Source: Microgenomates group bacterium (GTDB lineage: Bacteria > Patescibacteriota > Microgenomatia > UBA12405). Taken from it: a stretch of DNA of 64,000 nt. The translations under genes were made by a program, and so were the position numbers. Positions within the stretch are counted from its first letter, which is position 1. Every line of letters begins with the position of its first letter. The notes under the pieces are model-generated. The model was not told where the DNA came from. It saw only the letters and a program-made list of their open reading frames with translations, and did no database searches. This document shows positions 1-64,000 of the stretch, one piece after another. The stretch covers positions 278,994 to 342,993 of the forward strand of contig JBAQNJ010000001.1 of NCBI GenBank assembly GCA_049303675.1, read 5' to 3'.

Positions 1-2013
1 TAATTTTGGTGATGGACAAATAATTGTGTTACCTACCCCCTCAATAAAATAATCATTTTTACCACAAATATTTTTTTTATATATTCCTGTTGGGGGTATC
101 AACCATGATTGATTTTCCTGTCCTTTCAACATTTCTCTCATCATATTATTCCAAATTGGCGTCGCTCCCGAAATTCCTGATGCCACCCAACTCATCGGAG
201 TATTATCATTATTGCCTACCCACGAGGCTACTAATATATTTGGTGTCCACCCGATACACCAATTATCCCGTAAATTATTGGTTGTCCCAGTTTTGACTGC
301 AATTGTATAGTTATCAATCTTAAGTTTTGAATTTAATCCAAATATCGGTGAACGTGCCTCATTATCACTTAGGGCACTATCAATTAAAAATGCCAGCTTA
401 GGGTCGACCGTATCCACCAACTCTGGTTTAATTGTAAATATTTCTTCACCCAAAAAATTTTCAATTTTTAATATTGGATTTATTTCAGTTTTTTTACCCA
501 TATTGGCAAATATGCTATATGCATTTGCCAACTCAATCATTTTTACCTCACCACTACCCAGAGCCAACGATAAACCATATCTACTTCTATCCTGCCAAGT
601 ACTTATTCCCATTTGTTGTGCCAAATCTATCATATTGTTTATCCCATTGGCCGCCAACAATTTTACTGAGGGAATATTCAATGACGACGCCAGTGCCGTT
701 CTCAATGTCACTTGCCCCATATATTTACCATTGTAGTTAACTGGTACATATTCTTTTTGCCCAGCAATTTTATAACTAACTTTTTGGTCATCAACCAGTG
801 ATAACAAACTCCAGCCATTTTTCAAAGCCAGCAGATAATTTATAGGTTTAATCGAAGACCCAGGTTGTCGTAGAGCAGTCGTCACATTATATTTTCCATC
901 TATTTCCGTAGAAAAATAATCTTTTGACCCCACCATAGCCAATACCTCCCCAGTATTAGGTTTTATCACCAATGCCGCCCCGTTAGAAATTCTCAATCTA
1001 TTTATATTTTTTAGTTCGTTAGCGACTATTTGTTCAGCTTTTTTTTGAACATTTATATCGAGACTTGTAGTTACTACCATTCCTCTTCTGGCAAAATTAT
1101 CATATCCAAATTTATTTTGTAAATATTCTTTTATGTAAAATACAAAATGAGGAGCCTCGATTTTTGGTTTGACAGTTACGATATTCAGACTTTGACTTCT
1201 TATTTCCGCAGCTTCATTTTCACTGATGAATCCAGCTACTCTCATCTCATTAATAACATGTTTTTGTCGCAAATACCCAAACCTTGGGTTATCTCCAGTT
1301 GGTGAATATGACGATGGTGCTGCTGGCAATCCTGCCAGATAAGCAGCCTCCGCTGTGTTTATATTCCACACATCTTTGCCAAAATATTTTTTTGATGCTT
1401 CTTCCACCCCATATGTTTCCCCGCCATATGCCACTTGGTTAAAATATTTCTCCAATATCTCCTCTTTCGACAATTTCCTCTCTACCATTAGGGCTAGGAT
1501 CATCTCTCGCATTTTTCTCGTCCATGTTTTTTCATTTGAAAAAAAGACACTTTTCACTAACTGTTGGGTTATTGTCGATCCTCCTCGTAGTCCATCACCA
1601 CTGTTTCTCTTTATAAAATTATAAATCACAGCAGTCATCACGCCTCTTAACGATATCCCCTGATGTGACAAGAACTCCTTATCTTCGATCGCCAATGTTG
1701 CTTGAATTAAGGATTTGGGTATTTTTTCATACTTTACCCATGTCCGATCTTCATCTTTATAGAATTTATAGAGCAGGACTCCATTTCTATCCAATATTTG
1801 TGAAGAAAGATTTGGCGGGTTATATATTTCATTTACATTCGGTAGGTTTCTCATTACATTAATATAAAACCACACCAAAATCCCCGTCATCCCCGTCAAC
1901 ATCAGGCCCACAAACAAATACGAAGATATGATTCTCCAAAATATTTTTAAAACATATAGTACTGGCCAGCCCAACGCGATTAATATTTTTTTAAGCCGGA
2001 AGATCAATCGCAT
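1..2013 (-). CDS. Class A penicillin-binding protein (PBP1A-like), second paralogue; 3' end cut by window edge
   Basis: Absent from the ORF track because it runs off position 1. Manual translation from the ATG (complement of 2011-2013) gives MRLIFRLKKIL... It has GT51 motifs EDKEFLSHQGIS and RGGSTITQQLVK and transpeptidase motifs PGSSIKP and KTGTTNN, colinear with the neighbouring 727-aa PBP. Confidence 0.85.
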   Translation of the reverse strand, partial: MRLIFRLKKILIALGWPVLYVLKIFWRIISSYLFVGLMLTGMTGILVWFYINVMRNLPNVNEIYNPPNLSSQILDRNGVLLYKFYKDEDRTWVKYEKIPKSLIQATLAIEDKEFLSHQGISLRGVMTAVIYNFIKRNSGDGLRGGSTITQQLVKSVFFSNEKTWTRKMREMILALMVERKLSKEEILEKYFNQVAYGGETYGVEEASKKYFGKDVWNINTAEAAYLAGLPAAPSSYSPTGDNPRFGYLRQKHVINEMRVAGFISENEAAEIRSQSLNIVTVKPKIEAPHFVFYIKEYLQNKFGYDNFARRGMVVTTSLDINVQKKAEQIVANELKNINRLRISNGAALVIKPNTGEVLAMVGSKDYFSTEIDGKYNVTTALRQPGSSIKPINYLLALKNGWSLLSLVDDQKVSYKIAGQKEYVPVNYNGKYMGQVTLRTALASSLNIPSVKLLAANGINNMIDLAQQMGISTWQDRSRYGLSLALGSGEVKMIELANAYSIFANMGKKTEINPILKIENFLGEEIFTIKPELVDTVDPKLAFLIDSALSDNEARSPIFGLNSKLKIDNYTIAVKTGTTNNLRDNWCIGWTPNILVASWVGNNDNTPMSWVASGISGATPIWNNMMREMLKGQENQSWLIPPTGIYKKNICGKNDYFIEGVGNTIICPSPKL

Positions 2014-2017
2014 TATT

Positions 2018-4201
2018 TTAGTTTATTATTGTCGCTGGTAATTTTACAGGGTTTGTCGTCCCTTGTTCCAAGTTCACTGGACAGTCCAAACACACCCACA
2101 CACCGGTGGCGTCTTTAACAGACAGGTGGTCTTGCCATTCAATGTTCGGACTGGTATCCCCCTCTTTAAGAGTCCTATTAGTGTCTTTGTCAATCAAAAT
2201 ATTATTACGTATAGACAACCTCTCTGTTGGCATAAACTCCTTTTTGAAGTATTCATAGTGTGAATCACAGCCACCATCTGGCGGTAGTTGCCCAGTTAAG
2301 TTGCACACCGATATTTTCTGGACATCTGTTGGCATCACTTGTTTCCTGACTATTTTATCCTTCAGTAGATATGTCATGATCTTATTCCAAATTGGTGCCG
2401 CCCCCGTGGTGCCTGATACCAAATATCCCATTCGACTATTATTATTATTGCCTACCCAAACAGCAGTTACCACATCTGGTGTATAGCCAATCGTCCAGTT
2501 GTCTCTTAGATCATTAGTGGTTCCCGTTTTTACGGCCACCTCACTATGCCCCTTTATATTTAGAAGGGAGCCTCTGCCAAATACCATTCCCCTAGCTCCA
2601 TCATCACTCAATATGTCAGTGATAATAAAACTTGTCTCTCGTGATAGCACTCGTTTTCCCGGAGTTTCTGTATAAGTTTCTAGGACTTTTCCATGGCGAT
2701 CAGTTATGTTTAGAATAGTAGTTAGCTCCTGCCTTACCCCTCCACTTGCCAAAACTCCAAAGGCAGTATTCATCTCTGTCATCATCACTTCGCCTCCTCC
2801 CAGTGTTAAGGACAGTCCATATTTCGATGGATCAGCATAAGTACTAATTCCCATGGCCGATGCCGATGCTACAAAATTTACTAGACCCACCAACTTTAGC
2901 GTTTTTACAGCGGGGATATTCAGCGAATTTCCTAGAGAATTCCTCAAACTTTGGACTCCAGTATATCTTCCTCCATAGTTTGTTGGACAATATAGTTTTT
3001 GTCCCTCGACTCTAAAGCACGTCGGGTCATCATCAAAAACTGTTGCGGCTGTGACCACCCCCATTTCAATTCCGGTGGCATAATTTAGAGGCTTGATTGA
3101 TGATCCCGGCTGTCTTAGAGCAGTGGTGACATTAAAATTTCCTTCAATATCATTGGCAAAATAATCTTTTGAACCGACCATTGCCAGCACCTGTCCATTT
3201 TTCGGATCAGTAATTAGGGCAGCTCCGTTGCTAATTTTCTGTTTTACTAGTTTAGCTGTCTCTGAGGCAATCACTTCTTGGGCATATTGTTGGATATCTC
3301 TATCGAGGGTAGTGGTAATCCTCAGCCCTCCTTCGTTCACCATTTTTGCTCCATATTTTTCAATCAGTTGTTCTTTGACATAAAACACAAAATGAGGTGC
3401 TATTATTTTGTCTTTATTCACATAATAGTTCAAAGGTTCTCTTGCCGCCTTCTCTTTTTCCTCGCCACTAATATATCCCAGTTCCTGCATTCTGGTTAGC
3501 ACCATTAACTGCCTATTTTTTGCCGCTTCAGGGTAAGCAAAAGGAGAGTACCTTGTCGGCGAACCAGGTAGACCAGCCAATAATGCCATCTCTGCCAAGG
3601 TTAAGTCTTTGACCTCCTTGTTAAAGATCCCCTTGGCAGCTGCCTTCACCCCCCAGAGTGTTCCTCCGTATGGTGTTTGGTTAAAATACATCTCCAATAT
3701 CTGGTTCTTACTATATAGTATCTCAGTTACTACCGTCAAAATAGCCTCTTTTATTTTTCTGGTCCATGTCCTTTCTCGGGTCAACAGGGCGTTCTTGACT
3801 AATTGTTGGGTTAGGGTCGATCCTCCTTGAAGCCGTTTTTGAAAGACTGTCCTGTACAGACCTCTCATAATACCTTTTATATCAAAACCGCTGTGGCTAT
3901 AAAAATTAGCATCTTCTATCGCCATTGTTGCTTTTATCAAGTTAATCGGTATTTGGTCAAATCCAATAATATTTCTTTTTTTATCCGTATATATTTCATA
4001 AATTAGTTTTCCATTTCTGTCGTATATTTCCGAATTTTCAGGGTAAGTGTCAGAACTCAACTTTGTCGGATTGGGCATATCCCGCAGCACATAACCTAAT
4101 CCCAACACAATTATTAGCAATATACCCCCCGATACTATTAGTCCTTTATTCCTAATAGTTCCAGGTAAAACGAGTTTTTTCTTGATTTTTGTTCCAATCA
4201 T
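2018..4201 (-). CDS. Class A penicillin-binding protein (transglycosylase + transpeptidase)
   Basis: N-terminal TM segment. GT51 motifs EDANFYSHSGFD and GGSTLTQQLVKN; SxxK motif PGSSIKP; KTG motif KTGTTND. Confidence 0.9.
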   Translation of the reverse strand: MIGTKIKKKLVLPGTIRNKGLIVSGGILLIIVLGLGYVLRDMPNPTKLSSDTYPENSEIYDRNGKLIYEIYTDKKRNIIGFDQIPINLIKATMAIEDANFYSHSGFDIKGIMRGLYRTVFQKRLQGGSTLTQQLVKNALLTRERTWTRKIKEAILTVVTEILYSKNQILEMYFNQTPYGGTLWGVKAAAKGIFNKEVKDLTLAEMALLAGLPGSPTRYSPFAYPEAAKNRQLMVLTRMQELGYISGEEKEKAAREPLNYYVNKDKIIAPHFVFYVKEQLIEKYGAKMVNEGGLRITTTLDRDIQQYAQEVIASETAKLVKQKISNGAALITDPKNGQVLAMVGSKDYFANDIEGNFNVTTALRQPGSSIKPLNYATGIEMGVVTAATVFDDDPTCFRVEGQKLYCPTNYGGRYTGVQSLRNSLGNSLNIPAVKTLKLVGLVNFVASASAMGISTYADPSKYGLSLTLGGGEVMMTEMNTAFGVLASGGVRQELTTILNITDRHGKVLETYTETPGKRVLSRETSFIITDILSDDGARGMVFGRGSLLNIKGHSEVAVKTGTTNDLRDNWTIGYTPDVVTAVWVGNNNNSRMGYLVSGTTGAAPIWNKIMTYLLKDKIVRKQVMPTDVQKISVCNLTGQLPPDGGCDSHYEYFKKEFMPTERLSIRNNILIDKDTNRTLKEGDTSPNIEWQDHLSVKDATGVWVCLDCPVNLEQGTTNPVKLPATIIN

Positions 4202-4781
4202 CTATTCGATTTATTAGTTTTGAATAATTTTCTTGGTCTAATTCATATTCACCCTTATTTCTAGTAAATATTTCGCCATAAGCAAACCCAGCCCACAATA
4301 TTTGCGTTCTAAATTGTCTTAATTGGGCATCAGTTACCTTCAGCTGCTTAATTAAACCGTCCGAATATTCTAGTTTATCCACAGCTTCATTTCCAGACTC
4401 AATTGCCAAATTTCGGTTACCATCTTTGGCCAATTTCTCAAACTCCACTGCTTTTTTGTCGGCGATTAGCAATGCCACCTTCACTTTTTCATTTCCCTGA
4501 CTAAAGGTAATCCACAAAAAATCTCTGACTCTTTTAAAACCATAAAGAATATTACTCGGTAACATCCCCGTTTGTGGTAACTTATATGTTCCTGCCAAAG
4601 TTTCCCCATCGTCGAAATTTTTTAGAAATTTAATTTCATCATTTTTTAGACCAGCATAAGCGCCATCCTCAGCCATTAAATTCAACCCCGCCCTTGTCAT
4701 AGACACAAACAGTATCACCACTCCTAGGCCAACTGCGATAACTCTTAACAATATCTTCATATGTCTATCCAATTTTATCAT
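4152..4781 (-). CDS. Hypothetical membrane-anchored protein
   Basis: 209-aa ORF with one N-terminal hydrophobic helix (LLRVIAVGLGVVILFV). Purine-rich codon style typical of minus-strand genes here. Overlaps the PBP start by 50 nt. Confidence 0.5.
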   Translation of the reverse strand: MIKLDRHMKILLRVIAVGLGVVILFVSMTRAGLNLMAEDGAYAGLKNDEIKFLKNFDDGETLAGTYKLPQTGMLPSNILYGFKRVRDFLWITFSQGNEKVKVALLIADKKAVEFEKLAKDGNRNLAIESGNEAVDKLEYSDGLIKQLKVTDAQLRQFRTQILWAGFAYGEIFTRNKGEYELDQENYSKLINRIDDWNKNQEKTRFTWNY

Positions 4782-5541
4782 CTGGATGGAAAAAAGCCCT
4801 CTTTAGATCCACTTGTCCATTCTTAATTTTATTTTTCATGTACAATTTTTGCGGCCAGTAGACCAGCCAATTTATAAAGTTTAAAAATATTGTCTCATTT
4901 CTTTGTTTTGACTTTTTACTTTTTACTTTTGACTTTCGACTATATGGCGTCGCCACATATCTCCCAATCCACTTATTTTCCCTTATAAATTTCTTATATA
5001 TGCCACTTCTGTCTAGTACCGGTACCATCAATATTGAATCCATGGCATTTTTCAAGTTTTGCCTTTTTTGAGGTATTTCCAGCACGTCCTCTTCTAGCCA
5101 CAAATTAAAACAGAATTCATCACCCTTTTCGTTTTTGCCATACTTTCTATGGGGGATACCTCTTAATACCACAAATATTCTCAGCCACAATCTTGTCACC
5201 CATAGGCGGTTTTGTCTGGTGACAATCATCAAATCTATGTCGTCATCGACTTTTGGGTAGCCCGCCGCTACCGAGCCAGTTATGCCAACCAACAAAATAT
5301 TAGGGAAAAACTTTTCAATTAGTTTTACCACCTCCTTTGTTTTTACTATTTTATTATTCTTATTTTTAATTTTTAATTCGTAATTATTAATTCGTAATTT
5401 TTCCAATGCTCTATTTATGAGTTTTTCATTAAATACTGCCCCAGAAATCAAACGTTCCTTTATCACCCGTTTACTATATTCCACCCCATATTTTCTACCG
5501 TATTCTCTAGTTTTATTAATTGCCTCGTTTAATTGGTCCAC
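4765..5541 (-). CDS. Nucleotidyltransferase-fold protein
   Basis: Minimal NTase signature GITGSVAAGYPKVDDDIDLMIV (G-S ... DxD). GTG start 5 nt after a TAGAAT -10 box. Confidence 0.55.
   Translation of the reverse strand: MDQLNEAINKTREYGRKYGVEYSKRVIKERLISGAVFNEKLINRALEKLRINNYELKIKNKNNKIVKTKEVVKLIEKFFPNILLVGITGSVAAGYPKVDDDIDLMIVTRQNRLWVTRLWLRIFVVLRGIPHRKYGKNEKGDEFCFNLWLEEDVLEIPQKRQNLKNAMDSILMVPVLDRSGIYKKFIRENKWIGRYVATPYSRKSKVKSKKSKQRNETIFLNFINWLVYWPQKLYMKNKIKNGQVDLKRAFFHPDDKIG
4906..4940 (+). repeat. Tandem heptamer array TTTTGAC TTTTTAC TTTTTAC TTTTGAC TTTCGAC
   Basis: Read directly. Translated on the opposite strand as the KSKVKSKKSK tail region of the NTase-fold ORF. Confidence 0.85.
5367..5401 (+). 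repeat. Tandem heptamer array TAATTTT TAATTCG TAATTAT TAATTCG TAATTTT
   Basis: Read directly. Lies in the NTase-fold ORF (peptide LRINNYELKIKNKN). Confidence 0.8.
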
Positions 5542-5577
5542 TCTCTATTCTACCTTGGTATAATAATAGTCGTATCT

Positions 5578-7080
5578 ATGAATAAAAATGGCCGTTTATA
5601 CCGAATTCTTGAGATGGTTCCAGGAGTGTTTGCTTGGACAGCCATCACTTTCCCCATTTGGGGAGCCTTTATTTTTCCCAAGGTGGTTGCCTATTTTGTG
5701 ATTGCTTTTCTAATTTACTGGCTTTTTCAATCATTCAAATCAGCCATTTTTGCCATTATTGGTTATTTCAAAATTCATCGAGCTCAAAACACCTTGTGGT
5801 TTGAGCTATACAAACAACACCAAGATACCTCATGGTTGGAATATTCCAAAATTCACCATGTAATTATCATTTCCTCATACAAAGAACCTGTTGAAGTTAT
5901 CGACATGGCTGTAGGCAGTCTAGCTGCTCAAATTGATATCGACCTGCATCAGCTCCATGTGATTGTCGCCCAAGAGCAACGTGCCGGTATAGAAAATAAT
6001 CAGAGAACAATCAAATATTTTCAATCAAAATACAAAAACATTTTTGGCAACTTAATTTTTACCGAACATCCAGCAAATATCCATGGTGAAACTATTGGCA
6101 AACACAGCAACGAGGCCTACGCCGCCAAATATTTCAAAAAACACTATATCGATAATCACCAGTTTGATATTAATTTTCTAACACTCAGTTCTTGTGACGT
6201 TGATACTATTTTTAATCCCAAATATTTCTCTGCTCTTACTTATAACTTCGCCTCTTCCCCAAATCGTTATTTTAGATTCTGGCAGTCTCCCATCTTTTGG
6301 CATCACAATATTAATAGTGTCCCAGGACCAATTAGAATCATCGGAACTCTAGGCAATGTCATTCACATCGCCAATATTCAGGAGCCAGATGGTTTGTTTT
6401 TTAATTACTCCTGCTATTCATCGTCATATAAACTAATCGATTCAGCCGGTTACTGGGATGTCGACATGATACCTGAAGACTGGCATATTTTTCTCCAAAC
6501 ATTTTTTAGTAGCGGTGGTCGTAGCCAGGTTGAACCTATATTTCTCCCTACCATTGTCGACGCCCCCGATGGCAACAACTATCTTGACGCTCTCAAAAAT
6601 AGATACTCTCAATCCGTTCGTCACGCCTGGGGGGCTATTGATATACCCTATGCTATCCGCCAATCTGTGCTTCACCCCGAAATACCCTTTATCACCCGAG
6701 CCCTCCGTGTTTACAAGTTAGTCGAATCACATTTCATTTGGTCTAGTAATTGGTTCATCCTTACCCTAGGCACTTCACTTCCTGTTGTTCTCAACCCCAA
6801 ATTCTTCCAAACCACTATTGGTTTCAACCTACCTCGTATTTCCAATATCATTCTTACGCTCTGTCTTTTCCCGCTCATCTCCCTAATAATTCTCGACTGG
6901 AAACTCCGGCCAAAATATCAAAAAACTGGATTCAAAAATATCATGAACAATATCCTTCAATGGCCTTTTATGCCTTTGGCTACCTTGACCATGTCTGTCC
7001 TCCCCGGTCTCCATTCTCATACTCGACTCATGTTGGGCCAAAGGCTGGAATACAAGACTACCCAAAAAAAGGCAAAGTAA
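5578..7080 (+). CDS. Family 2 glycosyltransferase-like integral membrane protein
   Basis: VIIISSYKEPVEV, SSCDVD and a QSVRHAWG (Q-x-x-R-W-like) motif, flanked by TM segments. I prefer the ATG at 5578 (MNKNGRLY), 13 nt after TGGTATAAT, over the track start at 5533. Confidence 0.6.
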   Translation: MNKNGRLYRILEMVPGVFAWTAITFPIWGAFIFPKVVAYFVIAFLIYWLFQSFKSAIFAIIGYFKIHRAQNTLWFELYKQHQDTSWLEYSKIHHVIIISSYKEPVEVIDMAVGSLAAQIDIDLHQLHVIVAQEQRAGIENNQRTIKYFQSKYKNIFGNLIFTEHPANIHGETIGKHSNEAYAAKYFKKHYIDNHQFDINFLTLSSCDVDTIFNPKYFSALTYNFASSPNRYFRFWQSPIFWHHNINSVPGPIRIIGTLGNVIHIANIQEPDGLFFNYSCYSSSYKLIDSAGYWDVDMIPEDWHIFLQTFFSSGGRSQVEPIFLPTIVDAPDGNNYLDALKNRYSQSVRHAWGAIDIPYAIRQSVLHPEIPFITRALRVYKLVESHFIWSSNWFILTLGTSLPVVLNPKFFQTTIGFNLPRISNIILTLCLFPLISLIILDWKLRPKYQKTGFKNIMNNILQWPFMPLATLTMSVLPGLHSHTRLMLGQRLEYKTTQKKAK

Positions 7081-7093
7081 GCTAAAATATTTT

Positions 7094-8545
7094 ATGGTCA
7101 AGGTTTTTATACACAAGAACCGTTTTTTTATTATTCTATTTTTAATTTTTGTTTTATTACGTTTACCTTCTCTTTTTGAACCATATTGGTATGGCGATGA
7201 GGGGATTTATCTGGTACTAGGTCAAGCCATCCGTAGAGGTCTTGTTCTCTATACCCAAATTCACGATAACAAACCACCCACTCTCTATTACCTCGCTGCC
7301 CTTGCCCAGACAGTTTTTGGTTTTCGGCTTCTGTTGGCCCTATTCATGGCCGGAGCTTACTATTATTTTTATTTATTATCCAATAAATTATTGTCCTCAA
7401 AACTTTCTCAAGTTTCTTGTTTCTTGTTTCTTGTTTTAACTTCCATTCCCCTAATCGAAGGTAATATCGCCAATGCCGAGGTCTTTATGCTCCTCCCCAC
7501 TATTGCCGGTATATATTATTTTCTCTATTCCCATTCTAGTTTCAAATTTCTAGTTTCAGGCCTTTTACTTGGTTTCGCTTTCACCATCAAAATTCCAGTA
7601 GTAGTCGAATTTGGTTTTCTTGGTCTCTGGCTATTGATAAACAATAAAAATAATATCTACTCTACTCTAAAAAATTTATTCTTCTTCTCTCTTGGTTTCA
7701 TTTTTCCTTTTACCCTATACTTTATTTATTTTTATTTTAAGGGGGCTTTATCAGATTTTGTCTTCGCCTCAATTCTCCAAAATTTTGGCTATCTATCATC
7801 ATGGCAAACAGGCACTCACTCTGGCACGGCCACCAATAGTGGGTTGATAATCAGAGCCGTTACTCTGCTTGTTTTTTGGGGCACCACTTATTATCTGTAT
7901 TTAAAAAAATATCTCACCAAAAACACTTACCTTATTTTATTTTGGTTTTCTGCCACCATTTTTGGTGCACTTTTATCTGCCCGCCCATATCCTCACTATT
8001 TGATTCAGGTCACTCCGCCTCTCTGTCTGTTGATTCTCGCTATTTTTGATTCCAAGTTACATCCAAAAATTCGCTACTTTATTTTATTTTTGTGTTTTGT
8101 GTTTTGTGTTTTGATTTTTAGATTTAAATTCTATGCCTATCCCGTCTTTTCCTATTATAAAAACTATTATTCCCATCTCACCAGTCTAAGCTCACGCAGT
8201 TATCGAAATTATTTTGGATCCCGAGTTGACGATACCTACCAAATTTCCCAATACCTAAAAGACAATACCAGTCCTAACGACAAAATATTTGTTTGGGCCG
8301 ACGAACCCTATATTTATGCTCTCTCTTCTCGACTGCCAGTCGGCCGATTTACGGTTGCCTATCATATAGTCGACTTCAACCAGTACCTGCCCACATACAA
8401 CCAATTAATTGTTGATTTTCCCAAAGTAATTGTTACTTTTCCAATGAATAATCGACCCTATCCCGAACTCGAGAGATTACTAAAACTTTACTATCATCCC
8501 GATGCCAGCATCGGTGACTCAACCATATATTTTCGTACAGATTAA
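7094..8545 (+). CDS. GT39/GT83 (ArnT/PMT-like) polytopic glycosyltransferase
   Basis: About 12 TM segments. N-terminal YWYGDEGIYLVLGQ...HDNKPPTLYYL loop typical of ArnT/PMT-type lipid-linked sugar transferases. Confidence 0.6.
   Translation: MVKVFIHKNRFFIILFLIFVLLRLPSLFEPYWYGDEGIYLVLGQAIRRGLVLYTQIHDNKPPTLYYLAALAQTVFGFRLLLALFMAGAYYYFYLLSNKLLSSKLSQVSCFLFLVLTSIPLIEGNIANAEVFMLLPTIAGIYYFLYSHSSFKFLVSGLLLGFAFTIKIPVVVEFGFLGLWLLINNKNNIYSTLKNLFFFSLGFIFPFTLYFIYFYFKGALSDFVFASILQNFGYLSSWQTGTHSGTATNSGLIIRAVTLLVFWGTTYYLYLKKYLTKNTYLILFWFSATIFGALLSARPYPHYLIQVTPPLCLLILAIFDSKLHPKIRYFILFLCFVFCVLIFRFKFYAYPVFSYYKNYYSHLTSLSSRSYRNYFGSRVDDTYQISQYLKDNTSPNDKIFVWADEPYIYALSSRLPVGRFTVAYHIVDFNQYLPTYNQLIVDFPKVIVTFPMNNRPYPELERLLKLYYHPDASIGDSTIYFRTD
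7413..7433 (+). repeat. Tandem heptamer (TTTCTTG)x3, 21 nt
   Basis: Exact triplication read directly. Translated as CFLFLVL in a TM segment. Confidence 0.9.
8088..8108 (+). repeat. Tandem heptamer (TTTTGTG)x3, 21 nt
   Basis: Exact triplication read directly. Translated as LCFVFCVL in a TM segment. Confidence 0.9.
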
Positions 8546-8547
8546 AC

Positions 8548-8928
8548 ATGTCCATTTTCCACCGAGCCTCGATTTACATCTCTAAAATAGGTCAATTCTG
8601 GCAGGAGGATATCAATGGTACTATCCTGCGCTGGAATCTAGCTATTATCATCCTCCAGCTTATTTTTATTTGGTATTGGTACACGGATCTCCCTCCCGAA
8701 ATACCATTATTTTATTCACGCCCCTGGGGGGCAGAACAGTTGGCCGGCAGTTCTAAAGTCTTTCTCCTGCCCATGTTTTCGTTTTCAACTGTGTTGTTAA
8801 ACAACCTTTTGGCCATCTTTTTCCTCCGTTACAATCTACTGCTATCCAGATTGCTCATAGTTGTGTCACTGCTGTTCTCAATATTTTCATTCGTTGCTGT
8901 TTTTCGGTCAATTAGTCTCATCATTTAA
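8548..8928 (+). CDS. Hypothetical small membrane protein
   Basis: 126 aa with 3-4 hydrophobic helices, tightly packed between glycosyltransferase genes. Confidence 0.45.
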   Translation: MSIFHRASIYISKIGQFWQEDINGTILRWNLAIIILQLIFIWYWYTDLPPEIPLFYSRPWGAEQLAGSSKVFLLPMFSFSTVLLNNLLAIFFLRYNLLLSRLLIVVSLLFSIFSFVAVFRSISLII

Positions 8929-9984
8929 ATGATAAATACTTTTTATTTTTCATTACTTACCTCCTTTATTATTGTACTTATTCTGACACCTGTCATTCGA
9001 AACTATTTTATTTCCAAATCATTTATCGAAGACCCTTTGGAAAAACAGGCTAAAACCAACAATGCTACAGCTACCACCAAGTTACCTCGGGGAGGTGGAC
9101 TATCTATCTTTTTGGGGATTTTTTTATCACTTATTATCTTTCTTCCTCTCGACAAACATTTAATCGGCATTATCCTAGCACTTTGCCTCACTTTGTTAGT
9201 CGGTGTCTGGGACGATATCCACGATGTCAGTCCTAAAATCAGATTGTTTACCAATCTATTGGCAGCCGTAATTGTTGTTTCCTCTGGCGTTGGTATTGCC
9301 TATATTTCCAATCCATTTGGCGGAATAATTGACTTATCGTTTTTACAGTACACGTTCGATTTCTTTGGTACCCATAGTATCTGGATTCTCTCCGACATCC
9401 TCGCTATCATTTGGATAGTCTGGTGCATGAATATCACCGGCTGGTCTGGGGGAGTTGAAGGACAACTCCCAGGGTTTGTCGGTATCTCCGCCTTGTTTAT
9501 TGGTTTTGTCGGACTCAAGTATTCACAGGATATCTCCCAATGGCCGCTAATAATATTTTCTGCCATTGTCACCGGATCATATTTTGGATTTTTGCCCTAC
9601 AACTTTCATCCCCAATCAATCATGATTGGTTATAGTGGTAAAAGTATTGCTGGACTATCTCTGGCCATTCTGTCCATCCTCTCAGGGGCCAAACTAGCCA
9701 CTCTTTTTTTACTAATGGCCATTCCTATGTTGGATGCTATATTTGTAATTGTTCGCCGCTTTATTCAAAGGAAGTCCCTCGTCAGATCAGATGGTCAGCA
9801 TCTCCATCATCAATTACTCAAGTTGGGATGGAGTAGCCAAAAAATAGCTATTTTCTATTGGGCAGTTAGTTTATTTATGGGAATTATTACACTCTATCTC
9901 AATACCCAGCAAAAAATAATTGTTAGTCTTTTTATTTTAATTATCTTCTCTTTTTCACTGGCTACAATATCTCGGCGTATTTAG
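8929..9984 (+). CDS. Glycosyltransferase family 4 (MraY/WecA-type polyprenyl-phosphate sugar-1-phosphate transferase)
   Basis: Polytopic protein with VGVWDDIHDVSPKIRL (DD motif) and NITGWSGGVEG loops characteristic of the MraY/WecA family. Confidence 0.75.
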   Translation: MINTFYFSLLTSFIIVLILTPVIRNYFISKSFIEDPLEKQAKTNNATATTKLPRGGGLSIFLGIFLSLIIFLPLDKHLIGIILALCLTLLVGVWDDIHDVSPKIRLFTNLLAAVIVVSSGVGIAYISNPFGGIIDLSFLQYTFDFFGTHSIWILSDILAIIWIVWCMNITGWSGGVEGQLPGFVGISALFIGFVGLKYSQDISQWPLIIFSAIVTGSYFGFLPYNFHPQSIMIGYSGKSIAGLSLAILSILSGAKLATLFLLMAIPMLDAIFVIVRRFIQRKSLVRSDGQHLHHQLLKLGWSSQKIAIFYWAVSLFMGIITLYLNTQQKIIVSLFILIIFSFSLATISRRI

Positions 9985-10747
9985 ACAAGATCCAACCATT
10001 TTTATTGTTGCCCAAATCAATTTGAGTCCAATCAGTACTTTGTTGCAGTACCTTATACTTTTCCCCAGGTTTAATTTTTGTAACTTCAGTTCCACTACTA
10101 TTTGCGCTACTTCTGACTCTGAGCCACCCAGTTTCTGTCTCCAATATCCTCAGCATTTTTTCACCAGTTACTTCAGTTGGAGTTGGCACAGTCGTTGTCA
10201 CCGCCTGAACTTTTTCTTCAATTAAATCGGCATCAATTACCAACTGATAGCCGTTCACCATTCGAATGTATGAATTTATACTTTTGTGTCCGGGGTAGGA
10301 GATAGTTAACTTTCTGTCTCCCTCACCAATGTCTTCTAGTCGAATTGGCGAAAATCCCTTTACCTCATCATCTATCAGGACGGTCGACCGGTCAGGTCGC
10401 GAGCTCAACATAATTCCTGATTTTTTTGTATCCCCAGTTCCTTCGAAATAGAGCAAGTATCCACCATTTTGGCCATCTTCACTAAATTCACGATTAATAA
10501 CCGTATTTGCCCCGTTTTCCAGATGAACTGTTTTTATCCATTCTTGGCCATTTATCATTAGTTTAACTTTTACTTCCCCTGGCTTGAGTGTATTGCTTTT
10601 ATACGGAGTCATTCCTGCCTCTTTATCGTCTATATATACTTTTGCACTTGGGTAAGAGATTATTTCAATTCCCGATTTAGGAACACTCCAATTACATGCC
10701 GACAGTCCAAATGCCAGTGTCACCAGTATCCACAACTTCAATTTCAT
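9962..10747 (-). CDS. Lipoprotein with two PEGA-like domains and a C-terminal SH3b-like domain
   Basis: Lipobox LAFGLSAC. VYIDDKEAGMTPY and VLIDDEVKGFSPIRL are PEGA-like. WLRVRSSANSSGTEVTKIKPGEKYKV...WTQI is SH3b-like. Confidence 0.6.
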   Translation of the reverse strand: MKLKLWILVTLAFGLSACNWSVPKSGIEIISYPSAKVYIDDKEAGMTPYKSNTLKPGEVKVKLMINGQEWIKTVHLENGANTVINREFSEDGQNGGYLLYFEGTGDTKKSGIMLSSRPDRSTVLIDDEVKGFSPIRLEDIGEGDRKLTISYPGHKSINSYIRMVNGYQLVIDADLIEEKVQAVTTTVPTPTEVTGEKMLRILETETGWLRVRSSANSSGTEVTKIKPGEKYKVLQQSTDWTQIDLGNNKNGWILSKYAEIL

Positions 10748-10754
10748 AACATCA

Positions 10755-10762
10755 AGTATACT
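10755..10762. promoter_or_regulatory. Palindromic -10 element AGTATACT shared by two divergent leaderless genes
   Basis: TATACT reads on both strands. There are exactly 7 nt to the ATG at 10770 (+) and 7 nt to the ATG at 10747 (-). The intergenic region is only 22 bp. Confidence 0.55.
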
Positions 10763-10769
10763 AAATCAA

Positions 10770-11690
10770 ATGCGTCATTGGCTGATTTTTATTATTATTT
10801 CCTGTTCTTGTATTTTTTTGTCTTATTCTTACTTCTTAAATCATAAATCATATATCATATCCCCAACTGTTTATCAAAATTATATCCCGACAATCACTCC
10901 AACCCCCACACTGTCACCAACTGTGACAGTGGGCTTCGTCGGCGACCTTGGACTAGGCCGACACATCACCAGTACTGCTCGCAATAAAAATGATTTCAGT
11001 TGGAGCTTCACTCAAATTAATCCATGGCTATTGCAAAACGATTTTACCCTCGCCAATTTAGAGTCACCCATTATAACCAATTGTCCCTTAGGAAAAACCG
11101 GTACTTTTACTTTTTGTGGCGACCCAAAATTCATTCCCTACCTTACTCCATTTGTTATGAACCTCAACAATAACCATATTCTCAACTATGGTCTCGACGG
11201 TCTAAACCAGACAAAAAAATATTTACCCGACACCAGTTTTTACGACAATTTTTATATTAAAAAAGTGAATGGAATTTCTTTTGGATTTCTAGGATATGAT
11301 TTTATTACCTATCCACTCCAAGACAAACAGAAAATACTCAACGCTATAAGGTTGGCTAAACCACAGGTTGATTTTCTAGTGATATCCATTCACTGGGGTA
11401 ATGAGTATCTACCCCAACCAGAAAAATGGCGAGTAGAGTTGGCTCATCAAATGATCGATGCTGGGGCCGATTTTATTCATGGCCATCATCCTCATGTTTG
11501 GCAGGGGGTCGAGACTTACAAGGATAAATTAATTTTTTATTCTTTTGGCAACTTTATTTTTGACCAGAGTTGGTCCTACGAGACATCCCATTCCCAAATC
11601 GCCCGAGTTACTTTTGGCGACAATAAAATAAATTATGAATTATTTCCCATTGAGATCCGTTTTAACTCCCAACCCCGTCTAATACCTTGA
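10770..11690 (+). CDS. CapA/PGA_cap family metallophosphoesterase-like protein
   Basis: VGDLGLGRH, NLESPI, ISIHWGNEY, GADFIHGHHPHVWQG and YSFGNFIFDQ motifs. Confidence 0.75.
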   Translation: MRHWLIFIIISCSCIFLSYSYFLNHKSYIISPTVYQNYIPTITPTPTLSPTVTVGFVGDLGLGRHITSTARNKNDFSWSFTQINPWLLQNDFTLANLESPIITNCPLGKTGTFTFCGDPKFIPYLTPFVMNLNNNHILNYGLDGLNQTKKYLPDTSFYDNFYIKKVNGISFGFLGYDFITYPLQDKQKILNAIRLAKPQVDFLVISIHWGNEYLPQPEKWRVELAHQMIDAGADFIHGHHPHVWQGVETYKDKLIFYSFGNFIFDQSWSYETSHSQIARVTFGDNKINYELFPIEIRFNSQPRLIP

Positions 11691-12270
11691 GCACCTCAAT
11701 CGGTTTTTTCACTGTGGCCACCACTCTTTTCTCTTTTTCTTCAAAGTGCATTTTAGTTACTAGATCTTTTACAACAGCTTCCCATTCTTTGCCCACAAAA
11801 ATTAATGGCTCATGATGCCCATACTCAAATTTAGCCAGTTCCCACACCAACCCCACCTCCGCCAAAGTACCTGTCCCTCCACGAAAAACTACAAAAGCAT
11901 CGGCAATCTCCACTAGCTTGGTTACTCGCTCTTCAATATTGTTAGTTATAGTAACTTTACTGGCATACTCCATGTTTTTATTGTCATTCCCTTCATAATT
12001 ATTTGGCTCCCTCTTCGGATCTATAATCACCAATTCAACCCTTCCCCCTGCCTCTCTCGCTCCTTCAGTCGCTGCCCCCATAATTCCTGGGCCACCTCCA
12101 TTTACTATGGTATATCCATTTTCTGCCAACAATTTAGCCGTATTTCGCGCCAATTTATAAGTATGATCTTTTTCAGCTATATCAGCATCACCAAAAAATG
12201 CCACTCTCTTTATAATCTTATTTGTTTTTTGTAGCATCTTTTTTGTGAAATAGTTTAATTTTTGTATCAA
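11662..12270 (-). CDS. LOG family protein (TIGR00730 Rossmann-fold nucleotide-binding protein)
   Basis: GGGPGIMGA and PGGTGTLAE-like (RGGTGTLAEV) signatures. The start may be the internal Met at 12237. Confidence 0.8.
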   Translation of the reverse strand: MIQKLNYFTKKMLQKTNKIIKRVAFFGDADIAEKDHTYKLARNTAKLLAENGYTIVNGGGPGIMGAATEGAREAGGRVELVIIDPKREPNNYEGNDNKNMEYASKVTITNNIEERVTKLVEIADAFVVFRGGTGTLAEVGLVWELAKFEYGHHEPLIFVGKEWEAVVKDLVTKMHFEEKEKRVVATVKKPIEVLKVLDGVGS

Positions 12271-12673
12271 AACTCTTAGATTTAAATTGTTTTGGTAATA
12301 GTTCAGATAATTTTTTTATTTCAAAGTTACTATTCATATCACTAGCAATTATTTCAAAGTCACAATCATTTACCTGGCTAAATTGGGTCAAGTATTGCAG
12401 ACATGCTCCGCACGGATAAGTTATATTGTCATCGACAACACAGATTGCCTTAAAATCATAGTTTCCGTGTACTACTGCATGGTCTATTGCTGACATTTCC
12501 GCACATACCCCTAGACTAGAAATCACCCCCTCTGAGTTACACCCACCATAAATCTCATTATCACTAGTTAGTACTGCCGCCCCAAAACTATGTCCAGACT
12601 TAAAAGAGAAGGCCTTATCTCTGGCTATTTTTGCCGTCACAATTAAACTATTTATTTCTTTGGTTGTTAGCAT
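12218..12673 (-). CDS. cdd: Cytidine deaminase
   Basis: Zinc motifs CAEMSAI and PCGACLQ; size about 150 aa. Confidence 0.85.
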   Translation of the reverse strand: MLTTKEINSLIVTAKIARDKAFSFKSGHSFGAAVLTSDNEIYGGCNSEGVISSLGVCAEMSAIDHAVVHGNYDFKAICVVDDNITYPCGACLQYLTQFSQVNDCDFEIIASDMNSNFEIKKLSELLPKQFKSKSFDTKIKLFHKKDATKNK

Positions 12674-13256
12674 CCAGCAGTTTCCAATAATTAACTTCTG
12701 AGTAAATTATATCTGCTCCTGCCTCCACGATTTTTTCATAATTATCTACATCCACCCCACCATCAATTCCCACCCTATAGCCCATATCTTTTACTTTTTT
12801 TATTTTATCCAAGACTTTTCCTTCGAAATCAAAATAGCCAAAACCGGCCCTTCTTCCCATTAGCAATATTATGTCCCAATCTCCCTCAATAGTTTTTACT
12901 TCGGTATCCACATCAAATGCCAGACCTGCCTCCGCCGCCTCATTTTTGACTTTGTCCAAAAACATAGTCTTGTCACTCATCATCTCCGATTGCCCAATTA
13001 TCCTACTGGCGCCCACCTTTACACATTTATTTATCCAATTAATCGGCTCCTTGACCATTAGGTGTACATCCCACAAACTATTTTTTGTCTCAAAATCGAG
13101 CTTGCCGAGCAGTTCTAGTTCAAAAGTTTTCCCCTTTGCAAAGACACTATCGCACACATCTATCTGTATCCAGTTTGAATAATCCCGAATTTGTCTAATT
13201 CTCTCCTCCGCCTCTTCGTATTGTTTTTTTAGTCCAATTGTTGGGATAATCTGCAT
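12648..13256 (-). CDS. Ribulose-phosphate 3-epimerase family protein (divergent)
   Basis: DVHLMV, ILLMGRRAGFGYFDF and GIDGGV match the Rpe barrel. The first metal motif reads IQIDVCDSVF instead of H-x-D-x-M-D-G. Confidence 0.55.
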   Translation of the reverse strand: MQIIPTIGLKKQYEEAEERIRQIRDYSNWIQIDVCDSVFAKGKTFELELLGKLDFETKNSLWDVHLMVKEPINWINKCVKVGASRIIGQSEMMSDKTMFLDKVKNEAAEAGLAFDVDTEVKTIEGDWDIILLMGRRAGFGYFDFEGKVLDKIKKVKDMGYRVGIDGGVDVDNYEKIVEAGADIIYSEVNYWKLLDANNQRNK

Positions 13257-13270
13257 TTTATATTCTGTAG

Positions 13271-13298
13271 ACTGTTAACTGTTCACTGATAACTATTT
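13271..13298 (+). repeat. Tandem heptamer array ACTGTTA ACTGTTC ACTGATA ACTATTT
   Basis: Read directly. Intergenic between the rpe-like gene and gap, overlapping the gap stop codon. Confidence 0.8.
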
Positions 13299-14327
13299 AC
13301 AAATGTACATAGCCATCTCTATCAACCGACATGAATAGCCGTATTCGTTATCGTACCATGCTCCAATACACACCATATCATCGGCCACTACATTGGTCAT
13401 TCGAGCATCGATAATACATGATCCATTGTTACCAATAATATCCGATGACACCAATGGTTCATAAGATACTTTCACTTTTCCCACTAGTTCTGGGCTCACG
13501 CTAGCCTCTTCGAAAATAGCGTTTACTTCTTCTATGGTTGTTTTTCGGACCATCTTAAAAGTTAAATCGGAATACGAGCCACAGACTACAGGAACTCGGA
13601 TGGCCGTCCCTGCAAACCTCCCTTTTGCCTCAGGATAAGCCGCAATTACCGCCTCCGCCGCCCCAGTGGCTGTCGGGACTATATTTATTGCCGCCGCTCT
13701 TGCTCGTCTTGGGTCTTTTCCCCCACCATCAACTATATTTTGATTGGTAGTATAGGCATGAATTGTTGTCAAAGATCCTTCTTGGAACCCAATTTTTTCA
13801 TCAATCAGTTTGACAATTGGTGCCACACAATTTGTGGTACATGAACCATTGGAAATTAATTCTTCCCCTTTATATCTATTTTCATTTACTCCCAGTATGA
13901 ATACTGGAATTTTTGGATCCTTAGCCGGCGCCGATAATACCACTTTCTTTGCTCCACCTCTAATATGCCCCAACGCTTTTGTGTCATTAAATGCCCCAGT
14001 GCACTCCAACACTACTTCAGCCCCATAATCACCCCAACGAATTTTACTCGGATCCGTTTCACCGAGTAAGGGAATTACTGTTTCCCCGACTGCCAATCTT
14101 CCCAATTCTCCGCCTTTTTGTGGATCAGCTGTTTCTACCTTCATCGGCATCCTGCCATATACCGAGTCATATTTAAATTGCATAGCATAGGCCTCCGCCG
14201 GCAAGTCTCCTTTAGTATTTATCGCCACTACTTCCACATTATATTTTTCCAGTAGTATCGCCCGTAGCACCACCGTTCCAATTCTCCCAAAACCATTAAT
14301 TCCAATTTTTATTTTTTTATTTTCCAT
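13293..14327 (-). CDS. gap: Glyceraldehyde-3-phosphate dehydrogenase
   Basis: INGFGRIGT NAD-binding motif and SCTTNC active site; 344 aa. Confidence 0.95.
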   Translation of the reverse strand: MENKKIKIGINGFGRIGTVVLRAILLEKYNVEVVAINTKGDLPAEAYAMQFKYDSVYGRMPMKVETADPQKGGELGRLAVGETVIPLLGETDPSKIRWGDYGAEVVLECTGAFNDTKALGHIRGGAKKVVLSAPAKDPKIPVFILGVNENRYKGEELISNGSCTTNCVAPIVKLIDEKIGFQEGSLTTIHAYTTNQNIVDGGGKDPRRARAAAINIVPTATGAAEAVIAAYPEAKGRFAGTAIRVPVVCGSYSDLTFKMVRKTTIEEVNAIFEEASVSPELVGKVKVSYEPLVSSDIIGNNGSCIIDARMTNVVADDMVCIGAWYDNEYGYSCRLIEMAMYICK

Positions 14328-14375
14328 AATTCAATTTTATACATAATTCTTAATACTTGATACTAAATACTTTTA

Positions 14376-15434
14376 TTATTCCCATGCTACTAATTTTCCT
14401 TTTGTCAACAGTTCCAACATCATTCCACCACCAGAAGCTATCAAATCAATTTTATCCTTCATTCCCAAATTCTCAATCGATGCAGTTGTATCACCACCAG
14501 CAATTATCTTATAAGCATTTGATTCAGCCACAGCGACAGCTATCTCTTCTGTCCCTTTTTTACAATCTTCTTTTTCGAACCATCCCATCGCTCCCGCCCA
14601 GACTATCATCTTTGATTCACTAATTACTTTTTTAAATTCTTCAATATCCTCCTCGCTCAAATCAAACGTGTCCTCCCTCAACTTAGCAATTTTTATTTTT
14701 CCACTATTCACTGTTAACTGTTCACTATTAACTAAAAGCGGTAATTTACCGCCAATAAGTATGTTATCAGCGATCTTGAGGATTTCAGCAATGTGGTCCA
14801 GTTTGTCTTCCTTTGCTCCCCCTAAAATAATGGTCAAGGGACTAGTCTTTTCCTCCACCACTTTCATTATTTTATTTACCTCTTCAATAAACGCCAGTCC
14901 ATAAAATCCAGGCATCTCTTTATACAACATGTTAGACCTTTCTCTTCGGTGGGACACCGCTAGGGCATCATTCACAAAAAATTGACAAATTTCCACCAAG
15001 TTTTTCAAAAAATCACTGTCATTATTTTCTTCACCCTTCCAAAAACGTAAATTTTCCAAAAACACAATCTGATTTTTAGATATCGCCATATCTAATTTTT
15101 CAAAATTACCCACATCTTCCACAAAAATACTCTCAATCATATTTTCGCCATTTGGTTCAAGTAGCGTCATCAACTCCAAGTAGACAGGTCTAAGTGATAA
15201 CTTTGGATCATAGCCATCAGGCTTGCCCGCCGTAGCCTTGGCGTAGGTGGGTCTACCTAGTTTTCCCACAATCACTATCTTACATTTTTTATCCATCAGT
15301 AACCTTATCGTTGGAATTGACTTAGACAACCTAGCATTGTCCCTCACCATCCCCTCCATCATAGGCACGTCCAAGTCTAGTTTTAGAATTACTTTTGTTT
15401 CTGGTAATATTTCCTCAACCGATCTCAGTTTCAT
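14376..15434 (-). CDS. pgk: Phosphoglycerate kinase
   Basis: LDLDVPM...RDNARL...IPTI N-terminal motifs and GGDT..A near the C-terminus. I start at Met33 of the track ORF (MKLRSVEEIL), which removes a 32-codon extension that runs back over the 3' part of rpiB and leaves a 20-nt overlap with the rpiB 3' end. Confidence 0.9.
   Translation of the reverse strand: MKLRSVEEILPETKVILKLDLDVPMMEGMVRDNARLSKSIPTIRLLMDKKCKIVIVGKLGRPTYAKATAGKPDGYDPKLSLRPVYLELMTLLEPNGENMIESIFVEDVGNFEKLDMAISKNQIVFLENLRFWKGEENNDSDFLKNLVEICQFFVNDALAVSHRRERSNMLYKEMPGFYGLAFIEEVNKIMKVVEEKTSPLTIILGGAKEDKLDHIAEILKIADNILIGGKLPLLVNSEQLTVNSGKIKIAKLREDTFDLSEEDIEEFKKVISESKMIVWAGAMGWFEKEDCKKGTEEIAVAVAESNAYKIIAGGDTTASIENLGMKDKIDLIASGGGMMLELLTKGKLVAWE
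14703..14737 (+). repeat. Tandem heptamer array ACTATTC ACTGTTA ACTGTTC ACTATTA ACTAAAA
   Basis: Read directly. Lies inside pgk, translated as LLVNSEQLTVNSG. Confidence 0.8.
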
Positions 15435-15861
15435 ACTTTTTAATTTTATTAATTCTTCTGATATACCTCTCCTCAGATCCAAAAGTAGTTGCCAAAAACA
15501 GCGCCATAATCTTTTCGTTATCTTCCACACTTACCGAATCTGCCGACAAGCAAAGTACATTAATATCATCGTCATTTCGAGCCGCCCGCACTAGCTTCTC
15601 CGAAGTGCACAACCCAGCCCGTATTCCTTTGACCTTATTGGCCGCAATCGATGCACCAGCTCCTGAGCCACATACCAATATTCCCTTAACATTTTCCACC
15701 GCCACTTTTTCTGCCAGCTTTATGGCTATATCCGTATAATCATCATCTTTGTCGTACTCGGATGCTCCCAAATCCCTAAATTCATAATGTTCGGATTCCA
15801 ATATTTTTTTTAGTTCTTCCTTGAGTCTAAAGCCTCTATGATCGGCGCCAATATAAATCAT
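15415..15861 (-). CDS. rpiB: Ribose-5-phosphate isomerase B
   Basis: IGADHRGFRLKE and CGSGAGASIAANK motifs; 148 aa. Confidence 0.9.
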   Translation of the reverse strand: MIYIGADHRGFRLKEELKKILESEHYEFRDLGASEYDKDDDYTDIAIKLAEKVAVENVKGILVCGSGAGASIAANKVKGIRAGLCTSEKLVRAARNDDDINVLCLSADSVSVEDNEKIMALFLATTFGSEERYIRRINKIKKYETEIG

Positions 15862-15881
15862 CTATTATAATATTACCATCA

Positions 15882-16574
15882 ATGTCCACTATTTTTCTCA
15901 AAGGCCAGAAATACACTTACCAAGTATCTCGAAAAGCAATCAGCTCCATTACTCTAAAACTAAAATCCCGCCGTTGTTTTATGATGTCCGTCCCCCTATT
16001 TACTCCACAGTTCATGATCAACAACTTTTTACATGAACATACCGACTGGCTTGTCAATAATTCCTCAAAACTAACACCTCAAAAAACCCTCAGAAGGACA
16101 AAACAACTCCAAATTCTTGATAATAGTTATCAATTAATCATCACAAAAACACTGAGGGACTCCGTAGTAATATTCCATGATGAACACAAAATTTATGCAA
16201 ATACCACCTCACTGTCCAACTCTTATCTCAAAAAACTATTTGATACCAAATTTCGCCCCCTATCCTTATCTCTCATCACCCAAGAGATCTCTGATTTGTC
16301 GACTAAACATAGTTTTACTGTTGGCAAGATATCTGTCAAAAACACCACTTCTCGTTTCGGTTCTTGTTCTAGTACCAACAATCTAAATTTTAATTGGCAA
16401 ATAATATTTTTGCCCCGACCCATTTTTATCCACATTCTTCTTCACGAGTTAACTCATACAATCCATCACAATCACTCCTACAAATTTTGGGATCAATTAT
16501 CCCAGTTTGACCCAGACTGGCATTCTCATCGCCAGTATCTTCGCACCCACGCCAGTCTCCATTTTTTGATCTAA
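15882..16574 (+). CDS. DUF45/YgjP-like zinc metallohydrolase
   Basis: C-terminal HELTHTIHHNHSYKFW (HExxH followed by H) typical of the YgjP/WLM-like family. Confidence 0.7.
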   Translation: MSTIFLKGQKYTYQVSRKAISSITLKLKSRRCFMMSVPLFTPQFMINNFLHEHTDWLVNNSSKLTPQKTLRRTKQLQILDNSYQLIITKTLRDSVVIFHDEHKIYANTTSLSNSYLKKLFDTKFRPLSLSLITQEISDLSTKHSFTVGKISVKNTTSRFGSCSSTNNLNFNWQIIFLPRPIFIHILLHELTHTIHHNHSYKFWDQLSQFDPDWHSHRQYLRTHASLHFLI

Positions 16575-16887
16575 ATTACCGATTTAATCTATTCTTAATT
16601 TGCCCTTGTGTATATTTGGGCTATGATCACCCCACTTCTCCCCAATTCTGTTTTTGATTTTTTTAATCTAATTAGTCATCAATCAGATACAAAAAATCAA
16701 TCAAACAAGATTAACTATTACCGAAAAATAAATTTAGGCATACTCAAATTCGAGTCTTATATTTATCATCATCCCAGTGGTGCCAACTTACCCCGAATTT
16801 CCCTTCATTCCGGCTGGTCTCGCCACCGTCGCCATACTATAATAAAATTCAAGTTAGATCATCTTAGTTATTATTGATAACAAAAAT

Positions 16888-17808
16888 ATGAAGATAGGCT
16901 ATATCGGACTTGGCAAAATGGGTAAAAATATGGTGTTTCGTTTATTAGAACAGAGGATCGACGTTGTCGCTTGGAACAGATCTCCCCAACCAATGGTCGA
17001 AGTTGGTGCCTCTGGAGCCAATACTTCCTCAGATATTATTCATCTTATTTCCCAACTCGAAGCTCCTCGTATTATTTGGCTAATGTTGCCAGCAGGCGAT
17101 GTTACCGACCAAATTATAGATATTTTAATCCCTCTATTAAGCCCCCATGATTTAATCATTGACGGCGCCAATTCTTTTTACAAAGATACACTCAAAAGAG
17201 GTCAGTTATTATCCCAACATTCAATCCGATTTATGGACATTGGTGTTTCCGGTGGTCCGGATGGCGCTCGAAATGGTGCTTGCCTCATGGTCGGAGGAAC
17301 AAGTGAAGACTATCAATATATTTTACCAGTGATTAAGGCCGCCAGTGCCCCGCAAGCCTTTGGCCATTTTGGACCGCTCGGTTCAGGCCACTTTGCCAAA
17401 ATGGTCCACAATGGAATCGAATATGGCATGATGCAGGCCATTGCCGAGGGTGCGGCAGTACTAAAAAATAGCTCATTTGATCTGGATTTAGTTGAAATTT
17501 TTCGAGTCTATGGACTAGGTTCAGTTATTTCCTCTCGCTTAGTTGATTGGACCCGAGAAGCATTGGAAGATGATATAAATTTAGTCAATATATCCGCCAA
17601 AATAAATGCCTCTGGTGAAGGGGAGTGGACAGTTAAAACAGCTCACGAGCTAGGAATCGAAGTGCCAATTATTGAAAAGTCTTTAGATATTCGTACGGCT
17701 TCTCAAACTGAAAGCAGTGATTCACCCAATTCCTTTCGCAACAAGGTTGTTTCCGCCCAAAGAGGCAAATTCGGTCATCATCCAGTCACCAAAAGCGAAG
17801 AGGTGTAA
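16888..17808 (+). CDS. gnd: 6-phosphogluconate dehydrogenase (short, decarboxylating-type family)
   Basis: IGYIGLGKMGKNM, GVSGGPDGARNGACLMVGG and HFAKMVHNGIEYGMMQAIAEG motifs. Confidence 0.85.
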   Translation: MKIGYIGLGKMGKNMVFRLLEQRIDVVAWNRSPQPMVEVGASGANTSSDIIHLISQLEAPRIIWLMLPAGDVTDQIIDILIPLLSPHDLIIDGANSFYKDTLKRGQLLSQHSIRFMDIGVSGGPDGARNGACLMVGGTSEDYQYILPVIKAASAPQAFGHFGPLGSGHFAKMVHNGIEYGMMQAIAEGAAVLKNSSFDLDLVEIFRVYGLGSVISSRLVDWTREALEDDINLVNISAKINASGEGEWTVKTAHELGIEVPIIEKSLDIRTASQTESSDSPNSFRNKVVSAQRGKFGHHPVTKSEEV

Positions 17809-17820
17809 TATAATCTCTGT

Positions 17821-18684
17821 ATGTTCACACCCCAAAAATCAAAAACACTTTTATTTTTATTAATTTTAGTTTGGTTCCCTCTTTCGTGGTTTATTATTCA
17901 GTTACCCATCTCCCAATTTAACTCTGTCTTACAAAACGCCCCCAAGTACATCAATGAAAACTTATTAATCAAATATCCTACCGATTTAATTATCACTCTC
18001 AAGTCCGGACAAGTTTCCCTCAATCAGCCCTCACCTTATTGTCTTGTCCTAGATGATAAGTCCAATAGTGGTGTCGTTTTTGATACTGCCCTGACCGGTG
18101 CCCCAAATCCAGCCGATCTTGGTGCAAACGGTAAATATTCTCAACTTTGCACGCCTATGGGTATAATTGGCCGCCAATTTGTCCTCTATCCTGACAAAGA
18201 AAACTCCTACAAAGTTACCCAAATTAGTCCCGACCTAAATTACACCATCGACAAACCTGCCATCACCAAGTTTGTCGATCAATATTTACCCAATCTCCTC
18301 AGTTTCGCCAAGAGTGGTTACTATTTTGGTCCAATTATTCTGGCACTATTTGCCTATCTCTATTTTTTATTGATCAATACGTGGTATACCCTTGTCACCC
18401 GTTTTTTTACACGAGTTCTCAAAATTTCCACTTCGTATCCAGTCGATCAAATTTTTAACTTAACTTTATTTTTCTATACTTTTGTCTTAGCCTTTGATTG
18501 GATAATCATTGGCTACTTTGTCCACACCTTAGCTGGTTTGACCAACGTCTCCGCCATTTTCTTCCTGCGGAATACTATCGTGATTACACTGTTGTCTTTG
18601 TATTACCAAACTTCCCGTCCACCTATAGTTCCATCTCAATCCCCACTGGACAGTGGTCCGAGCCCATTACCTCCGGCAGTATAA
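17821..18684 (+). CDS. Hypothetical polytopic membrane protein
   Basis: 287 aa with several TM helices. Leaderless-type start (TATAAT + 6 nt + ATG). Confidence 0.45.
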   Translation: MFTPQKSKTLLFLLILVWFPLSWFIIQLPISQFNSVLQNAPKYINENLLIKYPTDLIITLKSGQVSLNQPSPYCLVLDDKSNSGVVFDTALTGAPNPADLGANGKYSQLCTPMGIIGRQFVLYPDKENSYKVTQISPDLNYTIDKPAITKFVDQYLPNLLSFAKSGYYFGPIILALFAYLYFLLINTWYTLVTRFFTRVLKISTSYPVDQIFNLTLFFYTFVLAFDWIIIGYFVHTLAGLTNVSAIFFLRNTIVITLLSLYYQTSRPPIVPSQSPLDSGPSPLPPAV

Positions 18685-19393
18685 AAGCATTTTTTAAATT
18701 GGGGAGTAGTTTATTATCTACAAAAAAATAATCAATTCTCCATCCCACATTTCTCAATCTGGCTTTAGTGATTTGATCCCACCAACTATAATTTTCCGGC
18801 TCTTTATTGAATTCTCTAAATGTATCCACCCAGCCATTTTCTACCAATTTGTCTATCCATCGTCTCTCTATATCCAAAAATCCCGAAGTCTTCGAATTTT
18901 CCTTGGGTCGACTCAGATCAATTTCAGTGTGGGCCGTATTCACATCTCCACAAAAAATTACCCTCTCCCCATTATCTCTCAAATTATTTATATATTTCAA
19001 AAAATATTCATAAAAATCCATTTTATATTGCAGTCGACCCTTATCTCTTTTTCCGTTAGGAAAATAGACATTGAGTAGTGTAAATTCATCATATTTGGCA
19101 ATTATTACCCGCCCCTCTCCATCCCAATCATTATCTCTATCTCCATTAATTATTACTTTTGGCTCCAGTTTGGAAAATATCCCCACTCCAGAATATCCCG
19201 CTTTTTCCGCATCATTTAGGAAGAATCTATATTCTGCCGGTGCTCCCATTGGCACTTGTTCAAATTTCGCCTTGCATTCCTGAAGACAATAAATCTCTGC
19301 CTTGTCCTTGGCTACAAACTCATACAACCCCTTTTTTATCGCTGCCCTTATCCCCGCCACGTTCCATGAGATTATTCGTATTTTTTGACTCAT
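18623..19393 (-). CDS. xth: Exodeoxyribonuclease III
   Basis: IISWNVAGIRA, LQECK, GDVNTAHTEIDL and SDHCPV motifs. Confidence 0.9.
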   Translation of the reverse strand: MSQKIRIISWNVAGIRAAIKKGLYEFVAKDKAEIYCLQECKAKFEQVPMGAPAEYRFFLNDAEKAGYSGVGIFSKLEPKVIINGDRDNDWDGEGRVIIAKYDEFTLLNVYFPNGKRDKGRLQYKMDFYEYFLKYINNLRDNGERVIFCGDVNTAHTEIDLSRPKENSKTSGFLDIERRWIDKLVENGWVDTFREFNKEPENYSWWDQITKARLRNVGWRIDYFFVDNKLLPNLKNAFILPEVMGSDHCPVGIEMEL

Positions 19394-19779
19394 ATTTTTT
19401 CGGAAAACATTAATACATAGCCACTATTGTCCTTCATTGAAAATTCTTTTGATCCGTAAAAGGTTGTATGTTTTTCAGCGACTATCTCAACTTTACCTTT
19501 TACCTTTTCATACAGCTCATCCAATCCTTCAAGCTCAATATATTGAACTACACTTCCACCAATACTTTTTGTCTTAAACTCGACAATTTCTTCTCCCATA
19601 CTTTCGGGAGTCATAAACATAAACCCAACTTCACTTTCTGGCCACATGACATTAGCCCACACTAGGTCGCCTTCCCCGACACTGTTGGTTAATTCAAAAC
19701 CCAATACACTAGTATAAAAGTCGACAGATTCTTTAATGTTCCTAACCACCAACTCTGGAGTTAATCTTTTTATTTTCAT
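19390..19779 (-). CDS. VOC (glyoxalase/bleomycin-resistance) family protein
   Basis: 129 aa with the N-terminal pattern LVVRNIKESVDFYTSVLGFEL typical of the VOC fold. Confidence 0.65.
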   Translation of the reverse strand: MKIKRLTPELVVRNIKESVDFYTSVLGFELTNSVGEGDLVWANVMWPESEVGFMFMTPESMGEEIVEFKTKSIGGSVVQYIELEGLDELYEKVKGKVEIVAEKHTTFYGSKEFSMKDNSGYVLMFSEKI

Positions 19780-19797
19780 AACAAATTATATAGTATG

Positions 19798-20151
19798 CTA
19801 TATTTCACCCCTCAGCCACCTAATTCTTTCTATATATTCATCATAATTTCGCAACTCTCCGTTTTTCTCAAAAGTATATCTCGCTCCCCGAATATCCATC
19901 TTGGCTTGTTCGCTTGCCTCCACCACTTCTACCTCAATTGCTGTTCTCAATCCAATTTCCAATGCTCTGGCAATCCTATGATGACCAAATTTGACATACA
20001 GGTTACCGTCCCCAGTATCCTCCAAAACAACTCCTTCAAAATTAATATCTCCAATTTGTTTAGCCCTAGCCAAATCACGGGCAGAATTGTATCTAGGGTA
20101 ATCAGTGGGGATTATTTTTTCTTTATCGAGAATAACCATTTTTCTGGTCAT
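19798..20151 (-). CDS. Hypothetical protein, possible ParB/sulfiredoxin-like N-terminal domain
   Basis: KFGHHRIARALEIGL resembles the DGHHR...A..LG motif of ParB-like nuclease domains. This is a weak call. Confidence 0.35.
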   Translation of the reverse strand: MTRKMVILDKEKIIPTDYPRYNSARDLARAKQIGDINFEGVVLEDTGDGNLYVKFGHHRIARALEIGLRTAIEVEVVEASEQAKMDIRGARYTFEKNGELRNYDEYIERIRWLRGEI

Positions 20152-20214
20152 GTCCGATTATAGTCCTTCTTACCTAGATTAGCATGATTATTATTGATAT
20201 AATCCCACAGTAAC

Positions 20215-20249
20215 CCGGTGATAGTCCCGCCGCTGCGGGACGGTTATGC
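20215..20249 (+). pseudogene. tRNA-Tyr-like 5' fragment with its D-loop replaced by a GC hairpin
   Basis: CCGGTGATAG-TCCCGCCGCTGCGGGAC-GGTTATGC matches positions 1-10 and GGTTATGC of the intact tRNA at 20532. It has its own TGATATAAT box (20195-20203) and CAGTAAC leader. The GIY-YIG ATG lies in the TTATGC. Confidence 0.6.
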
Positions 20250-20512
20250 AAATAATGTATTATGTCTATATTTTAAAAAGTTTGGTTGACGGAAAAATTT
20301 ATACAGGTTTTACTTCTGACCTAAAGCACCGATATCAACAACATTTAGACGGAATGGTTTTTTCGACCAAAAATCGTCGACCACTTAAACTAATTTATTA
20401 CGAAGCTTTTTTATCAAAAATAGATGCAGCAAAACAAGAAAAGTATCTAAAGTCAGGTGGTAAAGCAAAAATTGATTTAAAAACAAAAATAAAAAATAGC
20501 TTAGAACTTTGA
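20246..20512 (+). CDS. Small stand-alone GIY-YIG nuclease-domain protein
   Basis: YVYILKSLVDGKIYTGFTSDLKHRYQQH is the GIY-YIG signature; 88 aa. Confidence 0.8.
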   Translation: MQIMYYVYILKSLVDGKIYTGFTSDLKHRYQQHLDGMVFSTKNRRPLKLIYYEAFLSKIDAAKQEKYLKSGGKAKIDLKTKIKNSLEL

Positions 20513-20531
20513 TATAATTTGGCTCAGTAAC

Positions 20532-20603
20532 CCGGTGATAGCAAAGCGGTTATGCGTCGGTCTGTAAAACCGATCTAGGTAGGTTCAACTCCTACTCACC
20601 GGA
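20532..20603 (+). tRNA. tRNA-Tyr (anticodon GTA), class I, C1-G72
   Basis: Manual cloverleaf: acceptor CCGGTGA/TCACCGG, anticodon stem TCGGT/ACCGA, loop CTGTAAA, 5-nt variable loop, T arm GTAGG-TTCAACT-CCTAC, discriminator A. No encoded CCA. Promoter TGATATAAT at 20510-20518. Confidence 0.75.
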
Positions 20604-20613
20604 CATAATTTTA

Positions 20614-20661
20614 GCGACGGTCTGTAACCCCGCCGCTGCGGGGCAACTCCTACTCACCGGA
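20614..20661 (+). pseudogene. tRNA-Tyr-like 3' fragment with an internal GC hairpin
   Basis: GCGACGGTCTGTAA-CCCCGCCGCTGCGGGG-CAACTCCTACTCACCGGA matches the intact tRNA from its anticodon arm onward. The same CCCGCCGCTGCGGG hairpin replaces the variable/T-stem part. It overlaps the 3' end of the minus-strand Ham1-like ORF. Confidence 0.6.
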
Positions 20662-21297
20662 CTCATTTTTTAATCTCTCTAATATTTTTGGTGTTATCGG
20701 CCATAAAGTAGCCGCAGTATAATCCGCGTATTCTTCTGGTGTCATTTCTGATAAAGTATTTTTTTTCCCTTCAGGAATAAAAAACCAATCAAAATAATAA
20801 CCAAGTTTTGTAATTCGTAATTCATTTGCCGCTGTACCTCTTGTTCTGACACCTTCCGAAATTACTTCACCATTAGGTATAGCCAAGGCAATTCCATAAC
20901 CAAAATAAATAGTTCGATTTTCAGTACCATTCAATTTGTCTAACAGTTTTTGAGTATTAGTTACGTCCGACTCGTATCGATTGTCTACTCCCAGTATCAT
21001 TTTGTCGTTGCCTGTTAATTCTTTTTTGGATTCTGTCCCTGGCCAGCCACCAAGTGCTTCAAATTCAATTCCTCTGTCAAAAGAAATCGACATCAGACCA
21101 GATGCTCTGCAGTAAGCCCTAGCCTTCAATTCACTATCACCTACAAAGCTACCCGAATTCTCCTCAACTTCAATATCTATCCCCAGTTCTTTAGGGTTTA
21201 CAAATCTATACAGCTTATCAAGTCCCAACTTTCGACAAGAATATAAAAATGGTTCTACCTTTGATCTATTTGTCGTCGCAATTAGTAGGTCTTTCAT
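20650..21297 (-). CDS. Ham1/RdgB-like non-canonical purine NTP pyrophosphatase
   Basis: LLIATTNRSKVEPF N-terminus and FDRGIEFEALGGWPGTES resemble the ATgN.gK and D.GL.v.aL.G.PG motifs. Confidence 0.65.
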   Translation of the reverse strand: MKDLLIATTNRSKVEPFLYSCRKLGLDKLYRFVNPKELGIDIEVEENSGSFVGDSELKARAYCRASGLMSISFDRGIEFEALGGWPGTESKKELTGNDKMILGVDNRYESDVTNTQKLLDKLNGTENRTIYFGYGIALAIPNGEVISEGVRTRGTAANELRITKLGYYFDWFFIPEGKKNTLSEMTPEEYADYTAATLWPITPKILERLKNESGE

Positions 21298-21308
21298 ACA
21301 CGCTTTAA

Positions 21309-21791
21309 CTACCTTATTTTACACGAATATTTTATTAGATCCTTCGTGATTTTATTTACATCGACCTTTTTTCCATCAACTTTGAAAAAAGCCAAATATC
21401 TAAGCCCAGCTCCCGGTGCTTCACTCATCATTATTTTTAAAACTATTTCTCCAATTTCTTTAGTACTAGTTACTTTCTTCTGACTCAGAATCAACTTTTC
21501 TTCAACCTCATCGAATATTTTCTTTGATGTAATTCCTGAATCTCCTCTATCTATTTTCTTTTGTCCGACGACTACATGGTAAATGGATGAGTATAATTTT
21601 GCTCCAACATATTTAACTCTTTTTCCAGATCTTTTAACGACTGTAATATGTCCTAAATCAATCTTCTCGTGAGTTGTAAACAAAAAATCACATTTTAGAC
21701 ACTTCCTTCTTCTCCATATTTGAATTCCTTTATTTGTTGGCCTTGAGTTCGTCACCTCAATTTGTTCACTTCCACAATTCGGACAAAACAT
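21309..21791 (-). CDS. nrdR: Transcriptional repressor NrdR
   Basis: MFCPNCGS...RRRKCLKCDFLFTTHE zinc ribbon plus an ATP-cone-like C-terminus. I use the Met giving MFCPNCG rather than the track start at 21818. Confidence 0.85.
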   Translation of the reverse strand: MFCPNCGSEQIEVTNSRPTNKGIQIWRRRKCLKCDFLFTTHEKIDLGHITVVKRSGKRVKYVGAKLYSSIYHVVVGQKKIDRGDSGITSKKIFDEVEEKLILSQKKVTSTKEIGEIVLKIMMSEAPGAGLRYLAFFKVDGKKVDVNKITKDLIKYSCKIR

Positions 21792-21921
21792 ACCCATATA
21801 TTGACATATAATAGCCATTTTATCAATTTATAATTTACTTTTGAACTAAAATAAGTTGTCATATCTGTCAACAATATGTTCTATCAAATCGATCCTGTTT
21901 GACATTAAATATAAATATCAA

Positions 21922-22296
21922 ATGACAAGGGAAAATATAATCAACATCACAATAAGTGAGCCTTCCCAAATATGTATTATTGTTAGGCAAGCCAACAAAT
22001 TCATCGCTTCAAAACCTTATCTGGGTGTTCATACCATTGGAGCCAGTGCAAATGGTGTAATTTCGTACCCTGTCGGCAACATCGAAGGTTCGTATCTAAA
22101 ACCAACTGTCAAACCAGTCACAATTAGTCCGCCGTTTAGAATTTCCTTATCACAAGATACCAATATTGTTGTTAGTTTTCAGGCGAAAGGCGAATTCTCA
22201 CCAGAACCATCACAAGACTGGATGCTCGACCGACTTAAGAACCAATTTACCAGTGTCATAGCCGACTCACATCCAAAATTAAGACAGTCCACTTAA
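21922..22296 (+). CDS. Hypothetical protein
   Basis: Start chosen at MTRENIINITISEPS (TATAAA + 6 nt + ATG). Weak similarity to the next ORF (ENIINITISEPSQI vs KNIVVDKPSEISQI). Confidence 0.4.
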   Translation: MTRENIINITISEPSQICIIVRQANKFIASKPYLGVHTIGASANGVISYPVGNIEGSYLKPTVKPVTISPPFRISLSQDTNIVVSFQAKGEFSPEPSQDWMLDRLKNQFTSVIADSHPKLRQST

Positions 22297-22315
22297 ATTA
22301 TCAGTTAAATTTAAT

Positions 22316-22618
22316 ATGAAAAATATCGTCGTCGACAAGCCAAGTGAAATAAGTCAAATTGCCTATTTCCTTAATCATTCAGATATCTTTAGCTCCGTTA
22401 ATATCAGTTCAATTAGTGCCAATCAAAATTATCTCAAATGGTCCGCTCCTTCAACAGATTATCCTTGCATTTATAATTCATATTATCTATTTTCACCATT
22501 CAAAATAGTATTGTATCCACATCCTTTTGTTGTTCCAACTGATGAAAGTGGCGAAAGTAAAATTATTCTTGACCAAGTAAAAACAAAATTAATGGAAGCC
22601 ATTCTCAGGATAATCTGA
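22316..22618 (+). CDS. Hypothetical protein, possible paralogue of the preceding ORF
   Basis: 100-aa ORF with pyrimidine-ending codons like other plus-strand genes. Confidence 0.4.
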   Translation: MKNIVVDKPSEISQIAYFLNHSDIFSSVNISSISANQNYLKWSAPSTDYPCIYNSYYLFSPFKIVLYPHPFVVPTDESGESKIILDQVKTKLMEAILRII

Positions 22619-22635
22619 TTTTGCTATAATCATTT

Positions 22636-23685
22636 GTGCAGATTTCTACCTTAATCCTCGAAAATTTTCGCTCTTACACACGACGTGAACTAAAACTTGA
22701 TTCAAAAACTAATTTAATTTTGGGACACAATGGTGCCGGCAAGACTAATATTTTAGAAGCTATTTATTTCCTGTCCTGTGGTAAAAGTTTTCGTAGTAGT
22801 TCCCTATCGCAATTAATCAATTGGAACAGTACTTACACTAGTGTTCAGGGTCAACTTGATGACCATACTCTCGAGGCTCAGCTAATCAAGAATGCTGCCA
22901 AAATGTCCCTTAGTCGTCAGTTCAAACTCGACCAAGTGATCAAAACTCGTCCCAAATATCTCGGCACTATGAAATGTGTTGTTTTTGAGCCAGAGGATAT
23001 TCGACTAGTTAATGGTTCACCCACCCGTCGTCGCGATTATCTCGATAGTGTTTTTGCTACCACCGAGTGGCGTTATGCTGGTGCCCTGTCCCAATTTCAC
23101 CGAGCTCTTAAGCATCGCAATGAATTGCTAGATCAAATCAGGGACGGCAAAAACCAAAAATCAGAGTTATTTTACTGGGATCAGTCTCTTATTAAAAACT
23201 CAGAAATAATTCACGATTTCCGGCAAAAATTTATACAATCAGTCAATCAATTTTTTCAGAACCATTCTTTCACCGAAATAAAAACTTTGTTTTTAACCTA
23301 CCACCCCTCAGTTCTGACTCAAGAAAAATTAGAACTCAATTATTTCCACGACCTCAATTCCGGATTTACCCAAGCAGGAATTCATCGTGACGATTTTACC
23401 TTCAATAATTCAATTTTCTCCACTGAAGACAAGAATTTAGCTTATTGGGGGAGTCGTGGTCAACAGAGACTAGCAGTCCTAGCTCTCAGACTTGCTCAAA
23501 TAAATTATCTAGAGGAAACCTATTCTCAAAAGCCAATTTTACTTCTCGACGATATTTTTTCCGAGCTCGATCCCGAGCATCGCCAGTTAGTTGTCAACAT
23601 CTGTCAAACGTACCAAACCATTTTTACCTCCGCCGAGGACAATATTTCTCACTTTTTACCTCAAGCTAACCAAATTAGTCTCTAA
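22636..23685 (+). CDS. recF: DNA replication and repair protein RecF
   Basis: LENFRSY...GHNGAGKTNILEAIYFL Walker A and LLLDDIFSELD Walker B. GTG start 5 nt after TGCTATAAT. Confidence 0.85.
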   Translation: MQISTLILENFRSYTRRELKLDSKTNLILGHNGAGKTNILEAIYFLSCGKSFRSSSLSQLINWNSTYTSVQGQLDDHTLEAQLIKNAAKMSLSRQFKLDQVIKTRPKYLGTMKCVVFEPEDIRLVNGSPTRRRDYLDSVFATTEWRYAGALSQFHRALKHRNELLDQIRDGKNQKSELFYWDQSLIKNSEIIHDFRQKFIQSVNQFFQNHSFTEIKTLFLTYHPSVLTQEKLELNYFHDLNSGFTQAGIHRDDFTFNNSIFSTEDKNLAYWGSRGQQRLAVLALRLAQINYLEETYSQKPILLLDDIFSELDPEHRQLVVNICQTYQTIFTSAEDNISHFLPQANQISL

Positions 23686-23710
23686 AGATATTGTATAATC
23701 TGACTAAATT

Positions 23711-23929
23711 ATGAAAATATCACCAATTATGGATTCAGATGAAGCCACTGCCCAGCAAAGGCTGAAAGAAATATATCGACGTCAAAGAAATGACCTTTCT
23801 ACTGAAACTAGTCTTGAGGATTTACGAACCGAACTAACAATTACCACCAGATTATTGGAACTAAAATGTCGAATTCAATTGAGCAACATGGAAAATATTG
23901 TTGCCGCTTCGGTCGAGGCACAGATGTAA
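23711..23929 (+). CDS. Hypothetical small protein
   Basis: 72-aa ORF downstream of TTGTATAAT. Confidence 0.35.
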   Translation: MKISPIMDSDEATAQQRLKEIYRRQRNDLSTETSLEDLRTELTITTRLLELKCRIQLSNMENIVAASVEAQM

Positions 23930-24016
23930 AACTATTTACCCCCTCCACAAACGCAATATTTGTTCTATAATACCTACACTGTCTTTATCAAGACAGGTTT
24001 TTATTGTACATTAACA

Positions 24017-24063
24017 TTCAACCACTCTATTTTTTTAAAGCCACGGCTGTTAGTATCAGAGAG
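24017..24063 (+). other. 5' arm of the 16S rRNA processing stem
   Basis: TTCAACCACTCTATTTTTTTAAAGCCA...TGTTAGTATCAGAGAG is complementary to 25668-25715. Confidence 0.7.
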
Positions 24064-24119
24064 ATGACACCGATAATTCGGTATTTCTTTTTTGAAAATC
24101 ATCCCGATCATTCGGGATT

Positions 24120-25618
24120 TGTACTAAGAGTTTGATCGTGGCTCAGGGTAAACGCTGGCGATGTGCCTAAGACATGCAAGTCGAACGGGATTCATTATCT
24201 TCACAAAGTTTCTAATTTTAGTGATTTTGTGAAGATAGTGAGTTTAGTGGCGAACGGGTGAGTAATGAGTACGAACGTACTCTCAAGCGGAACATAGCCC
24301 ACCGAAAGGTGGAGTAATTTTCCATAGTCTCGCAAGAGTAAAGATGCAAATCACTTGAGAAGCGGCGTACTTGCCACCAGCTAGTTGGTAGGGTAACGGC
24401 CTACCAAGGCTATAACGGCTAACGGCTCTTAGCGGAGAGTCCGTCACAATGGGACTGAGACACGGCCCATACTTCTACGGAAGGCAGCAGTTAGGAATCT
24501 TGCGCAATGGACGAAAGTCTGACGCAGCGACATCGCGTGAAGGATGAAGGCCCTCGGGTCGTAAACTTCTTTTATTGTGCCATGAAGGCATTTTGAATCA
24601 ACAGCTACTAACTACGTGCCAGCAGTCGCGGTAATACGTAGGCTGTAAGCGTTACCCGGTTTTATTGGGCGTAAAGCGTCTGTAGGTGGTTTTGTAAGTC
24701 TTGTTTCAAAGACCCCAGCTTAACTGGGGGCAGGGGCAGGATACTGCAAGACTAGAGTGATATCGGGGTTACTGGAATTTTTAGTGTAGGGGTAAAATCC
24801 GTGGATACTAAAAAGAACACCAAGCGCGAAGGCGGGTAACCAGGTATTTACTGACACTCAGAGACGAAAGCTAGGGTAGCCAATCAGATTAGAGACCTGA
24901 GTAGTCCTAGCTGTAAACTATGTATGTTAATTCTCTGTAATTTATTATGGGGGATGTAAGCTAACGCGTTAAACATACCGCCTGGGGAGTATAGCCGCAA
25001 GGCCGAAACTCAAACGAATTGGCGGGGAGGCGCACAACCAGTGGAGCATGTGGTTCAATTCGATACGAAGCGATGAACCTTACCTGGGTTTGAAATGTAT
25101 CTGCAAACCCCCAGAAACGGGGGAATCCTTAGAGGGTGATACACAGCTGTTGCATGGCTGTCGTCAGCTCGTGACGTGAGTTGTTCTCTTAAGTGAGGTA
25201 ACGAGCGCAACCCCCATCCGGTGTTATTGTGTCACCGGAGACTGCCTAGCATTATTTTGTTAGGAGGAAGGAGGGGACGACGTCAAGTCAGCATGATGCT
25301 TATGTCCAGGGCTACACACATCCTACAATGAGGAAGACAATGGGTCGCGAAACCGCGAGGTGGAGCCAATCCCACAAACTTCCTCTCAGTTGGGATTGCA
25401 GGCTGAAACTCGCCTGCATGAACCCGGAATTGGTAGTAATCGCGCATCAGCAGCGCGCGGTGAATACGTTCTCGCCTCTTGCACACACTGCCCGTCAAAT
25501 CAGCAAAGTTGAGGGCACCTGAAGCTTGGCCTTTGGCCGAATCAAGGTGAATTCAGCGATGAGGGTTAAGTCGTAACAAGGTATCTGTACTGGAAGGTGC
25601 AGATGGATCACCTCCTTT
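24120..25618 (+). rRNA. rrs: 16S ribosomal RNA (about 1.5 kb, no large insertion)
   Basis: AGAGTTTGATCGTGGCTCAG at 24127; GTGCCAGCAGTCGCGGTAATAC; AAGTCGTAACAAGGTA; 3' end GGATCACCTCCTTT. Confidence 0.95.
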
Positions 25619-25667
25619 GAGGATTTATCCGTATTCCAATTTATTGGATATCGGATCATGAATCGAA

Positions 25668-25715
25668 CTCTTTCTGGTACTAACATTTTTGGCTTTAAAT
25701 AAAATAGTGGTTGAA
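25668..25715 (+). other. 3' arm of the 16S rRNA processing stem
   Basis: CTCTTTCTGGTACTAACATTTTTGGCTTTAAATAAAATAGTGGTTGAA pairs with 24017-24063. Confidence 0.7.
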
Positions 25716-25721
25716 TAAAAT

Positions 25722-25752
25722 AAAAATCCCCCAGTAATGGGGGATTTTTTTT
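25722..25752 (+). terminator. Intrinsic terminator after 16S
   Basis: ATCCCCC-AGTAAT-GGGGGAT followed by a T8 run. Confidence 0.75.
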
Positions 25753-25762
25753 GCAATAAATA

Positions 25763-25981
25763 TTATTTGGTTTTAGGTTTAAGATACTGAATTGATATTC
25801 CACCTGGAGTCAATTCGTCTTTCTTTTCCACTCTCTGCCATCCCGCACTACTAAATATCAAAGCCACTGCTGGTTCTTCAACTGGAGATACATAAAAAAC
25901 ATCCCTATCCTTTTCACTTAGAGCTAACCTCGCTCTTGAAACTAATGAATCTTCGATCGCTTGTGCTATTTGTTCTGTCAT
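25763..25981 (-). CDS. Hypothetical small protein
   Basis: 72-aa ORF; coding status uncertain. Confidence 0.3.
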   Translation of the reverse strand: MTEQIAQAIEDSLVSRARLALSEKDRDVFYVSPVEEPAVALIFSSAGWQRVEKKDELTPGGISIQYLKPKTK

Positions 25982-26048
25982 ATTGAACTTATTCTCTCCC
26001 TCTCTCTTCTATAAGTCAAATTTTCCGATATTTTTAGTACAATCAACC

Positions 26049-26573
26049 ATGAATCTAATTTTTATCTATGGCCCTCCGGCCACTGGCAAACTTACAGTTG
26101 CTAAAGAATTGTCAATATTGACCAATTATCCTGTCTTTCATAATCACTTAACTTATGATTTAGCATTTTCATTGTTTAAGGGTTATAAGTTTGGAAAATT
26201 AATTGAACAAATTCGGCTTGATGTTTTTCAACACGCCATTAATCAAAAGTTGTCAGGCTTAATTTTTACAGTCGCCTATGGATATGGCTCTGACGATCAA
26301 TTCGTAAAATCAGTTATAAAATTAATCGAAAAATCAGGTAATAAAATTAATTTTGTCCAGCTAAAATGTTCTCGAGAAGAATTACATGATCGTGTCAATC
26401 AGGACTCTCGTCAACAATTTGGCAAGGTCAAAGATGTCCAAAATTTAGACGAATTATTAAACACCAATGACTACTTTACTCCTATTTCATTCGTCAAAAA
26501 TCTAATAATTGACAACACATCTCTCGACCCAAAAACTGTCGCCGAAAAAATTATGAATGAGTTTGCAATATAA
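26049..26573 (+). CDS. P-loop kinase-like ATPase (AAA_33/shikimate-kinase-like)
   Basis: MNLIFIYGPPATGKLTVAKEL Walker A at the N-terminus. Start moved to 26049 (TACAAT + 5 nt + ATG). Confidence 0.6.
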   Translation: MNLIFIYGPPATGKLTVAKELSILTNYPVFHNHLTYDLAFSLFKGYKFGKLIEQIRLDVFQHAINQKLSGLIFTVAYGYGSDDQFVKSVIKLIEKSGNKINFVQLKCSREELHDRVNQDSRQQFGKVKDVQNLDELLNTNDYFTPISFVKNLIIDNTSLDPKTVAEKIMNEFAI

Positions 26574-26588
26574 TCCGACTAACCTTCT

Positions 26589-27311
26589 ATGCCTCCATTT
26601 GTTACCAAACTAAAAATCGAGCCGGACAAACTTCCCCAACACATTGCCATTATTATGGACGGCAACCGTCGTTGGGCCAAACAAAACAATTTTGACCCCA
26701 GCAAAGGCCACGAGGCAGGCGCTGCCAATCTCCAAAAAATTGTCGAATATTGTCGCGATATTGGCGTCAAACATTTGACAGTCTATGCCCTATCTACCGA
26801 AAACTGGCGACTCCGTTCCCCCCTCGAAGTCAGGGGATTATTTAATTTATTGATCAAGGTAGTCAAGACCAAGGCCGAGGAATATCAGCGTTCCGGCATC
26901 AAGTTTTTTGTCCTCGGCAATTTTCAAGCTTTCCCTCACAAGGTCAAAGAAGCAATCAAAAAAATATTATCTCTGGCCATAGTTAAGGAAAAAATACAGT
27001 TCAATATCGCTCTCAATTACGGCGGTCGTGATGAAATCGTTCATGCTCTGAAGAAAATTATTCAGGACAAAGTTCCTGAAAACAAAATAGACGAAAATTT
27101 AATTAGCAGCTATCTCTATACCAAAAATCAGCCCGATCCTGATCTCATTATTCGTCCGGGCGGTGAATTTAGACTTTCCAATTTTCTTATTTGGCAAATG
27201 TCCTATGCCGAACTATTTTTCACCAATATTCTCTGGCCAGATTTTACCCCCCGTGAACTCGAAAAAGCCATCTACTGGTACCAGCAGCGCGACCGCCGCA
27301 TGGGAAAATAA
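26589..27311 (+). CDS. uppS: Undecaprenyl diphosphate synthase
   Basis: HIAIIMDGNRRWA, ALSTENW and RPGGEFRLSNFLIWQ motifs. Confidence 0.9.
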   Translation: MPPFVTKLKIEPDKLPQHIAIIMDGNRRWAKQNNFDPSKGHEAGAANLQKIVEYCRDIGVKHLTVYALSTENWRLRSPLEVRGLFNLLIKVVKTKAEEYQRSGIKFFVLGNFQAFPHKVKEAIKKILSLAIVKEKIQFNIALNYGGRDEIVHALKKIIQDKVPENKIDENLISSYLYTKNQPDPDLIIRPGGEFRLSNFLIWQMSYAELFFTNILWPDFTPRELEKAIYWYQQRDRRMGK

Positions 27312-27313
27312 AT

Positions 27314-28249
27314 CTATATATTTATTTTCCACTTTGGCGGGTAAAAATACTTAATCAAATTGTTTGCTGGTTGATATCTCGTTTTTATTCGTACTCGATT
27401 ACTTACCAACTTTGGAAATTTTACTCGACAGTATTTATCAGTTTCACAAAACCATCCCTGACAATCAATCGCACTCATAGGCCTGCCTCCCAGATTTTTG
27501 AAATCAATTCCTAGTCTCCGAAATTCTTTTTCCTGATTTTCCACCATATATCGTATGATATCCTCATCACTCTTTCCAGATGTATTTACAAAACATTTGG
27601 CAATTCCTCTGAGTGCCCCAGGCCCAGCTACAGTAAAGTCATTTTCATCAAAATCAAATATTTCGGAATAATTAAAATCAATCGCCAACTGATACGCCAT
27701 AAAATTTCCCAGTAGAGGAAAACCTTTCAAACCTTCATACAATTTTTTCAAAGAATTTGCGCTCAAAATTAACTGTGTATTTTTCTTATTTCCAAAAATA
27801 AAATTCAACAAAGCTAGGTGATTTTCGTGTTTTTTATCAAAACCAAATATTTTGTTCGCACACAAAATAAATGCATTGCCGTATATTGGTTTATTTTCTT
27901 TTATCTTTTCTAATATTCTTGCGTATCTATCAGCACTAAAATTTTTTAGGCTAATTTCTCCCAGATCTAACTCTAACTGCTGCCATGTTTCAATTTTATT
28001 GAGTAGTCTAAATAACAAAATTCTAAAAAGAGTATCCTCTGCCGTAAATTTATCAGTGTAGATTACGTTTTTAATCAAAAATTGGGAAACTCTGTCACTT
28101 GCTCGGTAGACATTACAAAATTTATAACTTTGGTAAATTGGATCATCTGTCAAATGAACAGTTTTATTATTTAATTTACGAAAAAATATTTCTTGTCGCT
28201 CAGCTGCTGTTTTCCAATAGGTGTCATAAACTTTTTGCCGAACTCTCAT
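27314..28249 (-). CDS. Hypothetical protein; N-terminus resembles the aGPT-pyrophosphorylase / 5-hmdU-DNA-kinase helical family (DNA base hypermodification)
   Basis: The N-terminal pattern ...ERQEIFFRK......LTDDPIYQSYKFCNVYRASDRVSQFL matches my recollection of the R..I..R....WT.DPIL..YRFxNVxRExDRxT signature. The family assignment is not verified. Confidence 0.4.
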   Translation of the reverse strand: MRVRQKVYDTYWKTAAERQEIFFRKLNNKTVHLTDDPIYQSYKFCNVYRASDRVSQFLIKNVIYTDKFTAEDTLFRILLFRLLNKIETWQQLELDLGEISLKNFSADRYARILEKIKENKPIYGNAFILCANKIFGFDKKHENHLALLNFIFGNKKNTQLILSANSLKKLYEGLKGFPLLGNFMAYQLAIDFNYSEIFDFDENDFTVAGPGALRGIAKCFVNTSGKSDEDIIRYMVENQEKEFRRLGIDFKNLGGRPMSAIDCQGWFCETDKYCRVKFPKLVSNRVRIKTRYQPANNLIKYFYPPKWKINI

Positions 28250-28254
28250 TTTAT

Positions 28255-28545
28255 CTAGTGACTCAAAAAATCAAACCCCTGTGCCGCCAATCTCATTCTC
28301 ATTACCCCCGCAATCAGCTCTTTATCCCATTCTTCCTGTGCCGATTTCACTTCTCTGGCCTTATCCTCAGCCATTCTCGCCTCTGGGCTCATGGCTTCTC
28401 TTCTAGCAACGGATCTCTCTAACAATTTTGTAAATTCTTCTTTTGCTGCCAACGCCCTAGGGGTAAAACTGCTTCCAGCCCCAGAGAGAGTCTCTATCCA
28501 TCTCTGGTCATTCTTACCATCATCCATTTTGCTTCTCATCCCCAA
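28255..28545 (-). CDS. Hypothetical protein
   Basis: 96-aa K/E/R/A-rich ORF. Confidence 0.4.
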   Translation of the reverse strand: MGMRSKMDDGKNDQRWIETLSGAGSSFTPRALAAKEEFTKLLERSVARREAMSPEARMAEDKAREVKSAQEEWDKELIAGVMRMRLAAQGFDFLSH

Positions 28546-28802
28546 TTATATCCTATTTTTTTACCAACCCGATCTATTGCCGAGTATACAACCACCACTT
28601 GTTTCGCCAACGCCTCATCAATTTCTGCCGAAGATGCTCCCATTGGCAGTAGTAGCCCCCGAGGGAATATGGCTCTGCCTGTACCTACTGGTATTGGCAC
28701 TCGGCACTCTATACAAGCTGTATGAGGAAAGCTAGGTATTCCCCCACATGGCTCTTTTTTTTTCCAATCTTCTTGCGGACAATCTCTTGGTACTTTTCCC
28801 AT
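28536..28802 (-). CDS. Hypothetical Cys-containing small protein
   Basis: Start moved to MGKVPRD, 5 nt after TGATATACC. Cys pairs CPQ...PCGG and CIEC. Confidence 0.35.
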   Translation of the reverse strand: MGKVPRDCPQEDWKKKEPCGGIPSFPHTACIECRVPIPVGTGRAIFPRGLLLPMGASSAEIDEALAKQVVVVYSAIDRVGKKIGYNWG

Positions 28803-28824
28803 ACAGAGGTATATCACACTTTCA

Positions 28825-29106
28825 CTACAAAAATTTTACCCCAAACACAACTTGTACAATTTGCGCCACAAAATAGGCCACAAATATAATGATGAATCCA
28901 ATTATCGCCGCCGAAATCTTGCCATAGCCATCTTTTGATTTGGCTTGGTCCCCGCCAGCAGTCATCAGGGTAATTCCTCCCACAATCAACATCACTAGCA
29001 TCGCCAATCCGGCAATGACGTACACATATGGTAAAACTGCACTAATCACCGACCCAATAGTCGGAAACTTAGTACTAATCGCATCAGTTGGAAGTGTTAC
29101 TGCCAT
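28825..29106 (-). CDS. TrbC/VirB2-like (T4SS-pilin-like) two-TM protein
   Basis: VGGITLMTAGGDQAKSKDGYGKISAAIIGFIIIFVAYF matches the ..GG(D/N)p.k....k....a.iGl.i. pattern of CPR T4SS-pilin-like proteins. Confidence 0.6.
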   Translation of the reverse strand: MAVTLPTDAISTKFPTIGSVISAVLPYVYVIAGLAMLVMLIVGGITLMTAGGDQAKSKDGYGKISAAIIGFIIIFVAYFVAQIVQVVFGVKFL

Positions 29107-29107
29107 A

Positions 29108-29500
29108 TTAATTTATTCCGGGAATTTTTAATATTCCTACGGCCAATAGTCGTAGTAAAAAAAGTGCAAAAATAGACACTAGTAGTCCCGTAATCGCCGA
29201 TGTCACCGTTTCTTGCGCCCCTGCCACTTTCTTGGGATCTCCTCCCGAGGTGGTTAGTAGGAAAAATCCGTAACACATTAGTAGAAATGCAATTCCCCCC
29301 GCCACTCCAAACATCGAAGGTAGCAGCCACGCTACAAATTGATCTATTTTTACCGGTACACAGCCAAAGGCAGTATTTACCTTGGGATCATTACCAGTTT
29401 GGCAAAATGCTTTATTGGTCGCTGCCATAATTGGGCTGACTGTATTTATCATCAACACCGTCACAATTACAGCAACCTTCGCCAATTTCCCAAAATTCAT
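29108..29500 (-). CDS. TrbC/VirB2-like (T4SS-pilin-like) protein with signal peptide
   Basis: FFLLTTSGGDPKKVAGAQETVTSAITGLLVSIFALF. Start moved to MNFGKLAKV, 5 nt after TGATATACT. Confidence 0.55.
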   Translation of the reverse strand: MNFGKLAKVAVIVTVLMINTVSPIMAATNKAFCQTGNDPKVNTAFGCVPVKIDQFVAWLLPSMFGVAGGIAFLLMCYGFFLLTTSGGDPKKVAGAQETVTSAITGLLVSIFALFLLRLLAVGILKIPGIN

Positions 29501-29525
29501 ACACAAGTATATCATGCACACCTAA

Positions 29526-31226
29526 ATGATAAACTTACTAGTGATCCAAAAAATGCTTTTCTTTTTTACTTTTTACTTTTTACTTTTTACTTTCGTCCCC
29601 CATGTTTTTGCCGATATAAATGATGATATAGCGCAGCTTAGTAAACAAATTTCCGCCCTAGATGCTGCCATCGCCCCCCTCAAAAAAGAATCTACCGGAC
29701 TCTCCGCCAAAATTTCCTCAGCCAAAGCCACCATTCTCAAAACCGAAAAACAAATTACCGACCTTGGTGTCCGCCTGATTGACAAGGAGGCGGATCTCGA
29801 AGTCCAAAAAACTCTTCTCTCTTCTCGAGTTCGTCGTTATTACATCAACACCAAAAAATACAATCCACTCCTCATCTTTTTTGCCTCTACCGAGAGTACT
29901 TCTCTCCTCCGCCAATATTCTTGGTATCAATCAATTATTAGTACTGATCGCAATACCATTGTTGGCTATGTCAACGATATTAATTCTCTTAATCAAAATA
30001 AAATAAAATTAGAAGCTGAAAAAGTCAAATTGGCCGTCATCAAAAAAAATCTTGAATCCCGTTTTGGCTTTTTAGCCGGTGAAATCCAAAAAGCCGAGGC
30101 CTACAAAAATGAACTTAGCAAAAAACAGCAAGCCTTAATCGCCGAGAAAACCGCTATGTTCAACACCAGCGTTGGTGACGTCTCCTCATCCGACGATCCC
30201 GCCTCTAGATCCGATTATAATCCGGGGTTTTCCCCTGCTTTTGCTGTCTTTTCTTTTGGCGCCCCCCATCGTAAAGGTATGTCCCAATACGGTGCTTTTG
30301 GTCGATCCAAGGCAGGGCAATCCGCCGAAACCATTCTCAAGGCCTACTATGGCGATATTCGTCTCGAGAAAATGGACTCACCAGCTTCAATCCGCACCAC
30401 AGTTGGTATCCTTCCCTTCGAAGATAATTACTTAGTCGGTATCGCCGAAATGCCCGCTAGTTGGGGAGATTTAGGTGGCTATGAAGCACTCAAAGCTCAG
30501 GCCATTGCCGCTCGCACTTATGCCATCAATTCCACCAACAATTTATCCGGCACTATTTGTGTCACCGAGGCTTGTCAGGTCTACAGTCGTTCCCGACTCA
30601 ATTCACCGGGGCGCTGGCGTCAGGCAGTTATTGATACTCGGGGTATAGTTATCAAAAGCAACAAAACTGGCCGAGTTTTCTCCACCATGTATGCTTCGAC
30701 TTCTGGTGGGGCCATCACTTCATATTCCAGTTCCGATCACAGCACTCCTATGGTTTGGGATACCACTTGTGGCAGCCAGTCCTGCTGGCCATCTGGAGCC
30801 TACGAAAAATCAGCAGGTTCTTCGTGGTATTACAAGGGTTGGTACAAGACTCGTAGCAATGTCTCCGCCGGTCGATCTCATCCATGGTTAAATCAAGAGG
30901 AATTTTCCGACATTATCAATGCTATTATTTATTTTTCCAAAAACAAAGACTCTTCTCATTTATCTCAAATCCAAAATTGTCTCGGTTCCTGTGATTCAAA
31001 TGCGTGGTCTAGGGACGAACTTCGTAGGCAAGTAGGCAACGCCGTAAGTTCAGTCAACTCTGTCTCTGTTGACTATTCTACCGCTGGCTATACCCAAACC
31101 GTTCGAGTCAGTACCGACAAAGGTGATTTTAGCTTTAATGGCACAGACTTTAAAGAAATATTTACCCTCCGTGCCCCAGGTGCCCTGACTGCTAAATCCA
31201 GTCTCTTCAATATTGAGAAAAAATAA
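29526..31226 (+). CDS. SpoIID/LytB-domain protein with N-terminal coiled coil
   Basis: GYEALKAQAIAARTYAI and CVTEACQVY are SpoIID motifs. The N-terminal half is heptad-rich. The alternative start at 29553 gives the signal peptide MLFFFTFYFLLFTFVPHVFA. Confidence 0.75.
   Translation: MINLLVIQKMLFFFTFYFLLFTFVPHVFADINDDIAQLSKQISALDAAIAPLKKESTGLSAKISSAKATILKTEKQITDLGVRLIDKEADLEVQKTLLSSRVRRYYINTKKYNPLLIFFASTESTSLLRQYSWYQSIISTDRNTIVGYVNDINSLNQNKIKLEAEKVKLAVIKKNLESRFGFLAGEIQKAEAYKNELSKKQQALIAEKTAMFNTSVGDVSSSDDPASRSDYNPGFSPAFAVFSFGAPHRKGMSQYGAFGRSKAGQSAETILKAYYGDIRLEKMDSPASIRTTVGILPFEDNYLVGIAEMPASWGDLGGYEALKAQAIAARTYAINSTNNLSGTICVTEACQVYSRSRLNSPGRWRQAVIDTRGIVIKSNKTGRVFSTMYASTSGGAITSYSSSDHSTPMVWDTTCGSQSCWPSGAYEKSAGSSWYYKGWYKTRSNVSAGRSHPWLNQEEFSDIINAIIYFSKNKDSSHLSQIQNCLGSCDSNAWSRDELRRQVGNAVSSVNSVSVDYSTAGYTQTVRVSTDKGDFSFNGTDFKEIFTLRAPGALTAKSSLFNIEKK
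29563..29597 (+). repeat. Tandem heptamer array (TTTTTAC)x4 + TTTCGTC
   Basis: Read directly. Encodes the signal/TM peptide FYFLLFTF of the SpoIID-like ORF. Confidence 0.9.
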
Positions 31227-31311
31227 TCCTCTCCAATTTATTAACTCAATCAATTTGATAAAAAACCTATCTTGATGTAAAATCTCACTCAAATTAGCCA
31301 AGCACCTATTT

Positions 31312-31632
31312 ATGAGCATTCATCTAATCGCCATTGCCCTCCATGGCCCAAATCATCCCCCAGTTATTGAAATTAATGATGATCAACAACCAAACTTTTC
31401 ACATAACAGTGGTCTTCCTTATCGTCGGACAGCTGTGCCTATTTTTTCCGGTGATGACATTGTTGCTGCCGATAAGGGCGATATCGGGACGGTTGATCTA
31501 AGGTTCAAAAACAAAGATGGAAATACTGTTTTCAAACCAATACTAGACTTAAAACCAGGTGAGCTCTGTTCCGCTACCACCACTAATCTTCCCAGTGGCC
31601 ACAGATATACATTTATTTTGCAACGTCTCTAA
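31312..31632 (+). CDS. Hypothetical protein
   Basis: 106-aa ORF. Confidence 0.35.
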   Translation: MSIHLIAIALHGPNHPPVIEINDDQQPNFSHNSGLPYRRTAVPIFSGDDIVAADKGDIGTVDLRFKNKDGNTVFKPILDLKPGELCSATTTNLPSGHRYTFILQRL

Positions 31633-31691
31633 AATCTGTACTCATCTATGCTTTTTCTAACCAGTGGGGGACCAACATTTCCCGTCGCACT

Positions 31692-32171
31692 TTGCTGGAA
31701 TTAGAGAAAAAATTGCCAAAAAACAATTTGCTAAATTATCAAATTGTTTATTTTCATCCCAAAACTTTTTTCAATAAATATATAAAAAGTTTTTGCACCC
31801 CTTCCCCCTTGTTAAAGGGGGATCGAGGGGGATTAATCATTGGTCTTGGCGATTTCTTTGGTGACATTACCAAAATCCGTCTCGAAACTATTACCCATAA
31901 TCAATATGCTCAAAACTCAATTTATCCATTTTCACCCATCAATTTAGATATTTCGCTGCCACCACTGGAAGATATTGACGAAAGAATCTTTACCGTTAGT
32001 GAACACATGGGCAAATACAATTGCAACTGGATTGTCTATTCTACCGAATTATATATCCGTCAACATGCCCCAGCCACAAAGCAATTATTTTTTCACCTGC
32101 CCCGTTCCCAAAATGCCACCATTTTAGCCTCTCAAATATACAATTTGCTCAATAATAATCAAATAATTTAG
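31692..32171 (+). CDS. Hypothetical protein (contains a REP-like repeat in frame)
   Basis: 159-aa ORF. The repeat is translated as SPLLKGDRGGL. Confidence 0.35.
   Translation: MLELEKKLPKNNLLNYQIVYFHPKTFFNKYIKSFCTPSPLLKGDRGGLIIGLGDFFGDITKIRLETITHNQYAQNSIYPFSPINLDISLPPLEDIDERIFTVSEHMGKYNCNWIVYSTELYIRQHAPATKQLFFHLPRSQNATILASQIYNLLNNNQII
31803..31834 (+). repeat. REP-like element, short form (copy A)
   Basis: TCCCCCTT-GTTA-AAGGGGGA-TCGA-GGGGGATT. Confidence 0.85.
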
Positions 32172-32175
32172 TGTT

Positions 32176-32218
32176 TTCCCCCTTTTCAAGGGGGAAGCGG
32201 CGTAGCCGAGGGGGTTTT
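32176..32218 (+). repeat. REP-like element, long two-hairpin form (copy B)
   Basis: TTCCCCCTTTTCAAGGGGGAAGCGGCGTAGCCGAGGGGGTTTT. It abuts the TGTTATAAT promoter of 32235. Confidence 0.9.
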
Positions 32219-32234
32219 GATGTTATAATTAACC

Positions 32235-32942
32235 ATGCCTCGAATCAAAGATGTTGATAATGTCGCTCCTGACGATTTAATTACTTCCCCAAAAACTAAT
32301 TTAACTATAAATACAAATCCAATTATAAAATCACCCAACAAGTTGGTCGATACAGAGACTTTAAACGACAAGGTTTACTCAATTTTTGGTCACACCAAGT
32401 CCTCATTTTCCTCTGCCCTAGTTTTCCCTCATGTCTTTAGTTTTGCCGAGCAGGACGACGATGAAAAAATTCTCGTCGCTATGCGTCCCCATTGGTTCAC
32501 CAATGTTTCTTGGATTTTCACCTCTATTTTTTTATTTCTCCTTCCTAGCCTAATCCATTTTGTTCCCCTTATCAACACCCTCCCGTGGAACTACCAGTTT
32601 GTCATTACCCTCTCTTGGTATCTAATCGCCATTGCCTACACTTTCGAGAAATTTATGGGCTGGTATTTCGATGTCTATATTATTACTGACCGTCGGGTCA
32701 TTGACATCGACTTTATCAATCTCCTTACCAAAAAATACGCCGAAGCAGATATATCCAAGATACAAGATGTCTCCTCGAAGGTTTCTGGTGTTAGCCAGAC
32801 ATTCTTCAATTATGGCTCAGTTCTCATCCAGACCGCCTCCGAAGTCAATGAATTGCACTTTGACAAAGTTGCCAATCCCGAAAAAATTGTCAAAATATTA
32901 CAGGAATTAGGCGAGTTAGAAGAATCCAAACACCATGAATAA
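32235..32942 (+). CDS. Membrane protein, possible bacterial PH (YdbT-like) domain
   Basis: Two central TM helices followed by DRRVIDIDF....ADISKIQDVS....SVLIQTA. This is a weak domain call. Confidence 0.4.
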   Translation: MPRIKDVDNVAPDDLITSPKTNLTINTNPIIKSPNKLVDTETLNDKVYSIFGHTKSSFSSALVFPHVFSFAEQDDDEKILVAMRPHWFTNVSWIFTSIFLFLLPSLIHFVPLINTLPWNYQFVITLSWYLIAIAYTFEKFMGWYFDVYIITDRRVIDIDFINLLTKKYAEADISKIQDVSSKVSGVSQTFFNYGSVLIQTASEVNELHFDKVANPEKIVKILQELGELEESKHHE

Positions 32943-33150
32943 TCTCAATCTCTATTTTTTACTGGCCCAAAAATTTTCTTTTGTTCTCGGTTCTATTATT
33001 TATCTTGTTTTTGCCCTAATTGTGGTGAAGCAAACTACTATGATGAGTAAAAACGTTATCGACAAATTCAATCCTGTTCTGATCTCCATTGCCTATCTCC
33101 ACCTCGCCTTTTCCATATTTCTCGTCTTCCTTACTTTAGTAATACTCTAA
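32935..33150 (+). CDS. Hypothetical small membrane protein
   Basis: 71 aa with two hydrophobic helices. Overlaps the upstream stop by 8 nt. Confidence 0.35.
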   Translation: MNNLNLYFLLAQKFSFVLGSIIYLVFALIVVKQTTMMSKNVIDKFNPVLISIAYLHLAFSIFLVFLTLVIL

Positions 33151-33188
33151 CAAAGATTATCCCCCTCTTTCGTCAATATAGTTTGTAC

Positions 33189-33234
33189 TTCTCCCTTTTT
33201 CAAGGGGAGATGCGGCGAAGCCGAGAGGGGTTTT
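33189..33234 (+). repeat. REP-like element, long form (copy C)
   Basis: TTCTCCCTTTTTCAAGGGGAGATGCGGCGAAGCCGAGAGGGGTTTT. It abuts the promoter/ATG of 33250. Confidence 0.9.
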
Positions 33235-33249
33235 GTAGTATCATTAATC

Positions 33250-35052
33250 ATGCACTTTATTTGTCGATCTTTCCTCGGTCAAGCACAGCCCAATTCTTGG
33301 TCTCAGTATTGGGAGAACGAACCAGAGGATCAGGCTCTCGCTGCCAATCGTGGCCATCTTTTTGCCCTGCTCAATCTTGTCGTTGATCAAAATATCCCCA
33401 CTAGCGATATCGGTCATCGGCTTATCAATGAACTCAATCAACAATATTTTTCTTCATCCCTTGATCCAATTCCCGTTTCACTGACGCAGGCTATCCAGAC
33501 AGTTGTCAATCAACCAGCCTACAACTTACTCGACATTTCTCTGACTATCGCCATTATTCACCAGTCCCAGCTCTATCTGGCTATGTACAACTCCGGTTAT
33601 GTTTTTCTCGTTCGCCAGCATCAGTTCTCTCAGCTTCTTAGCGGCACCACCTCGAAGGTCAATCTCGTCTCTGGCCTGATTGCCCCCGATGACATTATCT
33701 TTATTTGCACTCAAAATTTTTATGACAATGCTACCCTAAATGGTATCAAGAGTTACCTGTCATTAGGCAAAACAGAAGACATTGAGGAGAGCATTATGGC
33801 CGACATTTACACTTTTACCGAGCAGGCCACCCTCGCTTCCCTCCTCATCGGAATTCACCCCGATGTCGATACCCCTTCCCCTCTTCCTGACAGCCCCGAG
33901 CCTAGTTCTCCCCCAGTTTCTGAGGTTATTTCTCCTCCCGATGTCTACATTTCCCACCTCGACTCTACCGCCATCAAAAATCGTCGTTATTTCAACATCA
34001 TTATTGCCATCATTTTGATTTTAGCCCTGTCTGTCAGTGTTTTCTTTGGCAATCAGCGTAATCAAAAAAATAATTTACAAACCAAATATCAGACCCTCAA
34101 ATCAGCCTATCAGGCCAAAATGAGTAGTGCTCTAGCCACCAAAAATATCAATCTCGAAGAGGCCCAGAAGATTGCTGCCGAGGCCAAAAGTATCGCCCTC
34201 GAATTGCAGTCTCTCAAGATAAATTCAGCCGAATCATCCCAGTTATTAGCTGATGCCCTCAATATACTGTCCCAAACTGGTTCTGCCGACAGTTACTCAC
34301 CCCAAGACTACTACGACACCACCGATCTCAACTCTGCTGCGAATTATTCTCATCTTATTTCTGCCAAAAACTTTTTATATCTCCTCGATCAGACTTCAGG
34401 TCGTCTCGACCGCCTCGATCTAGCCGCCAAAAGCAAACAAAAAATTATCCAAAATGATCAACTAAAAAATGCCACCGATATCGCCGAAAATAATGGTCAA
34501 CTCTACCTCCTCATCGACAAAAAAATCTATCAAGTTAGTGGCACTTCCCTTAATTCAGTTATTGATATTCCCACCGACATTCCCGACTTCACCTCCGGCA
34601 AAATCCACTTTTGGAACAGTAGTCTCTATCTTCTTGGCACCAACATTTGGAAATTCACCCCCTCAGGCACCTCCTTTTCTCAGGCCCAAGTCTGGCTCAA
34701 GGATGGCAACAATTTACCACCCACTAGTTCCTCATTGGCCATCAATGGCCAAGTTTGGGTCTTAGCCAAGTCAGGGGATCTTTCCTCCTACACTCGGGGT
34801 ACCCGCGATGCCACCCCGCCCCATATTGCCACCAATTTATCAGCCGCCGATCACTTAGTTGTTTCTCTTGACTCAGAAATTATTTCCTTTGTCGATGGCA
34901 GTTCCGTTGTTTATATTTATCACAAATCTACCGCATCCGCCTCCAAATACAATTTTGGCAATCGTCAGATTCTTAGTACCGCTCTCGATTCTACTAACAA
35001 TCGTCTTTTAGTTCTCTGTGCCGACAAAAAAATCTACCAAATTAAATTATAG
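33250..35052 (+). CDS. Hypothetical single-pass membrane protein (globular N-domain, Pro-rich linker, TM, coiled coil, repeat-rich C-domain)
   Basis: 600 aa. PSPLPDSPEPSSPPVSEVISPP linker and TM segment YFNIIIAIILILALSVSVFF. No family recognised. Confidence 0.45.
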   Translation: MHFICRSFLGQAQPNSWSQYWENEPEDQALAANRGHLFALLNLVVDQNIPTSDIGHRLINELNQQYFSSSLDPIPVSLTQAIQTVVNQPAYNLLDISLTIAIIHQSQLYLAMYNSGYVFLVRQHQFSQLLSGTTSKVNLVSGLIAPDDIIFICTQNFYDNATLNGIKSYLSLGKTEDIEESIMADIYTFTEQATLASLLIGIHPDVDTPSPLPDSPEPSSPPVSEVISPPDVYISHLDSTAIKNRRYFNIIIAIILILALSVSVFFGNQRNQKNNLQTKYQTLKSAYQAKMSSALATKNINLEEAQKIAAEAKSIALELQSLKINSAESSQLLADALNILSQTGSADSYSPQDYYDTTDLNSAANYSHLISAKNFLYLLDQTSGRLDRLDLAAKSKQKIIQNDQLKNATDIAENNGQLYLLIDKKIYQVSGTSLNSVIDIPTDIPDFTSGKIHFWNSSLYLLGTNIWKFTPSGTSFSQAQVWLKDGNNLPPTSSSLAINGQVWVLAKSGDLSSYTRGTRDATPPHIATNLSAADHLVVSLDSEIISFVDGSSVVYIYHKSTASASKYNFGNRQILSTALDSTNNRLLVLCADKKIYQIKL

Positions 35053-35071
35053 TAGTTTTTTTGTACAACTT

Positions 35072-35080
35072 TGATATAAT
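35072..35080 (+). promoter_or_regulatory. Extended -10 promoter TGATATAAT of a leaderless gene
   Basis: TGATATAAT-TTGATT-ATG. The identical 18-mer occurs on the minus strand at 40074-40057. Confidence 0.6.
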
Positions 35081-35086
35081 TTGATT

Positions 35087-35575
35087 ATGCCAGTTGATAA
35101 AACCCATCGAGAAATATTAGACCATGCCATCAACATTGCCTATCAAAACGCCACCAAATTCACTGCTCGCCAGCCAAATAGTGACTTCGCTACCACCTCT
35201 GCAGAAATAGATAGTTCTCGGGGTAAAGCCCATTTGTCAATTGGTGTCACTCGAACACAGCAAGGGCTAGATACCGAAGTCAGTCTTCAGCCAGCAGGTA
35301 GTGGTAAAGGCAATGACTGGAGCTATCGACTTGTATCCCAAACCGTCTGGCCAGATATCTACGGTCAACTAGTTGGAACTATGGACCATTACCCAGAAAC
35401 ACAAGGCATGACTGCCTCAGAAGCATTGGAAGTTTTACAGAAGACCTCACCCATAGAAATATCTTTTCCAAGGCGAGAACAACATTCATCTGAGGAAATC
35501 AGCTTTTTTCTACTGAGGGGAGATGGCAGAAGTGTGATTGACGATCTAGCTCGAATGGTCCGACCCCGTCGATAA
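35087..35575 (+). CDS. Hypothetical protein
   Basis: Start moved from TTG 35081 to ATG 35087, 6 nt after the -10 box. Confidence 0.4.
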   Translation: MPVDKTHREILDHAINIAYQNATKFTARQPNSDFATTSAEIDSSRGKAHLSIGVTRTQQGLDTEVSLQPAGSGKGNDWSYRLVSQTVWPDIYGQLVGTMDHYPETQGMTASEALEVLQKTSPIEISFPRREQHSSEEISFFLLRGDGRSVIDDLARMVRPRR

Positions 35576-35577
35576 AA

Positions 35578-36006
35578 TTATCGTTTTTTTCTATCCAATA
35601 TTACGTCAATATATCCCGTTTTCACCCCTTCTGCTTGAGGTCTGCCCACGCCCATCATCAAAAAATACATTTTTTCTTCGCTTGCCGGCATGTCTTTTAT
35701 CCAAGCATCAGTTTTAGACATCGGTTCGATTATTTGCAAGTGGCCCACACACCTACTATCAGGATTTTCTCCTCTAGGTGTCAAATAAGTTATATTTTTT
35801 AGTGCTCGAAGTTGTTCTAGCGTCAAGCCTTCCTCTTCCCCTAACATAGTTTCAAAATTTTTTTGAGTATGTTCGGCAATTTCTTTATGAAAATCACTTG
35901 CCCTAGGTATTAGTATGAGTGCAAAAATATCCTTATTGACTGCATCCATCATTTGGGCTGAAGCTTTCAATTTCTTATAATACTCTCTAAATTTCTCGTC
36001 ATCCAT
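35578..36006 (-). CDS. Hypothetical protein
   Basis: 142 aa. TGATATAAT + 6 nt + ATG. Confidence 0.4.
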   Translation of the reverse strand: MDDEKFREYYKKLKASAQMMDAVNKDIFALILIPRASDFHKEIAEHTQKNFETMLGEEEGLTLEQLRALKNITYLTPRGENPDSRCVGHLQIIEPMSKTDAWIKDMPASEEKMYFLMMGVGRPQAEGVKTGYIDVILDRKKR

Positions 36007-36046
36007 ATCATTATTATATCAATAAAGCCCATAATATACAATGTTT

Positions 36047-36089
36047 TTCTCCCTTGTCATAGGGAGAAGCGGCTGTGCCGAGAGGGATT
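36047..36089 (+). repeat. REP-like element, long form (copy D)
   Basis: TTCTCCCTTGTCATAGGGAGAAGCGGCTGTGCCGAGAGGGATT. Confidence 0.9.
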
Positions 36090-36155
36090 GAAATATGAGA
36101 TAATCACTTAGTTTGTTTTATTCATAAATCATATTTCTTATTTCATACACCAACT

Positions 36156-36566
36156 ATGAGGTACTTCAATCGAGATTCACTCGACTACGAGTTCAAAGAC
36201 AAGTACGAAGCAGGCCTCGTCCTCACTGGTTCTGATGCCAAATCTCTCCGGACTCAGGGAGTCCTCTTCAATGGCTCCAAAATCGAGATAATTGATGGTA
36301 TTCCTACAGTTTTCAATCTGACTATCGAGCCCTACAAGTATTCCCAAAACCAATCGATCGACACCACTCGGGAACGAAAAATCTTATTATCGCAGAGGGA
36401 AATAGCCAAGTTAATTAGTCTCCGCAATCAAAAATATATGATCATCCCCATCAGTATATTTTTGAAGCACAATTGGTTCAAAATGGAAATTGGTGTCGGC
36501 CGCAAGCTCCGCAAATACGAAAAAAGAGAAAAAATCAAAGCCAAGGATTCTCTACGTCACTCCTAA
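36156..36566 (+). CDS. smpB: SsrA-binding protein SmpB
   Basis: EFKDKYEAGLVLTGSDAKSLR...RERKILLSQREIAKL...GRKLRKYEKREKIK matches the SmpB pattern. Confidence 0.85.
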   Translation: MRYFNRDSLDYEFKDKYEAGLVLTGSDAKSLRTQGVLFNGSKIEIIDGIPTVFNLTIEPYKYSQNQSIDTTRERKILLSQREIAKLISLRNQKYMIIPISIFLKHNWFKMEIGVGRKLRKYEKREKIKAKDSLRHS

Positions 36567-36567
36567 A

Positions 36568-36804
36568 CTAGCCAATTTTTCCCTTTTCTGTCTGAACTAG
36601 GGGACCAGTCACTTCCAATTTTTGTCGACCTCTTAGTACCGCAAGTTCTGATTTTTTCACTACCGTCCCAATCCTCACCTGATTATCATCAGTTCCATAG
36701 ACCACTGTATCATCACCCACAGTTTGTATTTCTTTCACCAAAATACGCCCGCTATTTGTCGGCCAGATAAATGGTTTTTCCACTATATTGTTATCATTTG
36801 ACAC
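36568..36804 (-). CDS. Hypothetical small protein
   Basis: 78-aa ORF. Confidence 0.3.
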   Translation of the reverse strand: MSNDNNIVEKPFIWPTNSGRILVKEIQTVGDDTVVYGTDDNQVRIGTVVKKSELAVLRGRQKLEVTGPLVQTEKGKIG

Positions 36805-36882
36805 ATCGCTAATCTATCATATTATTGTCATTTTTTCTCCTTGTTGCTGGCCAATGCCCCTAGTTTGTAGTAACCTATATGT

Positions 36883-38211
36883 ATGTCCAAATACATCATT
36901 GACGGTGGTACACCACTCTCCGGTGAAGTTTTTATCCGTGGCGCCAAAAATGCCAGTTACAAGCAAATCATTGCCTCCCTGCTGACCAGTGATTCCGTCG
37001 AACTGACCAACATTCCTCAAATTTCCGACGTTCACATTACCACTAGTATTGCCCAAAACTTAGGCGTTTCTGTCGAAGAGGTTGGCGAGCATGGCCTGAT
37101 TATCACCGCCAAAAATATCACCCATTCGGTCATTCCCAGTGGTACCGGCGAGAAATCACGCACTTCTTTTATATTTATTGGTCCCTTGCTAGCCCGTACC
37201 GGTAGCATTACCTTTCCTTCTCCGGGAGGCGACAAATTGGGGGAGCGGCCCCTTGATCGTCTTTTTGCCTGTCTGACTCAGATGAATGTCCAGATAGTTG
37301 CCGCCGAGGATTCCTATACTCTCACTACTTCAGGGCTTGTCGGTACTGATTATACTTTCGAAAAGCCTTCACACACCTCCACCGAAGTTGTCATCATGAC
37401 TGCTTGTCTGGCTGCAGGGGAGACAATTATTCGCCATGCCGCCTGCGAGCCCGAAATCGACGACCTCATCCACTTACTCAATCAAATGGGTGCCCAGATC
37501 AAGCGAGATACTACCGAACCTTCCACTATTTATATTACTGGTGTCCAGTCACTCCATGGTGCTACTCATCAGGTTATCTCCGACCGCAATGAGGCAGTCA
37601 CTTTTGCTTGTGCTGCTCTCAGTACCCGTGGTTCCATCAGTATTTTGCGCCTCAACCCTCAGATAATTGCCACATTTTTAGATACCATCGAAAAAATGGG
37701 AGCGCAGGTCAATCGGGGCAAGGATGAAGTTAAGATTAGCTGGCACCAGCCTCTCTCTGCTATCGATATTGCCACCGGACCAGAGCCGGAATTTATGACT
37801 GACTGGCAAGCAGTTTTTAGTCTAGTTCTTACTCAGGCCGTCGGGGTTAGTAGTGTCATCGAGCGGGTTTTCCCTTCTCGTTTCCAACACATCCAATTGC
37901 TCAACCAAATGGGAGCCAAGACCAAATTTTTTCAGCCAGATATAGCCGATCCTGCCGCTTATTACCACTTCAATCCTAGTTCCGATCGCCCTGAATTTTT
38001 TCATGGCGTTACCATCTATGGCCCCACCAAATTACAGCCAGCCGATATGAAAATCTCCGATCTCCGAGCCGGTGCTACCTCCACCCTCGCCGCTCTCACT
38101 GCTCAGGGCACATCTACCATTGAGGGTGTCGAGTTTATCGAGCGCGGCTACGAAAAATTAGCCGATAGATTGGCTTCACTAGGTGCTCGCATCAAGTACA
38201 TCAAGACTTAG
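36883..38211 (+). CDS. murA: UDP-N-acetylglucosamine 1-carboxyvinyltransferase
   Basis: IDGGTPLSGEVFIRGAKNASYKQI N-terminus; PGGDKLGERPLD active-site loop (Asp in place of the usual Cys); DLRAGATS...ERGYEKL. Confidence 0.92.
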   Translation: MSKYIIDGGTPLSGEVFIRGAKNASYKQIIASLLTSDSVELTNIPQISDVHITTSIAQNLGVSVEEVGEHGLIITAKNITHSVIPSGTGEKSRTSFIFIGPLLARTGSITFPSPGGDKLGERPLDRLFACLTQMNVQIVAAEDSYTLTTSGLVGTDYTFEKPSHTSTEVVIMTACLAAGETIIRHAACEPEIDDLIHLLNQMGAQIKRDTTEPSTIYITGVQSLHGATHQVISDRNEAVTFACAALSTRGSISILRLNPQIIATFLDTIEKMGAQVNRGKDEVKISWHQPLSAIDIATGPEPEFMTDWQAVFSLVLTQAVGVSSVIERVFPSRFQHIQLLNQMGAKTKFFQPDIADPAAYYHFNPSSDRPEFFHGVTIYGPTKLQPADMKISDLRAGATSTLAALTAQGTSTIEGVEFIERGYEKLADRLASLGARIKYIKT

Positions 38212-38227
38212 TGCTATAATTTTCCAT

Positions 38228-38455
38228 ATGTCCAAAAAATCAACAGCATCTCTCGAAATTGAATTACCTCAAGACACTATTACTGCGATCAAAGCCTATG
38301 CCTCCGAGAAACACCTATCTTTCAACAAAGCTACCCTCAGGTTTATCAGTATTGGTCAACAATTCGAACAATTGGCCAGTGAATCAGGAGTGACTTTTCA
38401 CACCAAGCTGCCTGCCAGTCGTCATCCTCATCCATTTGGTCGCAAATTTCCCTAA
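38228..38455 (+). CDS. Hypothetical small protein
   Basis: ATG 7 nt after TGCTATAAT. The track ORF start at 38183 overlaps the murA end. Confidence 0.3.
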   Translation: MSKKSTASLEIELPQDTITAIKAYASEKHLSFNKATLRFISIGQQFEQLASESGVTFHTKLPASRHPHPFGRKFP

Positions 38456-38859
38456 CCAATTTTTGTTGTTAGTCCATATATCGGCAATATTATTGCCACC
38501 ACCAACAGTCCCACTACTAGTCCGATCAACAGCATTGCCAACCATTGTAATTCACTAATCATCAAATCCTTCGAGCTAATCATTGAACCTTCCTTGTATT
38601 TTAGTAGTCTCTCATCAAACTTAATATCCATAAAATTTGGTGAGAATATGTATCCCGCAAAAATAATCAATCCTACTACCACATAATTAATGTACTTCTC
38701 TACCAAAATAGTTATTGCCAGTTTATCCACCCCCATTTCAGTATACAGTCCCGTTAGCTTTGGCATTACCACATACGACATTAATCCCAGTACTATCGCC
38801 ATTACTATTGATACTATGGCCACCTGCAACTTTTGCCCTTTCAAAATATCCCTTGCCAC
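38452..38859 (-). CDS. Hypothetical membrane protein, possible single T2SS-F (PilC/GspF)-like domain
   Basis: Three TM helices. MPKLTGLYTEMGVD and the C-terminal ILPIYGL faintly resemble GspF-domain motifs. Confidence 0.3.
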   Translation of the reverse strand: MARDILKGQKLQVAIVSIVMAIVLGLMSYVVMPKLTGLYTEMGVDKLAITILVEKYINYVVVGLIIFAGYIFSPNFMDIKFDERLLKYKEGSMISSKDLMISELQWLAMLLIGLVVGLLVVAIILPIYGLTTKIG

Positions 38860-38892
38860 TTCTTTTTTTATATAAGCTGGTTACATAGACTA

Positions 38893-39132
38893 TTATACAA
38901 AATGTTTCTTGGCAAAAGCTATTCCCGACCCTGTTTTAAGATATTTCTCAAATTTATATGCGATATATTTGTCATTAAATGCAAAATACACCTTTACTTT
39001 CCAGGGTTTATAAAATTGTGTTGCGGGTACTTTTCCTTCATTGTGCATTTTAATCCGCTCTTTTAGGTCTTCAGTACATCCTACATACCTCCGTCCGTAC
39101 TTATTTGTAAGTATGTAAACATAAGAAAACAT
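38893..39132 (-). CDS. Small stand-alone GIY-YIG nuclease-domain protein
   Basis: YVYILTNKYGRRYVGCTEDLKERIKMHNEG signature; 79 aa. Lies immediately downstream of tmRNA. Confidence 0.8.
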   Translation of the reverse strand: MFSYVYILTNKYGRRYVGCTEDLKERIKMHNEGKVPATQFYKPWKVKVYFAFNDKYIAYKFEKYLKTGSGIAFAKKHFV

Positions 39133-39212
39133 TACAAATTTTATTACAAATGGAGGACTTTGTCCTCCGGAGCAGAGAGATTATTTGACAATTTAGACAG
39201 TTGGCGTATACG

Positions 39213-39243
39213 AAAAACGCGCCTTTGTATACACAAAAGCGCG
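39213..39243 (-). terminator. Intrinsic terminator downstream of tmRNA
   Basis: On the minus strand, an interrupted CGCGC/GCGCG + TTTGT/ACAAA hairpin is followed by TTTTT. Confidence 0.6.
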
Positions 39244-39247
39244 CGCA

Positions 39248-39678
39248 GGAGGAGATGCTCGGTATTGAGCCGAGGTCCAAAGTGGACTATAAAAAACGTC
39301 TACAAGCTTAATTTACTTTATCCTACACTTTCAACAACTAAAGTAAACGAAAAGTGTTGAAATGTCGATTATTGAGGGCATTACCCCTCTCTTAAATCCA
39401 CGATCTAATCGAGAAGATCGGGACAGCATTCTAGTTTAATTTACACTAGCTAGTCTTCTCTAGAAAAGGGGACTAACTAATGGATGATTCTGTTTAGGCA
39501 AGAGCCCAAACAGGAGCCTTAGAAGCTAGAGCGCCTTTTACAGCGTTTGCAACTTTGGTTAAATCAACACCAAAAGTATTTTTGGCATGTTTGTTTTTGA
39601 CCCTGTTTAACGACTCAATGGATCAAAGTCGGCTTGCGGTTTTTTAAGGTACTCACCTTGTCGATGCAATACATCTCC
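39248..39678 (-). ncRNA. ssrA: tmRNA (SsrA), one-piece
   Basis: Minus strand. 5' GGAGATGTATTGCATCGACAAGG (compare E. coli GGGGCTGATTCTGGATTCGACGGG). 3' GGAC-CTCGG-CTCAATA-CCGAG-CATCTCC-TCC is a T-arm plus acceptor. Tag ORF GTT-GCAAACGCT... (resume codon 39550-39548, stop 39496-39494) encodes ANAVKGALASKAPVWALA. smpB lies 2.7 kb away. Confidence 0.75.
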
Positions 39679-39720
39679 AAGTTATAGAACTACATATTCT
39701 ACCAATAATCAGCCCAAAAA

Positions 39721-40059
39721 TCAACCTTTTTTGTAAAACCTACTTACAGGTTTTACATTTTTCGGAAGAATTTCTCTGGAGACCACATCCCCAGGTCTAA
39801 AATTATCACCTTCAACTACAACTGATATAACTGGTCTATAACAAGCGAAATCTTCTTTTTTCCATACCAACACTTTTCCGAGAGACAATGTTTGTCTCAC
39901 CGGCCTACCATTTTCAAAAGATGTCCCCGTTCCAATTACTTCTATAGTTTTTTCGAGTGCACGCTCCATAATTCCGTCATCCATTCCTGCCAATTTTCCT
40001 TCTCGTTCCCACTTGTCCCATTGAGCTCTATTTTTAGGATTTGCTTTTGATTCATTCAT
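39721..40059 (-). CDS. Hypothetical protein
   Basis: Start moved to ATG 40059 (TGATATAAT-TTGATT-ATG). Confidence 0.4.
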   Translation of the reverse strand: MNESKANPKNRAQWDKWEREGKLAGMDDGIMERALEKTIEVIGTGTSFENGRPVRQTLSLGKVLVWKKEDFACYRPVISVVVEGDNFRPGDVVSREILPKNVKPVSRFYKKG

Positions 40060-40145
40060 AATCAAATTATATCATATGTTATAGGTTCTTTCAAGTATTC
40101 GTTAGAATTATCCAAGTTGTATAGTCGACTAACTTACGATTAAAA

Positions 40146-40358
40146 TCAACCTTTCAACTCTTTAGCATACAATCTTCTAGCATATCGTTGCATTAGCTCA
40201 CCCATTTCCGGTGCCCGTCTATCGAGCATATTCTCCACTACCTTCTTTCGTTCAGCAGCACTAACTGGTGGAAGAACTCTTCCCCTTATCCCAGGCGCAA
40301 TTTCCTCCAAAACTATTTTTTGAGGTACTTCGTCTAAATTACCTTCCATTGTTTTCAT
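40146..40358 (-). CDS. Hypothetical small protein
   Basis: 70 aa. TGATATAAT + 6 nt + ATG. Confidence 0.35.
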   Translation of the reverse strand: MKTMEGNLDEVPQKIVLEEIAPGIRGRVLPPVSAAERKKVVENMLDRRAPEMGELMQRYARRLYAKELKG

Positions 40359-40397
40359 AACCCGATTATATCACCAAGTTGTTATACTCTTTTCACA

Positions 40398-41018
40398 ATG
40401 CCCATTCCATTTTTAGTCAAATCAGTCAAAAATCTTAGTTACCTAGACGACAAATTTACTCTCAGTTGGCCCAAATTTGTCGAGTGGTACTCTAGCCGCA
40501 AAGCCATCAAAGCCTTTGCTAAAGTCAAGCCATTCATAGTTGGGGAGAATATTCTTGATGTTGGTTTTGGCGCCGGCACCATCGGTAAAATTATCGCCAC
40601 CTCAGGGTATAATCTCACCGGAATCGATGTGGCCGATCTAAGCATTTATTCCGATCTAAAGGCAGTTATCTATGATGGTGTCAAAATGCCTTTTAAGAAT
40701 AAACAGTTCGACACTGCCGTCATTATTCACGTCCTCCATCATTGTTCTGACCCTGTTGCTACTTTAATCGAAGCCAAAAGATGTGCCAAAAGAGTTGTCT
40801 TTATCGAGGATACCTACCGCAATTCGTTTGAAAAGGCCATTGTTTCCTTCAATGACAACCTTGGCAACTGGGAATTTTATCAACATCCATATCAGACCGA
40901 TTTATCTTGGCGCCAAACTATCCAGAAGCTGGGATACAAACTTATTTATCAACAAAGTTGGACAGAGATGTCACCTTCAATCCTTCCCTCCCGATATTGT
41001 CTTTGTGTTATTGAGTAA
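40398..41018 (+). CDS. Class I SAM-dependent methyltransferase
   Basis: ILDVGFGAGTIG motif I and a downstream FDTAVIIHVLHH motif. Confidence 0.75.
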   Translation: MPIPFLVKSVKNLSYLDDKFTLSWPKFVEWYSSRKAIKAFAKVKPFIVGENILDVGFGAGTIGKIIATSGYNLTGIDVADLSIYSDLKAVIYDGVKMPFKNKQFDTAVIIHVLHHCSDPVATLIEAKRCAKRVVFIEDTYRNSFEKAIVSFNDNLGNWEFYQHPYQTDLSWRQTIQKLGYKLIYQQSWTEMSPSILPSRYCLCVIE

Positions 41019-41039
41019 ATTGTGGCAATCTTTACCTAG

Positions 41040-41666
41040 ATGTCTCTTCTATTCGATCTTCTCTTTCCCCGTACCTGCGCCGGCTGTGGTCGAGTCGGCC
41101 ACTATCTTTGTCGGGATTGTCAGTCAAAACTTGTTTATCAAAGTGTTTATCAAAACAATCGTCTCTCTCTGTTTCGTTATCATGGTGCCATCAAGCAATT
41201 AATTACCGATCTCAAATTTAGCTTTGTCAGCGATATTGTCCCTGAAATAGGGGACATTCTGGTTTACGGGCTAGTCAACAAATATCCCCACCTTCTTCGC
41301 TATTGGCAGCAAAATAATTATATTTTAGTCCCTATTCCCCTTTATGAATCTCGCCACAATTGGCGCGGATACAATCAATCAGAATTGTTATGTCAAAAAT
41401 TATCAGCCGAATTAAACCTATCCTACGAACCAAATCTATTGGTCCGCACTCGCAACACCATCCCCCAGACTAGTATTCGCGACCGCCGCCTTCGTAAAAC
41501 CAACATCAATTCTTCATTTTCGTTTCGTTCCGATTTATTAAATTCTGTTAAATTATTAAATTTTATTATTGTAGACGACGTCTACACCACCGGTTCCACC
41601 ATTCATTCTGCTGCTTCCGCTTTTCCTAGAGGCTCAAATCTCTGGGCTCTCACAATAGCTGGATAG
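41040..41666 (+). CDS. comF: ComF family phosphoribosyltransferase-domain protein
   Basis: N-terminal CAGCG....CRDC zinc-finger-like motif and C-terminal IIVDDVYTTGSTI PRTase motif. Confidence 0.75.
   Translation: MSLLFDLLFPRTCAGCGRVGHYLCRDCQSKLVYQSVYQNNRLSLFRYHGAIKQLITDLKFSFVSDIVPEIGDILVYGLVNKYPHLLRYWQQNNYILVPIPLYESRHNWRGYNQSELLCQKLSAELNLSYEPNLLVRTRNTIPQTSIRDRRLRKTNINSSFSFRSDLLNSVKLLNFIIVDDVYTTGSTIHSAASAFPRGSNLWALTIAG
41534..41567 (+). repeat. 34-nt AT-rich repeat, copy 1 (inside comF)
   Basis: TTTATTAAATTCTGTTAAATTATTAAATTTTATT is identical to 43577-43610. Translated as LLNSVKLLNFI just before the PRTase motif. Confidence 0.9.
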
Positions 41667-41696
41667 TTACGTCTTTTAGTGATACAATAGTTCAAT

Positions 41697-42125
41697 ATGT
41701 TTCGTATTATCACCGAGAAATCATTAATACAGGAGCAGAAGCGAGTCGGTCGATCCGGACGCACTCTCGGATTTTCTCCTATTCACGCTCATGAAATAAA
41801 CTTGGTTAGGGATATTGTCGCCGCATCTGAATCTTCTGCACTCGGCAAACATACAGTCGAAGAAGCCACAGTTGTATTTGGACTTCTCCCCCGCAGATGC
41901 GTTATTATCGAGGGTCCTGCACACGGGCTAAGTCCGTTTTGGAACGTTTTCAACGATGTTGCCGATACTTTGGCTCAGGCAAAGTCACTCAAAGCGGAGG
42001 GATATTCTTTTCAGGTCACCCAATCACTTCAAGACCTTGCCACTGGTAAGTTGCAGGAGCGAAAAGAGAAACGCCAGAGAATACTGGAACGTAAAATAAA
42101 GACACAGCTAGATCTTCGTGGTTAG
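41697..42125 (+). CDS. Hypothetical protein
   Basis: 142-aa ORF. TGATACAAT is upstream. Confidence 0.35.
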   Translation: MFRIITEKSLIQEQKRVGRSGRTLGFSPIHAHEINLVRDIVAASESSALGKHTVEEATVVFGLLPRRCVIIEGPAHGLSPFWNVFNDVADTLAQAKSLKAEGYSFQVTQSLQDLATGKLQERKEKRQRILERKIKTQLDLRG

Positions 42126-42155
42126 TTTATTCTGAATACAAACCATTACCCAAAA

Positions 42156-42824
42156 TCATCCCTGGCTAATCACTCTACTTTTTCTTATCTCTTCTTCTGT
42201 CTTCATTTCTCCCATTACTTCTTTTGGCATACTTACCGTCGCTTCATCAATCAACTTTCCATCAATTGGAGTTAGTGAGCTGAGGTAAAAATTCTCTACA
42301 TCCAGTCCGTGGTTCGACAGCGATTCTCTCAATTCTTTCTTAATTTCATCTTCTATTTGGCTTCGGCTAGTCGCTAGCGCCATATTGAGAGTATGGTTAG
42401 TCAGTACTTTTCGTATTCTACTGCGAGTTACCGGTCGGACCACTTTTGACACAAAATTTTCCCCTATATTTTGCCAAATCTCTGGCAATCTCTCGGTATC
42501 TAGTTTGATTAGAGCCGTGGCTTCTACCGCTACAAATTTATTGTCCGCCGTCACTGCATTAATTACTTCATCACCCATAATTTCTTTGTTGTCCTTGACG
42601 GTCACATCCTTTGATATCGTGTATTCAATTAGTTGGGCATTAAACAATTTGACGCGATGAATAATCGGGATTTTAAAATGCATCCCTGGGTACCATACAT
42701 TTTGTAGGACTCCCTGAAATATACTATAGATACAGCCCACATGCCCAGGGGGGACAGTGACGATAAATCCGCCGACTACTTCGTCAACGAATAGGGAGAC
42801 TAATAGATTATCAATTGATGCCAT
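42156..42824 (-). CDS. SPFH/band-7 (prohibitin/HflC-like) domain protein
   Basis: PGMHFKIPIIHRVKLFN and the following beta-rich core are typical of SPFH domains. Confidence 0.75.
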   Translation of the reverse strand: MASIDNLLVSLFVDEVVGGFIVTVPPGHVGCIYSIFQGVLQNVWYPGMHFKIPIIHRVKLFNAQLIEYTISKDVTVKDNKEIMGDEVINAVTADNKFVAVEATALIKLDTERLPEIWQNIGENFVSKVVRPVTRSRIRKVLTNHTLNMALATSRSQIEDEIKKELRESLSNHGLDVENFYLSSLTPIDGKLIDEATVSMPKEVMGEMKTEEEIRKSRVISQG

Positions 42825-42831
42825 ATTCGGT

Positions 42832-43491
42832 CTAAATTATACCATTAAACCCACTTGCCAACTCTCGAAGTTCTTTCTCTGGATCTTTTGCCAATACGAA
42901 ATCACTCGCCGACACCACTCCAACTGCCCCCATCTTTAGGCAAACTTCTACATCAGCTTTGCTTTTGATTCCTGCTCCGGCAATTAGTTTTATTCCCTTG
43001 GCCATCTCCACCGCGTTTTTAATCATTTTTGGCTCTTCCGATGAGATTGACTTATCTTTACTGCCAATTAGACTTGGCGGTTCATACATTATCCAATCAG
43101 GCTTACCACTTGCTCCCCATTTTTCGATTTGGCCCAATGTCCCCATGCACAGGCATATTTCAAACCCATCTGGTTTCCCCTTGATTATTTTAAGCACTGT
43201 CCCTTTAGGTTTTTTGTGTTCCGAGTGGTTGACTAGTGACCCTTTTATCCCCAGCATTCTTGCCTGATCCATACTTGTCCAGCCAGTGGCCTTACCCCCA
43301 TTATATTCATCCACATTTTGTAGCCATACCTCTGCCCCTGTTTCTTGGATTATCCGTACTGCATCCAGTGCCGAGGCTACCACCACCATTCTGATTTTTG
43401 TCTCATCAGCCACTTTTTTGACAATTTTTGCCAACTTTACCGCCCCATCTCCAAAAGTTTCTTTATATATTTTAAAATTAATTAATATCAT
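42832..43491 (-). CDS. tpiA: Triosephosphate isomerase, short archaeal-type
   Basis: MILINFKIYKE, LVNHSEHK, YEPPSLIG and AGAGIKS; 219 aa as in archaeal TIMs. SD-like AAAGGA lies 5-10 nt upstream. Confidence 0.8.
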   Translation of the reverse strand: MILINFKIYKETFGDGAVKLAKIVKKVADETKIRMVVVASALDAVRIIQETGAEVWLQNVDEYNGGKATGWTSMDQARMLGIKGSLVNHSEHKKPKGTVLKIIKGKPDGFEICLCMGTLGQIEKWGASGKPDWIMYEPPSLIGSKDKSISSEEPKMIKNAVEMAKGIKLIAGAGIKSKADVEVCLKMGAVGVVSASDFVLAKDPEKELRELASGFNGII

Positions 43492-43492
43492 T
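43457..43492 (+). repeat. 36-nt direct repeat, copy 1 (covers the tpiA start codon)
   Basis: GTTTCTTTATATATTTTAAAATTAATTAATATCATT is identical to 43538-43573. Confidence 0.9.
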
Positions 43493-43537
43493 GTTTCCTT
43501 TTAACTTTATAAACTTTCAACTTTACAAACTCTTCTT

Positions 43538-43573
43538 GTTTCTTTATATATTTTAAAATTAATTAATATCATT
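43538..43573 (+). repeat. 36-nt direct repeat, copy 2 (creates a 21-codon uORF, 43572-43507 minus)
   Basis: The second copy of the tpiA 5' end gives MILINFKIYKETRRVCKVESL*, ending 15 nt before the tpiA ATG. Confidence 0.85.
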
Positions 43574-43576
43574 AAG

Positions 43577-43610
43577 TTTATTAAATTCTGTTAAATTATT
43601 AAATTTTATT
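43577..43610 (+). repeat. 34-nt AT-rich repeat, copy 2 (intergenic, overlaps the stop of 43606..45105)
   Basis: Identical to 41534-41567. Confidence 0.9.
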
Positions 43611-45105
43611 TTATTCCATACTTCTGCCTCATTTGTTCGATCCCATTTCGGAGTGCTGGCATTACCTCTTCCATGGTCGCATTTTTGACCACAATTCCAT
43701 TAATTGCGTCCCCAAAATATTTACTCATTTCATCATTTAATCCCTCATCAAAAGTCCGCGAGGACAAATACCAGCCACTACTATTATTGGCCACCTTCGC
43801 AAAGGGTCGGGTCAGGGGATTGGACTCCATCTTTGTTGCCATACTTTTACGGGGATATATTTCCCCAAAGCTTCTAATTTGTGAGGCAGCAGTATACATT
43901 TTTTCTAGGCTTTCTTTGGTGGCTAGGAATGCCAAAAATTTCCAAGCTTCTTTTTGATATTTACTCTTGGCACTGACTCCTTCCGCCCAATAAGTCGACC
44001 AGTGAATATTGGTTAGGTTGGCCTCATTATTCACCTGATCCGGTGGCACATCTTTGAGTGTTGGTAGCTGGGGCACGGTGGTTATATCGTATCTTAGGCT
44101 GGGTATTTTCATTTCTTCTATATTAAATACCCGCCAGCTGGGGGCAAAATAAAAGGCCAACTTGCCATTGGCAAACAGTTCGGTCGAGCTCGGCAGTGCC
44201 TCATCCCAGACTTTATCTTTAGTTTTAAACAGAGTGTAATAAGTCAGTACATCTTGCATTTTTTTCTCACTTTCGGCATCCACGGCCAGCGGATCTACTC
44301 CGCCCTGTTTCATCATTAGTCCGACTATATCACTCCAATGATCCACATTATCCACTAGTCCCATGGCTGCTCCCGCCACTGTAATCTTGCCATTGGCATC
44401 TCGGACGGTCAGTTTATTGGCCGATTGTTCTAGGTCCCACCATGATTTGGGCAGGCTCACTCCCCCCGACTCCACCAAATCTTTGTTGTAAAACAGTGAC
44501 AATCCATCATACATTAGTGGTATCCCCAGCCAGCTCCCACTTATTTTTATGGTATTTTTATATCCCTCAAAAAAGTCGCTATCCAATCCCACTGTTGTCG
44601 ATATATCTGTTGGTACCTTGGCCAAGTCACCGGTAAACATCGGCAGCCAGCTACTGTGATATCTAAAAATATCTGGCGCATCAGTCTCTCCACCCTCAAT
44701 TCTAGTTTTTAGTCGAGTTCGGTAATTTACCTTTTGATTACGCACGTAATTAATTTTTATATTTGGGTTTTTCGATTCGTAGTCAGCAATTATTGCCTGT
44801 ATTGTCGCCGGTTCTTCCCATAGTCCCCAATAATTCAAAGTTATCACTGGTGTTTTTCCTCCTAGGTTAGGGATAATTACTTTGAATATCAAAAACAAAA
44901 TTAGTAGTATTAGTGCACCAATTCCCCCATAAATTAGGTATTTTTTAGTATCAATTGGCTTGGCCAGTGGCAGATTATTTGTTACCGTTATTTCCTCTTT
45001 CTGATCACTAATCACTGTTTTCTGTTCACTTATTTCGCTTTCATCCGCTAGGCTACTAAACCTCCGTGGTGGTAATGGTGATTTGATTTCTTCCTCAACA
45101 GGCAT
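43606..45105 (-). CDS. Membrane-anchored extracellular solute-binding protein (ABC family 1-like)
   Basis: N-terminal TM anchor, then an SBP-like body (LNYWGLWEEP..., YHSSWLPMF, FYNKDL). No permease genes are adjacent. Confidence 0.65.
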   Translation of the reverse strand: MPVEEEIKSPLPPRRFSSLADESEISEQKTVISDQKEEITVTNNLPLAKPIDTKKYLIYGGIGALILLILFLIFKVIIPNLGGKTPVITLNYWGLWEEPATIQAIIADYESKNPNIKINYVRNQKVNYRTRLKTRIEGGETDAPDIFRYHSSWLPMFTGDLAKVPTDISTTVGLDSDFFEGYKNTIKISGSWLGIPLMYDGLSLFYNKDLVESGGVSLPKSWWDLEQSANKLTVRDANGKITVAGAAMGLVDNVDHWSDIVGLMMKQGGVDPLAVDAESEKKMQDVLTYYTLFKTKDKVWDEALPSSTELFANGKLAFYFAPSWRVFNIEEMKIPSLRYDITTVPQLPTLKDVPPDQVNNEANLTNIHWSTYWAEGVSAKSKYQKEAWKFLAFLATKESLEKMYTAASQIRSFGEIYPRKSMATKMESNPLTRPFAKVANNSSGWYLSSRTFDEGLNDEMSKYFGDAINGIVVKNATMEEVMPALRNGIEQMRQKYGIK

Positions 45106-45146
45106 ATCTAATCTTAACAGATTTTACTATGTGTTAATATAATCAT

Positions 45147-45719
45147 ATGCAAAAAATAATCATCATCCACTCTGTTGTTTTAGCCATTATTTTGGCCATT
45201 GCTGGTTTTGCTTATGCCAAGTATTGGAACGTTGCCATTGTCAATGGTCGCCCTATTACCCGTCTTTCCTATATCAAATTAATGGAAAAACAGGCCGGCA
45301 AACAAATTCTAAGTCAAATGGTCGATGATGCCATTATCATGGCCGAAGCCGATGCCAAGGGACTCAAAATTGATCAAGCCGCCATCGATGAAGAATTAGC
45401 CAAAATAGAAACCAATCTCAAATCCAAGGGTCAAACTCTTGATGCCGCCCTAGCTAGTGCTGGCATGACCCGCGACGATCTCACTGGTCAAATCAAATTG
45501 AAGAAAATTCAGGATGCCCTCTCTGCCTCCAAAATCGAAGTCACCCAAGCCAAAATCGATGAATTTCTCAAAGCCAACAAAGCTCTGTTGCCTACTGGCA
45601 AAACCCGCGACGAGCTCAACACTCTCGCCAAAAATCAGCTAATTCTCGAGGCTGATCAGGCCTCCGCTACCGCTTGGCTCGATACTCTTCGCGCCTCCGC
45701 CAAAGTCATCTACAAATAA
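45147..45719 (+). CDS. SurA N-terminal-domain-like chaperone protein
   Basis: TM anchor plus a helical domain with the pattern AIVNGRPITRLSYIKLMEKQAGKQILSQMVDDAII. No PPIase domain. Confidence 0.5.
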   Translation: MQKIIIIHSVVLAIILAIAGFAYAKYWNVAIVNGRPITRLSYIKLMEKQAGKQILSQMVDDAIIMAEADAKGLKIDQAAIDEELAKIETNLKSKGQTLDAALASAGMTRDDLTGQIKLKKIQDALSASKIEVTQAKIDEFLKANKALLPTGKTRDELNTLAKNQLILEADQASATAWLDTLRASAKVIYK

Positions 45720-45765
45720 GTTCACTCGCTCTTGACTTTGTAATACAAACACACTACAATGTGTT

Positions 45766-46086
45766 ATGTCTACACTACAAACAGTCAATGCCCGCCAGTC
45801 TGACTTTATCCAAATCAGACTTGATTCTCAGACCAAAAAAATGGCCACCAATATACTCGACAAACTTGGTTTATCTCCATCTCAGGCCATCAAACTATTT
45901 TTAAACAAGGTTATTATGACTCGGTCAATTCCTTTCTCTCTTGAACTGTCACCCGACTATATTGAGCCATTATCACCCACCCAATCTGCCGAGGTTGGAC
46001 TTGCCCTTACCCAAATCCAAAATGGTAAATACGTCAAAATAGATATGTCCGATTCCAAAGCAGTTAAAAAACATTTGGGTGTCTAA
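45766..46086 (+). CDS. RelB/DinJ family antitoxin
   Basis: IQIRLDSQTKKMATNILDKLGLSPSQAIKLFLNKV is a DinJ-type RHH. Confidence 0.75.
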   Translation: MSTLQTVNARQSDFIQIRLDSQTKKMATNILDKLGLSPSQAIKLFLNKVIMTRSIPFSLELSPDYIEPLSPTQSAEVGLALTQIQNGKYVKIDMSDSKAVKKHLGV

Positions 46087-46089
46087 AAA

Positions 46090-46386
46090 GTGGCTCACTG
46101 CAATTTGTTATTTTCAAAGATATTTCTCCAAAAACAGCAAAAGTTAGCCAAAACTGATCATCAGTTAGCCCAAAAAGTCTACCGAGTCTTACAGATACTT
46201 GAGACTGATCCCAAAAACTTGTCTCTTCATTCTCACAAGGTTTCTACCAAAAACTTTGGTACTGCTTGGAGCTCGTCAGTCACTGGGGACATCCGGATTA
46301 TCTGGAATTACGACTCCCAAAATAATCTGGTTATATTTATACCTACTCTCGGTTCACACTCGGGCAAAGATAAAGTCTACAAATAA
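46090..46386 (+). CDS. RelE/YafQ-type mRNA interferase toxin
   Basis: Follows the antitoxin by 3 nt. LETDPKNLSLHSHKV...GDIRIIWNYD...LGSH pattern of RelE/ParE-fold toxins. Confidence 0.6.
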   Translation: MAHCNLLFSKIFLQKQQKLAKTDHQLAQKVYRVLQILETDPKNLSLHSHKVSTKNFGTAWSSSVTGDIRIIWNYDSQNNLVIFIPTLGSHSGKDKVYK

Positions 46387-46417
46387 TAATTTATTTTACT
46401 TTAGACAGTATCAATAC

Positions 46418-46455
46418 TTTCCCCTCTTTGCTCAAAGAGGGGCTAGGGGTGATTT
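46418..46455 (+). repeat. REP-like element, variant short form (copy E)
   Basis: TTTCCCCTCTTTG-CT-CAAAGAGGGG-CTA-GGGGTGATTT. Confidence 0.7.
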
Positions 46456-46461
46456 AAAATC

Positions 46462-46490
46462 TTGCATTCTATTTTTAGTTTCGCTATTAT
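46462..46490 (+). promoter_or_regulatory. Sigma70-type promoter of metK (TTGCAT-N17-TATTAT)
   Basis: -35 TTGCAT at 46462-46467; 17-nt spacer; -10 TATTAT at 46485-46490. Confidence 0.6.
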
Positions 46491-46497
46491 TCTTAGA

Positions 46498-46565
46498 GTG
46501 TTTAGAAGACCCTTAGGGGTTGACAACCGAGTCCGCCAAATGGTCCACGGTGCCCACTAAAACAC
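46498..46565 (+). promoter_or_regulatory. Structured metK 5' leader, candidate SAM-I/IV-like riboswitch
   Basis: Closing helix GTGTTTAG...CTAAAACAC encloses ACCC-TTA-GGGT, GACAACC, CCG...CGG and GGTGCCC (compare the SAM-I/IV core GGCAACC...GGUGCC). Followed by CCTT...AAGG around the SD. Confidence 0.35.
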
Positions 46566-46589
46566 GCCTTATCAATTAAAAGGAAAAAT

Positions 46590-47690
46590 ATGAATTATCC
46601 TCAATTTTCGTCCGAATCTGTCTGTGAAGGTCACCCCGACAAAGTCTGTGACCAAATTAGTGATGCTATCTTAGACGCTGCCTATACCCTCGACCCTATG
46701 GCTCGGGTCGCTATCGAGACTTTGGCTACGGTCAACAAATTAGTTTTAGCCGGAGAAGTTACTATTAATGGTACTCTCGATTATGCCGCTATTGCCCGCC
46801 AAAAGATCGCCGAGCTCGATTTTCTCGATTCAGTTTTAGATTTTACCGACAAATGCGACATCGAAATTGCTGTCCACACACAGTCACCCGATATTGCTCA
46901 GGGCGTCAATGCTGGTGGAGCCGGTGATCAGGGGATGATGTTTGGTTATGCTTGTCGCGAGACACCCGAACTAATGCCCCTTCCCATTTCCATGGCTCAC
47001 AAATTATGCCGTCAAATGGACGAATTACAGCGCATTCATCGTTGGATGCGCCCCGATGGCAAGTCTCAGGTTACCGTTCGTTATGATGGTCAGACTCCGG
47101 TAGCCATCGAGCGAGTTGTCTTGGCCAAGCCCATGAATTACGACCTCGCCCCTGCTGATTATTCTCACTTTTTCTATCAAAATGTCATTGTTCCAGTCTT
47201 AGCTGAATACAAGTTTGAAATCAGTGAAGACAAAATGATTCTCAATGGTACCGGTAAATGGACCATTGGTGGCCCCTCCGCCGATACTGGCGTTACTGGC
47301 CGCAAAATTGTCGTTGATACTTACGGTGGTATGGGTCGTATTGGTGGTGGTTGCTTTTCCGGCAAGGATACTACCAAGGTCGATCGCAGTGCCGCCTACG
47401 CCGCTCGCTATATTGCCAAAAATATTGTGGCTGCAGGTCTCGCCGATCGCTGCGAGGTTCAATTAGCCTATGCTATTGGTCAAGTCCTGCCTGTTGGTCA
47501 ATCTATTGAGACTTTTGGCACTGCCAAGTCAGAATTAAAGGTAATCGAAGATTTTGCATGGAAATTACTCGAATTATCGGTCGCTGGTATCAACAGTGGT
47601 CTCAATCTCCGCGTGCCAATGTATGCCAAAACCGCCCGCTATGGCCACTTTGGCCATCCCGAGTATCCATGGGAGAAGATAAAAGGCTAA
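46590..47690 (+). CDS. metK: S-adenosylmethionine synthetase
   Basis: SESVCEGHPDKVCDQISDAILDA, GAGDQGMMFGYA and DTYGG motifs. Confidence 0.95.
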   Translation: MNYPQFSSESVCEGHPDKVCDQISDAILDAAYTLDPMARVAIETLATVNKLVLAGEVTINGTLDYAAIARQKIAELDFLDSVLDFTDKCDIEIAVHTQSPDIAQGVNAGGAGDQGMMFGYACRETPELMPLPISMAHKLCRQMDELQRIHRWMRPDGKSQVTVRYDGQTPVAIERVVLAKPMNYDLAPADYSHFFYQNVIVPVLAEYKFEISEDKMILNGTGKWTIGGPSADTGVTGRKIVVDTYGGMGRIGGGCFSGKDTTKVDRSAAYAARYIAKNIVAAGLADRCEVQLAYAIGQVLPVGQSIETFGTAKSELKVIEDFAWKLLELSVAGINSGLNLRVPMYAKTARYGHFGHPEYPWEKIKG

Positions 47691-47692
47691 AC

Positions 47693-47725
47693 AAAAACCC
47701 CTCCGAAAACTTTCGGAGGGGTTTT
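47693..47725. terminator. Bidirectional intrinsic terminator
   Basis: AAAAA-CCCCTCCGAAA-AC-TTTCGGAGGGG-TTTT between convergent genes. Confidence 0.8.
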
Positions 47726-47752
47726 AGGTTAAAAAATTGAAACTTAGATTAA

Positions 47753-47944
47753 CTATCTAACAATTAGTGTCGTAGGATCAGTCAGTGGAGGTCCAACTTT
47801 AGTCAATTGATCTACTCTTGGGTTGAGGGGCTGATTAGTGACATCACCTACCGTACCTTTATTTTTTAACAAAGCATCAGTATCAATTATGCTGTCAGTA
47901 TTGGCGGTAACTGATTTTGGTTTTAGCTCTGATTTTTTAATCAT
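47753..47944 (-). CDS. Hypothetical small protein
   Basis: 63-aa ORF. Confidence 0.3.
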   Translation of the reverse strand: MIKKSELKPKSVTANTDSIIDTDALLKNKGTVGDVTNQPLNPRVDQLTKVGPPLTDPTTLIVR

Positions 47945-48019
47945 ATTGAGCTTATAATATCACATAAATCGATATTATCAAGTAGTCAAGTTTAATATCA
48001 TTTTTGTTACAATCTCTCT

Positions 48020-48436
48020 ATGCAAGTTAGTATCTACACCGATGGTGGTAGTCGAGGCAATCCAGGCCCTTCCGGTTTTGGCGTCGTTATTTATGACGAA
48101 CACAAAAAAATCATCGAAAAAATCAGTCAGTTTGTGGGAGTGAAGACCAACAATGAAGCCGAATATCTCGCCCTCAATGAGGCAATTTCTTGGGTCAAGC
48201 ACAATTATCAAAAGTTGGACATCACTCAAATCGAATTTTATTCCGATTCTCAGCTCTTAGTCCGCCAAATGCAAGGCAAATACAAGGTCAAGGCTCCTAC
48301 TATTGTTCCACTTTATCGTCTTGCGGCCTCCACTCTCTTTGAATTAAAATTAAATTATTCTTTTCACGAAATTTTACGTGAATTAAATTCCGTCGCCGAC
48401 TCTCTTGCTAATCAAGCAATGGATAATAAAAAATAA
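48020..48436 (+). CDS. rnhA: Ribonuclease HI
   Basis: IYTDGGSRGNPGPSGFG, NNEAEYLAL and SDSQLLV motifs. TGTTACAAT + 6 nt + ATG. Confidence 0.9.
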   Translation: MQVSIYTDGGSRGNPGPSGFGVVIYDEHKKIIEKISQFVGVKTNNEAEYLALNEAISWVKHNYQKLDITQIEFYSDSQLLVRQMQGKYKVKAPTIVPLYRLAASTLFELKLNYSFHEILRELNSVADSLANQAMDNKK

Positions 48437-50217
48437 TGAATAATAATCTATATAAAAATAGTACTTTCCCCCTTTTTCAAGGGGGGATTAAGGGGGGTTT
48501 TGTATTAAAAACTTTTTTTTACTTTTTACTTTTTACTTTTGTTTTTATTTTAATTTTTACTCTCCCTCTTATTTTCGGTTTTGGCAAAACCGGCAAAAAC
48601 ACTCTTGTTTTAGGCAAAGACTATTCCTTACTCTCCAAATCCCAAATAATTTCTCGCTTATCAGTCGATTTTCCTCTTCCTCCCAGCCTGAATATTCAGA
48701 CCTCAAACCGCAAATTTACTCTCAATTTAGCCGATATCTCCGCCCAATACGACTATCCCTCAATCGCATCCAATCTACTATTCCGTCGACTTCATAGTGG
48801 AGTTTTACCTTATTTTAAGGCATTTTTTCAGCCAAAAAACTTTAGCCTTAGTCTCGATTACAGCTCCGATTCACTCGATAAACAAATTGCCAATATCTCC
48901 CAGCAGGTCGATCATCCCTTTGTTCCCTCCCAATTTAGTCTCGATGAGAAATCCAAAGAAATCATCCTCAAAAACGGTGAACGGGGGCAAAGAGTCAATT
49001 CTGAAGAATTGAAAAACCGTCTCGTCTCTGCTCTTCGTTATTATGAGGCATCTACCCCTATCGACCTTCCCCTCGACCCTATTGGTGAGTTGCCCACTAC
49101 TGATCAAATTAGTAGTGCCACCGCTGTCGCTCAGTCCCTTATCGGCAAGAAGCTCGAATTTTCCGCCCCCGACGAGGTTGTCACCCTCGACGACAAGACC
49201 CTTATTTCTTGGGTCGACTTTGGGACCATTTGTCGCCGCTCCACAGTTGATGATTATGTCGCTGGACTGAAGTCTAGTCTGAAAAAGGATCCTGTCGAAG
49301 CCGTCTTCAAATTTGAAAATGGTCAAGTCCTCGAATTTCAACCATCTAAAAATGGTTATCTATTAGATGACTCCAATTTAAGCCAACAAATTTGTTCAAA
49401 AATAGTTGAACTATCCCAATCCTCGGACAAAATAATTAAGGATAAATTCCCAGTTATCACCCTCGAAACCAAGACTCAAAACTCTGATGTCAACAATTTA
49501 GGCATCAAAGAATTAATTGGCAGTGGCACCTCTACCTTCCGTCACAGTAGTACTATTCGCAATATCAATGTCGAGCGCGGCGCCCAAATAGTCAATCGCA
49601 TTTTAGTCGCCCCAGGCGAAAAGTTTTCCTTTGTCAAAGCTCTTGGCGATGTCACCATCGAAAATGGTTTCAAAATGGCTTATGTCATTCGGGCCGGCAA
49701 GACGGAATTAGACGTTGGTGGTGGTATCTGTCAGGTCTCCACCACTTTTTTCCGCGCCCTTCTCAATTCTGGGCTCGATATAATTGACAGACGCAACCAC
49801 GCCTATCGAGTCCAATACTATGAAGAAGACATGCCCCCAGGTTATGACGCCACTGTTTTTATCCCCAGTCCTGATTTATCTTTTGTCAACGACACTGGCC
49901 ATCATATCCTTATTCAAAGTAAATATGATGGTAAAAATAAACGGCTTACCTACGATCTTTATGGTACCTCCGATGGTCGATCTGTCGATATTAGCAACTA
50001 TCGCCAATGGGGAGCTGCTCCTGCTCCTCCGGCGGTCTATATTGACGATCCTACCTTACCGGCGGGCAAAGTCGTTCAGGACGAGCACGCTATTCCAGGA
50101 CTGAAGACATCTTTTGACTGGAAAGTGACCCGAGCCGGAGAGATAATCCATCAGAAAACCTTTACCAGCAATTTCGTCCCTTGGGCCGCCGTTTTCCGTC
50201 GCGGACCGCAAATTTAA
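48436..50217 (+). CDS. VanW family protein
   Basis: GGGICQVSTTFFRALLNSGL and RNHAYRVQYY VanW core; N-terminal TM anchor. Confidence 0.8.
   Translation: MNNNLYKNSTFPLFQGGIKGGFVLKTFFYFLLFTFVFILIFTLPLIFGFGKTGKNTLVLGKDYSLLSKSQIISRLSVDFPLPPSLNIQTSNRKFTLNLADISAQYDYPSIASNLLFRRLHSGVLPYFKAFFQPKNFSLSLDYSSDSLDKQIANISQQVDHPFVPSQFSLDEKSKEIILKNGERGQRVNSEELKNRLVSALRYYEASTPIDLPLDPIGELPTTDQISSATAVAQSLIGKKLEFSAPDEVVTLDDKTLISWVDFGTICRRSTVDDYVAGLKSSLKKDPVEAVFKFENGQVLEFQPSKNGYLLDDSNLSQQICSKIVELSQSSDKIIKDKFPVITLETKTQNSDVNNLGIKELIGSGTSTFRHSSTIRNINVERGAQIVNRILVAPGEKFSFVKALGDVTIENGFKMAYVIRAGKTELDVGGGICQVSTTFFRALLNSGLDIIDRRNHAYRVQYYEEDMPPGYDATVFIPSPDLSFVNDTGHHILIQSKYDGKNKRLTYDLYGTSDGRSVDISNYRQWGAAPAPPAVYIDDPTLPAGKVVQDEHAIPGLKTSFDWKVTRAGEIIHQKTFTSNFVPWAAVFRRGPQI
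48465..48501 (+). repeat. REP-like element, short form (copy F)
   Basis: TTTCCCCCTTTTTCAAGGGGGGATTAAGGGGGGTTTT. Translated as FPLFQGGIKGGF in the VanW N-terminus. Confidence 0.85.
48516..48536 (+). repeat. Tandem heptamer (TTTTTAC)x3
   Basis: Read directly. Encodes FYFLLFTF, the same peptide as at 29563-29597. Confidence 0.9.
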
Positions 50218-50235
50218 CAATTTAATTAAACGCGA

Positions 50236-50652
50236 ATGCCGCAACACTTTTTTTGTCCTCACGCCTTAATCAGAAAAGATGGTAAGTATTTAGTAATGCA
50301 TCGTTCCGCCAATACCGGCTATAAGCCGGGATTTTGGGATATCCCTGGCGGCCACTTCAACGAAGGTGAAGACAACATTGCCGAAGTGGTTATGAGAGAA
50401 ACGTTGGAAGAGACAGGTTTACATATCGCTGTAGGCAAAGTCGTTCACATTTCTTCAGAGATCCAGAGTCCCCAACGACATCAATTTTGTGGCATATATG
50501 AGTGTGAACCTCTGGCAGGTGAAGAAATCAATTTAGATCCAGTTGAACATGACGAGTATCGCTGGGTCACTCCACAGGAGATGGCCGAGCTTCCAATCAT
50601 GTTTTTTGTTCAAAGTCTTCTCGAGAATTATTTACTGAAATCTCAAATATAG
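50236..50652 (+). CDS. NUDIX hydrolase
   Basis: Nudix box GGHFNEGEDNIAEVVMRETLEETGL. Confidence 0.85.
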   Translation: MPQHFFCPHALIRKDGKYLVMHRSANTGYKPGFWDIPGGHFNEGEDNIAEVVMRETLEETGLHIAVGKVVHISSEIQSPQRHQFCGIYECEPLAGEEINLDPVEHDEYRWVTPQEMAELPIMFFVQSLLENYLLKSQI

Positions 50653-50669
50653 TTTTTGTCTATATTCTC

Positions 50670-51038
50670 TTATTTAATCCAATAGCCAGAAATTCTTGTT
50701 CTTTGAGTCCTACCAATTTCACTCAGGTTCTTTTCTTGACACCAGCATCCTCTGTAAGAATCGTATACCATCTCCACCTCTCCAATTTCGGGAATCACAA
50801 TTTTTTTGGACAACTCGACATGCTGTGTATGACCGGCGCTAAATCTTTCTGCTTGTGGGAGCTGGTGTACGGCTCTCACCGTAAACTCTCCTGTTCCAAA
50901 TCGTTTCTCTAGTCCAGGTTCCAAAGTCACCACTTCTCCTACTGCTATTTTTCTTAATATAGCTGGGTCGCTCAACACTGCTGCAGTCACAAGATCTAAT
51001 CCTAATTCCTTATATTGACCAAAAGAAAGCGTTTTCAT
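50670..51038 (-). CDS. Hypothetical protein
   Basis: 122 aa. TATAAT + 7 nt + ATG. Confidence 0.35.
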   Translation of the reverse strand: MKTLSFGQYKELGLDLVTAAVLSDPAILRKIAVGEVVTLEPGLEKRFGTGEFTVRAVHQLPQAERFSAGHTQHVELSKKIVIPEIGEVEMVYDSYRGCWCQEKNLSEIGRTQRTRISGYWIK

Positions 51039-51089
51039 ACCCTATATTATACGAAACACCAATTATATAGTCAACTATCCATCAAATTT

Positions 51090-51737
51090 CTATATTCTAT
51101 GTTCAGGATTGCTCTGCATTTTTCCTTTCGCCAGCCAGGGGCTGGGTCTCTTTGATCCTTTTTTATAACACTCTTTCAATTCTGTCACCAGTTCAGGTAT
51201 AAATTGCAAGTCAATTTTCTCCACTATATTTAGAGTATTAAACCAAATCATTTCCCAGCCATCATGGGCATATCCTAGGTATTTCCATTCCTGCATTTCC
51301 AGTAGGTACGCCGTCCAATCGGCCGCTTTTATTACTAGCTTTTCTCTTTCATTCAATTCTTCACCATACTTTGATGTGTCCATCTCTTCCGATATCGATG
51401 ACATCATTTCTTTATACGCCTTCTCTCCCGCCTTACTTGCCTCTTCTTTTATATTTATCTCCCAAAAACTGGCATAACTCGGACTTCCTGAGGGTATGTC
51501 TCCAATTACAATTTCCCGCCAATCATGGGTCATTGCATATCTCATCACTTTGTCAAAACTTATTTCTGGTTCGCCTAGTTTATCGACAAATAGCATGGCA
51601 AGGTAGCCCACCATATACGAATGTTCGGCAATCGATATATTCATACTCGTGGGCAGCCCCAAGGCCAAGTTCCCTCCAGTTCTTTTAATCCTATTTAAGT
51701 TTTGTAAATTTTGTACCAGTTCAAATATTTTTTTCAT
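51090..51737 (-). CDS. HD-domain phosphohydrolase (YfbR-like)
   Basis: RIKRTGG......SIAEHSYMVGYLA....HDWREIVIGDIP is the HD signature. Confidence 0.7.
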   Translation of the reverse strand: MKKIFELVQNLQNLNRIKRTGGNLALGLPTSMNISIAEHSYMVGYLAMLFVDKLGEPEISFDKVMRYAMTHDWREIVIGDIPSGSPSYASFWEINIKEEASKAGEKAYKEMMSSISEEMDTSKYGEELNEREKLVIKAADWTAYLLEMQEWKYLGYAHDGWEMIWFNTLNIVEKIDLQFIPELVTELKECYKKGSKRPSPWLAKGKMQSNPEHRI

Positions 51738-51751
51738 GACGAATTATAACT

Positions 51752-51782
51752 TTTTTGTAGGGGCGACGCTAGCCGTCGCCCT
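51752..51782 (+). repeat. GC-palindrome element, copy 1 (TTTTTGTAGGGGCG...GTCGCCCT)
   Basis: GGGCGACG-CTAGC-CGTCGCCC hairpin overlapping the tsaD stop. Shares its ends with 52345-52377. Confidence 0.7.
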
Positions 51783-52884
51783 AAAAGTTTAATCGTGGAT
51801 CACGGTCCAGAGTCTCGGGATCCGACCATTCTTTTCGCTTCGCCAATTCCCAGCCCACTCTTCCAATCATGGCCGCATTATCGGTATTTAGCCATATTTT
51901 CGCTGGCATATAAATTAGCAATTTCTTTTTTCTGGCTAGGGCTCTCAGTTTTTTTCGAAGCATCATATTGGCCAGTACCCCTCCCGAGGCCATTATAGTT
52001 TTTGGCTCATATTTATCAATCGCCAAATCAAATTTTCTAATCAAAGTATTGAATACCGACTCTTGAAATGTTGCCGCCAGACTAGCCAAATTTTTATTTT
52101 TTTCCTCTATTGACCAGTCTTTTATTTTATAATAAAAACTAGTTTTCAGTCCCGAAAAGCTATAGTCCAACACTTTTTTATCGGCGAGCGGTTTGGGTAA
52201 TTCAAACAAATTATTATTGGCGCCAGCTTGCATCGCCAGTCGCTCTATCACCGGCCCCCCAGGGTATCCCAAACCCAGTAATTTTGCCGCCTTATCCAAC
52301 GCTTCTCCCGCCGCATCATCCAACGTTTCCCCCACTACAGTATATTTTTGTAAGGGCGTACCCTTGTGGTCGCCCTTTTCCAAAAGTACAATCTTCGTAT
52401 GTCCTCCACTTACCGTCAGGCAAATAGCTGGCAGCTCTATCTCTCTCTCTGGCAATCCTTTACTATTTTTGACGAGGTTAGACAATATATGTCCCTCCAC
52501 ATGATTCACCGCCACCAATTTTTTATTATATTTTATCGCCAATTCACAGGCAGTTTTCACCCCTACTCCTAGAGCAATCGCCAGCCCCGGCCCTTTCGTC
52601 ACTGCAATTACATCAACAGACTTCATGTAATATTCCAATGTCTTTCTCTCCCTTGTCAAAGGGAGATGCCCCGAAGGGGAGAGGGATTGAGAACGTTTCA
52701 ATGCCGTCATTATCACCGGCAAAATTCTCGCTTGATGTGCTCTTTTCGCAATATCCGGTACCACCCCACCCCAATCTTTATGCAAATCAGTTTGCGAGGA
52801 AATTACATTACTTATCACTCGATCATTTTCCAGCACTGCCGCACAGGTATCATCACAGCTGGTTTCAATCGCCAATATTTTCAT
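51781..52884 (-). CDS. tsaD: tRNA N6-adenosine threonylcarbamoyltransferase TsaD
   Basis: ILAIETSCDDTCAAV, NHVEGH, SGGHT and DDAAGEALDK motifs. Carries two repeat-derived in-frame insertions. Confidence 0.92.
   Translation of the reverse strand: MKILAIETSCDDTCAAVLENDRVISNVISSQTDLHKDWGGVVPDIAKRAHQARILPVIMTALKRSQSLSPSGHLPLTRERKTLEYYMKSVDVIAVTKGPGLAIALGVGVKTACELAIKYNKKLVAVNHVEGHILSNLVKNSKGLPEREIELPAICLTVSGGHTKIVLLEKGDHKGTPLQKYTVVGETLDDAAGEALDKAAKLLGLGYPGGPVIERLAMQAGANNNLFELPKPLADKKVLDYSFSGLKTSFYYKIKDWSIEEKNKNLASLAATFQESVFNTLIRKFDLAIDKYEPKTIMASGGVLANMMLRKKLRALARKKKLLIYMPAKIWLNTDNAAMIGRVGWELAKRKEWSDPETLDRDPRLNF
52345..52377 (+). repeat. GC-palindrome element, copy 2 (inside tsaD)
   Basis: TTTTTGTAAGGGCGTACCCTTGTGGTCGCCCT. 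Translated on the minus strand as KGDHKGTPLQK. Confidence 0.7.
52643..52688 (+). repeat. REP-like element, long form (copy G, inside tsaD)
   Basis: TTTCTCTCCCTTGTCAAAGGGAGATGCCCCGAAGGGGAGAGGGATT. The second hairpin is CCCC-GAA-GGGG instead of CGGC-GTA-GCCG. Translated on the minus strand as QSLSPSGHLPLTRERK. Confidence 0.9.
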
Positions 52885-52905
52885 AATTGGGTATATTATA
52901 AATTA

Positions 52906-53466
52906 ATGAGTCGCCATCTACCCTACATATTATTATCCCTCATTTTTTTAGGGCTATCCCTCTTTGGTGTTAATTACCTCAAAAGCATAGTTGTCGTCCA
53001 GCCGGAACCGCTAGTCAACGATGTTTTTCCCATTCCAACTGCCGCTGCCACGGCAACAGCGGTCCCTACCGATATCTCTGCAACTATGACTCTCGCCCCT
53101 ACAGTGACTCCTGTTACCCAAACTCTAACTAGTGACAAATATCACTTTAGCTTAGTTTACCCATCTTTCCGTACTTTATACGAAGCAGCCGAGAATGGGG
53201 GTACCCGTTTTACCCTTTATTCTGCCTCTGGCAATATCACTCTTCACGCTGGCACCCTCTGGTCATGGACTCATCCCAGCCGTGTTTTTTCCACCGAGTT
53301 ACTCGTTTCCGGACAGCCCACCTTTGTCTACCGTGTTCCCACCCAGACAATTGTCGACTTCCAAAACGGTGGTATCAACTACACTATTCAGTGTGTCCAC
53401 AAAGACATTCCTTCAGCCGTTCTCGAGTGCGACAATATTATCTCCAGCTTCGTTCTAACTTCCTAA
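52906..53466 (+). CDS. Hypothetical secreted/anchored protein
   Basis: Start moved to MSRHLPYILLSLIFLGLSLF (TATTAT + 6 nt + ATG). The track start at 52666 runs antisense through tsaD. Confidence 0.4.
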   Translation: MSRHLPYILLSLIFLGLSLFGVNYLKSIVVVQPEPLVNDVFPIPTAAATATAVPTDISATMTLAPTVTPVTQTLTSDKYHFSLVYPSFRTLYEAAENGGTRFTLYSASGNITLHAGTLWSWTHPSRVFSTELLVSGQPTFVYRVPTQTIVDFQNGGINYTIQCVHKDIPSAVLECDNIISSFVLTS

Positions 53467-54136
53467 TCAACATATTTTTTTTGACGTATTCTCTGGTAAA
53501 TGACACCAAACTCTTTTTTCTATCAATACTCATCTCAAAATCACCAACTCTTATTTTCTCTATTATCTCCTGCCAACTTTTTATCCCTTCACCAAAAACC
53601 ATTTTTCCCTTACCGAGATACATTAGTGCATGAGCATCACTGCCAGTTATGGATATCATGTTCAGTTTTTTTGCCAGACGTACTGCCTTTCTGGTAGCCA
53701 ATTTTGTTTGGGCCACACAATAGCTTTCCATCGCGTCTAGGTCAAGTTTTTTTATTTTGCTATTCAGCGACGAGCCAAACTTGTTAAACGGGTGAGCCGC
53801 GATAGCCAACCCACCTTGTTGATGAATCAGTTCTATTGTCTCCTTAGCACTTAACTTGGCCGGAATTTCTCTCAATATGCCATAAGCTAATATATGTCCA
53901 TCTTTACTGGATATTTCACACGCCGGCACCAGCACTATCGGCAGTTTTTTGTCCCCAATTATTTTTTTTGCCCTCCGATATCCTTCTAGTGAATCATGAT
54001 CGGTAATTGCCAATATTTCAATTCCTAGCTCAATACATCTCTCCATAATTTCCTCCACCGACATCACCGAGTCATAAAACTTTTTGAAGTAGGGGAGTCT
54101 AGTTGTCCGGCTATGGCAATGTAATTCCGCAATCAT
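53438..54136 (-). CDS. PHP-domain metal-dependent phosphoesterase
   Basis: AELHCHS, ITDHDS, AHP and GSDAH motifs. Confidence 0.75.
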   Translation of the reverse strand: MIAELHCHSRTTRLPYFKKFYDSVMSVEEIMERCIELGIEILAITDHDSLEGYRRAKKIIGDKKLPIVLVPACEISSKDGHILAYGILREIPAKLSAKETIELIHQQGGLAIAAHPFNKFGSSLNSKIKKLDLDAMESYCVAQTKLATRKAVRLAKKLNMISITGSDAHALMYLGKGKMVFGEGIKSWQEIIEKIRVGDFEMSIDRKKSLVSFTREYVKKNMLIRKLERSWR

Positions 54137-54159
54137 TATGTATTATATATAATTCGAAG

Positions 54160-54191
54160 TCCCCCTTGTTAAAGGGGGATTTAGGTGGATT
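54160..54191 (+). repeat. REP-like element, short form (copy H)
   Basis: TCCCCCTTGTTAAAGGGGGATTTAGGTGGATT, 18 nt upstream of the lemA ATG. Confidence 0.85.
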
Positions 54192-54208
54192 AGGTGTTAT
54201 TATAAAGT

Positions 54209-54769
54209 ATGAACAAAACACTTATCTCTATTGTTGCCATTCTTGTTTTTCTCGGTCTGGTTCTCGCCGGAGTCTACAACAATCTTATCTCTCTAAATCA
54301 AAAAGTTGACCTTGCTTGGGCTCAGGTTGATACTCAGTATCAGCGTCGTTTTGACCTCATTCCCAATTTAGTCTCATCAGTCCAAGGCGAGATGAAACAG
54401 GAGCAGAAAATATTCTCCGACATTGCTACCGCTCGGACTCAATATTCCGGTGCTGCCTCGGTCAATGACAAAGCCACTGCCGCCACAGCCTTAGAGGGGA
54501 CTTTGGGCAGATTATTAGTTATTATGGAAAATTATCCCGTTCTAAAATCCAACGAAAATGTCACTCGACTTATGGATGAATTGGCTGGTACCGAAAATCG
54601 TATCAGTGTCGAGCGCTCTCGTTTCAACAATCAGGTTACTACCTACAACATGGTAGTAATTCGATTCCCTGGCAATCTTCTCGCTCGACTTTTTGGCTTT
54701 AGTTCACGAGCATTTTTTCAAAGTGCCAGTGGCGCCGATGTTGCCCCACGAGTGGAAATTAATCCCTAA
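54209..54769 (+). CDS. lemA: LemA family protein
   Basis: N-terminal TM plus YNNLISLNQKVDLAWAQVDTQYQRRFDLIPNLV. Confidence 0.9.
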   Translation: MNKTLISIVAILVFLGLVLAGVYNNLISLNQKVDLAWAQVDTQYQRRFDLIPNLVSSVQGEMKQEQKIFSDIATARTQYSGAASVNDKATAATALEGTLGRLLVIMENYPVLKSNENVTRLMDELAGTENRISVERSRFNNQVTTYNMVVIRFPGNLLARLFGFSSRAFFQSASGADVAPRVEINP

Positions 54770-54772
54770 TTC

Positions 54773-55615
54773 ATGAGAACAATTTGGCTTAGCTTTCTTT
54801 TCTTTATTTTTTCACTTTCGCAGGTCTTTGCTCAAAATATTCCCAATCCCACGAGCTATGTTAATGATTACGCCAATGTTTTATCTGATCAGTTTGAAGC
54901 CCAATTAGACCAGCAAATATCCGATTTTCAAAAGAAAACTTCTATTGAAATCGCAGTAGTCACGGTTGCCTCCCTCGATGGCACCACTGTCGATGATTAT
55001 GCGGTCAAGTTGTTTGAGAAATGGGGCATTGGTCAGGCCAAAAAAGATAATGGCTTATTATTTCTAATTGCCCCAAATGAAAAAAAAGTCCGCCTTGAAG
55101 TCGGTTATGGCTTGGAAGGCACTATCACCGATGGTCGTGCTGGAAATATTCTGGACACTCAGGTACTGCCAGAATTCAAAAAAAATGATTATGAAGCCGG
55201 AGTCAAAAACGGTGTCGATGTGCTAATTTCTTACCTCAATGATCCTTCCTCTATCCCCGCCACCACTTCTGATTTACCATCAGAGTCTACCATCACTTGG
55301 CTAATGATAATTTTATTTTCCGGTCTGCCAATTTATTTTCTGTCCTATCTTAGCCGCTCTCGGGAAATCACTACTGGCGCTATTGTCGGAGGTCTTATTG
55401 GTTACTTAATATACGGCTTTATTTTTGCCATTATTTTGGGTATTTTTGGACTAATACTTGACCTAATTCTCTCTCGCAATTACAAAAAATTTACCTCGAT
55501 GGGACTATCGACTAGTTTTTGGAAAAGTCGTGGTGGTTTTGGCGGTGGGGGAGGTGGATTTGGAGGTTTTGGTGGAGGGGGTAGTGGCGGCGGCGGCTCG
55601 TCGAGAGGTTGGTAG
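54773..55615 (+). CDS. TPM-domain (YgcG-like) protein with Gly-rich C-terminal tail
   Basis: YVNDYANVLS...IAVVTV...GLLFLIA...VRLEVGYGLEG is a TPM domain. It is followed by TM helices and a GGFGGGGGGFGGFGGGGSGGGG tail. The LemA-TPM pairing is typical. Confidence 0.8.
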   Translation: MRTIWLSFLFFIFSLSQVFAQNIPNPTSYVNDYANVLSDQFEAQLDQQISDFQKKTSIEIAVVTVASLDGTTVDDYAVKLFEKWGIGQAKKDNGLLFLIAPNEKKVRLEVGYGLEGTITDGRAGNILDTQVLPEFKKNDYEAGVKNGVDVLISYLNDPSSIPATTSDLPSESTITWLMIILFSGLPIYFLSYLSRSREITTGAIVGGLIGYLIYGFIFAIILGIFGLILDLILSRNYKKFTSMGLSTSFWKSRGGFGGGGGGFGGFGGGGSGGGGSSRGW

Positions 55616-55727
55616 CGCTAGTGTCATTCCCGCGCCGTGTCAGTCTGTAGCTTTAGCGTAGGATGATAGGTGGGAATCTATTAAATTTATTTGTCCTATT
55701 CATAAATCTTAAATCGTATATCTTAAA

Positions 55728-56816
55728 TCAAAAATTTATCTCCCGTGTCGTCTCATCCACATAGCTAAAATTAATCGGTATATAGTTAGTTATTTTTTTT
55801 AATTTATTTAGGTATTCTTCACCCATATTTTCCGGCCACTCAATACAGGCAACTAGCTCTGAGCTTGTCGAAGGGAATTGTTCCAAAAATTTTATTTCCT
55901 CAAATTCATATTTATTTCCCAATCTATACAAATCAAAATGTAAAAATTTCTTGCACTGATAACTGTTCACTGATAACTGTTCACTGATTAAATATTCATT
56001 ATAAATTACAAACGTCGGGCTAGTTATTTTTTCCTTTACCCCGAGTAGTTGTCCTATCTTTCGGGAAAATACAGTCTTTCCACAACCTAGGTCTCCGCTC
56101 AATCCAAACACTAGAGGTTTTCTCTCCCTTGTTAAAGGGAGAAGCGGCGTAGCCGAGAGGGATTTGTTCAACAAAAATTCAGCAATTTTCTCCGTTTCCT
56201 TTTCCGATTTAGAAATTAGTGTTTGGGATTTCCCCACTATCAAGTCTCCCCGTCTGAGGATTTTTATCTCCGGTTCAGTGGCGTCAATTACTGTCGATGG
56301 TTTGTTCCGTGGTAATTTACCACTGTCCACCATCATATCGATCATCATCAATTTTTTCTGGGACAGAGTTTTTACAAAGCTTGCCAGTGAATAGTGGGGA
56401 GTCCGTCCCGACAGATTCGCTGACGTCGCCGTCACTGGCCCTCCCACCGCCTTCACCAGATCCATTATCCATTGGTTATCCGGTATTCGTATTCCCAATG
56501 TCCCATTTTCCGCCTCTATACCCTTGGCCACCTTATGTTTGCCCTCCGACACAATCGTAAAAGGTCCGGGTAGCAAGTTTGCATAAATATTTTCTGCATT
56601 TTCACTCAGTTTTACAAAATCTTGTGCCATTTTTTTATCTGCTACAGCTATCGATATCGCCTTCCCCGTCCATCTGTTTTTAAATGCGAGAAGTTTATCT
56701 GTTGCGCTCTGGCTTCTCGGATCTACCGCCAAAATGTACACCGTATCACTCGGGAATATTACTAGCCCACCATCTTTTATTATTCTGGCCGCCTTTTCAA
56801 TATCCTCGACTTTCAT
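55728..56816 (-). CDS. Fusion of a Sua5/YrdC (TsaC) domain and TsaE
   Basis: N-terminal half: FPSDTVYILAVD, LPGPFT, TATSANLSG, STVID, ILRRG (YrdC fold). C-terminal half: GDLGCGKTVFSRKIG, SPTF, HFDLYRL, IEWPE (TsaE). Confidence 0.8.
   Translation of the reverse strand: MKVEDIEKAARIIKDGGLVIFPSDTVYILAVDPRSQSATDKLLAFKNRWTGKAISIAVADKKMAQDFVKLSENAENIYANLLPGPFTIVSEGKHKVAKGIEAENGTLGIRIPDNQWIMDLVKAVGGPVTATSANLSGRTPHYSLASFVKTLSQKKLMMIDMMVDSGKLPRNKPSTVIDATEPEIKILRRGDLIVGKSQTLISKSEKETEKIAEFLLNKSLSATPLLPLTRERKPLVFGLSGDLGCGKTVFSRKIGQLLGVKEKITSPTFVIYNEYLISEQLSVNSYQCKKFLHFDLYRLGNKYEFEEIKFLEQFPSTSSELVACIEWPENMGEEYLNKLKKITNYIPINFSYVDETTREINF
55955..55989 (+). repeat. Tandem heptamer array ACTGATA ACTGTTC ACTGATA ACTGTTC ACTGATT
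   Basis: Read directly. Lies inside the TsaE module, translated as ISEQLSVNSYQ. Confidence 0.85.
56118..56165 (+). repeat. REP-like element, long form (copy I, inside the TsaE module)
   Basis: TTTCTCTCCCTTGTTAAAGGGAGAAGCGGCGTAGCCGAGAGGGATTT. Translated on the minus strand as SLSATPLLPLTRERKP just before the P-loop strand. Confidence 0.9.
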
Positions 56817-56832
56817 GGGGATATTCTATCAC

Positions 56833-57246
56833 TTAAGGGTTAGATTTTTGAGCTTCTTCCAATAACACCTTCGACACCCTCTCAAGTCCCCACATCTGAA
56901 TTTGATAAAGACTTACATCTGTTGTTACCGCGCCTGTTAAAAACCCTCTGTCAAATTCTTCCTTTGCTACTTCTGAGCAATGAAGGGCAAAACCAGCTAG
57001 AGCCAAATCGGGATTTAATTTATTTACTTGATCATAAATTGTCAGCGCTACTAGATCATCGTTTCCACTTTGATATTCGAGTTTCATACCAGTTTCTTGT
57101 ACTCTCAGGCTATTCACCAGATCTAAAGTAATTTCTCTAGCTGTCTCCAAACCAATTTTTTCTGGAGTAGCTTTTTCAAATTTTTCTCTCAAACCATCAT
57201 CTGTTAAAAGCCTTTGATTTAACTTGCTACTTCCTTCGTTAAACAT
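56833..57246 (-). CDS. Hypothetical protein
   Basis: 137-aa ORF. TAATAT + 7 nt + ATG. Confidence 0.35.
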   Translation of the reverse strand: MFNEGSSKLNQRLLTDDGLREKFEKATPEKIGLETAREITLDLVNSLRVQETGMKLEYQSGNDDLVALTIYDQVNKLNPDLALAGFALHCSEVAKEEFDRGFLTGAVTTDVSLYQIQMWGLERVSKVLLEEAQKSNP

Positions 57247-57305
57247 TTTTTTATATTAAATTTTTAATCTGCCCTCATTATATTTCATTTCTCTCCCATG
57301 TCAAA

Positions 57306-57725
57306 ATGTTAAACTCTCTTATGTCCAAGTATGCAATACCACTTTTCATTTGTCTTATTCTTACAAGTCTTATCTATAGTCAGAAAAATAATTTTTCCTC
57401 GGGCAACCGCTATTACTCGACTTTGCAACAGTGGTATTCGTTTGCCCAAACAGGGGACTGGGTAAGTGCTGATCGTCTCGCCACTCGTCTTGATCCAGCC
57501 GACATTGCTCACTATCGTTCACTTTATCATCCCGACGAATTAAAAAAAGATATAAATACCCTGATGTTGGCGCCCCAAAAATCCGTCGAGGATTGGATAG
57601 AATTAGCCCGTATTCAGGCAATCTTAGGCAAAGGCAGTGAGTCACTCGAATCTTTGTCCCGGGCTCATTCTCTCGACCTCCTGCGCGACGACATTAGTCG
57701 TCTCTATTACCAGACCAAAAAATAA
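57306..57725 (+). CDS. Hypothetical protein with N-terminal anchor
   Basis: 139-aa ORF, helical, possibly TPR-like. Confidence 0.35.
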   Translation: MLNSLMSKYAIPLFICLILTSLIYSQKNNFSSGNRYYSTLQQWYSFAQTGDWVSADRLATRLDPADIAHYRSLYHPDELKKDINTLMLAPQKSVEDWIELARIQAILGKGSESLESLSRAHSLDLLRDDISRLYYQTKK

Positions 57726-57771
57726 CTCCCAAAAGTTTTTACTTTTGTCTTTTGTTTTTAGGATTTAGAAT

Positions 57772-58488
57772 TTATTTATCTTTCTCTTCTTTCTTTTTCT
57801 CCTCCGCCTTCTTGGCATCATCTGCCGCCTTTTCTTCTTCTGTCTTTTGGTTCATAGCTGGGGCGACCACTACTTCAGTCGTCTCTTCTACTACTGGTTC
57901 GACTTCTACCTTAGGTTCTTCGACTTTGACCACTACTTGTTCTGGATCATTTTTAATTTCGATTTTACTTCGATCAACAATTAGGTCAGCTACCGTAATT
58001 TCTGAATCTAGGGTCACTAGTTTTGCCAAATCAACCTCAATTTTTTCTGGTAAATCAGTTGGTAGTGCTTCGACCTCAATTTCGTTCACTGCTTCCACCA
58101 GTACATTTCCTAGTTTTACTGCCTCCGATTCGCCCACAAATTCAATCGGGACGAAGGTGGTAATCTTTTCTTTCAGGTTCACTTTATAACAGTCAATATG
58201 AGTCATTAGTCCGGTGACAGGGTGATATTGGGGGTTACGGAACAATATTGGCAATGCTTTTCCATCTAGTTCTAGTTCTACTAGTCCTGATTCTCCCGCA
58301 TGGGCAAAAATTGCGGCCATTTCTTTTTCATTTATTTGAATTGAAACAGGTTCAAATCCGTGTCCATAGACACTTGAGGGCATTAATCCCTGTTTGCGTA
58401 GTTGGCGGACTTTTTTACCAGTAATTGTTCGGACACTAGCGGACAGTTTTGATTTTTCTTTGGTCATATTATTCTTGGAAGCCTTCAC
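57772..58488 (-). CDS. rplY: Ribosomal protein bL25 (Ctc form) with K/E-rich C-terminal extension
   Basis: LSASVRTITGKKVRQLRKQGLMPSSVYGHG N-terminus and a two-domain Ctc-like length. Confidence 0.85.
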   Translation of the reverse strand: MKASKNNMTKEKSKLSASVRTITGKKVRQLRKQGLMPSSVYGHGFEPVSIQINEKEMAAIFAHAGESGLVELELDGKALPILFRNPQYHPVTGLMTHIDCYKVNLKEKITTFVPIEFVGESEAVKLGNVLVEAVNEIEVEALPTDLPEKIEVDLAKLVTLDSEITVADLIVDRSKIEIKNDPEQVVVKVEEPKVEVEPVVEETTEVVVAPAMNQKTEEEKAADDAKKAEEKKKEEKDK

Positions 58489-58579
58489 CCACTAACTCGG
58501 GGCTAACTCAACCATAGCAAGGACTGTGTCACGCCATAGCTTTGCGTCGGCGGACTGAGGCTATTCTAGCACAAATTAT

Positions 58580-58780
58580 TTATATTGTTATAGTAAAGAT
58601 TCCCCGTCCATATGTTTTTCTTGTATCTGTTTCTTCTTCTTTTTGAGGAGGAGTTACGTATCCCTCAGGCATTTCAACTCTTGCAGTTACTTGTGTTGAT
58701 ACAGGTGTAAAACCATCTTTCTTCACGATAGCTTTCCTCTCAGCAACTTTATTTGAAAATTCTTTCCATAATATCTTCAT
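58580..58780 (-). CDS. Hypothetical small protein
   Basis: 66 aa. TGATATAAT + 7 nt + ATG. Confidence 0.3.
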   Translation of the reverse strand: MKILWKEFSNKVAERKAIVKKDGFTPVSTQVTARVEMPEGYVTPPQKEEETDTRKTYGRGIFTITI

Positions 58781-58805
58781 GTCCTATATTATATCATTTA
58801 TTTTT

Positions 58806-59426
58806 TTAATTACAATTCAGTGCCTTCTTGTATCCCGCCGCTATTGCCTCAGCTTCAGTGCAAAACCATTGATCTCCCAAGTCAGTTTCAATATCGGTAT
58901 TGGTATAACCCTTGCATTTTGGTAGCACAAATATTTTTTCATTTTCTCGATTATTACCCTTAATTAGGCACTTGGGATTATTCAGATTAGTCGTCTCTAC
59001 GCACTTTCCATAAATCCCTAACTTATTTTTTTCTGCCACATTATCAATTTCACTTATTTGCTTATTGTCACCCTGACTAACATATCTTACCCAGCCACTT
59101 CTGGCCATTTCTTCGTTGAGCATTTTATTGTCAATCCAAGCAGTTGTCAGTAGTCGTCCAAACTTATCATTTGTTTTCCCAACTATCTTTATCTTTTTAT
59201 TTAGAGTCAGCTTCTCCATTTCATTTTTTGCTTCTTCGAATCCACACAATCCTTTCTCTGGCGCGTCAATATTTGCGAGGCGTATTTCTTGGTTATTATC
59301 AACCACCAGTGTGTCTCCATCGATAACTCTTTGGACTGTATACAGCTTTTCCTTATTTATATTTTTTCCAATTCCTACTCCCACACCAATACATACCAAT
59401 ATTGCCAACACAACTTTCCAATTCAT
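58806..59426 (-). CDS. Thermonuclease (SNase) family protein, membrane-anchored
   Basis: VIDGDTLVV....IRLANIDAPE and the RYV..G pattern of staphylococcal nuclease homologues. Confidence 0.8.
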   Translation of the reverse strand: MNWKVVLAILVCIGVGVGIGKNINKEKLYTVQRVIDGDTLVVDNNQEIRLANIDAPEKGLCGFEEAKNEMEKLTLNKKIKIVGKTNDKFGRLLTTAWIDNKMLNEEMARSGWVRYVSQGDNKQISEIDNVAEKNKLGIYGKCVETTNLNNPKCLIKGNNRENEKIFVLPKCKGYTNTDIETDLGDQWFCTEAEAIAAGYKKALNCN

Positions 59427-59429
59427 ACT

Positions 59430-59693
59430 CTAGTACACCTCCTCATGTTTGCCAATTTTTAATAAATATATAGTACCTTTTTCAATTGACAACAAAATTC
59501 TGATTGATTTATTAACTGAAATTGAATACCATTTTGTTCCTGACAACTTATGCAGCCTGAGGCTTGGATGATCTACATCATGTTCGAGAAGATCTACTAT
59601 TTTTCTAATTTTAACTACATACTTTCGATTGTGTCGAGTTAAATTTCGAAGCTGCTGATCAAATTTGTTTCCGAATACAATTTTGTACACCAA
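59430..59693 (-). CDS. RelE/ParE-fold toxin
   Basis: HPSLRLHKLSGTKWYSISVNKSIRILLSIEKGTIYLLKIGKHEEVY pattern. Lies 6 nt after the antitoxin ORF. Confidence 0.7.
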   Translation of the reverse strand: MVYKIVFGNKFDQQLRNLTRHNRKYVVKIRKIVDLLEHDVDHPSLRLHKLSGTKWYSISVNKSIRILLSIEKGTIYLLKIGKHEEVY

Positions 59694-59699
59694 CTAACA

Positions 59700-59936
59700 C
59701 TATAGACTCTTGAAATAGTTGTCAATATCTTTCTTGTTTTTTAATACAAAGCCCTTACCAGCCTTCCTCTCAGCTTTTGCTTCTGACAATAATTGATCAA
59801 GCTCTGACTCCATCAAAGTTTTTCGTAGTGATGATCTAACCAGATCACTAAACGAGGCATAATAGCCCTTTTCTATTTCTTTTTCAGCCAAAGTCTTTAA
59901 TGCCTTCGGTAGCGATATATTAATTGTACTAATCAT
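59700..59936 (-). CDS. Ribbon-helix-helix (ParD/CopG-like) antitoxin
   Basis: INISLPKALKTLAEKEIEKGYYASFSDLVRSSLRKTL is RHH-like. TGCTAATAT + 6 nt + ATG. Confidence 0.65.
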   Translation of the reverse strand: MISTINISLPKALKTLAEKEIEKGYYASFSDLVRSSLRKTLMESELDQLLSEAKAERKAGKGFVLKNKKDIDNYFKSL

Positions 59937-59973
59937 GTATGAATATTAGCATAATTGACACATGAAGACAATG

Positions 59974-59982
59974 TGTTACAAT
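59974..59982 (+). promoter_or_regulatory. Extended -10 promoter (TGTTACAAT) of the Trp leader transcript
   Basis: 6 nt upstream of the leader ATG at 59989, the same geometry as other leaderless genes here. Confidence 0.6.
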
Positions 59983-59988
59983 ATCCCA

Positions 59989-60060
59989 ATGAAATTAAAC
60001 ATCTCTACAATCTGGTGGCGAGAATCTAGCCCAAGTGCGGGAGATATTAATTTGTCATAA
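59989..60060 (+). CDS. Trp-rich leader peptide MKLNISTIWWRESSPSAGDINLS
   Basis: Tandem TGG TGG at 60013-60018 in the context WWRES (E. coli TrpL: [14 protein letters not shown]). Followed by alternative antiterminator/terminator helices. Confidence 0.65.
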   Translation: MKLNISTIWWRESSPSAGDINLS

Positions 60061-60092
60061 GTTCTAGTTTTTCCAAAAATATCAATCCCGCA
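60036..60092 (+). promoter_or_regulatory. Antiterminator helix of the Trp attenuator
   Basis: TGCGGGA-GATATT (60036-60048) pairs with AATATC-AA-TCCCGCA (60078-60092): 7 + 6 bp with a 2-nt bulge. It competes for the terminator 5' arm. Confidence 0.6.
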
Positions 60093-60109
60093 ACTGCGGG
60101 ATTTTTTTT
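60084..60109 (+). terminator. Intrinsic terminator (attenuator) upstream of tRNA-Trp
   Basis: AATCCCGC-AACT-GCGGGATT followed by a T8 run. Confidence 0.8.
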
Positions 60110-60184
60110 CGTTTAAATAGGTCTAAATTTCAAACGAAGTGAAAAAATTTTGCCTATTTACACAATCCGCCTCTGGCGGAGTTT

Positions 60185-60257
60185 GGGTGGATAGTTCAGT
60201 TGGTTAGAATGCTGGTCCCCAAAACCGGCGACAATGGTTCAAGTCCATTTCCACCCA
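60185..60257 (+). tRNA. tRNA-Trp (anticodon CCA), G1-C72, A73
   Basis: Manual cloverleaf: acceptor GGGTGGA/TCCACCC, D arm GTTC-AGTTGGTTA-GAAT, anticodon stem CTGGT/ACCGG, loop CCCCAAA, T arm AATGG-TTCAAGT-CCATT, discriminator A. No encoded CCA. Confidence 0.85.
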
Positions 60258-60259
60258 CT

Positions 60260-61222
60260 ATGATTAATTATAATCTGACAGTAGATAGGATAAAAAACAG
60301 CCTGCAAAACGGGAGATGTTTCTATGGTGAAACCTATGATTCTCATGGCATGACAATTGACTCTCTAAAGTACTATTTTTTCTTATCTCTACTACATCTG
60401 ATATTAGCTAAATCAAATATCAAAACTGAGTCGACGGTGATAATCGCCGATATTGCCTCGGGTATCAACAAATCTAGTCAAAAAATAAATTGCGATATAG
60501 ATGAGGTGGGGAAAAATCGTCTAGATTATTGTGAAAAAATAAAAAAATATTTTAATTTACCTATCAAGTTTGTTTTAATGAGCAACTTTTTTGCCACCAA
60601 TCCCATTGCAAAACTAGTTGAACAATTCGAAAATGTTGGTCATAGCAACCCCAAAGTGACTGAACTTTTAGCAAAAACAGTACTCCAAAATAAAATTAAA
60701 CAAGAAAATGATTCGGGCTTTCGTTATGGTTATGAAGAAATTGCTACCGGATCATTTTTTAATATCAAAATTGGCCCACCGCGAGAAAAATATTACGACC
60801 AAGCCGCCAAAATTATTTGCAAAAAATTAAAACTGAATCAATTAAAAAGTATTTATCTGACACCCACGTTTCCTTTGGGTCAAGATTTTTCCTATTTCCT
60901 AACTCACCCCGAAATAGAAGAATTTGGACTTACACCATACAAAGCCGGTAGTAACCAAATGCAGGATTTCAGAATAACTATAAATACAACCACGATAGAA
61001 AAAGTTGAGCAACTAATCAACGATACTTACATCACTACTAATCCAAATTTACCAAATCCAATATTTGATTTACTGTTTATTGCCAATATGGCAGAAAAGT
61101 TAAAAAACAAAGAATATGAGTTTCCAGTTTACAAAAATAATATTTATATAAATCCAAAAAAACTAAAGAGTTTTGCTTTCCAGAAAATAACTAGGTTATT
61201 GATTGATCTAAAAAATCTATGA
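60260..61222 (+). CDS. Degenerate class Ic aminoacyl-tRNA-synthetase-like protein (TyrRS/TrpRS fold, HIGH and KMSKS lost)
   Basis: By-eye alignment to trpS and archaeal TyrRS: FYGETYDSHGMTIDS (HIGH region), TVIIADIASGIN, IKFVLMSNF, IKIGPPREKYYDQAAKII (compare PVGIDQHPYILLARDVAKKI), IYLTPTFPLG. ATG 2 nt after the tRNA; the track start at 60200 lies inside the tRNA. Confidence 0.45.
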   Translation: MINYNLTVDRIKNSLQNGRCFYGETYDSHGMTIDSLKYYFFLSLLHLILAKSNIKTESTVIIADIASGINKSSQKINCDIDEVGKNRLDYCEKIKKYFNLPIKFVLMSNFFATNPIAKLVEQFENVGHSNPKVTELLAKTVLQNKIKQENDSGFRYGYEEIATGSFFNIKIGPPREKYYDQAAKIICKKLKLNQLKSIYLTPTFPLGQDFSYFLTHPEIEEFGLTPYKAGSNQMQDFRITINTTTIEKVEQLINDTYITTNPNLPNPIFDLLFIANMAEKLKNKEYEFPVYKNNIYINPKKLKSFAFQKITRLLIDLKNL

Positions 61223-62385
61223 ATAGCCCACAGGCAATTGCCCAATCACATCAAGAATATCAATCTAAATTAACTATCAAGAAAAAAATTGGGGATTATT
61301 ACTTGGATCAAACCACCAAAAATGGTCTCTCTAGCCTTGATAAAATTAAGGCCTATTTACCTCTTGATCTACAGCCACTTCATTTTCGACGCAGCATCGC
61401 TATCGCCCATCTTGATCTTGAACCAATCATCGAAAAAATTGCCAAGAATCAGGAGTTTGTTATTGTTTCCGGTCTCAATCCGTCTTCTCCCTTACACCTC
61501 GGTCATAAGGCCCTGTTTGATTTACTCCTAAGTTTACAAGGACTAGGAGCCAGAGTATTTATTCCTCTGACCAACGACGAGTCGCTAGTTGATGGTAAGG
61601 TTAGTTCTTTGGCTCAGAGTCTAAACATTGCCAAAACCTCAATTCTCCCCGACATTATCAATTTTGGATTTGATCCGGACAAAACCCATATTTTTATTGA
61701 CTCCGAATATCCCCAGCTCTACAACTTCGCTATGTATCTCAGCCAACATATTTCCTTTGGACAACTTCGTCAAGTCTTTGGTGACGATTCACTGACTACT
61801 CCTGGCCAAATTTTTTATCGTGGAGTCGTTCAAATGGCGCAGATCCTGTTACCCCAACTCCCTGAATTTGGTGGTCCAAAAGTGACTTTGATTCCAGTTG
61901 GTATTGACCAGCACCCATATATATTATTGGCTCGTGATGTTGCCAAAAAAATTGGTATGATTCCACCGTCTGAGTTGGTTATTAGATTCTTGCCTAGCTT
62001 ACTAGGGCCAGAAGATAAAATGTCGGCATCAAAACCAAACACTGCTATTTACCTTAGTGACACTCCAGAGGCAATTCACAAAAAAATTAGTCGAGCCTAT
62101 ACCGGTGCTGTTTCAGCCCTTGATGTATATCAAGAACGGGGTGGTATTCCCGAAATATGCTCAGTTTTTACTCTTCTAAATTTTCATCATCCCGACGGTG
62201 TATTTGTCGAAAATATTAAACAAAGTTATTTGCATGGTCTTATTACCATGTCTGAGTTGAAAGAACTTACAACAGCTTTTATTACCGAATTAGTCACCCG
62301 CCACCAGCAAAAAAGCCCGCCTACCTCTGATCAAATCAATAAGTACATTTTAACTACACCATTAAAATCACTTTTAACCCTATGA
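61219..62385 (+). CDS. trpS: Tryptophanyl-tRNA synthetase, archaeal/eukaryal type
   Basis: PSSPLHLGH (HIGH), IPVGIDQHPY, KMSAS (KMSKS) and GGIPEIC. ATGA overlap with the upstream ORF. Confidence 0.9.
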   Translation: MNSPQAIAQSHQEYQSKLTIKKKIGDYYLDQTTKNGLSSLDKIKAYLPLDLQPLHFRRSIAIAHLDLEPIIEKIAKNQEFVIVSGLNPSSPLHLGHKALFDLLLSLQGLGARVFIPLTNDESLVDGKVSSLAQSLNIAKTSILPDIINFGFDPDKTHIFIDSEYPQLYNFAMYLSQHISFGQLRQVFGDDSLTTPGQIFYRGVVQMAQILLPQLPEFGGPKVTLIPVGIDQHPYILLARDVAKKIGMIPPSELVIRFLPSLLGPEDKMSASKPNTAIYLSDTPEAIHKKISRAYTGAVSALDVYQERGGIPEICSVFTLLNFHHPDGVFVENIKQSYLHGLITMSELKELTTAFITELVTRHQQKSPPTSDQINKYILTTPLKSLLTL

Positions 62386-62610
62386 ACCAGATACCCGAAT
62401 CTTTAAACAATAATTCAGACCAAAGGAGGCCTCTAGGTGAACTTCCTCACCAGAGGTTAGTTTGGTGAAACTCCATCACAAAGAAGGTTTATCACTTGCT
62501 TATCCCAATCGCCACTCCAAGTTCTTGACCAAGGTGCTGGCGATCAGCGAATTATCAAACATTTAGATAGAGTCGTCCCTCCTGCCGAGTTTCCCAAAAA
62601 AGAGGCTGAG

Positions 62611-63510
62611 GTGTTGGGCAAGTTTTTAAGTCAAAATCAAACGCATCTTTCTGCTATCGATTTAGGTGGAGTATCTCAAGCAGTAGATATCACCAAAAAA
62701 CTAGTCGCTACACCGTCGCTAGTAAAAAATACAAAAATAATTACTGTCTTTGGCGCTACCGAAGCCACACCTCTTCGGGCTCTAGCTTACCCAATCCCTG
62801 CCCTTAAGTTGGCCACGGAAATTGGAGCAGTAAATCATCAGCTTCTTCCTCAGGTTGAATTTATTTTTATGTCAGAGGCAGGAGTTTTAGCCAATGGACT
62901 CGATAGATCCAAAGTTCATCAAGAAAGGGATCTTCTGCAGAAACTAATCAAAGGCTACGTCGACGAATTTCATCCCTTACTTTCTAGTCATGTCAATTTT
63001 TCCAATGACGACAGTTTCACCCCTCAAGTCATTGCCTCATCTAGTTTCAAGAACTTAACTGATGTTCTCCAAAGTTCAAATGCTGTTAATGATTTATCCA
63101 GAATGGGCACTAGTCATGGCGGTACCAATAACTCCCTAAAATACGGTGTTCTTCACTCTTACGTCCACGACCTTGTCTTGGACGATTCAAATGTCGATCT
63201 ACTCATATCTCTCGGTGCCCAGCCCGAAAGACATTTTTACAAGACAAGACAAGTCCTCAAGCCACATCTTCCATCAGTTGATGGCTTTCGACCTGTAAAG
63301 ACAATTCAATATCTGAGTTCATTTAATGTTCCCCCTTACCAGCCATTGGCAAGTGGCGACCCTACGTTACGTCAAGTTATCAATGACTTTAATAATGTCG
63401 ATTTTGATGATCTTCAAACTCCGGTCCGACAAGCCATAAATTTATTGGCCAAGGATACATCAGGATATTCTACTCTCGCTAACTTTCTCAAAGAAAATCA
63501 AAATATTTAA
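62611..63510 (+). CDS. Second degenerate class Ic synthetase-like protein
   Basis: ITVFGATEATPLRALAYPI (HIGH region without His), VEFIFMSEAGVLANGLD, VNFSNDDSF, LKYGVLHSYVHDLVL....LLISLGAQPERHFYKTRQVL (compare GIDQHPYILLARDVA). GTG start; the frame is open for 150 nt upstream without a start codon. Confidence 0.4.
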   Translation: MLGKFLSQNQTHLSAIDLGGVSQAVDITKKLVATPSLVKNTKIITVFGATEATPLRALAYPIPALKLATEIGAVNHQLLPQVEFIFMSEAGVLANGLDRSKVHQERDLLQKLIKGYVDEFHPLLSSHVNFSNDDSFTPQVIASSSFKNLTDVLQSSNAVNDLSRMGTSHGGTNNSLKYGVLHSYVHDLVLDDSNVDLLISLGAQPERHFYKTRQVLKPHLPSVDGFRPVKTIQYLSSFNVPPYQPLASGDPTLRQVINDFNNVDFDDLQTPVRQAINLLAKDTSGYSTLANFLKENQNI

Positions 63511-63527
63511 ATGTTAAACTTCATCAT

Positions 63528-64000
63528 ATGATCGAACCAATTGTTCTTCAAAATAATCAAACACTCGCAAAACTTGGCATTGAATATACCAACCTCGAGC
63601 ATCCACCCATCAAAGAAATCTTTGATTGTATGCGTTTTCTTGGTCTGCCCATTTCCGAAGGTTTTTCCACCCTTATCATGAAGGCTGATGATCGCTATGT
63701 GGCCATCATCCGTCGCGATGATTGTAAATTAGACTTAAACAAAGCCTGTAAGGTAATTGGCTGCTCCAAATTAAATTTAGCATCCCCCGACGAGTTTGAA
63801 GCCTTAACCCACTTACCTTCCGGAGCCGCTTTCGTCGTTAATTCAGGAATAAAAACATATCTCGACCAAAAGCTATTCGATAAAGAATACCTAATTGGTG
63901 GATCAGGCAGTTTGTCAGTCAGTAACAAATACCGTTCCGTTGACCTCAAAAAAATACCCGACAGCATCATTGTCGATATTGCTGATATTAAGGCAAAACA
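63528..64000 (+). CDS. YbaK/ProX-like aminoacyl-tRNA deacylase domain protein; 3' end beyond window
   Basis: Not in the ORF track because it runs off the end. Manual translation MIEPIVLQNNQTLAKLGIEYTNLEHPPIKEIFDC...STLIMKADDRYVAIIRRDDCKLDLNKA...LPSGAAFVVNSG...LIGGSGSL fits the YbaK/EbsC editing-domain pattern. Confidence 0.6.
   Translation, partial: MIEPIVLQNNQTLAKLGIEYTNLEHPPIKEIFDCMRFLGLPISEGFSTLIMKADDRYVAIIRRDDCKLDLNKACKVIGCSKLNLASPDEFEALTHLPSGAAFVVNSGIKTYLDQKLFDKEYLIGGSGSLSVSNKYRSVDLKKIPDSIIVDIADIKAK

Follow-up and report, generated by a model that had tools for sequence, protein, structure and literature searches.

Class II intrastrand purine-motif triplex repeats have been described in Escherichia coli as BoxC/PIT/TMECO elements (Hoyne and Maher, 2000; Holder et al., 2015, PMC4666352). 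In CD and NMR experiments, oligonucleotides of TMECO adopt a stable triplex with a Tm of 70–82 °C, and DNA polymerase is stopped by PIT elements in vitro; DMS footprinting of E. coli TMECO in vivo did not reveal a stable triplex (PMC4666352). The repeat family analysed here, which is represented in the window (the whole 64-kb stretch of DNA that was analysed), resembles TMECO in that one strand carries a pyrimidine arm, a short loop, a complementary purine arm, a short linker and a mirrored third arm of G, A and T (TMECO CCCTCGCCCC-TTT-GGGGAGAGGG-TTA-GGGTGAGGGG; this family TCTCCCTT-GTCA-AAGGGAGA-TTT-AGAGGGATT), and in being multi-copy, highly conserved, strain-variable and sometimes arranged in inverted pairs. 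However, the arm sequences differ, the hosts are Patescibacteria and also Ignavibacteria-labelled MAGs, and the second linker of the long form is a self-paired hairpin of 11–21 nt, whereas the ITxF search allows loops of 1–6 nt. TMECO is reported to be always intergenic and without strand bias (PMC4666352), whereas approximately one-third of the copies of this family lie inside ORFs and the family is strongly biased; thus, behaviour differs between the families. The fold of the present family is supported by covariation over many arm variants and not by biophysics.

Three other systems share part of this organization. A REPtron is a RAYT gene flanked by inverted REPs, and the present family likewise combines many solitary structured repeats with a small nuclease-type gene between inverted copies, presumed recognition as single-stranded DNA (ssDNA), and polarity relative to the DNA strands, as in REP/BIME. 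However, its gene encodes a DUF559 PD-(D/E)xK nuclease and not a Y1 HUH transposase, its unit combines a hairpin with a third strand (REPs are simple imperfect palindromes that carry a GTAG foot), and its copies extend beyond extragenic DNA. Rickettsia palindromic elements (RPE; ~100–150 bp, Rickettsia only) are selfish, palindromic, and inserted in frame inside protein-coding genes (including essential ones), where tolerant loops gain short peptides and several frames of either strand stay open; the present family shares selfish in-frame palindromic insertion into tolerant loops on both strands, although we know of no triplex architecture or associated nuclease gene for RPEs. H-DNA shares the base triples and is likewise built on a homopurine mirror repeat, but requires a contiguous duplex mirror repeat and supercoiling. 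In this family, the inverted repeat that supplies the duplex part lies on one and the same strand, and a lone strand can therefore adopt the fold.

Copies in the window

The sequence-only reading had described a dispersed family of nine co-oriented repeats in long and short forms, and this description was confirmed: the family is genuine, all nine sequences read as claimed, both forms are correct, every copy (9/9) lies on the + strand, and hairpin 2 covaries between CGGC/GCCG and CCCC/GGGG. There are no copies in 1–31.8 kb or 56.2–64 kb, again as described, a clustering with P = 0.0026 for nine random points.

The long-form core GGGRGAWGCSSCNNNGSSGAGRGGG occurs five times, always on the + strand, with 0 expected from 100 shuffles. 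A covariance model trained on copies from other genomes, then run on the window, recovered eight + strand copies with E-values from 3e-24 to at most 5e-5 (the weakest, at 48463), and gave no other significant window match apart from reverse-strand signals that echo the palindromic hairpin 1. The copy at 46418 scored only 7.5 bits because its arms are permuted (CCCCTCTTT/AAAGAGGGG/GGGGTGATT); judged by its architecture, it is a true family member. A family-agnostic finder (pyrimidine arm, loop, complementary purine arm, linker and mirrored third arm, with at least 8 triads and at most 1 mismatch) returned exactly the nine reported copies from the 64 kb, all on the + strand, with none on the - strand and none in reversed-sequence controls. 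The copies are listed below in the order Y arm / loop / R arm / linker / third arm.

31803..31834, +: short form, in frame inside the pcp-like gene, 32.4 bits; Y arm TCCCCCTT (31803–31810) / GTTA / R arm AAGGGGGA (31815–31822) / TCG / third arm AGGGGGATT (31826–31834)
32177..32218, +: long form, intergenic between the pcp-like gene and a bPH_2 gene, 48.7 bits; TCCCCCTT / TTC / AAGGGGGA / linker hairpin AG-CGGC-GTA-GCCG / AGGGGGTTTT
33190..33234, +: long form, intergenic, upstream of a 600-aa ORF, 54.4 bits; TCTCCCTTT / TTC / AAGGGGAGA (one T·G) / TG-CGGC-GAA-GCCG / AGAGGGGTTTT
36048..36089, +: long form, divergent intergenic (- gene start 36006, smpB start 36156), 65.1 bits; TCTCCCTT / GTCA / TAGGGAGA / AG-CGGC-TGT-GCCG / AGAGGGATT; a promoter-like site on the - strand makes use of the loop
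46421..46455, +: short form with permuted arms, between a small + ORF and the metK SAM-I/IV riboswitch; CCCCTCTTT / GCTC / AAAGAGGGG / CTA / GGGGTGATTT (T opposite A); a perfect 9-triad motif, though weak in the family covariance model
48467..48501, +: short form, codons 10–23 of a VanW-domain gene, 19.9 bits; TCCCCCTT / TTTC / AAGGGGGGA / TTA / AGGGGGGTTTT
52647..52688, +: long form, antisense and in frame inside tsaD (peptide QSLSPSGHLPLTRERK), 68.7 bits; TCTCCCTT / GTCA / AAGGGAGA / TG-CCCC-GAA-GGGG / AGAGGGATT
54160..54191, +: short form, divergent intergenic between a PHP gene (-) and lemA (+), 26.2 bits; TCCCCCTT / GTTA / AAGGGGGA / TTT / AGGTGGATT (one mismatched triad)
56123..56165, +: long form, antisense and in frame in the TsaE half of a tsaC-tsaE fusion (peptide SLSATPLLPLTRERKP), 74 bits; TCTCCCTT / GTTA / AAGGGAGA / AG-CGGC-GTA-GCCG / AGAGGGATTT

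The third arm and strand orientation

The earlier label of a ‘two-hairpin REP-like’ repeat had to be given up, since the 3′ G-rich segment mirrors the purine arm of hairpin 1 and co-varies with it as base triples. This segment is the mirror image of the hairpin-1 3′ arm, with A faced by either A or T, and among ~100 copies from other genomes the mirror is full-length in 20/35 asymmetric arm variants. Across 87 unique elements, the mirrored R arm was a better downstream match than the direct R arm in 70, equal in 15 and worse in 2; the 15 equal cases mostly have symmetric arms. For 37 distinct R arms, the mirror in the arm’s own downstream sequence covers 91% of the arm, compared with 73% under a direct-repeat (alternative Watson-Crick) model and a mean of 70% (maximum 77%) when downstream sequences were swapped between arm types in 1000 permutations. 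C-G·G, T-A·A or T-A·T account for 823/862 aligned triads (95%), and the third-arm T opposite an A-T pair fits the purine motif only; T·G·G, a wobble that suits RNA better than DNA, occurs in 14 triads and counts against a DNA triplex. Hairpin 2 takes the form of 18 distinct stems of perfect complementarity, most of them closed by a GNA loop, and the stems average 4.25 in length versus 2.43 in shuffles; judged by this complementarity, hairpin 2 is a structured linker. As read from covariation, the mirror and triads thus identify a class II intrastrand purine-motif triplex motif of the BoxC/PIT/TMECO kind, and not a REP; the triplex may also form in the cell.

Orientation follows base composition. 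Where |skew| > 0.1, the Y-R-R′ order lies on the C-rich strand in 68 copies versus 10 (P = 1e-11), including 9/9 in the window and 7/7 in L102. In four of the 10 exceptions, the copy is one member of an inverted pair that flanks a DUF559 gene. Relative to the long ORFs that contain them, 18 copies are sense and 19 antisense; orientation therefore tracks the C-rich DNA strand and not transcription, which points to a DNA-level element. By the usual rule the C-rich strand would be the lagging one, yet it carries the 16S rRNA gene. The comparison of orientation with replication is complicated by whole-chromosome G/C strand disparity in this clade (PMC7143001) and by the single G/C polarity of the 64-kb window. 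We infer that the element would act as ssDNA, exposed at replication or repair, and not as RNA, because the triplex type is reported in DNA and not in RNA and because orientation follows DNA strand asymmetry.

Copies inside genes and the candidate DUF559 partner gene

Copies have been gained and lost at orthologous sites. The in-frame inserts proposed for tsaD, the tsaC-tsaE fusion, the pcp-like gene and the VanW gene are supported, and with them the claim that essential genes carry in-frame copies; orthologues lack the inserts or have others. In tsaD the insert splits the Pfam match in two, and the suggested orthologue comparison bore this out: TsaD lengths range from 340 to 424 aa, orthologues of 340–345 aa lack the insert, and element-like peptides occur at two hot spots and the C-terminus. 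No copies were found at the locus of a 340-aa orthologue, while one Shapirobacteria tsaD has three tandem copies, at a site other than that in the window, and the accompanying tsaC-tsaE has three. The TsaE match of the window’s fusion spans 156 residues over 125 profile positions, the pyrrolidone-carboxylate-peptidase-like (pcp-like) gene has a 10-aa insert relative to ten homologues, and the VanW product, with its copy in codons 10–23, is 593 aa as called in the public record. Overall, the approximately one-third of copies that lie inside ORFs are in frame, and a single genome can contain near-identical copies in contexts unrelated to each other.

Members of the family occur across the ultra-small CPR bacteria and also in Ignavibacteria-labelled MAGs. 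A candidate partner protein had been proposed, and one was found in related genomes, although it is a DUF559 nuclease and not the RAYT given as an example. There, a composite unit consists of a ~0.5-kb gene for a DUF559 (Vsr-like PD-(D/E)xK) nuclease bounded by two inverted copies, which form near-identical terminal inverted repeats. At loci seeded with elements, 8/8 DUF559 genes have elements within ~130 nt, on both sides in 7. In 80 metagenome loci selected by the DUF559 protein alone, 127 triplex motifs were found versus 2 in reversed controls, with a density of 2.48/kb within 300 nt of the DUF559 gene versus 0.10/kb beyond (25-fold); of the metagenome loci with full flanks, 41/56 were positive. 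The likeness extends to E. coli K-12, in which the DUF559 gene ycjD adjoins TMECO no. 9, ~165 nt downstream (chance ~0.004). There is no DUF559 gene within the 64-kb window and none of the best 120 DUF559 homologues lies on the source contig (998 kb); no RAYT was seen in the window, nor a Y1 transposase among the window proteins examined, and neither a target-site duplication nor an excision footprint was established.

Competing explanations and the promoter proposal

The explanation that we consider probable is a selfish dispersed DNA repeat that folds as an intrastrand triplex, the solitary copies being single ends of a DUF559 composite unit. The top strand would fold back twice: the Y arm would pair with the R arm as a hairpin, followed by a linker of 2–3 nt (short form) or a small G+C-rich hairpin (long form), and the third arm R′ would then lie antiparallel along R, giving G·G-C, A·A-T and T·A-T triples. 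Copies would be gained and lost, and in coding regions would persist only where the reading frame is kept and the surface loop is tolerant. The solitary copies of the window may be single ends of the unit known from related genomes, and the DUF559 nuclease, in trans on a folded or mismatched structure, would mobilise or process copies, in an arrangement that parallels RAYT and REP. To our knowledge, no transposase that consists of a PD-(D/E)xK nuclease alone has been described.

DUF559 adjacency could instead reflect homing of the gene into pre-existing repeats, a free-standing homing-endonuclease-like gene cutting the repeat or inverted pair and inserting by repair, while the repeats spread otherwise (e.g., by replication slippage or template switching at the fold). 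The DUF559 genes lie exactly between inverted copies, and their E-x-D-G-x-x-H...D motif presumably resembles that of Vsr-like homing nucleases; in E. coli, five inverted TMECO pairs are separated by short spacers that contain no gene (PMC4666352). However, homing offers no mechanism by which solitary copies, near-identical in unrelated contexts of one genome, reached many unrelated sites, coding loops included, and we regard it as unlikely. A host-selected, strand-polarised chromosomal signal for replication priming/termination, segregation, recombination or DNA uptake, in which a single-strand structure marks one DNA strand by the logic of KOPS, Chi, ssi signals and uptake sequences, would suit a fold that is itself under selection, the 87% of copies on one compositional strand across many genomes, and the unusual whole-chromosome strand asymmetry of the clade (PMC7143001). 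It appears quite improbable against copies that are sparse and clustered (nine in 24 kb, none in the other 40 kb), differ in presence between orthologous genes, disrupt essential genes, and serve as terminal inverted repeats of a nuclease gene.

A REP/RAYT-type system, with two independent stem-loops recognised as ssDNA by a Y1 HUH transposase encoded elsewhere, accords with strand-polarised, dispersed short palindromic repeats and with compensatory changes in both hairpins, and REPs flank their own mobilising gene too. Yet it leaves the mirrored third arm and triple covariation unaccounted for, the copies have no conserved GTAG-type foot, one-third of them are intragenic, the gene between inverted copies is DUF559, and Y1 transposases are absent from the window proteins examined; we hold this reading to be decidedly improbable. 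More improbable again is an RNA-level regulatory module (terminator, attenuator or outward-promoter carrier) acting on adjacent + strand genes. Three intergenic copies do end just 5′ of a -10-like box and start codon. Read on the complementary strand, the GTCA loop gives TTGACA, which supplies the - strand genes at 36006 and 54136 with matches resembling a promoter, and the G-rich arm is followed by T-rich tails. Against such a module stand the transcription-independent orientation, the two window copies that are antisense inside genes, and the lack of an Rfam family match for the elements; neither promoter nor terminator activity was seen for PIT elements in E. coli, and RNA is reported not to form purine-motif triplexes (PMC4666352). 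In 109 copies, -10-like hexamers have no fixed spacing on either side and show a mild excess only in the first 20 nt downstream, so the outward promoter put forward earlier is not a general property of the family. The similarity between the copies at 32176 and 33189 through GGGGTTTTG, which had been taken as a hint of such a promoter, is the third arm plus T-tail of an element variant, a tail that recurs in many genomes.

Three-arm organisation of the repeat family

The sequence-only reading had described nine co-oriented repeats, and direct reading of the sequence located all nine where it had placed them, on the C-rich + strand of the window.

31803, + strand: repeat copy, short form
32177, + strand: repeat copy
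33190, + strand: repeat copy
36048, + strand: repeat copy
46421, + strand: repeat copy, short form
48467, + strand: repeat copy, short form
52647, + strand: repeat copy
54160, + strand: repeat copy, short form
56123, + strand: repeat copy

The long-form core pattern occurs five times in the window, each time on the + strand, against zero expected. A covariance model built from foreign copies recovered eight + strand copies (E 5e-5 to 3e-24), and the only other significant matches in the window were reverse-strand echoes of the palindromic first hairpin; this model was trained on a length-uniform subset of long forms, because MAFFT alignment of all long forms misaligned hairpin 1 owing to its differing loop lengths. 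A family-agnostic finder, which holds no family sequence and looks for a pyrimidine arm, a loop of 3–8 nt, a complementary purine arm, a linker of 2–24 nt and a mirrored third arm, found eight copies as perfect motifs and all nine with one mismatch allowed (the mismatched copy being 54160), and detected no motif on the - strand of the window or in reversed controls. The Rfam search of the window gave no family at gathering score, and the permissive threshold gave only noise with E > 1 at 52560–52780.

Approximately 60 full copies, obtained by scanning one genome per species, were read side by side with the window copies. In this comparison the G-rich segment 3' of hairpin 2 mirrors the purine arm of hairpin 1 and does not repeat it directly (pyrimidine arm/purine arm/mirror: TCTCCCTT/AAGGGAGA/AGAGGGAT, TCCCCCTT/AAGGGGGA/AGGGGGAT, TCTCCCCT/AGGGGAGA/AGAGGGGT). 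The model, run over 61 low-GC loci, returned 128 hits with many further arm types, and in every one the mirror of that arm comes next, placing A or T against A (AGGGAGG to GGAGGGT or GGTGGGT, AAGAGGGGG to GGGGGAGAT, AAGGAGGGG to GGGGTGGAT, AAAGAGGGA to AGGGAGATT); copy 46421 of the window obeys the same rule (AAAGAGGGG to GGGGTGATT). Among 87 unique elements, 70 have a downstream sequence that fits the mirrored arm more closely than the direct arm; in 15 the two fit equally well, and in two the mirrored arm fits less well. For 37 distinct arms, the element itself contains the mirror of 91% of its arm, compared with 73% under a direct-repeat model; when downstream segments were shuffled among the 37 arm types, 70% was mirrored, with a maximum of 77% in 1000 permutations. 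The triads C-G·G, T-A·A or T-A·T account for 823 of 862 aligned triads (95%) in 101 unique elements.

[quoted passage not shown] Judged by its sequence, the element family is a class II intrastrand triplex motif, and the triplex fold is probably under selection, with dozens of arm variants keeping the three strands matched triad by triad, which is unusually strong comparative evidence. Hairpin 2 occupies the linker that joins the second arm to the third; this linker measures 2–3 nt in short forms, 13 nt in the long forms of the window and 11–21 nt, rarely more, in long forms of other genomes. Long-form linkers contain 18 different perfectly complementary stems of 3–8 bp, mostly closed by a GNA loop (including CGGC/GCCG, CCCC/GGGG, GTCC/GGAC, GTCAC/GTGAC and GTCCCGA/TCGGGAC), with a mean stem length of 4.25 vs 2.43 in shuffles. 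The earlier argument from covariation in hairpin 2 was therefore right, and generalises across genomes.

Four other accounts of the element were considered. A switch or attenuator, in which 5' arm and 3' segment would join in an alternative Watson–Crick helix, predicts a direct repeat, and this prediction fits worse than the mirror. A G-quadruplex is disfavoured by the common variants, which have just two G3 runs. A CRISPR-like origin had been prompted by ATTGAAAT tails; the short contigs of the one MAG concerned carry single copies within ordinary genes, not arrays. Phage as a vector rested on a sole viral-contig match to the pattern, a G+C-rich chance occurrence unrecognised by the model.

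Some copies are preceded by an additional pyrimidine tract whose sequence is complementary to that of the third arm, as where AATCCCCCTTTG lies ahead of TCCCCCTTT (loci L020, L031, L071 and L083, from one unclassified MAG; 33150–33170 and 31793–31802 in the window). Such copies could form an alternative outer Watson–Crick stem, or could be remnants of inverted pairs.

The predicted fold has a counterpart in Escherichia coli, where the BoxC repeat was discovered anew by Maher's group, who called it the PIT element, and by Holder et al., who called it TMECO (PMC4666352). TMECO reads CCCTCGCCCC-TTT-GGGGAGAGGG-TTA-GGGTGAGGGG, and the isolated DNA strand forms a very stable triplex by CD and NMR (Tm 70–82 C); in vivo, a stable triplex was not seen and promoter or terminator activity was not found, and the repeat is associated with local genome instability (PMC4666352). 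According to the same source, RNA does not adopt the purine-motif triplex, and in vitro PIT elements are a block to DNA polymerase. It defines the intrastrand motif (ITxF) as consecutive pyrimidine, purine and reverse-Hoogsteen arms, 5' to 3' on one strand, with a stem of 6–15 nt, both loops of 1–6 nt, triads C-G·G, T-A·A and T-A·T, and at most one mismatch (PMC4666352). All nine window copies have this block order and lie within the triad limits, and the short forms at 31803, 46421, 48467 and 54160 also lie within the stem and loop limits (stems 8–9 nt, with 4 nt in loop 1 and 3 nt in loop 2). Long forms, with their 13-nt linker in the window, fall outside the loop-2 limit of 1–6 nt; a search restricted to loops of 1–6 nt would therefore miss the long form, which is a variant of the intrastrand triplex motif. 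Physical folding is shown for E. coli TMECO oligonucleotides only, and the putative triplex of the Patescibacteria family is backed by covariation.

The two repeats differ in sequence and in distribution. The Enterobacteria pattern of TMECO/BoxC, CCCTCNCCC-N3-6-GGGNGAGGG-N3-GGGNGAGGG, is not matched by the window arms, which are TCTCCCTT, TCCCCCTT or CCCCTCTTT; a TMECO-type pattern occurs only in some metagenome loci with a DUF559 gene (L130, L139). TMECO is reported to be always intergenic and free of strand bias, whereas in the present family four of nine window copies lie in genes, 37 of 109 copies lie in long ORFs, and the strand bias is 68:10. In the literature we found no report linking intrastrand triplex motifs to CPR bacteria. 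The Patescibacteria family is distinguished among intrastrand triplex repeats by its hairpin-linker form, its intragenic copies and its strand polarity. The biological role of DNA triple helices in cells is a long-standing open question, for which the E. coli repeats had offered abundance and in vitro folding only; this family adds comparative evidence for a selected fold, and links that fold to the DNA strand rather than to transcripts.

Strand polarity and copies inside genes

Across 8-kb loci from many genomes with |skew| > 0.1, the three arms lie in Y-R-R' order (pyrimidine, purine and mirrored third arm) on the locally C-rich strand in 68 copies vs 10 (P ~1e-11). By locus, all copies are on the C-rich strand in 39, all on the G-rich strand in seven, and mixed in nine; the C-rich strand holds nine of nine copies in the window and seven of seven in a Shapirobacteria locus. 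The 37 copies well inside ORFs of at least 200 codons comprise 18 sense and 19 antisense insertions, and, together with the 68:10 bias, this ties the polarity to DNA strands and not to transcripts. The bias may stem from insertion into a single-stranded template, or from the disappearance of copies that would place a stable fold on such a template.

In reverse orientation the window matches about 118–182 kb of the 998-kb contig JBAQFH010000001.1, from a Microgenomates/Shapirobacteria-type MAG (GCA_049287145.1). It has 40% G+C and a single polarity, with C exceeding G on the + strand (15,374 vs 10,275) and a GC skew of about -0.2 (as low as -0.36) throughout, below zero in each 4-kb segment whatever the gene direction; the 16S rRNA gene (24120–25618, +) is on the C-rich strand. 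These features fit the whole-chromosome G/C disparity of UBA1400 Microgenomates, in which the rRNA-bearing strand is C-rich and the skew is atypical (Kadnikov et al., PMC7143001). The 16S rRNA gene is solitary, 23S and 5S being absent from the window, and a perfect bidirectional hairpin with T runs (TCCCCC-AGTAAT-GGGGGA) lies 3' of it at 25727.

Comparison with orthologues or homologues that carry no insert bore out the in-frame copies in three genes.

~31636–32171, + strand: pcp-like gene
51781–52884, - strand: tsaD
55728–56816, - strand: TsaC (Sua5/YciO/YrdC)–TsaE fusion, 362 aa

The insert splits the Pfam match of tsaD, and lies in a loop where orthologues of 340–345 aa have nothing. The 28 TsaD orthologues compared (340–424 aa) have two insertion hot spots in loops, after approximately residues 65 and 175, in addition to C-terminal tails; the peptides at these places are translations of the element in various frames and orientations (SLSASPLLPLTRE, PPLTPPLRKGGE, NPSALRAAPLDKGA, SPLTKGEAKTQSPPTPSLTRGG). 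At the DNA level, one Shapirobacteria tsaD holds a tandem of three copies in the second hot spot, and the locus of a 340-aa orthologue has none; the tsaC-tsaE fusion of the same Shapirobacteria genome encodes 425 aa and contains three repeat copies (L102, 911–2188). Compared with ten homologues, the pcp-like gene carries an insert of 10 aa, and the VanW copy is in the N-terminal tail of the annotated product. The element is open in most frames on both strands, and its in-frame survival in tolerant loops is therefore expected. Rickettsia palindromic elements behave similarly, with in-frame insertion in coding genes and orthologues that have no insert, a likeness of behaviour only. Through in-frame insertion the repeats reshape essential proteins in CPR bacteria with reduced genomes, which matters for the annotation and alignment of CPR proteins.

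In the pcp-like gene, the homologous N-terminus VLIYAFSNQWGTNISRR extends upstream of the first ATG/GTG/TTG, the usual start-codon position reads GTA, and the NCBI product has 152 aa; this points to a putative non-canonical start or to start-codon loss.

DUF559 genes between inverted copies

REP elements are imperfect palindromes with a GTAG-type tetranucleotide foot, recognised as single-stranded DNA, and the RAYT gene is flanked by inverted repeats. The interpretation of the family as two-hairpin REP-like elements was right in part only: the repeats themselves stand, but neither foot has a conserved GTAG and the 5' flanks vary (AAAG, TTAG, TTTC and others). The note had suggested a RAYT as an example of a partner; the gene between inverted copies in related genomes is DUF559, from a Vsr-like nuclease family, and not a Y1 HUH (RAYT) gene. 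Where two oppositely oriented copies are 420–520 bp apart, a single small ORF lies between them and encodes DUF559 (PF04480, E 1e-21 to 1e-28), and the two copies are near-identical terminal inverted repeats. In loci seeded with the element, eight of eight DUF559 genes have elements within ~130 nt, seven of them on both sides, and the adjacency occurs in both Shapirobacteria-labelled and Ignavibacteria-labelled loci.

L104–L183 (metagenome), L005, L041, L056, L066, L073, L074, L086: DUF559 genes, flanked by inverted triplex repeats in many lineages
L184 (E. coli K-12), 6205–6240 and 6408–6761: TMECO no. 9 and ycjD

An independent test used 80 metagenome loci chosen by DUF559 similarity alone (41–62% identity) and scanned with the family-agnostic finder. 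These loci yielded 127 motifs vs two in reversed controls, at a density of 2.48 per kb within 300 nt of the DUF559 gene and 0.10 per kb beyond; full flanks are available for 56 loci, of which 41 contain one motif or more and 20 are bordered by motifs on each side. Arm sequences in these loci are very diverse, and the E. coli TMECO pattern is among them. In E. coli K-12 itself, TMECO no. 9 of Holder's Table 1 lies ~165 nt downstream of the DUF559 gene ycjD on the same strand (chance ~0.004). PMC4666352 does not mention ycjD, DUF559 or an endonuclease, and among 22 of the 25 papers mentioning DUF559 no title or abstract is about repeats or triplexes; the association is apparently unreported. The window has no DUF559 gene, none of the best 120 DUF559 homologues falls on the 998-kb source contig, and for this genome the link is inferred from relatives.

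The arrangement resembles a REPtron: inverted structured repeats bound a nuclease gene, and many further repeats are solitary. Each solitary copy matches a single terminal inverted repeat of the DUF559 unit, not the pair. A MITE carries two such repeats and a target-site duplication and derives from an autonomous element; the ends of the DUF559 unit are A/T-rich and ambiguous as to target-site duplications. It is possible, if rather doubtful, that in bacteria at large the partner hitherto missing for intrastrand-triplex repeats, the 30-year-old orphan BoxC/PIT/TMECO of E. coli included, is a DUF559 nuclease. If so, the gene and its inverted triplex ends would constitute a new class of minimal mobile unit, whose enzyme would recognise a folded single-stranded DNA triplex, possibly via the conserved mismatch, in the way that T:G is recognised by Vsr. 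Action on one particular strand at the replication fork would then explain the one-way solitary copies in single-polarity Microgenomates chromosomes, and the covariation would be the first evolutionary proof of a DNA triple helix as a selected biological structure. The recurrence of DUF559 between inverted copies in CPR, Ignavibacteria-labelled MAGs and metagenomes, and of a repeat beside ycjD, provides a bench-testable hypothesis for a protein family that lacks an assigned function and for a class of repeats that has been an orphan.

Promoter-like matches, neighbouring features and taxon labels

The sequence-only reading had also suggested that the element carries or recruits an outward promoter, based on the similarity between the copies it placed at 32176 and 33189. 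The shared GGGGTTTTG is the third arm plus the tail of a common variant, and across 109 copies -10-like hexamers have no preferred spacing from either end or on either strand, so that the proposal was abandoned. The complement of the conserved GTCA loop reads TTGACA, and there are promoter-like matches for - strand genes beside 36048 and 54160, which may represent local exaptation.

Bottom-strand hairpin-1 loops resembling TTGACA (ATGACA, TTGAAA, TTAACA) occur at 36033–36060, 33175–33203 and 54136–54179 (all -); such loops are spaced 16–18 nt from TATATT/TATTAT boxes, immediately upstream of the - strand genes that begin at 36006 and 54136. The + strand genes at 32235, 33250 and 54209 have a -10-like box only 5–7 nt before the ATG, which suggests that their mRNAs may be leaderless.

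A SAM-I/IV riboswitch (46493–46599, +), exactly at the Rfam gathering score, precedes metK (46590–47690) and begins 38 nt after the repeat copy at 46421–46455. Another copy is just upstream of smpB (36156–36566, +); smpB and the tmRNA gene (39247–39678, -) are on opposite strands, 2.7 kb apart.

Canonical copies also occur on low-GC contigs labelled 'uncultured Gammaproteobacteria', 'Pseudomonadales' or 'Methanoperedens' in public records (among them loci L008, L011, L015, L026, L029, L039, L040, L043, L047 and L073). Either these contigs are mislabelled or misbinned, or the family has passed between phyla; Ignavibacteria-labelled contigs of 0.3–1.5 Mb also hold copies, which suggests that at least some of the spread is real.

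Follow-up and report, generated by a model that had tools for sequence, protein, structure and literature searches.

According to reviews, every tmRNA has G3·U70 and A73. The G3·U70 pair is the textbook simple universal tRNA identity rule, and the universality of G3·U70/A73 has been used to argue that the link between AlaRS and tmRNA is ancient. The bacterial alanine set consists of A73, G2-C71, G3·U70, G4-C69, and G20, and alanylation is abolished by A3-U70 in every non-organellar system tested. The bacterial serine set consists of G73, C72, G2-C71, R4-Y69, C11-G24, and a large variable region; in vitro, E. coli SerRS works without G73 (PMC9976931). Two further results are described in PMC3985003: a His-charged tmRNA was functional in vitro (1999 study), and the direction in which the tmRNA connector helix projects reportedly resembles that of a class II variable arm (Bessho 2007). 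The literature that we searched, which omits most subscription-journal papers, yielded no prior report of a tmRNA without G3·U70 or of a Microgenomates tmRNA.

We analyzed a stretch of 64,000 nucleotides (64 kb), referred to as the window, from an uncultivated groundwater bacterium. A previous sequence-only reading had described a tmRNA on its minus strand without the G3·U70 pair, starting from the premise, which matches the reviews, that this pair is the hallmark AlaRS determinant conserved in tmRNAs. An Rfam search supported the full-length tmRNA: the RF00023 covariance model (gathering score, 47) matched positions 39247-39678 of the minus strand with 82.5 bits (E 1.7e-30) over the full model (positions 1-374). 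Full-length homologues were found by nhmmer in 23 related genomes. The gene and its tRNA-like ends are as follows.

39248-39678, minus strand: tmRNA (ssrA) gene, from G1 (39678) to the encoded C75 (39248) (Rfam RF00023, nhmmer).
39672-39678, minus strand: 5' strand of the acceptor stem, GGAGAUG, with A3 at 39676 (G3 in canonical tmRNAs) (Rfam alignment).
39251-39257, minus strand: 3' strand of the acceptor stem, CAUCUCC, with U70 at 39253 (Rfam alignment).
39250, minus strand: discriminator U73 (A73 in canonical tmRNA and tRNA-Ala).
39258-39274, minus strand: T arm CUCGG-CUCAAUA-CCGAG, with a non-canonical T loop and C at position 54.

The Rfam alignment paired GGAGAUG with CAUCUCC, in agreement with the fully Watson-Crick acceptor stem with A3-U70 of the earlier fold. 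The U replacing A73 and followed by CC (C74, C75), and the T loop beginning with C, were likewise as first described. No G·U pair was present anywhere in the acceptor stem. No other acceptor register yielded a G·U at 3:70, and a one-base shift disrupted the T stem or the pairing. A76 is absent from the DNA, with T at 39247 directly after C74-C75. Of the alanine set, the window tmRNA lacks G3·U70 and A73; the minor determinants G2-C71 and G4-C69 are present and invariant in 43/43 distinct sequences. Of the serine set, it contains C72, G2-C71, and R4-Y69, and it has U73 in place of G73. The three serine features that it contains are common to canonical tmRNAs too and thus do not discriminate for serine.

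A sequencing error at 39676 had been named as a point to check; nothing favors such an error, or one of assembly, except that the difference is a single base. The Logan assembly of SRR28062869 matched the window at every position of a 531-nt segment that includes the gene (100% identity), and the A3 state was found in 59 unique relatives from many studies. This independent evidence refutes an error, the probability of which we consider negligible.

ARAGORN made no call on the native gene. When the gene was made detectable in silico, the miss could be explained by score penalties for the T loop and the acceptor end. ARAGORN misses all A3-type genes, so that Shapirobacteria would look tmRNA-less in surveys based on this program. 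The internal parts of the RNA and the putative expression signals are listed below.

39599-39633, minus strand: PK1 region GCCGAC...GGGUC, 5' of the resume codon, strongly conserved in sequence (Rfam alignment).
39275-39309, minus strand: 3' strand of the long connector helix H2, the partner of which is tmRNA nt 19-47 (39660-39632) (RNAalifold consensus).
39494-39586, minus strand: tag reading frame including the stop codon, with resume codon GCC (39586-39584) followed by 29 codons and TAA, encoding AKNTFGVDLTKVANAVKGALASKAPVWALA (Rfam alignment, relatives).
39696-39724, minus strand: sigma-70-like promoter TTGATT-17-TAGAAT with an extended -10 TG (consensus match only).
39217-39244, minus strand: intrinsic terminator with a 12-bp stem and a T run, starting 4 nt past C75.

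The PK2-PK4 regions lie within the Rfam alignment but have a low posterior probability there; the sequence of PK1 is strongly conserved. The putative promoter ends 18 nt upstream of G1, implying a short leader that would be removed by RNase P.

The Rfam alignment placed the resume codon at GCC, tmRNA nt 93-95, 12 nt past PK1. Relatives were compared in a sample of 54 unique sequences in which the resume position could be anchored. In 54/54 of them, a GCN at this position opened an unbroken frame of 28-39 codons that always ended with TAA. The N terminus of the tag was conserved at the peptide level (AK[NKS]xFGVDL...). The window tag ends with ...WALA-TAA, tags in relatives have typical hydrophobic-Ala ends, and the terminal residue is Cys in about one third of the relatives. 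The likely tag therefore probably has 30 codons, encoding AKNTFGVDLTKVANAVKGALASKAPVWALA from the GCC at 39586-39584. An 18-residue tag had been described before. Its frame and stop codon were right, but its start and length probably were not, according to the Rfam alignment and the 54 relatives: the 18 codons, which ARAGORN also chose in the gene made detectable in silico, correspond to the C-terminal part of the 30-codon frame.

Two neighboring genes were used for analysis of the locus.

36156-36566, plus strand: smpB, encoding the protein partner of tmRNA, 136 aa (Pfam PF01668, E 4.4e-31).
41040-41666, plus strand: ComF-like gene with a double zinc ribbon and a phosphoribosyltransferase domain (synteny anchor).

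The smpB gene, located 2.7 kb from the tmRNA gene, is intact as previously noted, and relatives of its product with 60-87% identity adjoin tmRNA homologues. With the ComF-like gene as the synteny anchor, the ssrA locus of the window and the canonical one of outgroup Microgenomates were shown to be orthologous. In the outgroups, a tRNA-Ser/tRNA-Arg cluster follows the ComF-like gene; this cluster is absent at Shapirobacteria loci. When the membrane protein of the outgroup cluster was used as an anchor, Gottesmanbacteria and Woesebacteria were retrieved, and none of the 120 matches listed was labelled Shapirobacteria. A NUDIX gene near tRNA-Cys was considered as the orthologue of the NUDIX gene of the outgroup cluster and was found not to be the orthologue. 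We also considered that an integrating element had replaced the tmRNA 3' end and so caused the discriminator and T-stem changes. This was rejected: the flanks contained no displaced 3'-end copies, and at one locus (L024) smpB directly adjoins the tmRNA 3' end, so that an island would not fit between them.

The loss of both alanine determinants, the non-canonical T loop, and the failure of ARAGORN to recognize the gene could be taken as signs of decay, as had been suggested, or of an RNA that is not aminoacylated (a pseudogene or an RNA serving a different function). The conservation pattern speaks against this. In the RNAalifold consensus, 99% of the cells of the tRNA-like domain were paired. 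The covariation of this domain was 0.209 versus 0.090 in shuffles, a value reached by 0/500 shuffles, and a slid-alignment control gave ≤0.063. Compensatory changes among relatives were found at 5/5 T-stem pairs and in the connector helix (e.g., 27 double changes at a single H2 pair). At least 63 unique sequences are conserved, with an acceptor stem that is invariant except at position 3 and a conserved tag frame, always ended by TAA and with typical hydrophobic-Ala ends. Moreover, the gene has a promoter and a terminator, an intact smpB is linked to it, and the ARAGORN failure is attributable to score penalties. The RNA is under strong purifying selection, and with smpB, promoter, and terminator intact as well, it is not decaying. 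We rejected the decay reading, which we regard as extremely improbable. The best explanation is that the gene is a functional ssrA/tmRNA of a Candidatus Shapirobacteria bacterium (CPR, Microgenomates group), for which charging and tagging activity are predicted. By homology and orthology, its membership in RF00023 stands, and it is a deviant member of this family.

Related genomes and metagenomes (GTDB genomes, JGI metagenomes) provided a sample of 80 unique tmRNAs. This comparison, which had been recommended, revealed that the loss of G3·U70 is clade-wide: A3-U70 was present in 59/63 unique Shapirobacteria-type tmRNAs. Position 73 of the 59 unique A3 tmRNAs was occupied by U (30 sequences) or G (29 sequences), with neither A nor C in any of them. 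The 21 unique G3·U70 tmRNAs all had A73, and mixed states at positions 3 and 73 were not found (0/80). Every other tmRNA examined (Gottesmanbacteria-like, Amesbacteria, Parcubacteria, Saccharibacteria, Saganbacteria/WOR-1, and Mycoplasma) had G3·U70 and A73. Six of the seven acceptor pairs were invariant in 43 distinct relatives; 3:70 alone varied (A-U in 39, G·U in 4). Position 73 flipped between G and U in genomes with near-identical SmpB. We thus observed two coupled, conserved states at orthologous loci, the A3 state being specific to one clade.

Four G3·U70/A73 copies were nested within the A3 radiation at the same smpB/comF locus, where A3 copies were up to about 85% identical to them. 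This nesting supports, as a robust conclusion from the sequences, at least one coupled reversion to G3·U70/A73 within the A3 radiation. A further implication is that the clade retained normal recognition by AlaRS. The tmRNA tree suggested 4-6 changes at position 3. The idea that these were independent was downgraded after a mosaicism test, in which the G3 copies were mutual nearest relatives in the tRNA-like domain, and after analysis of the SmpB tree, in which they formed nearly a single clade. According to these analyses, the robust events are limited to a single loss and a minimum of one reversion, so that independent coupled events are few.

We then looked at the T stem. Pairs 49:65, 50:64, and 51:63 were scored by summing ΔΔG with the values of Schrader and Uhlenbeck (PMC3239215), the application of this three-pair EF-Tu model to tmRNA being an extrapolation. 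The predicted sum was +0.5 for the window tmRNA and -0.2 for G3/A73 forms. It was -0.2 in 4/4 revertants and had a mean of -0.24 in 7 outgroups. In A3 forms, it was +0.48 (U73, n = 30) and +0.62 (G73, n = 29), across many different T-stem sequences. The T stem is therefore predicted to be a third coupled trait, with EF-Tu binding approximately 0.7 kcal/mol weaker in A3 forms. Such a shift with state is expected if the esterified amino acid differs. A strict association of the T-stem sequence with G73 versus U73 was weak; only the contrast between the Ala-type and the A3-type holds.

Which enzyme charges the A3 form? AlaRS may still attach alanine to the A3-U70 tmRNA through other features, possibly with the help of SmpB or of its own C-terminal domain. 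This enzyme charged tmRNA ancestrally and does so universally elsewhere, mitochondrial AlaRS systems function with a missing or translocated G·U, and the minor determinants G2-C71 and G4-C69 are kept. An unusual lineage AlaRS is conceivable, its gene and that for tRNA-Ala being absent from the sequences retrieved. The 64-kb window contains no AlaRS gene, and tblastn with approximate E. coli queries gave no AlaRS or SerRS match in about 1.3 Mb of related DNA. The source contig harbors, within about 8 kb beyond the window on each side, only tRNA-Ile, tRNA-Met, and tRNA-Cys genes, and none for tRNA-Ala or tRNA-Ser. Against alanine charging, G3·U70 and A73 were lost together, and A73 is excluded in 59/59 A3 sequences, for which an AlaRS substrate has no reason. 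In addition, the reappearance of G3·U70/A73 tmRNAs in the clade indicates persisting standard recognition, the EF-Tu set-point of the T stem differs between the states, which is unexpected if both carry alanine, and the A3-U70 substitution abolishes alanylation outside organelles. We regard continued charging by AlaRS as possible but rather doubtful.

A related explanation is that post-transcriptional editing (e.g., A3 to inosine, giving I3·U70) restores the wobble, so that the mature RNA would still be an AlaRS substrate. An I·U wobble has the same geometry as G·U. However, editing leaves the loss of A73 and the T-stem shift unexplained, and we know of no enzyme that edits position 3 of tRNA-like acceptor stems. 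Furthermore, inosine has no 2-amino group, whereas E. coli AlaRS, as Musier-Forsyth reportedly found in 1991, depends on that of G3. Editing appears very improbable.

The evidence leans instead to another synthetase or another amino acid, because A73 was lost together with the change at position 3, because the EF-Tu-tuning T-stem pairs shift with state, and because the reappearance of canonical G3·U70/A73 in the clade suggests that AlaRS kept its normal specificity. SerRS is favored since only three bacterial synthetases, AlaRS, LeuRS, and SerRS, do not read the anticodon, and LeuRS requires A73, which is missing in A3 tmRNAs. A further reason is that G1-C72, G2-C71, A3-U70, and G4-C69 represent the modal CPR tRNA-Ser, as does the G73 found in half of the A3 tmRNAs. 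Among 54 unique CPR tRNA-Ser genes, G1-C72 was found in 52, G2-C71 in 54, A3-U70 in 37, G4-C69 in 50, and G73 in 52. Several observations argue against SerRS. U73, present in half of the A3 tmRNAs including that of the window, occurs in 0/54 of these genes, and the tRNA-like domain has no D stem, which carries the serine determinant C11-G24. The EF-Tu score of A3 tmRNAs (+0.5 to +0.6) differs from the CPR tRNA-Ser mean (-0.14). Nor does it match the means calculated for the bacterial Ser class (-10.1 to -10.3), which are similar to Ala; only the measured E. coli values (-11.0 for tRNA-Ala versus -9.6 for tRNA-Ser) fit serine.

A further reading is that neither AlaRS nor SerRS charges the tmRNA but another synthetase, or a dedicated paralogue, that reads the keto base at position 73 and attaches an amino acid bound more tightly by EF-Tu than Ala or Ser. 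Position 73 is only G or U, with frequent flips between them, the A3 T-stem score is weaker than in both Ala-type tmRNA and CPR tRNA-Ser, and CPR tRNA-Ser lacks U73. However, the remaining bacterial synthetases whose substrates have G73 or U73 (those for Asn, Asp, Gln, Trp, Cys, and Gly) depend strongly on the anticodon or on acceptor pairs that are missing here (PMC9976931, Table 1), and no candidate gene was seen near the locus. We consider this option unlikely.

Taken together, we find an identity switch away from AlaRS somewhat probable, SerRS being the foremost, though unproven, candidate. On balance, Shapirobacteria tmRNAs may well be the first natural non-alanine-acceptor tmRNAs, charged by SerRS or by another non-Ala synthetase, with a tag that would start with a different residue and with lineages that toggle between identity sets. 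The charging, its enzyme, and its amino acid are each predictions from the sequence states. According to the proposed mechanism, tmRNA and SmpB would act in ordinary trans-translation, adding a tag of about 31 residues. In the clade, both alanine determinants have been replaced (G3·U70 by A3-U70, A73 by G or U), and the EF-Tu-tuning T-stem pairs have shifted to weaker predicted binding. The A3 form would no longer be an AlaRS substrate; another synthetase, most likely SerRS among the candidates, would attach another amino acid as the first tag residue. A single G/A transition at position 3 would toggle an alanine set (G3·U70, A73, tight EF-Tu T stem) and an alternative set (A3-U70, G/U73, weaker T stem), with discriminator and T stem following, and at least one lineage has reverted to the full alanine set.

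The G3·U70 rule thus has an exception in a whole bacterial clade, which dropped both marks but kept a strongly conserved tmRNA-SmpB system. For an anticodon-less substrate, this clade represents a natural experiment on switching of identity: two states exist without intermediates, a reversion took place at least once, and EF-Tu affinity was apparently retuned. If the identity switch is true, trans-translation in Shapirobacteria begins the tag with a non-alanine residue.

With the canonical tmRNA/SsrA-SmpB system (RF00023, e.g., E. coli SsrA), the Shapirobacteria tmRNA shares the 7-bp acceptor stem, the T arm, the degenerate D loop, the long connector helix, a putative PK1, the resume codon about 12 nt past it, the tag end ...ALA plus stop, and the linked smpB. 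It is also homologous and syntenic with canonical ssrA of neighboring CPR lineages. It differs by A3-U70 for G3·U70, U/G for A73, a T stem with weaker predicted EF-Tu binding, a non-canonical T loop, and a long tag of 28-39 codons, Cys-ended in about a third. The His-switched tmRNA (1999), as it is portrayed in PMC3985003, similarly indicates that a non-alanine charge is compatible with trans-translation and that alanine is not mechanistically required. According to the same account, that RNA was designed, used in vitro, and equipped with histidine determinants, whereas the Shapirobacteria change is natural, clade-wide, and consists of A3-U70 and G/U73. Mitochondrial tRNA-Ala/AlaRS systems (Drosophila G2·U71; human mitochondrial 5:68) also show natural loss of G3·U70. 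They are organellar, have a co-evolved AlaRS, and mostly keep a G·U elsewhere in the stem; in contrast, the A3 tmRNA has no acceptor G·U, also lacks A73, and has canonical revertants within its clade. Finally, bacterial class II tRNA-Ser shares G1-C72, G2-C71, A3-U70 (modal), G4-C69, and G73, anticodon-independent recognition, and a long arm from the core, which the tmRNA connector helix is reported to mimic. Unlike this tRNA, the tmRNA lacks a D stem, and with it C11-G24, as well as a true variable arm; it carries U73 in half of the sequences, and its T-stem EF-Tu score is different.

On the minus strand of the window, 39247-39678 gave a match to the complete Rfam tmRNA model RF00023 (82.5 bits, E 1.7e-30). 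In this alignment, the 5' end GGAGAUG is paired with CAUCUCC close to the 3' end, giving an acceptor stem of seven Watson-Crick pairs that includes A3 (39676)-U70 (39253). The discriminator is U73 (39250), followed by CC and then T; thus, A76 is not encoded. Both the Watson-Crick stem and the U followed by CC in place of A73 had been proposed in the sequence-only reading, and both were borne out. This reading had considered that a sequencing error at base 39676 or different end points might restore G:U at 3:70. No G.U pair arose from shifted acceptor registers, and the observation stands. An independent Logan assembly (run SRR28062869) was identical over 531 nt, including the whole tmRNA gene, which rules out an error at this base or another artefact as the source of the deviation. 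The T arm reads CUCGG-CUCAAUA-CCGAG, and its loop is non-canonical. The loop sequence at window 39263-39269(-) and its counterparts in relatives is variable (CUCAAUA, UUCAUUA, GUCAUUC, AUCAUUC), with any base at position 54 and A or U at position 58, showing that the standard T54-A58 pairing is not maintained. Since the outgroup locus L028 has CUCACUG, the non-canonical loop is older than the loss of G3.U70.

By its smpB relatives, the window was assigned to Candidatus Shapirobacteria (Microgenomates group, Patescibacteria/CPR). ARAGORN, which detected tmRNAs in many outgroup loci, made no tmRNA call for the window or for 27 Shapirobacteria loci. Using the window tmRNA as nhmmer query, full-length homologues were found beside smpB in 23 of these 27 loci. 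In silico mutagenesis traced the miss by ARAGORN to the penalties for the unusual T loop and the altered acceptor end acting together. A further 120 loci came from scanning metagenomes with a 3' motif specific to the clade. After duplicate removal and manual checking of ambiguous cases, 80 unique full-length tmRNAs were counted: 30 with A3-U70/U73, 29 with A3-U70/G73 and 21 with G3.U70/A73, the latter comprising 4 Shapirobacteria-type and 17 outgroup Microgenomates sequences. Mixed states (A3 with A73 or C73, G3 with G73 or U73) were absent from the 80. The other tmRNAs in the fetched loci (Amesbacteria, Parcubacteria, Saccharibacteria, Saganbacteria/WOR-1, Mycoplasma) all had G3.U70 and A73. 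The loss of G3.U70/A73 is clade-specific.

Two peculiarities were seen in single relatives. The tmRNA at L002:10988-11481 has two insertions of ~30 nt compared to its relatives, in the pseudoknot 1 (PK1) region and in the last pseudoknot region, and retains the A3-U70/U73 ends. At L081:6333-6345 and L176:4008-4020, the hexamer GGGGAT immediately precedes the start of an A3-type tmRNA (GAGGGGAT followed by GGAGAUG). The ancestral G3-type acceptor strand begins with these same six bases, and their presence here may be accidental or a trace of a short duplication.

We then aligned the minimal tRNA-like domain of 43 distinct sequences, using 500 shuffles and slid alignments as controls. The expected consensus structure was obtained, with 99% of cells paired. 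The covariation score was 0.209, versus 0.090 in the shuffles (none of the 500 reached 0.209) and at most 0.063 in the slid controls. Compensatory changes were present in all five T-stem pairs and in the connector helix. Six of the seven acceptor pairs were invariant, and the sole variation was G/A at position 3. The window gene is accompanied by the following features:

TTGATT-17-TAGAAT with extended -10, ending 18 nt upstream of G1: sigma-70-like promoter (sequence match)
12-bp stem beginning 4 nt past C75: intrinsic terminator
2.7 kb from the tmRNA: smpB, intact as previously noted (PF01668, E 4e-31)

The tag reading frame was also conserved. The sequence-only reading had given an 18-codon tag, ANAVKGALASKAPVWALA. 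ARAGORN gave no call on the native gene and predicted this same tag, ANAVKGALASKAPVWALA, once the gene was made detectable in silico. Its frame and stop are right; its start codon probably is not. In the RF00023 alignment, the resume codon is GCC (tmRNA nt 93-95, window 39586-39584), in the canonical position 12 nt after PK1. In all 54 anchorable unique relatives, GCN at this position opens an unbroken frame of 28-39 codons that ends with TAA and starts with AK, AE or AN. Because of this resume codon and the frame open in 54/54 relatives, the window tag is most likely the longer AKNTFGVDLTKVANAVKGALASKAPVWALA (39586-39494 including the stop). The N-terminus is conserved at the peptide level (AK[NKS]xFGVDL...), and the C-terminus is (L/F/V)A, or Cys in about a third. 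Cys instead of the usual Ala ends the tags of 17/54 Shapirobacteria tmRNAs (...AAC, ATC, AVC, AYC, AFC, ANC, ASC; including L003, L004, L009, L010, L025, L026, L076, L077, L089, L108, L112, L113, L137, L145 and L172). An Amesbacteria tag (L029) likewise ends in Cys (...GAIC).

A decaying gene had been one proposed explanation. Decay was ruled out on the strength of the conserved structure with its compensatory changes, the maintained tag frame, the linkage to smpB and the promoter and terminator. Judged by these sequence features, the Shapirobacteria tmRNA is a genuine, functional, clade-wide variant.

The window ssrA locus, flanked by smpB and a ComF-like gene, is orthologous to the canonical outgroup ssrA locus. 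The outgroup tmRNA (L028, L031, L072, L087, L094, L173, L174, L181) lies by a conserved tRNA gene cluster (four tRNA-Ser, two tRNA-Arg), interleaved with the ComF-like gene, a small membrane protein gene (PF18923-like) and a NUDIX gene. The tRNA cluster is missing from the Shapirobacteria loci, which retain only the ComF-like gene of this set.

Other features of the window were recorded. The tRNA-Tyr(GUA) at 20532-20604(+), also present at L007:667-739 and L019:35-107, has 73 nt, a short variable arm, C1-G72 and A73. This is the archaeal/eukaryal type; in bacteria, a long variable arm and G1-C72 are the norm for tRNA-Tyr (PMC9976931). The tRNA-Trp(CCA) at 60185-60258(+) has G1-C72 and A73, the archaeal/eukaryal Trp identity set, the bacterial one being A1-U72 and G73 (Table 1, PMC9976931). 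It is adjoined by two synthetase genes of the TyrRS/TrpRS family, one of which is unusually fused to a YbaK/ProX-type tRNA_edit domain (PF04073) at its N-terminus:

window 61219-62385: class Ic synthetase gene (PF00579)
window 63528-64000 and beyond (L185:12310-13773, 487 aa): class Ic synthetase gene (PF00579)

The 16S rRNA gene at 24120-25618(+) is solitary and is followed by a protein gene at 25983, not by a tRNA or 23S rRNA gene. The rRNA genes are thus unlinked. A SAM-I/IV riboswitch match at 46493-46599(+), exactly at the gathering score (41.1 bits), lies directly upstream of an S-adenosylmethionine synthetase gene (46590-47690). GC skew is uniformly and strongly negative (-0.04 to -0.36 in every 4-kb bin), indicating a C-rich plus strand across the 64 kb.

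The history of positions 3 and 73 was analyzed using a tmRNA tree calculated without these columns. Shapirobacteria-type sequences were monophyletic in 94/100 bootstraps, and the deep branches were all A3. The four G3/A73 copies (revertants) were nested, never monophyletic, and position 3 required 4-6 changes. This count is probably inflated, because the G3 copies are closest to one another in the tRNA-like domain, which does not hold for the central 320 nt, and because of their grouping in the SmpB tree. There, the three G3 copies with smpB on the contig formed one small nested clade with one A3 genome; they were monophyletic in 28/100 bootstraps, and position 3 required 1-3 changes. What holds robustly is a single loss, basal to the clade, and one or more reversions, with positions 3 and 73 changing jointly each time. 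In the A3 background, G73 and U73 interchanged frequently, also where the SmpB proteins of two genomes were almost the same, and position 73 was never A or C. End replacement by integrating elements was rejected, as no displaced 3'-end copies were found in the flanks.

Alanylation is abolished by A3-U70 (PMC9976931). The lineage's AlaRS might recognize the A3-U70 tmRNA independently of G.U; we consider this the less likely reading, since the full alanine set reappears inside the clade, implying that AlaRS kept its normal specificity and arguing against a clade-wide AlaRS change. An identity switch away from AlaRS is somewhat favored on sequence grounds, with SerRS as the leading candidate. The only bacterial identities without anticodon determinants are Ala, Ser and Leu, and LeuRS requires A73 (Table 1, PMC9976931), which the A3 tmRNAs lack. 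The acceptor-branch determinants of SerRS are G73, C72, G2-C71 and R4-Y69 (Table 1, PMC9976931). Consistent with serine charging, 54 unique CPR tRNA-Ser genes have G1-C72, G2-C71, mostly A3-U70, G4-C69 and G73, and one acceptor stem (GGAGACG/CGUCUCC-G) is a single pair away from that of the tmRNA. [quoted passage not shown]

The T stem bears on both readings. EF-Tu affinity of aminoacyl-tRNA is set by pairs 49:65, 50:64 and 51:63, compensating the esterified amino acid (PMC3239215). Using the per-pair values of that study, we summed ddG over these tmRNA pairs. The sum was -0.2 in all four revertants and averaged -0.24 in seven outgroup G3/A73 tmRNAs, versus +0.48 in A3/U73 (n=30, range 0.0 to 0.9) and +0.62 in A3/G73 forms (n=29, range 0.0 to 1.2). 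G51-C63 was present in 4/4 revertants and 4/59 A3 forms. This contrast, drawn from few independent events with a tRNA model extrapolated to tmRNA and a test without phylogenetic correction, fits the expectation from thermodynamic compensation for states carrying different amino acids; alanine on both would not readily explain it. In this model, the T stem is a third trait coupled to positions 3 and 73. Against serine, the T stems of CPR tRNA-Ser (mean -0.14) resemble those of alanine-type tmRNAs, unlike the A3 type, and the calculated class means of Ser and Ala are similar (PMC3239215). Thus, "not alanine" is better supported than "serine". In an identity switch, a single G-to-A change would remove the alanine mark, loss of A73 would avoid LeuRS, and the T stem would be retuned.

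Reviews describe the third pair of tmRNA as completely conserved G-U, with G3:U70 and A73 always present (PMC3985003; PMC5041485), in agreement with the premise of the sequence-only reading. The Shapirobacteria tmRNA breaks this rule, described as universal, via coordinated changes at three sites that all bear on aminoacylation and EF-Tu delivery, which would come as a surprise to specialists in tRNA identity and trans-translation.

Follow-up and report, generated by a model that had tools for sequence, protein, structure and literature searches.

Copies of two palindromic repeat families within the reading frame of tsaD in a Microgenomates group bacterium

Introduction

According to the account given in PMC10969869, RPEs are inserted in frame in Rickettsia genes (Ogata et al. 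2000) and constitute defined Rickettsia families with a length of approximately 100-150 bp. Intragenic GTAG/CGTC REPs and REP ends that supply stop codons have been documented as well, and a case has been reported in which different REPs occupy roughly equivalent positions of recB in two Xanthomonas species (Di Nocera et al. 2013, PMC3733652). Prokaryotic MITEs that fuse in frame comprise ERIC, the Coxiella QMITE, and cyanobacterial MITEs (PMC10969869, PMC5896051).

Here we describe two insertions in the tsaD gene of a Microgenomates group bacterium, located in a 64-kb stretch of DNA that was analysed as a whole (hereafter the window). They are a new example of the in-frame repeat phenomenon already known from Rickettsia. 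In the collection of papers that was searched, nothing relevant was retrieved on REPs, MITEs, or RPE-like repeats of CPR/Patescibacteria.

Results and Discussion

The TsaD Protein and Its Two Insertions

The designation of the ORF as tsaD in the initial annotation is borne out by the score of its product against TIGR03723 (331.6 bits, above the curated equivalog cutoff of 296.1), and its best matches in the PDB are TsaD chains (E ~3e-63). Both histidines of the HxxxH metal site (H128 and H132) and the aspartate of the TDN motif (D335) are present and invariant in the comparison set of 120 TsaD orthologues, which are 58-78% identical to the window TsaD. In the phmmer alignment these residues are matched to the HVEAH histidines and the TDN aspartate of T. 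maritima, whose TsaD histidine pair is numbered His109/His113 (PMC6009658). Compared to Thermotoga TsaD, a third gain of 6 aa was observed at residues 139-144, which is clade-wide and not repeat-related.

Table 1. Features in the window and in its TsaD product (positions refer to the window).
Feature	Position	Strand	Remarks
tsaD CDS	51781-52884	minus	367 aa, intact ORF
Insert 1, D1 copy	52639-52691	plus (element orientation)	antisense to tsaD; nhmmer E 1.8e-14
Insert 2, GTAG-type REP-like palindrome	52345-52377	plus	TTTTT-GTAA-GGGCGtAC-ccttgtg-GTCGCCC-TT
Second REP copy	51752-51782	plus	TTTTT-GTAG(51757-51760)-GGGCGACG-ctagc-CGTCGCCC(51774-51781)
Predicted peptides covering the translated inserts			SLSPSGHLPLTR, GDHKGTPLQK
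Hotspot 1			loop that follows helix alpha1 and precedes strand beta4
Hotspot 2			tip of beta7-beta8 hairpin
TATAAT box	51743-51748	minus	consensus match only; 3 nt after REP poly-A end, 5 nt before ATG (51737)
YfbR-like HD gene	51090-51737		downstream of tsaD; ATG at 51737
TsaC(Sua5)-TsaE fusion gene	55728-56816	minus	~3 kb from tsaD
D1 copy in TsaC(Sua5)-TsaE fusion gene	56116-56167	plus	E 2.2e-16
Intergenic D1 copy	32169-32220	plus	begins at stop codon of upstream ORF; then TGTTATAAT + ATG
Intergenic D1 copy	33185-33235	plus	upstream of gene 33250-35052(+)
Intergenic D1 copy	36041-36092	plus	between divergent genes 35578-36006(-) and smpB 36156-36566(+)
Short single-hairpin D1 relative (family D5)	31802-31835	plus	TCCCCCTT-gtta-AAGGGGGA, then AGGGGGATTA
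Short D5-type copy	48462-48500	plus	annotated 5' end of VanW-domain gene
Short D5-type copy	54160-54192	plus	upstream of lemA (54209-54769, +)

Residues 66-81 of TsaD (QSLSPSGHLPLTRERK) are encoded by 52643-52688, a member of a 46-nt direct-repeat family with further copies starting at 32172, 33187, 36044, and 56119. Matches of the family profile agree with the earlier claim that approximately 16 residues are encoded by this repeat, and the net gain at the site is corrected to ~18 aa (26 aa in the window versus 8 aa in insert-free orthologues). When searched with a profile of this family, referred to as D1, the window proved to contain five full-length members (E 2e-16 to 2e-13) as well as three shorter copies, all on the plus strand. 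Three full copies are intergenic, and the in-gene copies are located in tsaD and tsaC-tsaE. Two of the three shorter relatives, situated at the 5' ends of predicted ORFs, probably lie upstream of the true start codons, as is likely for 48462-48500 with respect to the VanW-domain gene.

The D1 copy of insert 1 comprises a first stem-loop, SL1 (TCTCCCTT-gtca-AAGGGAGA), a second one, SL2 (CCCC-gaa-GGGG), and the tail AGAGGGATT. Among D1 copies the SL2 arms vary with the hairpin being kept (CGGC/GCCG, CCCC/GGGG, CTCCGGC/GCCGGAG, and GCCC/GGGC). Copies were folded one by one; a pair-covariation count on fixed columns of the D1 alignment was dropped, because both stems are offset by one register in several copies, which would thus be miscounted. 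D1 is translated in an identical frame in tsaD and in the fusion gene, where it gives rise to the peptide KSLSATPLLPLTRERK immediately N-terminal to the TsaE P-loop GLSGDLGCGKT.

Insert 2 is a GTAG-type REP-like palindrome with a predicted hairpin of -16.4 kcal/mol (z = -4.8). Its translation product, KGDHKGTPLQK (residues 170-180), is located at a beta-hairpin tip. The net gain of 7 aa (16 aa versus 9 aa in insert-free orthologues) equals the number of extra residues attributed to it in the initial annotation. Its ends indeed recur past the tsaD stop, since both copies have AGGGCGAC...CGCCCYTACAAAAA in common; this pattern was found twice in the window and in none of 100 shuffles, a comparison which is no independent test, because the pattern was drawn from the same two copies. 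The second copy overlaps the tsaD stop codon with its last base pair, which includes the G of TAG (51783-51781). With an 8-bp stem and a 5-nt loop in the post-stop copy, and a 7-bp stem in the in-gene copy, either with a single bulge or closing a 12-nt loop, both fit the dimensions of REPs (20-40 bp, stem of 5-13 bp, short loop). The unpaired tag reads GTAG in the post-stop copy, GTAA in the in-gene copy, GTAT in the hotspot-2 copies of the orthologous loci L092 and L093, and GTAG in a third-site copy of L093. As in the case of the SL2 arms of D1, the REP arms differ among copies with the hairpin being kept. Judged from the sequences, the data support that inserts 1 and 2 are copies of dispersed palindromic repeat families, which are unrelated to each other. 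A CRISPR array was rejected due to the dispersed copies that lack regular spacing, and an intein or intron due to the small size of the inserts (21 and 54 nt).

Frame, Strand, and Reality of the Inserts

As proposed in the initial annotation, both inserts are in frame and are read on the strand opposite to the repeat orientation. tsaD is intact across both of them, and this orientation is shared by all copies in the window. Since the protein database used holds intact ORFs only, the pattern of inserts being always in frame is partly built in.

The "byp" elements of Magnusiomyces mitochondria are short GC-rich palindromic coding insertions in an AT-rich genome, which are skipped by the ribosome and do not need to keep the frame. 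The inserts described here resemble them as short GC-rich palindromic insertions in coding sequence, but differ in that every insert observed is in frame and free of stops. GC-rich palindromic coding inserts that are bypassed by the ribosome are known from some yeast mitochondria, and repeats are classic sites of misassembly; both would be in line with inserts that are absent from the mature product or from the real genome as a consequence of translational bypassing, splicing, or an assembly chimera. Nevertheless, we regard this as extremely improbable. Over 2467 nt, the tsaD region has zero mismatches to the NCBI MAG contig JBAQFH010000001.1 and to the Logan assembly of SRR28062869, which removes the chimera that had been considered as a possible refutation, and homologous inserts occur at the same tsaD sites in contigs of many independent metagenomes. 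Furthermore, frame-keeping and the lack of stops are unneeded for bypassing, although this is partly a matter of ascertainment among intact ORFs, and a length of 21-54 nt leaves no room for the features of an intron or intein.

Comparison to Described Repeat Families

D1 and the REP-like palindrome occur both outside and inside conserved ORFs, in the latter case in frame and stop-free, as is characteristic of RPE-type elements. As far as RPEs are described in PMC10969869, they are likewise dispersed palindromic repeats present in intergenic regions and in frame within conserved housekeeping genes of a bacterial host with a small genome, and are translated as an extra peptide at positions judged compatible with the fold. 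In contrast to that description, with which the elements were compared by their properties, the elements found here measure ~28 and ~50 nt and are thus outside the RPE range. Moreover, the same two loops of a single protein are recurrently occupied, by several families, in a whole clade, and with tandem stacking.

Similarity to GTAG/CGTC REPs (PMC3733652) is given by the short GC-rich stem-loop of the post-stop copy, which is flanked on one side by an unpaired GTAG, by subfamilies with compensating changes in the stem, by the location directly after stop codons with the REP end forming part of the stop, and by occasional in-frame intragenic units, which include tRNA-modification and tRNA-synthetase genes. 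Unlike these REPs, the copy within tsaD has a GTAA tag and its relatives have a GTAT tag, both of which are absent from the degenerate tag variants listed for GTAG REPs (PMC3733652). Further differences are that only two copies (post-stop and in-gene) were seen in 64 kb, that no RAYT gene was detected in the window, and that CPR bacteria are outside the phyla listed (PMC3733652). D1, with its two hairpins and the AGAGGGATT tail, fits neither tag class. MITEs are comparable as small non-autonomous repeats that are sometimes situated in ORFs and add peptide segments, but their defining features, i.e., terminal inverted repeats and target-site duplications, could not be established for D1 or the REP-like palindrome.

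Two Hotspots in TsaD Orthologues

A canonical short loop was observed in 34 of the 120 orthologues at hotspot 1 and in 45 at hotspot 2, whereas the others have up to 33 and up to 61 extra residues, respectively. The nearest insert-free orthologues (P0005, P0006, and P0024) are 76-78% identical to the window TsaD. Canonical loop lengths were also found in all out-group TsaDs examined, which were drawn from a TsaD-alignment scan of genome contigs with at least 80 loci listed, mostly of distant phyla. The inserts are the derived state and the canonical short loops the base state, and ancestral conserved loops unrelated to the repeats, which would contradict the initial annotation, are excluded.

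Elements found at the same site are of D1 type, GTAG-REP type (GQTQGSAHT, GQTHRSAHT), PPFDKGG/APLDKGA type, and AT-rich FLISNFQF type. The same repeat-peptide families were observed at both hotspots and in read-through C-terminal tails, sometimes several in tandem, e.g., four repeat-like peptide motifs at hotspot 2 of P0076; the hotspot-2 peptide of P0113 reads EEGRTHRSAPT. At the DNA level, hotspot 2 was examined for P0028 and P0009. In a NJ tree, insert states form a mosaic among near neighbours, and the closest relatives of the window TsaD are empty or carry other element types. On the basis of these alignments, both tsaD sites are clade-wide hotspots that were repeatedly occupied.

D1-type DNA follows K/Q-S at the orthologous hotspot-1 site of four or more genomes (those of the window, L002, L008, and L009). 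Additional D1 copies were detected in the loci of the genomes with D1-filled tsaD (L002, L007, L008, and L009) and in L011-L013. L001, L004, and L006, in which tsaD is insert-free or of AT type, had none in their loci. The position of D1 at the same codon in four genomes is also expected for old, vertically inherited lineage-specific loops, which were gained once and later precisely lost and which resemble repeats by composition only. In addition, most hotspot-1 inserts are followed by xxLExYMKx or EKIIEEGMKEI, which are missing from insert-free genes. This history is nonetheless very unlikely considering the canonical lengths in the out-groups and in more than a quarter of the in-group orthologues at either site, and the nhmmer matches of the insert to intergenic copies (E ~1e-14). 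Furthermore, conservation of the element DNA greatly exceeds that of the host gene: among the window, L002, and L008, the hotspot-1 D1 DNA is 88-98% identical, while the tsaD core of the same genomes is 68-71% identical and third codon positions amount to 0.47-0.49. An identity of 88-98% as opposed to ~48% at third positions is incompatible with neutral drift since the common ancestor, and thus the inserts are not old, freely drifting loops. L002 and L009 represent the closest host pair (84% aa identity), yet their elements are more different.

Structural Context of the Loops

The AlphaFold2 model of the window TsaD has a mean pLDDT of 88, which drops to 58 and 61 in the ten-residue blocks 71-80 and 171-180, respectively. 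Both inserts are modelled as coil, the first between H43-67 and E92-97 and the second between E163-170 and E179-187. Foldseek comparison of the model core to solved TsaD structures resulted in target-normalised TM-scores of 0.88-0.90. According to the model, the insertion sites are fold-compatible loops outside a core that would be unchanged. The initial annotation had stated that the enzyme tolerates, or exploits, repeat-derived loops; the low-confidence loops of the model are in good agreement with toleration, to which the support is limited, and exploitation is not substantiated.

Origin and Maintenance of the Inserts

We consider it probable that selfish or mobile REP/RPE-like repeats became embedded in the tsaD frame and survived only in permissive loops. 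Two unrelated families of short GC-rich hairpin repeats, D1 (~50 nt) and the GTAG-type REP (~28 nt), would thus be translated within tsaD. The elements may be selfish, mobile or spread by recombination, and are presumably intergenic by origin, with the gap from a stop codon to the next promoter as their putative normal home. In-gene copies would pass a filter by a length that keeps the frame, the lack of a stop in the frame read, and location in a permissive loop. Since both hotspots would meet these conditions for survival, different elements would have accumulated there repeatedly across the Microgenomates-type clade, where TsaD presumably tolerates them as floppy and neutral surface loops. 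No transposase or Y1 (RAYT/IS200) domain was detected in the 63 window ORFs of at least 100 aa (E<=1e-5), with the window representing ~6% of the ~1-Mb (998-kb) contig. The codon alignment showed no target-site duplications where the inserts join the gene, but clean empty and filled junctions are indefinable in it because the nearest relative is only 76-78% aa identical.

The identity of D1 across deeply diverged genomes could also be the outcome of functional constraint, and the occurrence of two of the eight D1 copies in two t6A-pathway genes with nearly the same peptide could be more than chance. Accordingly, co-option has to be weighed, in which the D1 peptide (SLSxxxxLPLTRERK) in TsaD and the TsaE part, or the RNA or DNA hairpin itself, is under selection for a role in assembly of the complex, in joint regulation of the t6A genes, or as an internal promoter, the latter being suggested by the sense strand of tsaD, on which the SL1 loop has the sequence TTGACA. 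The same element, frame, and orientation in two t6A genes 3 kb apart, the single orientation of all D1 copies, the conservation of D1 where synonymous sites of the host are saturated, and its orthologous site in at least four genomes are consistent with co-option. However, we assess it as unlikely. Many orthologues, including the closest, lack any insert, and the sites are also taken by unrelated elements. The peptide alters when the hairpin arms alter, and L009 changes its reading frame within the element; hence, the constraint tracks the palindrome and not the peptide. The fold of D1 on the tsaD sense strand (-16.4 kcal/mol, z = -0.34) is no better than shuffled sequences, and both inserts have low pLDDT.

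The scans for regulatory signals point in the same direction, as the promoter scan gave no two-hexamer match at the in-gene D1 copy, and promoter and terminator scans gave no support for a functional promoter or intrinsic terminator where copies lie within genes. The number of promoter-like sites around tsaD was 6, close to the 5.6 expected from shuffles. The D1-cluster region had 21 sites, about twice the 9.6 expected, but only 3 of these 21 coincide with D1 copies, and each of the 3 is on the minus strand. No Rfam family reached its gathering score at any repeat copy, and a relaxed Rfam search of 31700-36200 gave matches at chance level only (E 2.4 and 3.8).

It is likewise unlikely that D1 is more than a tolerated parasite, namely a strand-specific element that is conserved and maintained within the t6A genes of Microgenomates-type bacteria. 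It could then provide a common handle, made of peptide or nucleic acid, through which TsaBDE assembly or expression is coupled, or alternatively be a homing-type element with true target specificity for the TsaD/TsaE loops.

Conclusions

In-frame colonisation of genes by repeats is best known from the RPEs of Rickettsia and from a few REP-rich proteobacteria. Here, it is widespread in a CPR lineage and affects a universally essential enzyme. The orthologues represent an experiment of natural mutagenesis, in which two TsaD loops take from 0 to ~60 extra residues across 120 orthologues, and the permissive sites mapped in this way are usable for tagging or engineering of TsaD/Kae1/Qri7. Differences in protein length among CPR orthologues can be repeat-derived, and segments of this kind can lead alignments, phylogenies, and domain calls astray. 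Very small genomes, apparently without transposases, still spread or retain hairpin repeats, by a mechanism that is now open to study.

Repeat-derived segments in tsaD

The tsaD gene encodes a 367-aa protein that scores 331.6 bits with the TsaD equivalog TIGR03723 (cutoff 296.1) and whose best matching solved structures are TsaD chains (E about 3e-63). Since the metal-binding residues H128, H132, and D335 are present, and are invariant in 120 orthologues, the gene looks functional. Compared to Thermotoga TsaD, the protein has three extra segments: one of 16 residues following helix alpha1 and two of 6 residues each, at 139-144 and ahead of YTVVGE.

Residues 66-81 (QSLSPSGHLPLTRERK, insert 1) are encoded by a copy of a dispersed two-hairpin repeat, D1, read on the opposite strand. 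A repeat search returned a 46-nt family of five copies plus a shorter related family, and a profile built from these five copies recovered all of them (E 2e-16 to 2e-13) along with three shorter ones. D1 consists of hairpin SL1 (TCTCCCTT-gtca-AAGGGAGA), hairpin SL2 (CGGC-gta-GCCG, CCCC-gaa-GGGG instead in the tsaD copy), and the tail AGAGGGATT. At least 10 out of 13 copies from the window and related genomes, each folded alone, form two adjacent hairpins despite differing arm sequences. All three full-length intergenic copies are situated between genes. One begins at a stop codon, a TATAAT-like box and an ATG come within a few bases after two of them, and divergent genes flank the third.

Insert 2, before YTVVGE, stems from a GTAG-type REP-like palindrome (here REP), a second copy of which is located past the tsaD stop. 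Compared with shuffled sequence, both copies fold far more stably (z = -4.8 in the gene, -4.0 past it). The G of the tsaD stop codon is part of the last base pair of the latter copy. An unpaired GTAG beside a GC-rich stem and a REP end supplying part of a stop codon are features of the GTAG REP superfamily (PMC3733652), which this copy resembles in both its GTAG and its stop codon overlap. The initial annotation, which had described insert 1 as an in-frame, opposite-strand repeat copy and had noted that the palindrome ends of insert 2 recur past the stop, holds for both segments.

Positions of repeats and associated features in the window
Feature	Position	Strand	Details
Phosphoglycerate kinase	14376-15530	minus	Pfam model matched in two separate stretches
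RecF	22636-23685	plus	330 residues aligned to ~195 model positions
PF18723 ORF	27314-28249	minus	full-length strong match, 326 bits
D1, source copies	32172; 33187; 36044; 52643; 56119	plus
D1, shorter copies	31802; 48462; 54160	plus
Hairpin repeat, then TATAAT-like box	32169-32235; 33185-33250; 54160-54209; 51743-51760
D1 directly upstream of smpB	36041-36092	plus
smpB	36156-36566	plus	3 kb from tmRNA gene
tmRNA gene	39247-39678	minus	432 nt, model 374 positions
GC hairpin	46421-46442		7 bp, just upstream of riboswitch match
SAM-I/IV riboswitch match	46493-46599		41.1 bits, exactly the gathering score; directly before metK
metK	46590-47690
REP past tsaD stop	51752-51782	plus-strand reading	TTTTT-GTAG-GGGCGACG-ctagc-CGTCGCCC
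tsaD	51781-52884	minus
REP in tsaD	52345-52377	plus-strand reading	TTTTT-GTAA-GGGCGtAC-ccttgtg-GTCGCCC
D1 in tsaD	52643-52688	plus	encodes insert 1
TsaC(Sua5)-TsaE fusion gene	55728-56816	minus
D1 in TsaC-TsaE	56116-56167	plus

The opposite-strand reading of the SL1 loop is TTGACA. At four sites, a TATAAT-like box (in one case TGTTATAAT) comes within a few bases after a hairpin repeat, with an ATG 5-8 nt beyond the box, which suggests near-leaderless transcripts and a putative stop-codon, hairpin, promoter layout.

Two hotspots in TsaD orthologues

The protein search gave orthologues of 340-424 aa that share 58-78% identity. With the best 120 aligned, the site of insert 1 (hotspot 1, ALKR to DVIAVT) has its canonical 8 aa in 34 sequences and 17-41 aa in the others; the site of insert 2 (hotspot 2, SGGHTK to Y-x-VVGE) has its canonical 9 aa in 45 and otherwise 12-70 aa. 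The same peptide types (SLSxSPxLPLTRE, NPPLTPPLRKGG, NPSALRAAPLDKGA, TPSLTRGG, LPLTGQG, GQTQGSAHT, and AT-rich FLISNFQFLKNK) recur at both hotspots and in read-through C-terminal tails, and hotspot 2 of orthologue P0076 carries four repeat-type motifs in tandem. As the protein database holds intact ORFs only, the in-frame pattern is subject to ascertainment bias. An artefact, or removal of the segments from the product, is hardly credible. The DNA is identical in two assemblies and homologous inserts occur in many independent metagenomes, which weakens the artefact reading.

Both sites are canonical in TsaD of Roizmanbacteria, two out of three Saccharibacteria, Paceibacterota, Bacteroidota, and Solirubrobacterales, and on this distribution the filled state is derived. 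The third Saccharibacteria locus (L052, TsaD 1078-2175) carries a large, unrelated, lysine/glutamate-rich insert of ~40 aa at hotspot 1, so that other CPR lineages may also tolerate insertions at this site. In a neighbor-joining tree (320 core columns, without bootstrap) insert states are mosaic among near neighbors; of the neighbors of the window protein, P0005 and P0013 are empty, and P0002, P0003, and P0004 bear other element types. That the inserts are ancestral loops is very improbable, and the segments are extra, as the initial annotation had it.

At the DNA level, nine orthologous tsaD loci were compared, of which L001 and L004 lack inserts and agree with the window in the synteny from tsaD to the HD gene. 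In a codon-aware alignment, D1 occupies hotspot 1 in the window, L002, L008, and L009 in one orientation and at one codon position, with differing SL2 arms (CCCC/GGGG, CGGC/GCCG, CTCCGGC/GCCGGAG), and related two-hairpin elements occupy hotspot 2 in L002, L007, and L009. The elements are 88% identical between the window and L002 or L008 and 98% between L002 and L008, whereas the host tsaD cores are 68-71% identical, with third codon positions effectively saturated (0.47-0.49 identical). L002 and L009 are the closest hosts (84% aa), yet their elements are more different. Additional D1 copies are present in L002, L007-L009, and L011-L013; none was detected in the L001, L004, and L006 loci. Taken together, these sequence comparisons exclude an old, freely drifting loop. 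They are consistent with elements being acquired or replaced recurrently from a conserved repeat pool, or with homogenization by other copies.

Palindromes with the same site and orientation as insert 2 occur in the TsaD genes of P0028 (GTAT-GGGCAGA-tccctgtg-TCTGCCC) and P0009 (GTAT-GGGCAGAC-cggtgt-GTCTGCCC), with differing arms and pairing kept. P0009 (L093:925-2055) has a third REP site between RIAAQ and LLKLP, encoding KEQTHRSVPT and reading GTAG-GAACAGAC-ctgtgt-GTCTGTTC on the antisense strand.

Predicted location in the protein

An AlphaFold2 model with the 120-sequence alignment as input (mean pLDDT 88.1, pTM 0.88) matches E. coli, Salmonella, and Aquifex TsaD in its core (target-normalised TM-score 0.88-0.90). 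Low ten-residue pLDDT blocks are restricted to 31-40 (60), 71-80 (58), and 171-180 (61). Insert 1 is modeled as coil between helix 43-67 and short helix 83-87, followed by strand 92-97, and insert 2 as a hairpin tip between strands 163-170 and 179-187; in the model, both inserts thus have low pLDDT, in line with the surface loops initially presumed. In TsaBDE, TsaB and TsaD pack via helices alpha1 and alpha2, TsaE sits on the N-terminal end of their four-helix bundle, and the beta6-beta7 hairpin contacts nucleotide and TsaE (PMC6009658). We infer that insert 1 lies at the C-terminal end of alpha1 and that insert 2 belongs to the hairpin that follows, beta7-beta8, where the length of beta7 separates it from the SGGHT loop; on this placement, both would lie away from the TsaB, TsaE, and nucleotide contacts.

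Other genes and repeat orientation

The D1 copy inside the TsaC-TsaE fusion gene has the same frame as in tsaD, reads KSLSATPLLPLTRERK, and immediately precedes the TsaE P-loop. Among orthologues, both this site and another one in TsaE (NEY...KKFLHFD) are variable; at the latter, L009 carries repeat-type peptides NPPLTNSKSPSASPHPPLTKGGY. The in-frame phenomenon is therefore not TsaD-specific. Within this 64-kb window D1 occurs in two t6A-pathway genes, which may be chance or more than chance; co-option of the repeats for a function in t6A genes seems unlikely. The way phosphoglycerate kinase and RecF match their models hints that further housekeeping proteins encoded in this genome may contain internal insertions. 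PF18723, the 5-hmdU DNA kinase helical domain, belongs to phage pathways of DNA hypermodification as far as is known, and its presence in a small CPR-type genome is surprising.

All ten repeat copies in the window (eight D1 and both REPs) share one orientation. D1 copies in the tsaD-oriented loci of the close relatives L002 and L007-L009 and in L011 and L013 are all antisense to tsaD; two weak matches in L012 have the opposite orientation. Plus-strand GC skew is strongly and uniformly negative across 1-64000 (-0.11 to -0.32); AT skew likewise is negative. D1 RNA in its own orientation, using G-U pairs, reaches -24.3 kcal/mol (z = -2.2) versus -16.4 kcal/mol (z = -0.3) for the tsaD sense strand. 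The shared orientation would fit either strand-specific spread, as in single-strand transposition, or selection against stable hairpins in mRNA.

Probably, the inserts are REP/RPE-like repeats of a selfish or mobile kind; copies inside genes would survive only at a permissive loop and if the frame is kept and no stop codon is introduced, and TsaD would tolerate the extra loops rather than use them. Of the initial statement that the enzyme tolerates or exploits the inserts, only tolerance is supported. Weak points of the mobile-repeat account are that no transposase was found among the ORFs of the window and that no target duplication was definable.

Conserved genes that hold palindromic repeats in frame have been described before, with the Rickettsia palindromic elements (PMC10969869) and with intragenic GTAG/CGTC REPs, among them REPs in tRNA-modification genes and one shared-site case in recB (PMC3733652). 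In the literature searched, no report of such in-frame repeats in CPR/Patescibacteria was found. The clade-wide occurrence of two hotspots and the stacking of elements in an essential enzyme are unusual.
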